A DNA stretch of 44,743 nucleotides, filler included, from Jimgerdemannia flammicorona (taxonomy: Eukaryota): the NCBI GenBank assembly GCA_003990765.1. It is 2 parts of 2 records of this genome, joined end to end, with 100 filler letters (N's around TTAATTAATTAA, not from the genome) between each part and the next. Parts side by side here need not be neighbours in the genome. Positions count along the whole stretch, not along the records: positions 1 to 22,326 come from RBNJ01001300.1; positions 22,427 to 44,743 come from RBNJ01001301.1. One strand, 5' to 3'. Positions 1 to 44,743 of this stretch are shown here, one piece after another. The notes beneath the pieces were generated by a model that was not told where the DNA came from, made no database searches, and worked only from the letters and a program-made list of their open reading frames with translations. Both the position numbers and the translations under genes were made by a program. Numbering within the stretch: position 1 is the first letter of the stretch; each line of letters opens with the position of its first letter.

Positions 1-24
1 AAAAAAAAAAAAAAAAAAAAAAAA
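1..24 (+). repeat. poly(A) tract, probably the tail of a LINE lying upstream of the window
   Basis: A24 at the window edge, directly abutting the middle of a LINE endonuclease region. Confidence 0.6.
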
Positions 25-1556
25 GTAGAATAGATAGGATAGATAGAGAGAGGGAAATAATAGACAAGAGTAGAGAGATGGAAGATTGAGAGGAGATTGA
101 GAGACTGAGTTCTTTAGTAGATACTGAATGATATAGGTGAGTGGATTATAGAGTCTATACATACTGGGTAGCAGGGCTGGGATCTAGAATTGACTAGATA
201 TTGATAGCTGAGTGCTGGAGTGTAGATATCTGGAGTGAGATAGAGACAGTCTGGTGCCCATAGTCAGACCACTAGGATTTGCTGGACAGAGAGAGGTTTG
301 GAGGTAATAGAGATGGGCCTGAATATTGGTACCTAAATATCTCACTGCTGGAGGATAGCACTCTGTGGGAAGAATGGGTAGTAGATGTTAGCACTAAGAT
401 TGTTAGCTAGAGGATGCAGGGGTTGAAGATTGGAGATCATTGGTAGTAGCCGAAATCTGTTGCTCAATAGTACTGGGGCAAGGCTGGAAGAGTGAAGAGA
501 GTCTAGTAGAGGCAGCATATTAGGTGGGCCTCATAGAGGCTAGAGAAACTACTAAAGAGGTGGGCTGGGGCTTTGGTAGACTATAAGGAAGAGGACTAGA
601 GAACTCAGAGGATTCAGTGGGAGGTAGATGAACTGAAAGAGCTGCTTAGACAAGAGGAGGAAATATAGGTGAAGGAGTTGGTAGCTTGACTAAGATGATA
701 AGATTTGGAGGAGAAGGAGTGGTCTACTAAATTTCTATTGAGGCTGCTATAGGTAAAGAGAATGAGGTAGCAGTGAGAAGGAGTATTGGATGAGATAGGA
801 AATATGGTGACTGAGATGCTGGAGATCTTAGGCCTACTGCAGTCTTACTGAGGGTAACTATAGAGTGAGGAGGAGGGTAGTGAGGATGCTCTTAGTATTG
901 AACAGCAATTGGAGAATTAGTACTCAGATCCAGCCACAGACCTGAGCAACCTTGGAGCCCCAGTATAAGGAAAGGAGGTATGTTAGCTCTTGACAATGAT
1001 GAGTATGGAGACAACTCCTGGAGAGAATAGGTTGTCTTGGGATTTTTGGAAGAAGATGGTTGGAGTTGAGATTGTACTAAAGGAGATAGTACAGATATAT
1101 GATAAAGTCATTAGCTTAGAGACTTAGATTGGGGGACAGTGCTTAGGGCTTATAGCTCTGCTATATAAGAATAAGGAATATAGAGCAGATTGGAAGAACT
1201 GAAGGCTGATCATACTTCTGGATATGGATTGCAAGTTGGTAACAAAGATTTTGGTAGCCAGGCTGTAAGGGGTGGCTTAGTAGATGCTAGGGACTAAGCA
1301 GTGGGGCTTTGTTGGTAGTTATTTGATATGAGATAGAATGGTGTAGATATATGGTATTATTGAGGATACTCATATAGCTGGGGTCAATAGTTAACTAGTT
1401 TTTCTAGATCAAGAGAAAGCATATGACAGGGTTTGGTATATATGGCTGAAAGGGGTATTGAAGTAAATTAGGGTCCTCTCTGGGTTTAGGAGATCATTGA
1501 TTTGTCTGCTGGAGGAGAGTCAGGCAGTTATTATGGTGAATAGATATAGGGGAGAG
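25..1556 (+). mobile_element. LINE-A (L1/Tx1-like), decayed ORF2, left part: end of APE endonuclease to RT N-half
   Basis: Translates with stops to RID, WCP*SDH, WKN*RLIILLDMD and FLDQEKAYDRV. Colinear with the better preserved LINE at 41175-44743. Confidence 0.9.
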
Positions 1557-1958
1557 TGTAACAGTTCTAGTTTCTAAATGAGGAAGTGACTAAGTCTGGT
1601 GATCCGAAGTAACTCGAAGAGATACTAAGGATTCAAGTGTTCTCGAAGGATTTCTGAGAGAAAATATTCTGAGGCTTTATTCATGAGAACAAAGGGGATA
1701 TTTATACAAGATCTGAAAGAAGGATCCAGAAGGATCTGAGAAATCAAAGGAAAATGCCAAGAGGAAAGTTCTCAGCAAAGATGACAAATGATGACAAATA
1801 AAGTTCTATAAGTTTCCAGGATATTCAGTGACTAACTAAATAAGTACTAGTTAATGCTTGATACCAAGAAAGGATTTCTAAGCATTCAGAAAGTACCAGA
1901 AGGTCATAGAATATTAAAGAAAGACAAAGAAAAGGAATAAACTATACCAAATATTACA
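1557..1958 (-). repeat. 3' LTR of element 1
   Basis: tgtaacag...tattaca, direct repeat of 7170-7572. TATAAATA and AATAAA on the minus strand near 1670-1710. Confidence 0.95.
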
Positions 1959-1972
1959 TCTCCTCCTCCTTA
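1959..1972 (-). promoter_or_regulatory. polypurine tract of element 1
   Basis: Minus strand reads taaggaggaggaga immediately before the 3' LTR. Confidence 0.85.
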
Positions 1973-2271
1973 AGAATCAACATCCTCATTGAATTCTCAA
2001 AGTTATATGTACACAATAAACAATAAGACTAAAAGAAACTTCAAATTAAATATACCAACTCATTGGCAAGGATTGGCTGTCCTTGTATAAGGTGAGGGCC
2101 AAAGTATCATCTTGATCAGATGAGAACTGGTTCAAATCTCATTGGTTGCAGGATTTATAGGGTTCTCCTGTATCCCTTAGAGAGCCCCAATGTGTAATGT
2201 GTCTGATCAGCACAGTAGGTCATCTACTATCCAAGGGGAGAACCTCATGGGCAGTCAATGAGTTCCTTTTT

Positions 2272-2425
2272 ACTTGAACTCTTGGATGAGGTCTTGGGAG
2301 TTCTTGAGATTGGTGGCAGGTTCCCAGATAGTGTCATATTCAGAGTAACCCATCCACTTAACTAAGTATTCTGTGTGATGGTATCAGACTCACTTGTCTA
2401 AGATTTTCTCAACTTCATACTTGAT
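2272..2425 (-). pseudogene. chromodomain at the integrase C-terminus, element 1
   Basis: YEVEKILDK...EYLVKWMGYSEYDTIWEPATNLKNSQDLIQEFK. Confidence 0.9.
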
Positions 2426-2704
2426 GTGGTCTTCAACTATAACTGGTGCTAATGGTGTCGGAATTCAGCCAGGATATGGGGGTGACTGGTTCCAGACCTT
2501 GAGTTATAATATATGGAATACTGGATATATACATATGGTTGTTGGCAGGTTGAGGCAGTAAGACCAGGTAGAGACTTGCTCAGTGATCTTGAAAGGTCCA
2601 AGGTATTTGGGCTGGAATTTGGCTGACTGGCAGTTGACTTGAGCTTGAACCTTGATGTTGTCAGCTTTGAGTAGAACCATATCTCCAATGTTGTATATGA
2701 TATC

Positions 2705-3560
2705 TTACCACTTATTATCTGCATACTTAGCTTGATATTGCTGAGCCTTTTGCAGGTTCGTAGTGGCAATCTTGAGAAGGAAATCTATTTTGTTGATAAG
2801 GTTCTGGGCTGTGGGAACTTGAGTGTGACTGGATTGCTGGAATTGGACTAGGCTTGCAGGGGTCTTGGGATTTTGACTGTAAAGTAGCTGAAATGGGAAA
2901 AGACCAGTTGATGATTGGTTGGTATTATTGTAGGTAAACTCGGCATAGGTCAGATAGTAGTCCCAATCATCTTGCTCATAAGACACATAGTTTCTGAGCA
3001 TTTGTTCAAGTATTCTGTTCATTTGCTCAGTCTGTCCATCAGTTTGAGAATGGAAGGCAGTGGACATAGTAATTTGAGTTCCAAGGGTCTTGAAGAGTGC
3101 TTGCCAGAATTGGCTTGTAAACTTGGGGTCACAGTCACTGATGATTACTTGGAGAAGTCCATAATGGTGGAAGACAGTCTTGAAGAAGATTCTTGCAATT
3201 TCTGGGGCAGTGGTATTGGTTGTGGTTGGCTTGGCAATTGTAATCTTGGTGAGATGGTCCACAAATACAACAATAGTATTATAGTCTGTTTTGGTTCATG
3301 GGAGTTGCACAATGAAGTCCATTGTGACTTGTTCGAACTTCTTAGTTGAAATTGACAAGAGTTGTAGAAGACCAGCAGGTGCTTAGTTGCTTGACTTGTT
3401 TCTTTGACAAAGATCACAGCTTTGGACATACTCCTTGATTTCCTTGAGCATGTTTGGCCAGTAGTAGTCTCATTGGATATTCTTAATAGTCTTCTCAGTT
3501 CCAAGGTGGCCAGCTAGTAGGGAGTCATGGTGTTCATGAAGAATCTTGTACCATAGTTCA
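2705..3560 (-). pseudogene. integrase, element 1
   Basis: HHDSLLAGHLG zinc-binding part; IISDCDPKFTSQFW and TAFHSQTDGQTEQMNR catalytic core. Confidence 0.92.
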
Positions 3561-3779
3561 GAGTTGGCAGGAATATACTTTGTCTTGATAGTACATGAGG
3601 TTATCCTTGATGGTGTACTTTTCCTTGAATTCCTTGGTATTCCTTTGTAGAACCGAAGAGTCTTGTTCATATGCCTTTTTGATCTGGTTGAGGAATTCAG
3701 GTGCCATGGTAACTTGTAAAATTGTGGCAAGATCAGGTCTCCTTGAAAGTATATCTGGTACAACTAGAGTTTTGCCAGG

Positions 3780-4980
3780 CTTGTAGATGATGTTTGGGAT
3801 AAAGGTCTGAAGTAGTTGACTCTACTTGGCTTGTTGGCAAGAAAGGGTTGGTTGAGTGTTGATATACTGAAGGGATCTGTGATCAGTGATCATGTCAAAC
3901 TCAACTCTTTCTAGATAGTGTCACCAGGTCTTGAGGGCATGCATGATTGCCAGGAGTTCCTTTTCATGAGTAGCTAGCTTTTGTTTTACTGGAGACAATT
4001 TTCTTGACTCAAAGGCAATAGGTCAGTGTCCTTGACCATCATCTTGAGAAATGACTGCACTAATGGTAAAGTTAGATACATCTATAGTGACCGTGAACTT
4101 CAAGTTTGGGTCTATGTTTCTAAGGACAGGTGCATGGGTCAGGCAGTTCTTAAGTTCTTGAAAAGCTTGTTGACAGAAAGTATCCCAGATGTAGGGGACA
4201 TAGAGGTCAGAGTTGGGTTCCTTTCACAGGAGATTTGTTAAAGATTCTGTGATACCAGAGAAGTTCTTAATAAATTGGCAGTAGTATTCAGCCAGACCAA
4301 GGAAGGACCTGAGTTCAGTGAGGTTTGCTGGTACAGGCCACTGTTCAATCTTGTATTTTCCTTGGGTCTACTTGAATTCCTTTGGCTGATACAATATGTC
4401 TAAGATATTCGACTTGATTCTTGAAAAATTCACATTTCTTGAGCTTTGCATAGAGCTTGTTCTTGCAGAGGATCTTGAGGACTTGTTCAATGTGCTTGAG
4501 ATGTTCTTCTTCAGTGCTGCTGAAGATCAGAATATCATCAATGTACACAAGTATAAAAATATAGAGCTGATTCTTGAAGACAGTTTGCATGAGATCTTGA
4601 AAGGTTGCTGGTGCATTAGTGAGACCAAAGGCCATGACTAGAAACTTGTAGAGTCCAAAGGGTATCATGAAGGCAGTCTTGGGTATGTCTTCTGGCTTGA
4701 TTCGAATTTGGTGATACCCAGAGGTGAGATCAATCTTGGTGAAGTACTTTACATTCTTGAGAGTATCAAAGATTTGATCTATGAGCAGTAGCAGATAGTG
4801 GTTCTTGATTGTAATCTTGTTGAGTGCTCAGTAGTCTATGCATATTCGCAGAGTATCATCCTTTTTCTTAACAAATAGGACTGGGGAGCCAAAGGGTGAC
4901 TTGCTTGGCTGAATGGCTCCTCACTCGATGAGTTCATTGAGTTCCTTCTTAACTGCTTCAATTTTGAGTGGAGACATATG
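3780..4980 (-). pseudogene. reverse transcriptase and RNase H, element 1
   Basis: [51 protein letters not shown]. Confidence 0.92.
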
Positions 4981-5249
4981 GTACATTTTCTTCTTAGGTA
5001 TAGCTACATCAGGTACCAACTTGATCTCATGGTTATGGTCTCTTGAAGGTGGTAGACCTGGTAGTTTGTCCAGGAAAACATCCTTGTACTTGTTTAGCAG
5101 TAACTTGACACTTTCACTAATTGATAGCTTCTTGTCTTCTTTCTTTGGTCAGATCAGTGCCACAAAGGCACAGATAGCTTTCTTGAGAGCCTTCTTGAAC
5201 TGAATTGCTGAGAGAGTAGCAATTGGGGTTCTCATCTGAGTCTTATCTG

Positions 5250-5610
5250 GCTTGATGGTAATGTTGGCTCCATCCTGGATTAAGGTGACTTCATTCTTGG
5301 TCCAATCAATCTGAGGGTTGTGTCGTATAAGCCAGGGTTTGTCTAGGATCAGGTCATGGTCTCCTAGTGGTGCTACCTTGAAATCTAAATGTTCCCAGTA
5401 CTTCTGGATCTTGAGGAGAAGTTTAGCAGCAATTGAGTCAATTGGTAAGGTGGTGTCATCTGCAGTGACAACTCCACCATTCTTGCCAGCTAGTTTGGTG
5501 AGAATCTTGAGCTTATCGATGAGGTTCTTGTTGATGAAGTTCCCAACAGCTCCACTGTCTATGAGAACATCTAGCTCTTGTCCCTTGACTAGACCTTTGA
5601 AGATGAGCAT
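5250..5610 (-). pseudogene. aspartic protease, element 1
   Basis: LIDSGAVGNFI and DLILDKPWL. Confidence 0.92.
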
Positions 5611-5646
5611 TGAATTGGCTCAGTTCTTGGCTATGCTTGCAACTTT

Positions 5647-6060
5647 GTCAGTACTGCCAAAGCCTTTCTGATCTCGCTTAGTTGAAGACAGCTTGATGAC
5701 TTCTTTGATGACTGGTAGGGTAGCTCACTCCAGAATGAGCTGTGAAATTCTGTCTCCTTCATTGACAGTATATGGTTGATTCTTGTGATTGACTAGCAGG
5801 ACTTGCATTTCACCCCAGAAGTCAGGGTCAATGACTCCAGCACCAACATCTAATGAGTGCTTGAAACTAAGGCCAGATCTTGGTGCAATTCCTGCATAAT
5901 GTTCCTCGGGGATTTCAACTGAAAGGCCAGTTGGAATGAGCCTTCTTTCATGTGCTGGAATAGTGACTTGTTGTACTGCTTGAAGGTCCAAACCAATGGC
6001 TCCTTCTGACTGTGCTTGAGAGATCTGGGCCTTGGGATTGACTCACATGAAATTGAGTAC
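5647..6060 (-). pseudogene. dut: trimeric-family dUTPase, in frame between the Gag zinc knuckle and protease, element 1
   Basis: All five motifs: AIGLDL, PRSG, GVIDPDFWG, GDRISQL, RDQKGFGST. The gag, dUTPase, PR and RT ORFs share one reading frame (start offsets are multiples of 3). Confidence 0.95.
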
Positions 6061-6099
6061 AACTTCTTGTTCAACTGGTTGACCTTGGGTGTCTTTGGA

Positions 6100-7000
6100 C
6101 AGAACCAGGATCCTCTTTGGTTCAGCAGTTTTCTTGGGACATTTGGTTGCAATGTGACCAGACTGATAGCAAAAGAAGCAGGCTCCAGCCTTCTTGAGGC
6201 ACTCCTTTTCCTCAGGTGTAAGCTTGCCTTTCTTGCTCTTATCAATAGTGTCTAGGTCTATGGGGGCAGGTCCAACAGTTCTGACTTTGGGTTCCTCCCT
6301 TCTGTGGTTATTGTTGTTGTTGAAAGGCAGTCTCTTCTGTTCAAAGTAGTGACCATAGGTGATGACATCAAACCTATCAGCAATTTTCATTACCATATCT
6401 AGGTCCTTGGGTTCTTCTAGTTCAACACGAACTCAGGTTTGACCTTTCAGACCTTGGATGTACTTGTTGACCTTCTTGTCTTCAGTGACATATAGTAATT
6501 CTAACAGGATTAACAGTAATTGTATATTGTATGCTTGCATAGACTTAAGTTGTTTGACATTTACTAGACAGTCTTGTGCAGTCTTGATGCTGTTGACTGG
6601 TTTGAATTGGCCTTGAATAGCATCAGAGAATTCGCCCCAGGTCTTGATTTGGCCAGAGAATCTGGTATTCTGGACATGATTTCACCACCAGATTGCAGCA
6701 TTCTCTTGGAGGAGTGTGGTGGCAAATTGGACTAGTGTTGTTTCTTCCAAATTGGTCAGTTCTCCATATTGCTCCAATTGGAAAAGCCAGGCATCGGTAG
6801 ACAGTTCTCCTCTTTGACCATCAAAGGTGTCAGACTTCTGAGACTTGATAGTAACTGCTATCAGATGTATTGATATCAGTGGAGGTGTGGAGGTATGAGT
6901 GGAGGCCTTGTTTTCCTTTCTTTCTATACATTCTTGAAGTTGAGCAATCTGAGCTAGTACAGTCTGCAAAAGACTCTCAATGGCCCCATTCAACTGAGTA
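6100..7000 (-). pseudogene. Gag with CCHC knuckle, element 1
   Basis: DTFDG...AWLFQLEQY...LLQENAAIWW capsid-like region; CFFCYQSGHIATKC at 6139-6180. Confidence 0.9.
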
Positions 7001-7152
7001 GGGTTTTTCTGTTCCTCTTCTTCTTGCTGATTGTACTGATTGTATGAGGCATTGCCTGGACTGTAGGTACTATATGAAGGGTTCCACCCATTGTCCTCTA
7101 TAGTGTTGTAACTGATATCTTGAGAGGTGTCTTGATAAGGCTAGGTGTAACT

Positions 7153-7167
7153 TCACTACTACTACCA
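7153..7167 (-). promoter_or_regulatory. primer-binding site of element 1, probably decayed initiator-Met type
   Basis: Minus strand tggtagtagtagtga, 2 nt after the 5' LTR. Element 4 has tagtagcagcagt, giving a joint consensus TGGTAGCAGC. The tRNA identity is inferred. Confidence 0.65.
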
Positions 7168-7169
7168 AG

Positions 7170-7572
7170 TGTAACAGTTCTAGTTTCTAAATAAGGAAGC
7201 AACTAAGTCTGGTGGTCCAAAGTAGCTCGAAGAGATACTAAGAATTCAAGTATTCTCAAAGGATTTCTGAGAGAAAATATTCTGAGACTTTATTCATAAG
7301 AACAAAGGGGATATTTATACAAGATCTGAAAGAAGAATCCAGAAGGATCTGAGAAATCAAAGGAAAATGCCAAGAGGAAAGTTCTCAGTAAAGATGATAA
7401 ATGATGACAAATAAAGTTCTACAAGTTTCCAGAACATTCAGTGACTAACTAAATAAGTACTAGTTAATGCTCAGTGCCAAGAAAGGATTTCTAAGCATTC
7501 AGAAAGTACCAGAAGGTCATAGAATATTGAAGAAAGACAAAGAAAAGGAATAAACTATGCTAAAATATTACA
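7170..7572 (-). repeat. 5' LTR of element 1
   Basis: Direct repeat of 1557-1958; about 24 substitutions and one 1-nt indel by eye. Confidence 0.95.
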
Positions 7573-7577
7573 TAGAG

Positions 7578-9378
7578 TCCTTCTCTCTAGGCAGAGGAGT
7601 GCTGTAAGGAGATCCATTGTCACCAATTCTCTATGCCCTCTTATTGGAGCTCTTGTTGGATAAAATATAGTATAGAGTTGGGGGTTTGGATATTTTAGGA
7701 GTGAACTAGAAGGTTGGGACCTTTACTGATGATATGGTGATCAGGCTGAGCTCTATAGAGGATGTGGTAGTACTGAAGAGTATAGTAGAATAGTATGAGA
7801 GGTGTTTGGGTACTAGGCTTAATTGGTATAAGTGCAAGACTCTGGCCCTAAGTGGAGAAATAGTTGGCAGTGATGTGATCAGAATGGTGGTTCCAGCTAG
7901 TGAAGCAGTTCACTACTTAGAGATTTATTTTTCAGTATATAGTTCTCTACTGTCTTATAGCTGGTGAAAGCAGCAGCTACTAGTATGGGAGGATGTTCTC
8001 TTAGAGTAGAGAGACTATTATATCTCTCTAGTAGAGAGAGTGATAGTACTGAATGTATACTGGTTACCAAAGCTATAATATATAGGATATTTAGACTTTC
8101 TAACATGAGTGGTCAAGAGACTATTAAAGATAGCAGATTATAGATCTGAGTAGGGTGGTAGAGCCAGATAAGCTGGGAGATATTAACATTGCCAGTTAAC
8201 AGAGATGGGCTGGACCTGGTGGACTTCACCAAGTATCTATACTATATGAAAGTATGGTGGCTGAAGTGAGTAAGCAAATTATAGAGTTAAGAGTGGGTGT
8301 CTCTTATGTAGAGGATATGGGAAGCTCAGTGCTCTCTCTGAGATATAACTGGTGATCTACTCTCTCTGGTGGCTCTCAAAGGGAGTAGAAAGATGCACTA
8401 TAGAGGATTCTGGTAGAGAGTAGTAGATAGTGCCCACAATATTAGTCTCTGGTGGAGAGGTGATAAGGGGGAGAAGGAATGGAGACTACAGATATAGAGA
8501 TAGAACTGTCTACTGTTAGGAGGTATACTGGTAGAAGATTTTCAGCTTGAAGATGATATAGAATATCTATGGAAGATGGGAGGGATTTGTGACTGGAAGT
8601 ATGGCAGGGGGTTGGGATTAGTGAAAAGTAGGACTGGAATAGTATCTGGTCTTAGTATAAGCAGGTGGCTAGATGGCTCCCTCTTCAGATTCTGGGTGAT
8701 ATGGTGGTAGATTCTGAGGTGTAATATAATACTGAACTACCAGTTGGGACACTTGGTAGAAGGGGATGCTTTGGAGTGTGAGGAGTATCTGGATATTGAG
8801 CAGATGGGGGGCATAGTGCAGACCCCTAAACATTGGCTTAGAGAGTGTGAGGTTCTGGGTAATTTCTGGTAAGTCATCAAGAACCAGCTGGAGTTACAAC
8901 CTGTGGAGGAAGAGGAGGGTGGGAGGTGGAGTGATCTCTAGTATAGATTGGTGGGAGGAGTTGGAGATGAGTGGTCGACTTTGGGGTAGGCTCTAGCTAT
9001 TTGGGTTGGGCTTGCTAGATATTGGCTCTATATATTTGAGGATGGTCAATAATTAGTAGTTGGAGTAAGAGTTGTACAATGAGAGTGATTATTGCTAGAC
9101 ATTCTGAATGGATGATGGTAGGAGTAGAGACCTAGAGGGAGAATCTATAGAAGACTTGTGGAATATATTTGTAAGAAGAGTAGGGGGAAGGTTGGGGTCA
9201 CTGTGGAGTTGGTAACTCTCTAGAGAGGTGGGGAGAGAGAGAGAGAGAGAGGTCTATGTGAAATTGGATAAAGGGTATATTGATACTTTTATATTAATAT
9301 AACATAAATTGGATAGTAATTAGTAATAAAAGTAAAAGTCCAAGTAGTTATAAAAAAAAAAAAAAAAAAAAAAAAATC

Positions 9379-9414
<36 letters not shown>
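7578..9414 (+). mobile_element. LINE-A right part: RT C-half, C-terminal Cys/His motif, 3' UTR, poly(A)
   Basis: GDPLSPILY, GTFTDD (decayed FADD), CEE(Y)...HWLREC, (GA)9 at 9233-9250, AATAAA, interrupted poly(A) 9352-9414. Confidence 0.9.
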
Positions 9415-9416
<2 letters not shown>

Positions 9417-10311
9417 AACAAAGTACTACTACAGTTATCAATATCACCAGTACTATACAATAAGTTATAGGAAGACAATAGTGTACTACTAAACTGCCAA
9501 TCATAGAAGAATTCTTTAATAGCATCCAGAGTATAGTCCAGATACACTTATTATGAATCTCACATTTCAAGATCTACTAAAATCAGACTAAGTTTCAAAA
9601 ATACTTCAAGTTAGAATAACTACTAAACTCACAACCAGAGATAGAAAAAGAAGACTAGATCAGAGAGTACTAGCTCTCTCATACTCAGATCACAATTGTC
9701 AAACAAGTTAATAAGTTATTCAAAGATAATGAGCCAGCCCTAGCCTATCTCTAAGAAGTAGTCTTAGGAGACTTTGGATATATCAAGAGATACTATTAGA
9801 AGAATATAATGATGCAGATTGTATAGTATAAAGAGATACAAATTATGGAAGCTTGGGAGTTTGAGTGAATAGGATATTTCAGAGATGAATCACCTATTCA
9901 GAAAGAAGTTGTAATGGTTGATCTGAATTAGTAATATAAATTAAAGAAATAGATATTTGATTATAGTATCTAAATCTAATTCCCAAATATAGTATAGTCT
10001 TACAAATAGCAGTCATATTTAACAAATGTGGAAACATTAACAAATGTTAAAGTATTTGTAGATATTAAAGTATTTAACAGATATTAAAGATTAATACTTA
10101 TAAAAAATGACTTATAGAAAATATAATTATAACTTAACTACTTTATAGCTAGTAAACTTATATAAATATCTCCAGTATCTAGAGTGAATAAACCTCAGAT
10201 CAAAATAGTTCAAAGTAAAGAGAAAGCAAGAGAACTCTGTAAAGTCAAAGAAGATTAAGTAAGATACAGAAATCTGATATACTTACACAGTTATACACCC
10301 ACTACATTACA
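9413..10311 (+). mobile_element. 3' end of an element-2-related Ty3/gypsy: extra ORF relic, PPT and LTR (9910-10311)
   Basis: Codon-colinear with ORF 15631-16023. The LTR shares gtgaataaacctcagatc, aagatacagaaatctgat and the ctacattaca end with the element 2 LTR. Confidence 0.85.
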
Positions 10312-15046
<4,735 letters not shown>

Positions 15047-15524
15047 TGTAATGTAGCAGATACTTACTCTTGAAAGTACATCAGATTTCTGTATCTTGAA
15101 AACTTGACTGTTCTGACTCTCGCAGAGTCCTCTTGAAGTTGCAGGGGAGGGTGGGTGAGTTTGAAGTGTATCTGCCTGCAGGCTTACTAGTTTCTTTGCC
15201 ATCTCTTTGCTTTTGAACTATTTCGATCTGAGGTTTATTCACTCGAAGATACTGGGTTATTTATATAAGTTTGCTAGCTATGAGAGGGTGGCTAAGTAAT
15301 AAATGAGTCATTTGGACTTTGTCGAAACATTTGGACAATGTCTAAATGCTATACTAAATCAAGGTATCTGATTTGGATAATGTCTAAAATTTAGACAATG
15401 TCTAAGGATTTAGACAATGTCGAAATCGAGGACTGCTAACTATAATGCTATACTACTTTGGGAATGGGTGCGATCAAGTGTCTATTCCCTATTTCCTTCT
15501 TCCAAATTTGGCTGTACTATCACA
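15047..15524 (-). repeat. 3' LTR of element 2 (478 bp)
   Basis: tgtaatg...atcaca, repeat of 21291-21726 with about 42 extra bp in the tandem array. Confidence 0.93.
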
Positions 15525-15526
15525 AC

Positions 15527-16023
15527 TTCCTCCTGAATGGATGGTCTCATCTCTGAGGCATCTATTCAAACTCCCAGGCTTCAATGGTCTATATGGTCTT
15601 GTACTGTGCAATTTGCTGCATGACTGTTTCCTAATGATGTCTTCTTACTTTCTCGAAGTCAGTAGGGGTTACTCCTCTCAGGTAGTCTATCGCTGCTTCA
15701 TCTTCTTGGAATAACTTGTGGATCCTTTTGGCAATAGTGATCTGTGAGTGGGAGAGTTGACACTCAGCAATCCAGTCCTCCTTGGTCTTTGCTGGATCCT
15801 GATTGAGCACCTGTCCAAGCTTGAAGTACTCTTGGAATTCTGCATGATACTGATAGGCTCTAAAGTGCGAGATCTGAGAGAGATGAGTCTGCATAATACT
15901 CTGAATATCCTCATAGTATAGCTCTATGGTCAGAGGCTCGGTGGTGTGCCATTGTCTTTCGATGGCTCTTTGGGCAGCACTAGTGATCTTGAGTGCCATC
16001 GTGGTACTTTTGTTACTGGCCAT
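15527..16023 (-). pseudogene. extra ORF of unknown function between integrase and PPT (~165 codons, few in-frame stops)
   Basis: Own ATG, 130 open codons, and a homologous copy at 9413-9900. Confidence 0.8.
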
Positions 16024-16029
16024 GATATT

Positions 16030-17030
16030 TCTTAAGTCGGTTTCAGTGAATGGTGGTGGGGATTATTGTGCCTGAGGGTTTTCATAGCCAAAAGGTGGTT
16101 CCTTTTATATCTTGCACAAGGTAAGGTCCTTCCCACTTGAGCTCCAGTTTTCGTGACCATGAAGCTTCTACCATGTTCCGATACACCAGGACCTTATCTC
16201 CTATCTTGATAATCTCCAAGAGCTTGTGGGTCTTTTCTGCATTCCTCTATTATAGTGTCTGCGCCTTGGTTATGTAATCCTCAGCCTTCTTCCTGATTTG
16301 GTTTAGTCTCCATATTTCCATGTCCACATGTTTCCATACAGTGTCTCCATTGGATGATAGGGTTCCTTGAGAACATTCTTCTCTGAACAGCATTTCTCAA
16401 GGGGTAAAGTGGGTGCTTTGTGATCAGATATCCCAGAGAGCAGATAATGCTATTGGCAGATAGTGATCCAGTTCTTGTAGTTATCACAGATCTTGGCAAT
16501 AATATTCTTGAGAGTTTTATTGGTTCTTTCTACTTGTCCATTTCCTTGGGGGTGATAGGCTGTGGTCCGAATGTGCTGGATCTTGTACTTCTTGTAGAGA
16601 ACCTCAAAGAGCTGGTTCATGAATTCTGTTCCTCTGTCTGTAGTTACTTGTGTTGGGGTCTTGAACCGGCAGATGATTTCCTTATGGAAGAAATTGGCAA
16701 TTGACTGTACATTGGCTTCCTTGAGAGGTCCTGCTTCTATCCACTTTGTAAAAAGGTCTACAATGACAATGATGTATCGGTTACCAGTCAGGGTCAAGGG
16801 TAGAGGGCCAATTACATCCATTGCTATATAGGCAAATGGTACTGGTTCTATGTGTGCTGATCCTGGGGCTTGATTCCATTGGTCTTGTTTCTGTTTCTGG
16901 CATTTGTCGCATGTTTTGACGAATTGTCTGATATCTTCCTCCATCCCTGGCCACCATATTGTTCTTCTTGCCTTGTCATGTGTATTCATTCCTCCTAGAT
17001 GGCCAAGTTCATGTACTGATTTCATCGCTT
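16030..17030 (-). pseudogene. integrase without chromodomain, element 2
   Basis: VHELGHLGG...CDKC, MDVIGPLP, TTDRGTEF, YHPQGNGQVERTN, KWEGPY tail. Confidence 0.93.
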
Positions 17031-17239
17031 GCTCCTTCTTGTGTTCTGGTATGACTAGTAGTTTTCCTTTCTTCAGGTTTCTCCATCAGTTTCGAATTGT
17101 TTCCATGTCCTGTTGATAATCATTTGTGTCTATTCTTCCAGATGTTGGGGCATCTTTCGCTGTCCCAGGTATGTGATGATTCTGTAGTAGAGCTCCTTAT
17201 TCATGATTGATTTGTTGGTTGGAGGTAGTTCAAGGTGTC

Positions 17240-18422
17240 CATGAGAGAGCATCTGCATTGGAATTTGTTCTTCCAGGGCAGTGCATGATGGTTACATCAT
17301 AGGCTTATATGTAACTTCATTATCCATCTGGCATAGATTCCCTTGGGTTGTCCGGTTGTCAGTAGCCAGATGAGAGCTGAGTGGTCCATCTGGATGGTGA
17401 AGTGTCTTCCGGCCAGATAGTAGTGGAACTTTTCCACAGCCCAGATGACTGCAAGGCATTCCAACTTGTAGGACTCATATTCTTTTTCAGCCCCTTGGGT
17501 TCCATGGCTAAGATATGCAATGACATACTCTTTTTTGTCTTCTTTTTGAGCCAGGACTGCTCCTAGTCCCTGTGTACTTGCATCCATCTGAAGGATAAAT
17601 TCTTGGGTCCAATTGGGTCATCTGAGGATGGGTGCCTGAGTTAGTCTGACCTTGAGTTCGTCAAATGCTTTTTGTTATCTGCCAGTCTACTGGAACTTGG
17701 TATCCTTCTTGTTGAGTTTTTAGATTAGACCTGCAATGTTGGAGAATGCGATAGTAGGAGGCAAGTCCCATGAAGGCTTGGGCTTCTGTGACAGTAGTGG
17801 GCCTTGGGTATACTGCTACTGCTTGTATTTTGAGGGGGTCCGTGTGTGTTCCATCTCGGTTGATGATATGGCCAAGATAGAAGATCTTGATTTCCGCAAA
17901 CTTGCACTTCTTGGGTTTGATATAAAGGCTATGTTGTCTTAGTTTCTCCATTATCTGCTGTATATGCTGCAGATGTTCCTCAGGTGTCTTGCTGTAGATG
18001 ATTACATCATTGACATAGACCATCATCCATCTTCCCATGTCATAGTGGAAGATTTTGTTCATCATTTGCTGGAAGCTTGCTGGTGCATTGCACATTCCAA
18101 ATGGCATTCGTAGGTAGATGTAGGTTCTGTCTGGGGTGATGAAGGCTGACTTTTCACTTGCCATTTCTGTGAGTCCGATTTGGTGGAATCCTGAGTATAA
18201 GTCCAAGGTGCTGTAGTACTGTACTTCATCTCCCAGTATTATAAGGATGTCACTGATGAGCGGCAGTGGTTGGCGATCCTTCTTGGTGACTGCATTGAGC
18301 TTTCTGTAGTCGACACAGAGCCTCGGGGCAAATTCTCCAGGTTTGCTTCCTTTTTTTGGGGCTAGTACAACTGGTGAAGACCAGGGGCTACTGGCTTCTT
18401 TGATGATGCTGGCTTCTTCCAT
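17240..18422 (-). pseudogene. reverse transcriptase and RNase H, element 2
   Basis: SPWSSPVVL, CVDYRKLN, MPFGMCNAPASFQ, YVNDV (decayed YVDD), DASTQGLGAVL, LECLAVIWA. Confidence 0.93.
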
Positions 18423-18707
18423 CTGCTTGATTTCTTCTCTGAGCCATTCTCAGTAGGCTGGCGGGACAGGTCTTGCCTTCTGGTAAATTGGTTCAGTGTC
18501 TCTGGTATCTACCTCATGATAGTAGTGTGGGGTCTTTTCCTTGATATCCTTGAAATCCATAGTAAGGATATCCTCAAATTTGTGGAGTATTTTCTTGAGT
18601 TCCTCCTTAAGTGGGAATTCATCTCCAATGGTGTAACTGTGCTTGCTCATGTTTTCCTCCTTCTTATGCTCGAGTTCGGTGATCTTGGTGCTGGCAAATA
18701 CTCCTCT

Positions 18708-19124
18708 TCCTGTGGATCTGAATTCTTTCTTTTCTCTTTTCGTTTCCTCCAGATTCTTGACTTCTATGATCCTTGGCTGTATGATTGGAAAGATCAACAT
18801 CTGTGCCAATTGGTCCTTCTTCTTGACTGGGAATAGAATTGTAGGATTGTGGTTCCTAGCAATGAGTAGAATTTCTCCAGTATAGTCTGAATCAATGACT
18901 CCTCCTTCGATTGTAATTTCGCTTCTAGCCAGGCTGCTTCTTGTCTTGAGAATCTCGACATGATCCTTTGGGATGGTCATCTCTAGTCCAGTTGTGAGTA
19001 GGGTGGTTGTCTGGGGTTCCAGTACAGTTTCTTCTACTGTAGCAATGTCCATTCCAGCTGCATTTTCTGACTTATATTCTGGCAAGACTGCATCAGGGTG
19101 GATTTTTCGAATCTTGACCTTGAT
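18708..19124 (-). pseudogene. dut: dUTPase between protease and RT, element 2
   Basis: AAGMDI, RSSLA, GVIDSDYTGE, KDQLAQ, REKKEFRSTG (motif 5 with G>A decay). Confidence 0.93.
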
Positions 19125-19459
19125 TTCTTCTTCATCATCACTGTCCTCCAGGAGGGCTGGTGGTTCATTGTCTTCCTCCTTCTCTTCCTCCCTGATCTGT
19201 TTTTCAAGAGCTTTCTGCCTCCTTTCCTGGTAGATCTTCTTGGTTCTGATGGTGCACTGGTAGCAATCGTTGACATGCTCCATACAGTACATCTTGATTC
19301 CATGAGGACAGACTCCTTGTGGGGTATAGCCTTCTGCAATCTTTTTGCACCATTCTTCTTCACTCATCCATCCGACTTTCTTCTTCTTTGGGGTAGTCAC
19401 CATATAAGCTTCCTCTTGCTTGCTCTCTTCTTCCTCCATATCGGGCAGGACTCCTTTGT

Positions 19460-19830
19460 TGACGTTGATGGGAATTTGTATCTTCTGTCCCCAGTAGGTG
19501 ATTTGCATCTTCTGGGCATTGAGATCGATTACCGCCTTGGCTTTGTGAAGCCATTGATTGCCGATGAGGATGTCATAGTTAGTGGCATTGGTTATGATTA
19601 TATCTACTGGGATTGTTGCTCCTCCGATCTTGATGGGAACATCTCGAATCTTTCCCAGAGGTGTGGCTCTTGTGCCATTGGCTGTGACGAATACTAGCTT
19701 AGTTGCTTCTTCCACATCCCAACCTAGGCAGTCTGCTGCCTTCTTACTGAGGAGACATCCTCCTGCTCCTGTGTCAATGATGGCTTCAAAGACTCGATCC
19801 TCAATTTGGCATGTTGCATAAGTAGAGGTT
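19460..19830 (-). pseudogene. aspartic protease, element 2
   Basis: IIDTGA and DILIGNQWL. Confidence 0.92.
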
Positions 19831-19899
19831 TTGCAATTGTCCTCAATTTCTTCTCCTGAGTCCTCTTGAACATTATTGGCCTTGGTTATCTTCCATCCT

Positions 19900-21180
19900 T
19901 GTTCCTTGGTTGTTTCAGCAAGTCCAAACCTCATTTGCTGTCTGAATGTTGGGATTTCTGCAAGCTGACCAAAGGTTGCATTGACCTTTTATTGGCTGAG
20001 ATCCTTGAAGATATCATACTTGAAGGTCTTGGTCTTGCAAAGCTTCATTTCTTTTTCTCCTTCACTGGCTGGAGTGGTTCCTCAGATGATATCTTGAACT
20101 GCTTACTCCAGCTCAATATCCTGGTTCATCTCTTCAGCTTGGCTTTCTGTGTCAGTTTCCATCTGCTTTTCTACTGGGTTCTTCTTGGGTCTTCCTGGTG
20201 GTCTCTTGTAGGGTTCTTTGCGAACATCCTTCTTAGTGGTCTGAGCAGGATAGGCCTCCCATTCTTCTTCATCAGATTCTCCAATTTCTTCAAAGGTGAT
20301 TGTATTGGCCTGCTCCTTGTTTCATGTGGCATTGCTTGGTTGAGCCTTGCATTTGGTTTCACTCATACATTCATAGGAGTAGTGGCCTTCTTCTCTGCAG
20401 CTGTAGCAGGTATCTTTCTTCTTGTCTGAGGTGGTGGCAAACTTCTGAACAGGGCAGTGATCTCTTCCTCAGATTTCCTTTACCACATCTTCCAGGTGGG
20501 CAGTCATTTCAGCAAACCTTTTGGTGAGTTCCTCCATAGGGTCACTGTTCTTTTGCTGCTCTGTAGCTTTTGGCTGAGGTGTGTTTTGATTGATCATTGT
20601 GGTGGGGATCACACTGGTTGCCTTGGGTGCCTCGATTCTGACTCCTGTAACTCTTTCCATTGTATGGTCTTGTGGGTGTCTGGCTATCCAGTATCGCTGA
20701 GCATAGATGACCCTCTGTGGCAGATCCAGAATCACTGGTGATGAGCAGATGGCCATGACTATTTCTGGATGGACTTCTTTCATGAAGGTTGCTTCAGCTA
20801 CTTGATCTCGGGTAGCAGCCACATAATCTGCAAGGATTATCTGATATCGAATTCTGGTATAGAATGTGTTTGGATCCTCGCTCATTCCTTGGCATATTGT
20901 GTTGAGCTGATCCTTCAGGGCTTGCTTAATCTCATCTGTATATGTATTTCAGAGCCAGGTCTTCTGTGCTGTCAGTACAGCATCGGCATCATTTCCTGCA
21001 TGGGTTGCGGCTGTGAATACTGCTCTGGCAGGACCTCGTAGGCTGAAGGGCATGAGGGCTACTTGCTGTGCTGCTGTCAGGGTTCTTACAGCAGCATACT
21101 GCTCGAAATCATCAATGAAGGTGATGATTGATTCATCTGAGGTATATCCGTGGAATACTGGTGGTCTCATATCCATCTTG
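19900..21180 (-). pseudogene. Gag with CCHC knuckle, element 2
   Basis: PPVFHG...LRGPA capsid-like region; CYSCREEGHYSYEC near 20365-20410. Confidence 0.85.
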
Positions 21181-21290
21181 TCTGGGTATTGGGGCTCAGT
21201 TTGTATGGTTGTTCAGGTAATGGTGGTTGTTCATTGTTCAGCTTGAAAGTGAGGGATTCATCTTGAATAACCAGCCAATGGGTACCAAGT

Positions 21291-21726
21291 TGTAATGTAG
21301 CAGATGCTTACTCTTGAAAGTACATCAGATTTCTGTATCTTGAAAACTTGACTGTTCTGACTCTCGCAGAGTCTCTTGAAGTTGCAGGGGAGGGTGGGTA
21401 AGTTCGAAGTGTATCTGCCCACAGGCTTACTAGTTCTTTTGCTATCTCTTTGCTTTTGAACTATTTCGATCTGAGGTTTATTCACTCAAAGATACTGGGT
21501 TATTTATACAAGTTTGCTAGCTATGAGAGGGTGGCTAAGTAATATATGAGTCATTTGGACTTTGTTGAAACATTTGGACAATGTCGAAACATTTAGACAA
21601 TGTCTAAGGATTTAGACAATGTCGAAATTAAGGACTGCTAACTATAATACTATACTACTTTGGGAATGGGTGCGATCAAGTGTCTATTCTCTATTTCCTT
21701 CTTCCGAATTTGGCTGTACCATCACA
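21291..21726 (-). repeat. 5' LTR of element 2 (436 bp)
   Basis: Direct repeat of 15047-15524, followed on the minus strand by the PBS at 21271-21287. Confidence 0.93.
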
Positions 21727-21730
21727 TTAG

Positions 21731-22240
21731 TCTTATATTGTCTAAAGAATTCAATGAGGATATTGATTCTTAAGGAGAGAGAGATGTAATAATTTTACAA
21801 TTATATTCTAGTCTTAGTACTTTTTTACATCTTTTTTCTTAGGGTTTTCTTATTTTTTTCTTGAATATTCTACTATGTTTCAGTACTTTCCAAATATTTA
21901 GAAATCTTCTCTTAGTACTAAGACATTACTAGAACATTCTTATATTTTCTCAGCATTAAGTATCTTGTCATAGAACCTTTAGAACATTGTAGAATTCTAT
22001 TAGTCATTATTGCTGAAAATCTATTACTTGGCTTTTCTCTTCTTTTCTCTAATTTTATTAGATCTTTCTTTCAGATTCTATATAAATATCCTTATTCTCT
22101 ACTTAAATAAAGCTCAGAATATTTTCTTCCAGAACTTTCTCAAGAATACTTAAATCTATAAGTATCTCTTTGAACTACTTTAGATCTATTAGAATTATCA
22201 GATTTTGCCACTTCTTTTTAAAGAAACCAGAACCATTACA
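21731..22240 (+). mobile_element. element 3 3' remainder: PPT (taaggagagagaga) and 3' LTR 21785-22240
   Basis: gaattcaatgaggat...gattcttaaggag matches the element 1 pre-PPT sequence; the LTR is similar to the reverse complement of the element 1 LTR and ends ...ttaca. Confidence 0.88.
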
Positions 22241-22326
22241 TTAGCTCTTAAATTATTTCTTAAACTTTCTTCTCCATTTCAAACCAAAGACTTTCTTATC
22301 AGAAGTAGAGTATTCATGAACATCTC

Positions 22327-22426
22327 NNNNNNNNNNNNNNNNNNNNNNNNNNNNNNNNNNNNNNNNNNNNTTAATTAATTAANNNNNNNNNNNNNNNNNN
22401 NNNNNNNNNNNNNNNNNNNNNNNNNN
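22327..22426. other. artificial contig-joining spacer
   Basis: Exactly N44 + TTAATTAATTAA (stops in all six frames) + N44. Confidence 0.97.
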
Positions 22427-25400
22427 CCCCCACCCCCCCTCTCCACCTCTTCTCAATAAAAGACTACTTTGTTAAATACCATCTCCACCCACCCACTACT
22501 CTGGCCACAGATCTCTCCTATCAGATGGTGACATTGCCCACTTTGGGGACCACAACCAACCCACCACCCAGTCAGTAGATCTCTCAACAACTCCTCCCAC
22601 CTCAAAAACTTCTCCTATATTCTTATCTATTACCCTTCCTCAAAAACAAAGAGCCAATATCCAGCCAACCTAACCCACACTGCTATAACCCACCCTATAG
22701 TGAGCAACTCATTACCAACACCCTCCACTAGTCTAGATTTCAAATCCTCTCAGTGATCTCTCTCTCTATTCAGCCTTCTTTCTATACCCAGCTAGTCCCC
22801 TATAGCTATCCAAAAGTCCCCCAAAACCTCACACTCTCTCAGCCAATGTTCTGGCATCTGCACAAATCCCCCAGCTTGTTCTACATTATAACACTCCTTA
22901 CAATCCAGTTGGCCACCATCCACCAGATACCCAGCACAGAAATTTAGCATAATATTCCTCCACAATATTCACCACTATACTACTCAGAACTTGGGAGAAA
23001 GCCACCTCTGCACCTTCACACTTTAGGACCAGATTTCTGCCCAGTCCCACTCCTCACCAATCCTTACTGTCTGCCAACTACTCAGCCAAAGATTCTGGCC
23101 AAGTCTCTGCTGACACTCCACTCTATTACCAATATCAAACTCAGCAAGTGGAACCCCCCCTAGAAGCAGTCAGTCTCATTACCACATAGCAGGGCCCCTC
23201 ACCTCCTCTCCCTTATTGCCTCACCAGCACAGGCCTATCTGGTGTGCTCCATTTACCACCCCCCACCAGAAGCCCTTATATCTTAGCCATTGGCTTCCAT
23301 TCAGATCCACCAGAGAGAGCAAATCTCCTGAGGACCCCTGAGGGGAGAATCTCATCTCTCACACCTTTTGCATCAGCAGTACCCAACCTTCTCCCTGTAG
23401 TTTAATAGCCCTTTTCAACCACCAAGCTTGTAGACAATATAACTGCTTAGGGAAATCTACAAGGCCTAGGCCTCTCCTAGTTACTGACTCTACAAGGGTA
23501 TCCCAATGGATCTGGGACCTTCTTCTTGTCCAAATCCAATCTCTAGCCAGTTTCATTAGCCTCTTCACCACTCAGGCCAGAAAGTCTAAGTGATATACCA
23601 CATACCATAGCTTGGGGAACCAGTAAATATTCAGGATCAACACCCACCCTACCAGGGAGATGTGATAACCCCTCTAACTTTGTAGAGCCTCCCCCCAAAT
23701 AGCCACCCTCCTCTCCCACCAAACTCATGGTAAGACCAATCTATATATGGAAAGAAAGATACTGAGATACCACACCACCTCTCCTGTGGGGACAATTATT
23801 CCAATGACATCCCCTTCCACTAGCCCATTCCCCAGCACCATTGTCTCACACTTATGCTAGTTGAGTTTTGCCTCAGAGCATTCCACTGTTTCCTTAAGTG
23901 CTCCAATATCTGCCACTGATCTAAGTCCAACTACTATATCATCTATAAAGACCCCCACCTTCTATACCACACCATATATAGAGAGCCTGACTATCTTCTG
24001 ATGGATCCTATCCATCAAAGGTTCTAGTAAAAGAGTGTAGAGGATAGAAGACAGTGGGTCTCCTTAAGGAACTCCTCTCCCCAAGGGAAAAGCCAAACCC
24101 CTGTACCCATTATACATCAGTACTGCCCTACTACCCTCTAACAAATTCAACATAAAAGTCTGAAACTATAGTAGAACACCAATTCTGCCCAGTATCTCAC
24201 TCAGCCATATCTGCTGAACACAGTTATAGGCCTTCTTCTGATCCAAAAAGACCAGTCTACTATTTAGTCTACAAGTCCAGACCTCTTTGATAATATCATA
24301 CACTCAGACAGTCCCATCTCTGATAAGTCTATCTCCTACAAAGCCCTGCTGCTCCTCACCCAGAATCTGTTGAGCAACCTTCTATAGCCTCACAACAATT
24401 ACCTTGGTCACCAACTTCCAATCCATATCCAAAAGTATAATTGGTCTCCAGTTCTTCCAGTCCTCTACCTGCTCTTGTCTTTGTACAATAAGGCCACCAA
24501 CTCTAAGTCCTGCTCTCCAACCCACTCACCATTCAGAAGAACATAGTCACAGAGGGTAGTCATCTCTTCTAACACTCCAGGGACCTTCGCCATCTTCTTC
24601 CAGAAGTTCCAAAATAACCCATCCTCCTCTGGCACTATCCCAAGCTTAGTTGCCACAAGGACTCCCTGAATCTCCTCCTCTCGGATTGGTAAGATCAAGT
24701 CACTCAATCTCTCTACCTGTGGTGGCTCTCACTCCTCCAGTGTATCTCTAATTGTCTCCTCATCAGCACCCCCTTCTTCCTCACTCCACAGATCCCACTA
24801 TCTCTTCTTCAAAACCCCCAAGACTAGTTACATACTATGCACTATATTCCTCTTGACATCCAAGACTCCTTCCCACCTATGCCACACTCTCCTAGCTTTG
24901 AGAAGCCTAGACAAGTACCTAGTAGGCTGCTCCCCCTCCTCAAGCCCCTGCCACTGCAGCCTGATAGCCATTCCTCACATATGAGCCTCTTTCTCCTCTC
25001 TCAATATCTGTTACAGTTCCACTACCTTCAATTTTGCCTGCTCTAACCTCCAATCCACCATCTTATCAGAAGTAAGCAAATCAGCCCATTCTATCTGCAA
25101 TCTCATCAGCCTATTTGAAGTATACCATATATGCTTTCTCTTTCTTCTCCCAGCCTCTCTACCAGCTCCTCTCCAATAGATCCTTGCAGTCTCTTTTAAC
25201 CTCATCCAACAGACACCTACAGATAAACCCTTATGCCTCTAGATAGGAACCTTCTCCTGAATGTTCTCTACCTATAAGTCCCACAATCCCTTCTCAGCCA
25301 GCAGGGAGGAGTTAAGGCACCAATGTCTGGGTCTATCTTCACTCCCTCCAAACTGCCCCTGCTCTAATAGTTCTCAGTAATCCGACTACAGGCACCACTC

Positions 25401-28143
25401 TACCTCTAAAGTCTTCCAAACATCAATACCCCAACAGTCTGCCATCAGAATCCAGTCAATTCTCATACCTAAGCCATTCACCCAATGTATGTAGACTCTG
25501 GTGTCACCCCACCAAGATCTGCCCCCATTCCCTAAGGAGCTAAGATTCTCCACCTCCTCCCACACATCCAGACCACCACTTCTCTCACCTGCATTCCTTC
25601 CTCCATCAGTTCTATCTAGTCATAGATCCCAAACCATATTAAAATCACTGCCAAGAACATTGATGCCTTTCTCCAAGAGAATACCCTCCTCCATCAGCTC
25701 CTTAATCCATACAATCCTCTCACTCCTAACTGCAGGGCAGTAGCAGGAGCCAACCTTCACTGATTCCCACCCTGGCTAATGCCATTCTCCCCAGACCAAG
25801 TGATCACCCCAGCTCCTGATTCTCCCCAAGTCTCCTCTATCCTTCTTCACCAAAATCACCACTTTGCCAAACCAAGCAGTAGCCCCACCCCATTCCCTAG
25901 TCTACTCCACCCAATCATCCTCATCCTCACACTGTACATCCTGTAGTAAAAAGAGATCAACCTCCAATCCTTTGAGCTAAGTGAAAATGTTCTTATGCTG
26001 CCCAGATTCCCATAACCCATTCACATTCAGAGAGAAAATATTAGTTGTACTATTTATAAGAAATAATGTTATTTATTGAACTCATCTTCTACAAATCCAC
26101 ATTCAACTCCTCCTGTGCCAAGTCCAATTTGTGCTCTGCAGCTAGTCCCTTCTCTTCAGCTTCCTGTGCTGCCAACCCTCCCAGAAGTTCAGCCATCACC
26201 CCATCCTCTTTCTCCTCAAAGTCCTCATAATACTCCAGACAGGCCTCCTGCCAGAGCTGCAAACCATGATGCTCTGCCCAACAATAGGCAGCCTGCTCAC
26301 CAGCAACAACTGCCAGCTCCACCTCTCTCACCTTATCAACCTCATACCCCTCCTCCTTTATGAAAATTACAAGAATCTCCACCTTCAGTACCTCCACCAC
26401 CCCATCTCCATACAGAATCCATACCCAATGCTCCTCAGGCATCCCACGCAGGTCCACTTCTCCCAACTCTTCTGCCATAAGATTATCCATCACCACAGCA
26501 GGTTCCCTACCTCCTTCCCTCCAGGAGTCCCTGGCCACCCTGCATCCAGTATCATGGTATCTGCTCCTATACTGGTAACCTTATCCCACTTCTCCTCAGG
26601 GACATCCACCAGCTCATCCTTGCCAACCACCACCACCTGGCCCCCTTTTGCCACATTGGATACCCCAAAGTGTACTCTCTGGGCCCCCTGCATCAGTATA
26701 TCCTCTGCTGCCCCTCTCTTTCCTACTGGGCCCCTCCTGATAAGAGGTGGGGGGGTGCCATCTAACTCCTGCTCCCAGACCTCAAATGTACCATCTGTAT
26801 AGGGGTCCTTACTTAGTACCTTCCCAGCCCCTTCCTCATTTGCCACTACCTCCCCTCCTCCTTTACTAGCCCAGATGCTGGCTTCAATGCCTCCAGCCTC
26901 CTCAGCCCTATCTACCTTCTTCTTTGCCCCTCCTTTCATACTTGCTAAGAGCTTCCTCTACCTCTTGCACCCCTGGGCCTGCTCTCACTGCCTCTTATCA
27001 GTATGGATATGCTTCCCCTCCATAATCTCCAAGTGTGTTGACTCTACATATTTCTTCCAGGCTCTTGCCCTCTGCTCAACTGCTCCACTCATCTCTTCCA
27101 GTGCCTCTAGTAGATCCTCCTCCTCCTTCTTACTCCCTTTCACCCTTGATACTCAACAGCTGAAAACCCCCCAAAGCATTACTGCTGGCCAGTGACTTAT
27201 CTTCTCAGTGGTCTCTTTCACTGCTAGTTGAATCCTTACATCAACATCCTTAGTCCTGATGGTGGTCCCCTCCCAAATCTGAAAACCAATATCAACTATC
27301 TCACCATACTCAGCCATCACCTCCTCAATCCTCCTCCTTGTCTCAACTGCCATCACCATCAGTACTCTCTTCACCAGCAGCTGGACCACTCTAGGGTCCC
27401 ACCTCAGACAACATACCATAGAGACCACTACCTCTCCAACTACTACTCCAGCCTTCAGAGTCTCATCCAGCATACCTGCCTCCTCAAAACCCACTTCAAT
27501 CTCCTCCAGCCCCTTCAGAAACTTCACCAAGGCAGCCCCAGGACCATCCTTGTCATCACCACCAAGCCCTGGAAGCACAAGGTTGCCGCATACTCTGAAA
27601 TCAACTTCTTGAGTAATGGTGCCACCACCAGCCCTGTCACACCATCAGCCAGGTCCCCCTTCTGCATTGGGAACCCCTGCTCTACTCCACCATCAGCTGT
27701 CACATCTCTCTTTTTTTCCTGATTCCCCATCACACTTTCATCAGTAGTCTCACTCCCAGTCACAGTGTCTCCAGTACCTATGCTCACATCTCCCACCAGT
27801 ACCTCCCCCCCTTCCTAGGCTCACCTTGTCCTTCCTTTCAGCAGCACTAGCCCTAGATTCAACTGGCCACCCACTCTCCTTCACCTTATCTGCAAAGTTT
27901 GGGAGGCCAGGCCTTCCCCTATTACCACCAGACACTGGTCCACCTCCAGAGCCCTCACCACCCTTCAACCCTCCAAAGGCCCCCATCCCCAGACCATAAC
28001 CCCTCCCTACATTCTGCCAGCCAAAAGCCCCAGGTCCACCCGACCCAGCATACCTGTCAGAACTCTTGCTTGATGATATTTTTATAATACCTTTTCTTCA
28101 AGTTATGTCAAAAATCATTGCTTGAAGTTGGTATAATGTGAAT
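22427..28143 (-). mobile_element. LINE-D, near full-length L1/Tx1-like element (ORF1 ~27990-26089, ORF2 from ~26057), 3' end cut by the spacer
   Basis: ORF1 YGEIVDIGFQ RRM-like segment; ORF2 IFSLNVNGL, LLQDV, GSDFN, WRPIILLD, FLDQKKAY. Inverted homolog of 39047-44743. Confidence 0.93.
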
Positions 28144-28499
28144 TATATGTCTGAGTCAATATCTTTGCCTAGATTACAAACTGTTTTTTTAATCTCAAGT
28201 TGATTGACATAGTTATGAATCTTATTAATCATCCCAAGCCATTTTATATATATATTTTTTATATTTTTTTTTATTGAAAGTTCTTGATAAGACATCAGGC
28301 TAGATAATATAATTCAGTTATAATTATATAAAGAAATAAGTATATACTAAATAAGTATATGCTGATAAACATAAATCTATAAACTTGAAAATATACTCAC
28401 AAATGTATAAATAATAGTAACTATATAATGGTTATATATTTATCTTTTTGAAATATATTTATAAACCAAGATTTCTATTTAAAGAATATAAAATAGAGC

Positions 28500-29680
28500 A
28501 GTTGATTTATATAGTTACTATAGAATGACTTACTGAGCTCACTCTTGTCATCCTTCAGGTAAATAAAATTATTCTAGACTTATAAATATTGTATTACTTA
28601 TTGATAAGTATAAGTAAGATCTTTTGGAGCTATAGATTTTAGCTGTTCCATATCAGAGAAGATTTGATCAAACTTTTTATCAAAGACTTCATAAATATGA
28701 GAATTGCAGACCATAATCTGATAATGTAGCTATTGTTTTAATAAAAATAAAAATGGTTAAGTTCATGAACTGCCAAATAAATATATAAATAAAATGTGAA
28801 TAAAATACTCATAATAGTATAAATTGAACCATTACTGTCTTTGGTATTTAAGCTCACATCCTTCAAAATTTTAATGATAACATCTGTTTTCAGATTACTC
28901 TCATACTTTGGAAAAAGATCTTTAAGAAAAAAGTAATAAAGAAGTATATTTACTATATTTCTAGATCACTTTATAATCTTATATTTTTGATAGAGATTGC
29001 TGATATCCTATAATTTATGAACTCATTTCCAAAAAACAACTTATCTATTTCTTTTTCTATCTTGCTTAACCATCTGTTCTACATATCTGACCAAACAAGC
29101 CTCCATATCATCATTCTGAAGCATTTTGTCATCTGAAAGCACCTTGTTATCTAGAAGCATCTCATTATTTAGAAGTATCTCTTTATCTGAAAGTACCTCA
29201 TTATCTAAACTATATGGAAATATCTCATCATTTGAACCATACAGAAATACCTCATTATTCTGAATTATAAGCTCAGATTATTTATCATCCCTATCTTATT
29301 TACCACCCTCACCTTGTTTTCTAACTCTGTCTTTACCTTAATTTTATACAGTCTTTGCTATTTGACTGCTTTTTTATTGAAGTTGAAAGCCACAAACTTA
29401 CTAGTATTGACCTTGTCTAGATGTAATATAGTCTACTTAATTTTATATATCTTTATGGTCTAGTGCAATTTGTCTATAGTCTGCTCCTTAGTTTTGTATA
29501 TCTTTGTAGTCTGCAGCCTATCTGTGGTTTACTGCTCCTTAGTTCCACAGAATTGATATGATTTATTCATAGCTTGATACATATTATTCATAGCTTAGTA
29601 CTTATTATTCATACTAGAGTATATTTTATTTATCTTAGGATGCAATTCTGTTATCTTTAGATATAAAGAGATTGTAATAA
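28500..29680 (-). pseudogene. decayed gene with acidic peptide repeats, head-to-head with the Plavaka transposase
   Basis: Two 27-bp and about five 18-bp in-frame units (consensus DDEVFPYGS / DDEVLP) at 29110-29260; GTAAGT-like splice donors. Confidence 0.45.
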
Positions 29681-30059
29681 GGGGGGAGTAAGAAAAGACA
29701 TAATTCTTCTAGATAAAGACCTCTTTTTATATCTGCAATAATTATAATAAACATATATATATAAATATCAGAAAGCTTAATAAGTGAATGTAAAGCTTGC
29801 TTACTTATATTTAGTTAATATAATGATATAATGAGTTTGGTTAATATGATAAAGCATAAGTATGTTAAATAAGTATATATTAAACAAGTATATATTAAAC
29901 AAGTATATCAAGCAAGTATATTAAGAGTAAAAGTGTAAAGCCAATTAGATAAAGAATTTATAAAATTCCATTTTAGACCAACATATTTCATATTTATAAA
30001 CTTACTGTTAAAATTCATATTGTTCTTCAAATTCTTCTCTACTTTAAACCTAATATCAA

Positions 30060-32026
30060 TATAAAGCTTTTTTTACTTATATTGCAACCTAAAGTGCAAA
30101 TCTATCTTGGAATTGACTTGATATATCTATAAGATATATAATATACTTATATGATATCAGAATGACAAGTCTATTCTTGAATTTCTAGTTCATCAAGATT
30201 TTAGCAACTTTAATATTATACTACTATTATTTATAAATTCATTTATAGTTTATAAGTTAATCTTAAATTTTATACATATTTTAAGTTTGAGCAATATATA
30301 TAAATAAACTTGATAATCATACTAAGTATATATATATAAATCAAGATAATATCAGTAGTGATGGCCTATCTTCAATTCAAGAACAGGAAAGCCTATTATT
30401 TAGCAAAAATGAAAATTTAATTTAAAAGAAAAGATAATCATTCAGGGAGAATGATAATTCAATTCAAGATCAGAGAAGCTTATCTACTATATTGGAGTTT
30501 GGTAAGAATCATATTATCCATAAACTTGGATAGATACCTATAACTGATATGAACAATCCTTTATATCCTTAGAAGAATGATAAATAAATTTGGCTCATAA
30601 ATCTATTGTTTTAAAGTAGAAATATATTCTGAAAGATTACAGATGAACTTCTTAATATATTTACAGATATAAGAATTTTAATAGCAAATGGGTTCCTCCA
30701 GTTTATAAACTCAAGAGAGATGATAAAACTTTAGATATAGTAGCCAAAAACAGAGTAATATATAATTAAACAGTTAATATTCCTATTAAATCATAAATAT
30801 TCGGTAATTCTCTTTTTCAAATTAGTTCTTCAATTATAAAGTTTTTAACATCACTCATATATATGTCTAAAACTTGAATTAATGAATATATACTATTCTA
30901 TTGAGATCTACTTACTGTTCTGCATAAGCTGATATCAAATACTTTATTCAAGAATAATATGAAATTTAAAGTAAAGAAATACTATATAGTAAATAGTATG
31001 TATATAAAAGTACTCTAAGATATATTGGAGTAATTTTTAATAGCAAACATAGGTAAAATAATAATTAATTTTAAGTTTACAGATGATCAGTCAGTATACT
31101 CACTATTTGTAGACTATAATTCTTTTTTCAAACTATAGGAGAAACTCTTACTTAGTATAATAATAATTCTGATATTACTTAGGATTGACCAAATATATTG
31201 TAATCTGCTTAGATGTATCAAAATATATCTACTATATATTTCTATTAACAATCTCTCTAAATATATTTAGCAAACATACTCATAAAATATATTCCCAGTA
31301 ATTGCATATTTTCTAATTATTGAAGAAACTCTCAAGGAGACTGAAAAAGACTTCTTCCATAAAGTAAAAGTAGTTCTATATTATAGATATATATTATAGG
31401 TACTTTGCAGACTATCTGTAGTAGAAAAAAGTTAATATTTATAATTATAAAATTATTTTGATAAAATTTTATTATTTGATAGCTGATTACAAACATATTT
31501 TGTAATAGTATTATTATGTATAAATCAGATAACAAACTTTATAATTACTATCCAGTAGTTATGTTCTTTATGGTTGATTATCCAGAGATATGTTTGATCT
31601 ATCTGATCTATATGAATCAAGCCTGCCCAAAATATATGGTCTCTTACTTGTAATTTTTATATCTTGATAAGATATATCCTCTATAAATAGTTTCTGAAAT
31701 ATAGCGAGCAGTTGTAAATATACAGATTTACAATTCAAAAAGCAAATATAAAATAGCTAAGAAGAGCCTTTAGGAGTGTAGATTATAGATATTAACTTTA
31801 TATATTAATTTTGCTTATTTTCCAATAAATATTTTTTTCTAACAATTATATCATCTATCAACCAAACTCTAGAATACATTATGGGAACTATCTCTTATAA
31901 ATATTTATTTAATAATTATGTCTGATATACTTCATCAAATAAAAAAAGATATCTGAGAACATCTGGTCAATCTAACTCTTAATCTTATTAAGAGTTTGTT
32001 TAATATACATAGCAAACCTGCTTATA
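30060..32026 (+). pseudogene. Plavaka-type (CMC/CACTA-related) transposase, 5' part, heavily decayed
   Basis: Relic C2H2 finger ~30070-30140, NPLYP*, IDQ...LYISINNLSK...IAYF (~31160-31320), MVDYPEICL...CPK (~31570-31635), DILHQIKKD (~31924). Order matches my recollection of Plavaka motifs. Confidence 0.8.
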
Positions 32027-33527
32027 TGTAAGTGCACAACCTCCAAGCCACCAAAATTGCATGGCATCCTCAGAACTAATTTGAAAACCATATGGGAGAC
32101 TACAAAACAAGTTACTGAAGAGATCATCTGGTTACATGAAATATGCTAGCAAGCATAAGAACCCACTGCTAAGATACAAGAATACTAGAAGAAGTACTAC
32201 AACCATAAGACTGACTCTGAACCACTATAACTAGTTTGGTGTACTGTACTATTACAAAAGGAAACTGAAAGTACCGAACTCAAATTGAGACAAGAAGAAC
32301 CCTATCTCATCTACCAAAAGGTTCACGAACTACACTTATTAACTCAAGACCAAGATACACTATGACTATACAAGACCTCATTACTTAGCAGAAGCAAAAT
32401 GCATTTGAACAACTCTGTTCACTCTATCTGTATCACTTCTGTTGGAGAGTGATGGATACTTCATCTGAACTCAAGAAAGCCGATATCATTGAAACCAATC
32501 TCAAGTCATCCATATGACAGATATTACTACTAGGAATTGCCTCAGATTACAGAAAATATCATTTCCAAGAGATTTGAACCCCCAGCTATGACATTGGGAG
32601 CCCTTGCCCTAGATGAGAATGGCCAGTCCTCACAAATGTGTCAGCAGACCAAAAAAAAAGAGAACCAAGACCTATTATCCTTATATAACTACTGCCACCA
32701 AGGACAGCCTTAATCTTGCAAGAGATAGAAGTGATGATACCTTGAAACTGATGATGTCAGAAGTCAAAAAACTGCTCAGACTTTGCCAGCAATGATATCA
32801 TCAATAGTGATATCATCAAAGACTAACCAGATAGCACCTAAACCTATAAATAGCTTAGCAGTCATAGTATAGTTAGATTAGCCTTGTACAATATGACTGT
32901 GAACTGACTCAGTAGTCAGACAATCTCTTGATATATCAGATCACTCTTGTACTATATAACTGTATTCCAACTCAGCAAGGTACTTAGTGCTACATCCATA
33001 TTTAGCATAGTCCAGATAGCCCCTCACTAGTATAAATATCCCCTCTCTCAGACCTCAGAATCTCAGACTTAAAGACCTGAATAATCTGAACACAACTCCT
33101 GAACACTTCCCCACAATATTCCTTCACACAACTACTCCTAGTATAGCAATATCATGAATAGTAAATAAACCTATTTAATAACCCACAAACCACTCTTAAG
33201 TAAATCCGCTCTCCATTAGGTCCCACTCCTAACCCTGTTACAAAATTTCCTAATTGGGTATTGTCTGCAGCAATACACCAATTCTACTAAGCTGACCTTA
33301 GTTTCTTGAACCTCCTGAAATACAGAAACTCCTGAACATCCAGAACTAGTCTGAAAGAGGACTTTGGTTGAGACATCAATCTGATCTTGAAATCAATAAG
33401 TATAGAGGACATACTCCATATGAAATTGATCTTGACCATAAGAAAACAGTCTTCCAGAATATCCAGAACTTCTAGAAAATCCTTCCAGAACTACATAATG
33501 GTTACTCTAAAAAGCAACCCTCTTACA
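32027..33527 (+). repeat. 5' LTR of element 4 (1501 bp)
   Basis: tgtaag...cttaca; TATAAATA near 33031 and AATAAA near 33164. Confidence 0.95.
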
Positions 33528-33599
33528 ACTTAGTAGCAGCAGTTTACAATTCAATTCTACTTCAAGATGCTTTCTCACTTAGCTACAAACCCTTTTGAG

Positions 33600-35500
33600 A
33601 ATTCCTACAAGTTGGTGTAAAGCCCAACCTCTGAACTGGAATTTATCCTGAACTATCTGACAATCTGGAGAGAATTGAACCTGATGTACAAGGACAATTT
33701 GACCTCCACACCTGCAACAAGTGGGACAAACTTCATTCAAAGAAAGAAGTATTCCAATTAAATCAGCAAATAGATGAAAACCTATTCACCGAACTCCTTG
33801 CACTACACCCAGTAAGTCAAGATGAAGAAGGTCTTATAGAAGCCTTCTTTACTATTCTCAACAAGAGTTTTGTCAGCTCCACAAATCTAAGTGACCTAGG
33901 ACAACCAGCAGCAGTCTTTCTAGCCTTAGTCTCTCACAAAGTCCAAGCCTCTGTAGCCAAGTAGCTCAACTCTACTGACTTTTACCATACCAGGACCAAG
34001 ATCACATTATACTACTAATTCCAGAATAGCAAGGCCCGCTATATTCTTAAAAAAGAAGCAAGAGAAACCCTTCATCAACTATCTGACCCCAAACTAGAAG
34101 CAGGCCCAGCTACAGCCCTACCTGAACCTAAAACTAATACCAAACCAGAACTTGACTTTAAATTAAGTCCATCTGAAATCAGATATACAACTGATTCTGT
34201 CTACTTTGATGCTGAGCAAACCCAACTCCACGGGGACCAAACTGAAGAGGAGGAGGAGTATCTCAGTGAATTCAATCCCAGATACACCACCAAAGGAGAC
34301 GTGCCTCCATCAGGAGAGAATACACCTACACAGCAACAGACAGCTATCTATCAAGCCCTTACTCCAGACCCACAACTACTACTCCAGCAACTTACACAGA
34401 CCCAAAGAACCCCATCACACTCTACACTAGTACCTTAAGTAGTACCAGTAACACCACTACCAGTAGTCCAACTGCCTCTAGTAAATAACATGGTGAACTA
34501 ACAGATTCTAGACCTCACAGCCCAGGTAGCAATAATGGCAGCAACCATTACTGCCTTAGCTGAACAGACCCGATCTACCAAAAATCTGAGCTTATCTACC
34601 TTCAATGGTACTGCACAAGAAGTCCAAAGCTTCATTAGTGTAGTTGACACTAACTTTGAAGCCAATCAATGGACCAATGCTTGAGTTACTGACTGCCTTC
34701 TGATAAACAATCAAGACCACACTCTGGAACAACTCTTTGCTACTACCACAGCCTATGTCTGCCAAGTTGTTACATTCTTCTGAGGACCTGCCAAAGAATA
34801 GTGATGAACCCTTTCTGAAAAACCCCTCACATGGGATACCCAACCTGCAGTAGTTGCCCAAAATACAGCAAATAATGCCCCAGGATATGGAGCCCATCCT
34901 GCAGCCCCTGGACTCAAACAATTCATGATTGCTCAATACTGCAGTGAAACTATGATTGCCAAATCTCAAGTAAAACTCCACAACCTCAAATTTGATGTAT
35001 ATGGCAAAGAAGAATTTGAAACCTTCTGTACAAAACTCGAGTCACTCCTGAACACTGTTGGTCTAGAATATATTGCCAATGATGAAGTACAAAATGGTAC
35101 AAGAGCAGACCATTTATTCGATGCACTGCCTGAATGGCTTACTAGAAAAATCTGAGAACAAGGCCATTCAGTTGGTTGTGATCACCAACAATGGTGCCTG
35201 GCAAGAATCAAGACTATGGTCAAGTGAATCCTAACAGCTGGACCAATTCTGCCCTGAAGACAATTCAACAACAAGGAAAAAAACTTGGACCAAGAAAGAA
35301 GAACCCAAGCATGAAGCATTCTGAGCTCCCTCAACATCCACTTCATGGATGCCCAGAAATCATGAACCCACTTAGCCAAGTACCTTCAAGAAACTCACTG
35401 AAGGAGAAAGGAATGAACTTTGAAGAAGCAGAGCATACTTCTATTGCCAAAAGACAGGACACATGGCCAGTGCCTGCCCTAATTGAAAACCCATAAGCAA
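33600..35500 (+). pseudogene. Gag with long N-terminal extension and CCHC knuckle, element 4
   Basis: One frame with only transition-type stops; TFNGTAQEVQSFI, F*GPAKE**, (C)FYCQKTGHMASAC at ~35436-35480. Confidence 0.82.
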
Positions 35501-35544
35501 CTGTTACTACTCTGCACCACCTCAATAACCTGACTACCAGAACA

Positions 35545-35952
35545 CTAGACTTTGTCAAGTTAAGACAAACTGCTAAGGCCCCAATCAAAGGAAGTCAAAA
35601 AGCAGCTGGATATGACCTGTATGCAGCCAAAGAAGCTATAGTTTCCAACTGAAAAGTCAAGCAAGTCTATACAGGAATCAGCATCCAAATTCCTGAAGGA
35701 CATGTTGGAAGAATATGCTGTCGCAGCAGTCTAGCATTGAAAGGACTCTCAGTAGAAGAAGGAATCATTGACAAAAATTATACAGGTGAAATCATTGTTC
35801 TGATCCGAAACCATAGTTGGATACTCTCCAAGATCTCTATTGGTTTCTGTATTGCACAGATCCTATTTGAGAAAATCAAGTCAACTCTGACAGTCAAGGA
35901 AGTCCCTGAACTACTACCTACCATCTGAGGATCCAAAGGATTTGGCTCATCA
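35545..35952 (+). pseudogene. dut: dUTPase, element 4
   Basis: AAGYDL, RSSLA, GIIDKNYTGE, CIAQ, *GSKGFGSS. Confidence 0.93.
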
Positions 35953-36164
35953 AACAAGGCCCCAGCACAACCTACCATGAACAAAGAAGAACAATTCTAC
36001 AAGAAAATCGAAGACAGATATGTACCAAGTGGCTGATGCCTCCATGGTATTGGAATGTACTCTTCCCAAATGATTGATGATTGCTTCTCTTGTGTCAATG
36101 AACTGGCTCAAAGAAGAACCAACAGAAGGAAAGCTCCTACAACTAAAATCACTACCATTGGATC

Positions 36165-36520
36165 AGACAAACTGCTTACACTTAAAGCTTTTGTCAACCG
36201 AGCACCTGTCAAGATTATGATAGACAGCAGTGCCTCAGGTAACTTCATCAATGAAGAAATAGCCAACAGACTCAAGGTCTTCACATCTCCAGTACAACAA
36301 ACTCAAGCAGTTGCCACAGCTGATGGAACCTCTCACATTATTAGCAAAGAAGTCTGCAATCTGCCCTTCCAAATTGGTGACTACTGAGTACATGTTACCC
36401 TCCAGATTATACCACTCTCTGACAACAAAATCATCCTTGGAATCCTATGGTTAAAATAAGAGAACCCTATGATCGATTGGGTAAACCATTCTCTGACTAT
36501 CAAGAAAGGATGCCACAACT
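36165..36520 (+). pseudogene. aspartic protease, element 4
   Basis: MIDSSASGNFI and IILGILWL. Confidence 0.9.
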
Positions 36521-36910
36521 TTAAACTATAAGGTGAAAAGGACCCACTCAGTTCCAGTGACCCTAGACTAAAGATCACTCACATCAACAAGCTATAACTC
36601 AAGAAATTGGCCAAGAAATACCCTCTCTTTGCTATCTCCATCTGTCCATCCAAAGGAGAATCTGAGAACTCTGAAGAAGACTTTTCTAAAGTTGATAGCC
36701 ATGTCAGACCACTACTCCAGAAGGTCTGAGACACATTTCTGAACCGAACCACAGAACCACCTACATCTGTTATTATTAATGACCAAGAAGAATACAAAGT
36801 TGAACAAATTCTCAACAAATACAGCCACAAGAGCCATCCAAATGGTATAATAACACCAGAACAAATTAGAAGGCCCTGATGAGGATATCGAAAGCTAAGA
36901 AGGGGAGAGT

Positions 36911-38410
36911 TATAAGCACACAACCTCCAAGCTATCAAAATCACATGGCATCCTCAGAACTAATTTGGAAACTATATGCAAGACTACAAAACAAGTTACT
37001 GAAGAGATCATCTGGTTATACGAAATATGCCAGCAAGCATGAGAACCCACCACTAAGATACAAGAATATTAGAAGAAGTACTATAACCATAAGACTGACT
37101 CTGAACTGCTATAACTAGTTTGGTATACTGTACTATTACAAAAGGAAACTGAAAGTACTGAACTCAAATCAAGACAAGAAGAACCCTATCTCATCTACCA
37201 AAAGGTTCACAAACTGCACTTATCAACTCAAGACCAAGATATACTGTGACTATACAAGACCTCATTACTTAGCAGAAGCAAAATACATTTGAACAACTCT
37301 ATTTGCTCTATCTGTGTCACCTCTGTTGGAGAGTGACAGATGCTTCATCTGAACTCAAGAAAGCCAACATCATCAAAACTAATCTCAAGTCATCCACATG
37401 ACAGATATTACTACTAGAAATTGCCTCGGATTACAGAAAATATCATTTCTGAGAGATTCGAATCCCCAGTCACGATGTTGGGAGCTCTTGCCCTAGACAA
37501 GAATGGCCAGTCCTCACAAATGCGCCAGCAGACCAAAAAAACAGAGAACCAAGATCTGTTATTCTTATACAATCACTACTACCAAGGACAGCCTTAATCT
37601 TGCAAGAGATAGAAGTAATGATACCTTGAAACTGATGATGTTAGAAGTAAAAAAACTGCTCAGACTTTGCCAGCAATGATGTCATCAATAGTGATGTCAT
37701 CAAAGACTAACCAGACAGCACCTAAATCTATAAATAGCTTAGCAGTCATAGTATAGTTAGATTAGCCTTATATAATATGACTGTGAACTGACTCAGCAGT
37801 CAGACAATCTCTTGATATGTCAGATTACTCTTGTACTATATGACTGCATTCTGACTCAGCAAGGCACTTAGTGCTACATCCATATTTAGCATAGTCCAGA
37901 TAGCCCCTCACTAGTATAAATACTCCTCCCCCAGACCTCAGAATCTCAGACTTAAAGACCTGAACAATCCAAACACAACCCCTGAACACTTCCTCATAAT
38001 ATCTCTTTACATAACTACTCTTAGTATAGCAATATCAAAAATAGCAAATAAACCTATTTAATAATCCACAAACCACTCTTAAGTAAATCTGCTCTCCATT
38101 AGGTCCCACTCCTAACTCCATTATGAAATTTCCTAATTGGGTATTATCTACAGTGATATGCCAATTCAACTAAGCTGGCCTTAGTTTCTTGAACCTCCTG
38201 AAATACAGAAACTCCTGAATATCCAGAACTAGTCCGAAAGAGGACTTTGGTTGAGACATCAACTTGATCTTGAAATCAATAAGTATAGAGGATATACTCC
38301 ATATGAAATTGATCTTGACCATAAGAAAATAGTCTTCCAGAATATCCAGAACTTCCAGAAACTCCTTTCAGAACTATGTATCAGTTACCCTAAAAAGCAA
38401 CCCTCTTACA
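36911..38410 (+). repeat. 3' LTR of element 4 (1500 bp)
   Basis: Direct repeat of 32027-33527; the first TG has decayed to TA. Confidence 0.95.
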
Positions 38411-38415
38411 TTATA

Positions 38416-39020
38416 CTAGAGCTAGATCTCTATATTTAGCTTGTTCCTTAATATCTTGAGCTCAAAAAATTCTCTACTGAAATTTCAAATCTTAGTCAAA
38501 TAACTACAGCTAAATATCAATAACTAATATATATGTATTACAGTAAGTTTATAAACTATTTGTGAACTCTTTAACTAAAAAAAAAAAATTCTTTTAAAAG
38601 ATGTTCCTCTCATATATGAGAGGAATTTTCAAATCACTTAGTATTATCAAATACCTCACAATATTCATTGAGTGATACTTCTATATCTCATTACTAGTCT
38701 ATACTGAAAAAATACTTATAGATCAAGATATACTATTATTTCAATTTAATAAACTAAAAGAACAGTTTATAGAAATCTCACCAAGTTCACTAAACTTTGA
38801 AAAACTCTACTCTCTATAGTATATTTCTGAGTTAACTCAAATATTTGATATATAGATAATACTGATATAGAGATAACTGAATATCAATATTATATAAAAG
38901 TTAAGATACTATATTGATGAATAAACAAATGTGATTCTCTTCCCTAAGTTGTCAAGTTTGTAGAGTACCAAACAGTACTTGAGGATAAGCTTAATCATAT
39001 TACAACCAGTAAGTTCATAG
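38416..39020 (+). pseudogene. Plavaka-type transposase, continuation after element 4
   Basis: ELDLYI*LVP*YLELKKFSTEISNLSQIT resembles the PxFxGLRxFxxGISxLSQ motif; FPKL near 38940. Confidence 0.7.
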
Positions 39021-39046
39021 AGGGATTCACATCTCTCTCCACTACA

Positions 39047-42000
39047 ATTCACATTACACACACTTTACAACACACTTTTACATCGTTTATTAGAGAAAGA
39101 TATTAAGGCTATATCAACCAGCAAGTAAGCTGATGCCCATACTAGGTCAGGCAGATCTGGGGCCTTCAACTGGCAATATGTTGAGAGAGGGTATAGACTG
39201 GGAATAGGGTCTTTTGGTGGCTCGAGTGGGCAGGGCAGCTCGGGCAGTGGAGGAGGCACTGGTGGGGGGGCTGGAGAGCAACAAGGAAGGAGCTTTGCAG
39301 ATATGCTAAGGACTGGGGGGTGGCCAATGGGAGCTCGCAGTGGACAGGTAGGAGGGAAGGAGAAGCAGAAGGTTGAGGATGCTGGGGGAGCTGGGTCTTT
39401 GTCAGTGAGAGGTAGAGGTAGTAGAGTAGCTGCTGGGGGTAGTAGCAGGACTACTAATGGTAGCATAATGGTGAATCAGGAAAAAAAAAGAGATGTGATG
39501 GCTGATGGCCAGGAGGGGCAGGGGTTTCCAATGCAGAAGGGGGACCTGGCAAATGGTATAATGGGACTGGTGGTAGCTCCATTGCTCAAGAAGTTGAGCT
39601 CAGAGTTCATGGCTACCTTGTACTTCCGGGGCTTGGCAGTGATAGCAAGGATGATCCTGGGGCTTATCTCGAAGCAGGTGGCTGGGGTGGCCTCGGTGAA
39701 GTTCTTGAAGGGCCTAGAGGGGGTTGAGGTGGGCTTCAAGGAGGTGGACCTACTAGATGAGGCCCTGAAGACTGGAGTGGTGGTTGGGAAGGTGGTGGCC
39801 CCATGGTGAGGTACTTGAGGTGAGACCCCAGGGTAGTATAGCTTCTGGTGAGGGGGATGCCCATGGTGACTAAGGAGGAGACTAAGAGGAGAGTGGAGGA
39901 GGTGTTGGTAGAGTATGGTGATGTAGTGGACATTGGCTTTCAGATGTGAGAGGGGACAACAATCAGGATGGGTGACATCGATGTCAGGATTCAGCTGGTG
40001 AGGAAGGAGGCCACAGGGAAGATGAGTGACTGGCCCTCAGTGCTGATGTAGGGGGCCTTCGTCTGTAAGGTGTCAAGGGTGAAAGGGAGTGAAGAGGAGG
40101 AAGAGGACTTGTTAGAGGTACTGGAGGAGTTGAGTGGTGCTGTAGAGAGGAGGATGAAAGCCTAGAAGCTATATGTGGAGTCGACACATCTGGAGATTGT
40201 GGACAGAAAGTATATCTGTACTGACAGGAAGCAGTGGGAGTGGGCCCAGAGATGCAAGAGACAGAGGGAGCTGTTGGCAAGTATGACAGGAGGGGGGAAG
40301 AAGACATTGATTGGAGCTGAGAAGTCTGGAGGTATCAAAGCCAGTGTCTGGGCTAGCAAAGGAGGAGAGGAGGTAGAGGCAAATGAGGCAGAGGCTGGGA
40401 AGATGCTGAATAAGAATCCATATGCTGATAGTACCTTCGAAGTTTGGGAGCCAGAGTTGGACACCACCCCCCCCCCACTTATCAGAAGGGGCCCAGCTGG
40501 GAAGAGAGGGAAGATGAAGAATATACTGATGCAAGGGGCCCAGCAAGTGTACTTTGGGGTCTCTGATGTAGCAAAAGGGGGCCAGGTGGTGGTGGTTGGT
40601 GAGGATGAGCTGGTGGATGTCCCTGAAGAGGAGTGGGATGAGGCTGCCAGTGTAGGAGCTGACACCACTATGTTGGATACAGGGCAGCCAGGGACTTCAG
40701 GAGGGAAGGAGGTAGGGAACTTATTGTGGATGAGCAAGGTGATGGATAATCTCACAGCAGAGGTATTGGGAGAAGTAGATCTGTGGGTGATGTCAGAGAA
40801 ATATTGGGCATGGATTCTGTGTGGTGAAGGAGTGGTAGAGGCACTGAAGGTAGAGATTCTTGCAATCTTCCTGGAGGAGGAGGAATATGAAGTTGACGAG
40901 ACAAGGAAGGCAGAGCTGGTGGTGGTTGCTGGTGAACGGGCAGCCTACTATTGGGCAGAGCATCATGGTTTGCAGCTATGGCAGGAGGCCTGTCTGGAGT
41001 ATTGTGAGGACTTTGAGAAGTGATAAGATGGGGCAATGGTAGAACTTCTGGGAGGGCTGGAGGCATGGGAAGCTGGGGAAAGGGAACTAGCTGCTGAGCA
41101 TGACTTGGACTTAGTGCAGGAGGAGCTGAATGTGGACTTGTAGAGGAGTAGATCATGATATATCATTATTTCTTATGAACAGTACAACCAATATTTTCTC
41201 TTTGAATGTAAATGAGTTAAGGGGCTCTGGGAGGTATAAGAACATTTTCACTTGGCTCAAGGGATTGGAAGCTGATCTCTTCTTACTACAGAATGTTCGG
41301 TATGAGGATGAGGATGATCGAGTAGAGTGGACTAGGGAATGGGGTGGGGCTACTGCTTGGTTTGGAAAAGTGGTGACTCTGGTGAGGAAGGGTAGAGGAG
41401 ACTTGGGGGAAATTAGGAGCTGGGGTGGTCGCTTGGTCTGGGGTGATTGGTATTAGCCAGGGTGGGAATTGGTGAAGGTGGGCTCTTGCTACTGCCCTGT
41501 GGCTAGGGGTGAGAGGACTATATAGATTAGGGAGCTACTGGAGGAGGGTATTCTCTTGGAGGAAGGGGTCAATGTTCTTGGTGGGGACTTTAATATGGTT
41601 TGGGATCAGCACCTGGACAGAACTGATGGAGAGAGGAGTGCAGGGGGGAGAAGTGGAGGTCTGGATGCATGGGAGGAGGTGGAGAAGTTGAGCTTCTTGG
41701 GGGATATGGGCAGAACATGGTGGGGTGACACCAGGGTCTACACTCATTGGGTGAATGGCTTGGGTACAAGGATTGACTGAATTCTGATGGCAGAGTGCTG
41801 GGGTCTAGATGTTTGGAAGGCATTGGAGGTGGAGTGGTGTCTATGGTCTGATCACTGGGGACTGTTGGGGCAGGGGCAGTTTTGGGGGAGTGGAGATGGA
41901 CCCGGACATTGATGCCTTAACTCCTCCCTACTGGCTGAGAAGGGGTTGTGGGAATCATGGGTAGAGGACATTCAGGTGGAGGTTTCTATCTGGAGGCATG

Positions 42001-44743
42001 AGGGTTTATCTGTGGATGTCAGGTGGATGAGGTTGAAAGAGGCTGCAAGGGTCTATTGGAGAGGGGCTGGTAGAGAGGCTGGGAGATGGAGGAGGAAGCA
42101 TATAGGGTGTACTTCCAGCAGATTGAGGAGACTGCAAATAGATTGGACAGATGTGCTCACTTCTGATGGGGTGGTGGATTGGAGGATAGAGAGGGCGAGA
42201 TTGGAGATAGTGGAACTACAACAGGTGTTGAGAGAAGAGGAGGAGGCTTATATGAGAGGTATGGCTGCTTGGCTATGGTGGCAGGGGCTTGAGGAGGGTG
42301 AGTGGCCTACTAGGTACTTATCAAGACTCCTCCAAGCTAGGAGAGTGCGACATCGGTGGGATGGAGTCCTGGATGCCAATGGGGATATGGTGCATGGCAT
42401 ACAACTAATTTTAGGGGTTTTGAAGGAGAGATGGCAGGGTTTGTGGAGTGAGGGAGAAGGGGGTGCTGATGTGACAGTGATTGCAGATACACTAGAGAAG
42501 TGGGAGCCACCACAAGTAGCTGAACTGGGTGACTTGATCTTACCAGTATGAGGAGAGGAGATCCAGAGTATCCTTGCAGTGACTAAACTTGGAATAGCAC
42601 TAGGGGAGGATGGATTGCCGTAGGACTTCTGGAAGAAGATGGTAAAGGTTCCTGGTGTTTTGGGTGAGATGGCTGCTCTCTGTGACCATATTCTTCAGGG
42701 TGGTAAGTGGGTTGGAGAGCAGGACCTTGGGCTGGTGGCCTTATTGTACAAAGACAAGGGGAGGAGGGAGGACTGGAAGAACTGGAGACCAATCATACTT
42801 CTGGATATGGACAGGAAGATGGTGACTAAGGTGATTATCACAAGGTTGCAGAAAGTTGCCCAACAGGTACTGGGGGAGGAGCAGCAGGGCTTTGTTGGGG
42901 GCAGACTTATAAGAGATGGGACTGCATAGGTATATAGTATCATTGAAGGGACCTGGGCCTGTGGACTGGATGGAAGATTGGTCTTTTTGGACCAGAAGAA
43001 GGCCTATGACCATGTACAGTGGGTTTGGTTGGGCAAGGTGTTGGATCAAATTGGTGTACCCCCAAGATTTCAGGCCTCTATGTTAAATCTGCTAGAGAGC
43101 AGTCAGGCAGCACTGACATGTAATAGGTACCATGGTCTGGCATTTTCCTTGAGAAGAGGAGTTCCTCAGGGGACCCTCTGTCCCCTATTCTCTATGCCCT
43201 TTCGCTGGAGCCATTGATGGATAGGATTCACTGGAAGGTGGCAGGACTCTCTATATATGGTATAGTGTGGAAGGTGGGGGCCTTTGCTGATAACATGGTG
43301 GTTGGACTTAGGTCTGTGGCAGATATAGAGGCACTTAAGGAGACAGTGGAATAGTATGAGGCTTACTCTGGGGCGAAGCTCAACTAGTATAAGTGTGAGA
43401 CAATGGTGCTAGAGAATGGGCTAGTGGGTGGGGACATCATTGGAACAATTGTCCCTACTGGTGAGGTAGTGTGGTATCTGGGCATCTTCCTTTCAGTATA
43501 TGGTTCTGTCTTGCCATAAGTGTGGTGAGAGAGCAGAGTGACTATTTGGGGAGAGGCCCTTCAAGGTTGGGGAGGCCACCATATCTCTCTGGCAGAGCAG
43601 GTGTCAATTCTGAATGCATACTGATTTCTCAAGCTGTAGTACATGGTCTATCACCTTGACTTCCCAGTATGGGTGGTGAAGAGGCTGACAAAGGTGGCTA
43701 GAGATTGGATTTGGGTAGGGAGGTCACAGGTCAGTTGGGATACTCTTGCAACACCAGTGGTCAGGGGAGGTCTTGGTCTTGTGGATTTCCCTAAAAGGCT
43801 GTACTGCTTGCAAGCCTGGTGGTTGAGGAGAGCTACTGAACTGCAGGGTGGGGGTTGGGTGCCTCTGATGCAGAAGGTGTGGGAGATGAAAACCTCCCCT
43901 CGAGGGTCCTCCGGAGATCTGCTCACTTTGGTAGGGCTGAATAGTATTTGGTGGCTGCAGTTCAAGGGCTTTTGGTGGAGAGTGGTCAATGGAGCATACC
44001 AAATTGGCCTGTGCTGGCAAGGTAATGAGGGAGAGGAGATGTGGGGGCCTGATATGTGGCGATGGGATAGACTGCTCCTGGGGGGTGCTCCACTTGCTAC
44101 ATTTAATATTGGGGATAGAGTGGAGTGTTAGCAGGGATTGACAAGGAGTGGAACTGGGCAGATATCTGGTTGTGGAGTGCTGAGGTGCAGAGGTGGCTTC
44201 CTCCCAAGTTCTAGGTGGTTTGGTGGTGAATGCTGCAGAGAAATGTCATGTTGAATTTCTGCACTAGACATCTGGTGGAAGGTAATTGTTTCAATTATAA
44301 GGAGTGTTACAATATAGGGCAAGCTGGGGGTCTGGTACAGATGCCGGAATACTGGCTGGGAGAGTATAAGATGTTGGGGGATTTTTGGGGAGTAATAGGA
44401 AATAGATTGAGTGTGGAGCAAAGGCCAGAGGGTACAGGGGGCCACTGGGAGGACTTGAAATCTTGGCTAGTGGGTGGGGTTGGTGATAGTTGGCTCACTG
44501 TAGGGTGGGTGTTAGCAGTATGTATGGGACTGGCAGGTCATTGGCTCTTTGTATTTGAGGAGGGGCAGCAGATGGGGTTGTAGAAGAAGGTATTGTGGTG
44601 GGAGGAGCTGTTGGGGGATTTGCTAACTAGATGGTGGGTTGGTTGGGGCCCTCAGGAGGGGCAATGTTATAGTTTGGTAGCTAGGATCTGTAAGCAGAGT
44701 AGTGGGAGGGTGAGGATTATGTTGGACAAAGTAGTCTTTTGTC
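39047..44743 (+). mobile_element. LINE-E, near full-length L1/Tx1-like element (ORF1 to ~41142, ORF2 APE-RT from 41175), runs off the window end
   Basis: MNSTTNIFSLNVN, GGDFN, RID, WSDH, WRPIILLDMD, GVPQG, AFADN, GGLGL, C-terminal Cys/His relic. Confidence 0.95.

Follow-up and report, generated by a model that had tools for sequence, protein, structure and literature searches.

That fungal Gypsy elements can carry a dUTPase domain in different places was published in 2010 (PMC2864245), and the general pattern is already on record. The passages of that paper describe three named dUTPase-bearing Gypsy families in Postia placenta (PosPlaTy3-3, -4 and -5), for which independent acquisition was proposed, and cite further such elements in Phanerochaete chrysosporium and Tuber melanosporum (Tmt1). 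As in those descriptions, the genome of Jimgerdemannia flammicorona holds Gypsy dUTPases at different positions, including the Pol N terminus and the interval between protease (PR) and reverse transcriptase (RT). Unlike the three Postia families, the elements sampled here comprise eight families from two deep lineages, four of them with a shared Cys/His module, which goes unmentioned in section 5 and the other text passages of PMC2864245. The bdelloid rotifer elements Juno, Vesta and TelKA share the trait that a dUTPase is present in the majority of LTR lineages within a genome, there in the PR/RT interval; according to the passages of the same source, Juno has an extra zinc knuckle after the dUTPase, and extra ORFs are shared across lineages (PMC5408684). 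The rotifer elements differ in having only one dUTPase position and no chromodomain (PMC5408684). The main text of a preprint (10.64898/2026.05.21.726589) does not mention dUTPase.

Retroviral dUTPases, our functional model, are likewise of the trimeric type and lie inside a polyprotein. Betaretroviruses have the order NC-dUTPase before the protease, which parallels two of the elements described below. In non-primate lentiviruses, the dUTPase sits between RT and integrase according to passages of PMC4531489. Unlike retroviruses, the elements studied here are Metaviridae-type by RT and integrase, and no env match was found in them.

Four decayed copies with the dUTPase in two positions

We analysed a window, i.e. 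the whole stretch of 44,743 nucleotides including filler, which contains four LTR-retrotransposon copies with the following features.

1557..7573, minus strand: element 1, decayed chromovirus-type Ty3/Gypsy copy of family F1 (LTR pair 94% identical; Pfam capsid, zf-CCHC, dUTPase, protease, RT, integrase and chromodomain)
5251..5613, minus strand: element 1 aspartic protease (RVP_2, E=1.7e-8; profile match)
5638..6042, minus strand: element 1 dUTPase between NC and protease, one internal stop (PF00692, E=1.2e-28; translation)
10566..14811, plus strand: element 3, strongly mutated member of sister family F1b, with outer ends and LTRs unmapped (67% to element 1; 76% to locus L095 over its 5' part)
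11070..11469, plus strand: element 3 dUTPase relic 5' of the protease, frameshifted and with stops (profile matches in two frames)
15047..21728, minus strand: element 2, Ty3/Gypsy copy of family F2 without a chromodomain match (LTR pair, 4-bp TSD; Pfam protease, dUTPase, RT, RNase H and integrase)
18699..19109, minus strand: element 2 dUTPase, open frame with an altered motif V, lying between module and RT (PF00692, E=2e-23)
19224..19373, minus strand: element 2 Cys/His module (C-x-H-x12-C-x2-C) between protease and dUTPase (41-45% identical to element 4-family modules; no significant Pfam family)
19470..19829, minus strand: element 2 aspartic protease (Pfam; profile match)
32027..38411, plus strand: element 4, internally deleted chromovirus-type copy of family F4 with 1.5-kb LTRs (LTR pair 91%; TSD TTATA; comparison with family copy L160)
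35436..35477, plus strand: element 4 NC zinc knuckle (CCHC motif in translation)
35554..35964, plus strand: element 4 dUTPase after NC, two stops (profile match)
35974..36123, plus strand: element 4 Cys/His module with one stop, between dUTPase and protease (profile match)
36169..36531, plus strand: element 4 aspartic protease (Pfam; profile match)

All four copies are decayed, and several unrelated families carry a dUTPase in two positions. Elements 1, 2 and 4 have paired TG...CA LTRs, TSD, PBS and PPT, and the PR-RT-RH-IN order with a Gypsy-type RT was confirmed by Pfam on elements 1 and 2 and, for the element 4 family, on L160. Element 1 (LTRs at 1557-1959 and 7170-7573, TSD GAGAG/TAGAG) has the order gag-NC-dUT-PR-RT-RH-IN-chromo, and the PF00385 chromodomain at the C terminus of its integrase (E=2.9e-14) identifies it as a chromovirus. 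Element 3, a decayed relative with 30% GC, keeps NC-dUT-PR; its DNA is 76% identical to L095 versus 69% to an element 1-family copy, which places it in a sister family. In element 2 (LTRs at 15047-15526 and 21291-21728, TSD TTAG, PBS different from that of element 1), a single 512-residue open frame encodes PR-module-dUT, with RT-RH-IN downstream. Element 4 reads NC-dUT-module-PR, followed by a deletion running into a chromodomain stub, and has a PBS like that of element 1; other copies of its family contain RT, integrase and chromodomain. The chromodomain was also detected in L160 (E=4.4e-16) and in the F6 copy L104 (E=1.3e-5), and gave no match in the three frames past the element 2 integrase or in the F5b copy L150, both of them decayed copies.

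The RT tree united F1, F1b, F4 and F6 in a single clade (100/97) with element 2 outside it, and the protease tree likewise separated these four families from F2/F5 (100/99). Elements 1 and 4 group by both RT and protease, the grouping of element 4 with element 2 was rejected (p=0.0007 and 0.00003), and the element 4 protease is nearer that of element 1 (score 188) than that of element 2 (score 69). Element 2 therefore belongs to a Gypsy lineage other than that of elements 1 and 4, and this split is very deep, chromoviruses and other Gypsy lineages being 34-41% identical in RT. A sequence-only reading of this window had described the same three layouts, NC-dUT-PR in elements 1 and 3, PR-dUT-RT in element 2 and NC-dUT-module-PR in element 4, and had likened element 4 to element 1 in protease, PBS, 5-bp TSD and chromodomain relic. 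Our results agree with it on each of these points and place the element 2 module between PR and dUTPase. The layouts establish that the dUTPase has moved between two polyprotein slots.

Kinship of the dUTPases and of the Cys/His module

At family level, the dUTPases are of the trimeric type (PF00692), with all five motifs and the motif III aspartate present; the window copies are damaged. They matched PDB entries with E-values down to 8.5e-27, and a predicted model matched viral dUTPases; lentiviral dUTPases ranked no higher than the middle among matches to the element 4-family domain. The sequence-only reading had held that the element 4 dUTPase (RSSLA, YTGEI, RNH) is closer to that of element 2 than to that of element 1 (PRSG, DPDFWGE). 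The quoted motifs are indeed in the sequence, but the kinship did not hold: element 4 is identical to element 1 at 45/119 and to element 2 at 42/121 positions, with family means of 38% (F4 vs F1) and 36% (F4 vs F2). RSSL can also be seen in cellular dUTPases, and YTGE is present in the outside proteins most closely related to the element 1 dUTPase, while the W of DPDFWGE is atypical for its family (commonest among 30 sampled copies: DPDFRG in 15, DPDFQG in 6, DSDFRG in 3). The loop between motifs II and III is one residue shorter in elements 4 and 2, but also in many unrelated dUTPases. We therefore dropped RSS, YTGE and loop length as homoplastic. The motif IV-V stretch is one residue longer in F4, F6, outside dUT-module proteins and the frog retroviral protein P0127; this grouping is absent from the dUTPase tree, yet was not rejected (p=0.22).

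dUTPase trees were computed with 63 rows under a mixture model and with 27 rows under LG+G4, using real copies (1-3 per family, X at stops) and excluding frameshifted ones such as element 3. RT and protease separate the lineages among the sampled families, whereas neither dUTPase set resolved the backbone. In AU tests, neither congruence with RT/PR (p=0.22) nor the tree implied by the sequence-only reading (p=0.41) was rejected, and the best tree placed F4 on the F1 side (57/82). The F1 dUTPase groups with those of the outside dUT-PR-RT proteins P0123/P0126 (98/91), although the P0123 RT as sister of F1 was rejected (p=0.027); a dUTPase clade uniting the four chromovirus families to the exclusion of P0123 was not (p=0.086). 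Of the proposed repeated capture or swapping, the movement between slots thus stands on the layouts, and the cross-lineage exchange of the dUTPase does not follow from these trees, as they reject neither congruence nor a single origin, the two outcomes that the sequence-only reading had named as counting against it. A dUTPase swap from the element 2 lineage to element 4 is unproven.

A Cys/His module of about 45 residues adjoins the dUTPase in both Gypsy lineages, with 49% identity between F6 and F2 and 35% between F4 and F2. The module-bearing families as an RT clade were rejected (p=0.00016), and in the module tree (49 columns) a split by position was not (p=0.10). Since PR-module-dUT and dUT-module-PR cannot be connected by one block transfer, at least two rearrangements are required. 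A module profile searched against 1.84 billion representative proteins gave 18 matches, of which three are repeat-rich proteins and 15 look true; among the latter, P0001 had itself contributed to the profile, and two others, P0133 and P0136, are close to F2 and F6. Eleven of the 15 carry a dUTPase in the same protein, with the module after it in eight and before it in three. No Pfam family exceeded the cut-off, the ESM Atlas gave no usable match, and fold searches with the predicted model (pLDDT 87) yielded nothing above noise (best Z 3.7) and no viral match at E<=0.001. F5a and F5b have a shorter CxH...CxxC motif between PR and dUTPase, which scored at chance level against the module profile (E about 1-10) and was set aside. 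Literature searches that reached few subscription papers gave, in titles, abstract openings or passages, no published description of the module. The module probably binds zinc, and it is better evidence than the dUTPase itself of a part exchange between lineages, which is plausible.

Selection, prevalence and host genes

dUTPase is nearly universal in the sampled Gypsy copies. It is also under purifying selection, and selection is what the sequence-only reading had supposed. In 58 sampled 10-kb stretches, 30 of 31 Gypsy RT matches fall in eight dUTPase families; no Copia RT was found among 72 of the 148 long ORFs from these stretches. Net between-family dN/dS was 0.16-0.21 for dUTPase, 0.09-0.20 for PR and 0.11-0.18 for RT, with the F4-F6 and F5a-F5b comparisons near saturation. 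Transversions in dut codons fall preferentially at third positions, and none of the five motifs has been lost. Within-family dN/dS was left unused because the choice of copies followed protein score and because dS is inflated by CpG decay.

The host has an intact, intron-bearing DUT gene (L092) and two UNG loci with introns and catalytic motifs; the Pfam UDG search of the host returned only an exon that we take, from its motif, to be TDG/MUG-like. A host deficit of DUT or UNG is thereby ruled out, and no simple lack explains why the elements need a dUTPase. A processed, intron-less DUT copy (L001/L091, 98% to L092) indicates that DUT mRNA has been reverse-transcribed in this genome.

Origin and possible role of the element dUTPases

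Two old Ty3/Gypsy lineages carry a trimeric-type, protease-adjacent dUTPase. We lean towards a reading in which it cleans up dUTP and in which the dUTPase, with or without the module, was exchanged between the lineages and fixed in either slot. A rather unlikely alternative is one ancient capture before the lineages split, followed by vertical descent, relocation of the domain and loss of the module in F1/F1b, with no exchange. The congruence test is compatible with it, the single origin of all eight element dUTPases was not rejected (73/83 in the best tree, opposite eight cellular ones), and dUTPase identity declines gradually as RT identity falls, levelling off at 30-40%, the pattern expected under vertical descent. 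Moreover, proteins within the chromovirus-type protease clade (P0086, P0122) have PR-dUT as well, so relocation within one lineage does occur. Against this stand the depth of the lineage split, the fact that an ancestral module should be widespread yet only 15 true clusters matched, and the statement, in passages of PMC5408684, that most Gypsy elements lack a dUTPase. Separate captures by each lineage from host DUT transcripts or viruses, with convergent motifs, appear improbable. Such captures would accord with the processed DUT copy, with the cellular-type PRSG and loop length retained by F1 (F1 with host not rejected, p=0.10) and with the independent acquisition proposed for fungal elements (PMC2864245, section 5); however, host DUT shares no more than 31-41% identity with the element dUTPases, none of which nests with it, and the shared module would be left unexplained.

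It is very unlikely that the dUTPase is a counter-measure to the process behind the C>T load of this genome. This load is considerable: hardly any CpG is left, and relative to a family copy element 3 shows 335 C>T or G>A changes versus 85 reverse transitions. However, transitions make up 167 of the 179 differences that separate paired LTRs, and most of them lie at CpG and CpA; LTR pairs are identical at insertion, so the load arises in the chromosome after integration and the dUTPase does not explain it, which largely refutes the idea. dUTPase also acts on free nucleotides. The sense-strand excess in elements 1, 3 and 4 is C>T (not normalised for composition), whereas dUTPase loss in lentiviruses results in G>A (passages of PMC4531489). 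The caution of the sequence-only reading on this link was well placed, given the post-insertion load and a host with DUT and UNG genes.

Under the exchange history that we favour, the dUTPase would be packaged into the particle as part of the polyprotein and, by analogy, may hydrolyse dUTP during reverse transcription. As in non-primate lentiviruses, uracil would then be kept out of new cDNA, which would be spared cleavage by host UNG. The domain, often with its module, would have moved long ago between co-resident lineages, with template switching between co-packaged RNAs as the likeliest route, and become established in one or the other slot next to the protease; the data point to no particular donor or direction. 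A bolder possibility, held tentatively, is that dUTPase and putative zinc-binding module form a mobile cassette sweeping unrelated Gypsy lineages in this host group, in response to a dUTP-rich reverse-transcription compartment or cell state, and that the module tethers or regulates the enzyme in the particle.

dUTPase has been called rare in retrotransposons, yet nearly all sampled Gypsy copies here belong to families that keep it under selection. The genome therefore lends itself to asking why certain retroelements, but not others, require a dUTPase of their own, an open point in the passages of the fungal and retroviral literature. The module offers a marker of part exchange between lineages, as well as a small domain without a name. 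If the mobile-cassette reading is true, it would amount to a host-imposed, genome-wide convergence of retrotransposon design.

Anatomy of the window elements and frequency of dUTPase

The window holds four LTR retrotransposon copies, all decayed (stops, a frameshift or motif changes in each) and set among LINE-like relics. Re-reading of the domain orders, TSDs and PBS types bore out the anatomy given in the sequence-only reading.

LTR retrotransposon copies in the window (NC, nucleocapsid; RT, reverse transcriptase; module, Cys/His domain adjoining dUTPase)
1557-7573, minus strand: element 1 (family F1), gag-NC-dUTPase-protease-RT-RNase H-integrase-chromodomain
about 10566-14811, plus strand: element 3 (sister family F1b), order as element 1; eroded, 30% GC
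15047-21728, minus strand: element 2 (family F2), gag-NC-protease-module-dUTPase-RT-RNase H-integrase; 4-bp TSD; PBS differs from the element 1 type
32027-38411, plus strand: element 4 (family F4), gag-NC-dUTPase-module-protease, then a deletion leading into a chromodomain stub

Element 4 lies on a separate contig from elements 1-3 (two N runs at 22327-22426 mark the join), and its 5-bp TSD and PBS are of the element 1 type. RT, integrase and chromodomain are present in other copies of its family, e.g. locus L160. Its LTRs (32027-33528 and 36911-38411) are unusually long at 1.5 kb, and no open frame above 67 aa survives in the 5' LTR. Element 2 gave no chromodomain match; a 143-aa open frame 3' of its integrase (15634-16062, minus strand), also present in locus L142, had no Pfam match. 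The LINE-like relics include an inverted pair with an RT remnant, 77% identical (22458-27749 and 39449-44740), and a third at 8007-9051.

Loose first-look counts in the assembly (231 Mb, 35,354 contigs) gave 8,265 dUTPase and 1,188 Copia RT candidates. We surveyed 58 stretches of 10 kb on contigs of 11.5-66 kb, chosen by spaced contig numbers and counted without two extra targeted stretches, which yielded 35 dUTPase and 32 RT matches, one of the latter, at 26% identity, probably being a LINE. Thirty of the 31 Gypsy RT matches fell into eight dUTPase-bearing families (F1, F1b, F2, F2b, F4, F5a, F5b and F6), and dUTPase was found in 23 of the 25 copies whose protease and RT both lay within the stretch, the remaining two being truncated relics; this share may be overstated because the queries were drawn from dUTPase families and short contigs lay outside the sample. 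Copies of F5a and F5b (L105:6567-7700, L139:5650-6970 and others) have a protease-dUTPase spacer of ~1.1-1.3 kb, whose several Cys/His clusters include a shorter CxH...CxxC motif, and a second gap of ~0.6 kb from dUTPase to RT. The outside protein P0130 combines Copia-like Pfam domains with a C-terminal dUTPase.

Descent of the dUTPase and of its companion module

The RT tree placed F1, F1b, F4, F6 and the outside protein P0122 in one clade (100/97), and the protease tree separated F1/F1b/F4/F6 from F2, F2b, F5a and F5b (100/99). Chromodomains were found in F1, F4 and F6. A grouping of F4 with F2 was rejected for both RT (p=0.00065) and protease (p=2.6e-5). In this genome, dUTPase precedes protease in F1/F1b/F4/F6 and follows it in F2/F2b/F5a/F5b. 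The slot is not lineage-fixed, since the outside proteins P0086 and P0122 pair chromovirus-type proteases with the protease-dUTPase order.

A cross-lineage swap had been proposed because the element 4 dUTPase appeared nearer to that of element 2 than to that of element 1. This resemblance was not confirmed: identities of the F4 dUTPase are 38% with F1, 36% with F2, 40% with F6 and 41% with host DUT. The motifs behind it are not diagnostic of descent because they recur in other dUTPases: RSSL is found in cellular dUTPases such as those of Ambispora and Entamoeba, and YTGE is shared by P0122, P0123 and P0126; the latter two are the closest outside relatives of the F1 dUTPase. The families form long branches off an unresolved backbone in a 63-row dUTPase tree, and in the best 27-row topology F4 falls, with weak support (57/82), on the F1 side. 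With 27 rows, neither the proposed topology (p=0.41) nor the RT-congruent one (p=0.22) was rejected, and a single origin of the element dUTPases is also allowed (73/83). Protease and RT separate F4 from F2, but the dUTPase alone lacks the power to demonstrate a swap; what favors exchange is the distribution of the module.

The module comprises ~45 residues (C-x-H-x12-C-x2-C) between protease and dUTPase, before dUTPase in F2 and F2b and after it in F4 and F6; F1 and F1b have none. Module identity between F6 and F2 is 49%, against an RT identity of 38%. A single RT clade of the module-carrying families was rejected (p=0.00016). Searching 1.84 billion representatives with a module profile returned 18 matches, 15 of them credible, and 11 of these 15 proteins contain dUTPase, with the module after it in eight and before it in three. 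In P0135 and P0144, the module is present in a protein without dUTPase. No Pfam family exceeded the cut-off with the module, and fold searches with its predicted model (helix, short hairpin, helix; pLDDT 87) gave no clear match. Vertical inheritance from a common ancestor, less probable but still plausible, would place the module on both sides of the deep lineage split at the price of mass loss; the module tree, with only 49 columns, is weak. Because the module is rare yet present on both sides, ancient exchange is the simpler reading of these sequences.

Selection on the dUTPase and its proposed role

Selection to keep the dUTPase, as the sequence-only reading had suggested, is supported by net dN/dS between related families (computed by Nei-Gojobori from at most 10 copies per family; values biased low by transitions) of 0.16 (F1-F1b), 0.20 (F2 against its diverged subgroup F2c) and 0.21 (F2-F2b), compared with 0.20, 0.17 and 0.09 for protease and 0.11, 0.18 and 0.14 for RT. 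Transversions, which are unaffected by CpG decay, fell preferentially at third dUTPase positions, in 36/69 cases for F1-F1b (p=0.001) and 39/66 for F2-F2b (p=4e-5), and all five motifs are retained at the family level. The codon-position signal of the module is weaker (F2 pairs, p=0.03-0.07; no signal in F4-F6).

The DUT gene of the host is intact and contains three introns (L092, G000:C33350); UNG is present at two separate, intron-bearing loci (L182, G000:C5369; L183, G000:C1630). A processed, intron-less DUT copy (L001/L091) is 98% identical to L092, and DUT mRNA therefore undergoes reverse transcription in this host. At L001:1495-2100 (minus strand; G000:C6287), this copy is followed by a poly(A)-like run and shows a small number of changes in motif II. 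L061 carries a TDG/MUG-like exon. The host DUT and UNG genes, together with an element match in Acaulospora, suggest that the host is a fungus.

We consider it quite probable, by analogy, that the element dUTPase lowers dUTP in a protective manner: set free from the polyprotein within the particle, it would reduce dUTP while reverse transcription proceeds, and the cDNA would thereby be shielded from uracil and host UNG. Lentiviruses serve as the model, whose dUTPase matters in non-dividing cells and whose loss leads to more G>A changes (PMC4531489). The whole account, protection together with ancient exchange, is the one we lean towards with somewhat less assurance.

The earlier caution against tying dUTPase to the C>T load was justified: of 179 paired-LTR differences, 167 are transitions, mainly at CpG and CpA, and the load therefore builds up after insertion. 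It is separate from dUTPase and would fit methylation-linked or RIP-like decay. In counts uncorrected for base composition, sense-strand C>T is about twice G>A in element 3 (215 vs 120; 10566-12944 against L095) and, against family copies, 103 vs 44 in element 1 and 62 vs 32 in element 4; the two are balanced in element 2. About half of the CpA sites in element 3 are changed.

Varied dUTPase positions in fungal Gypsy elements are already known: Novikova et al. 2010 describe Postia families with three positions, refer to further elements in Phanerochaete and Tuber, and suggest that dUTPase was acquired independently (PMC2864245). In rotifers, according to Rodriguez et al. 2017, three of four LTR lineages carry dUTPase, and ORFs are shared across retroelements (PMC5408684); an Entomophthora preprint reports dUTPase enrichment among TE-related domains (10.1101/2023.09.13.557621). 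The sequence-only observation is partly confirmed and its interpretation partly supported; what is added here is the breadth of dUTPase within one genome and its companion module.
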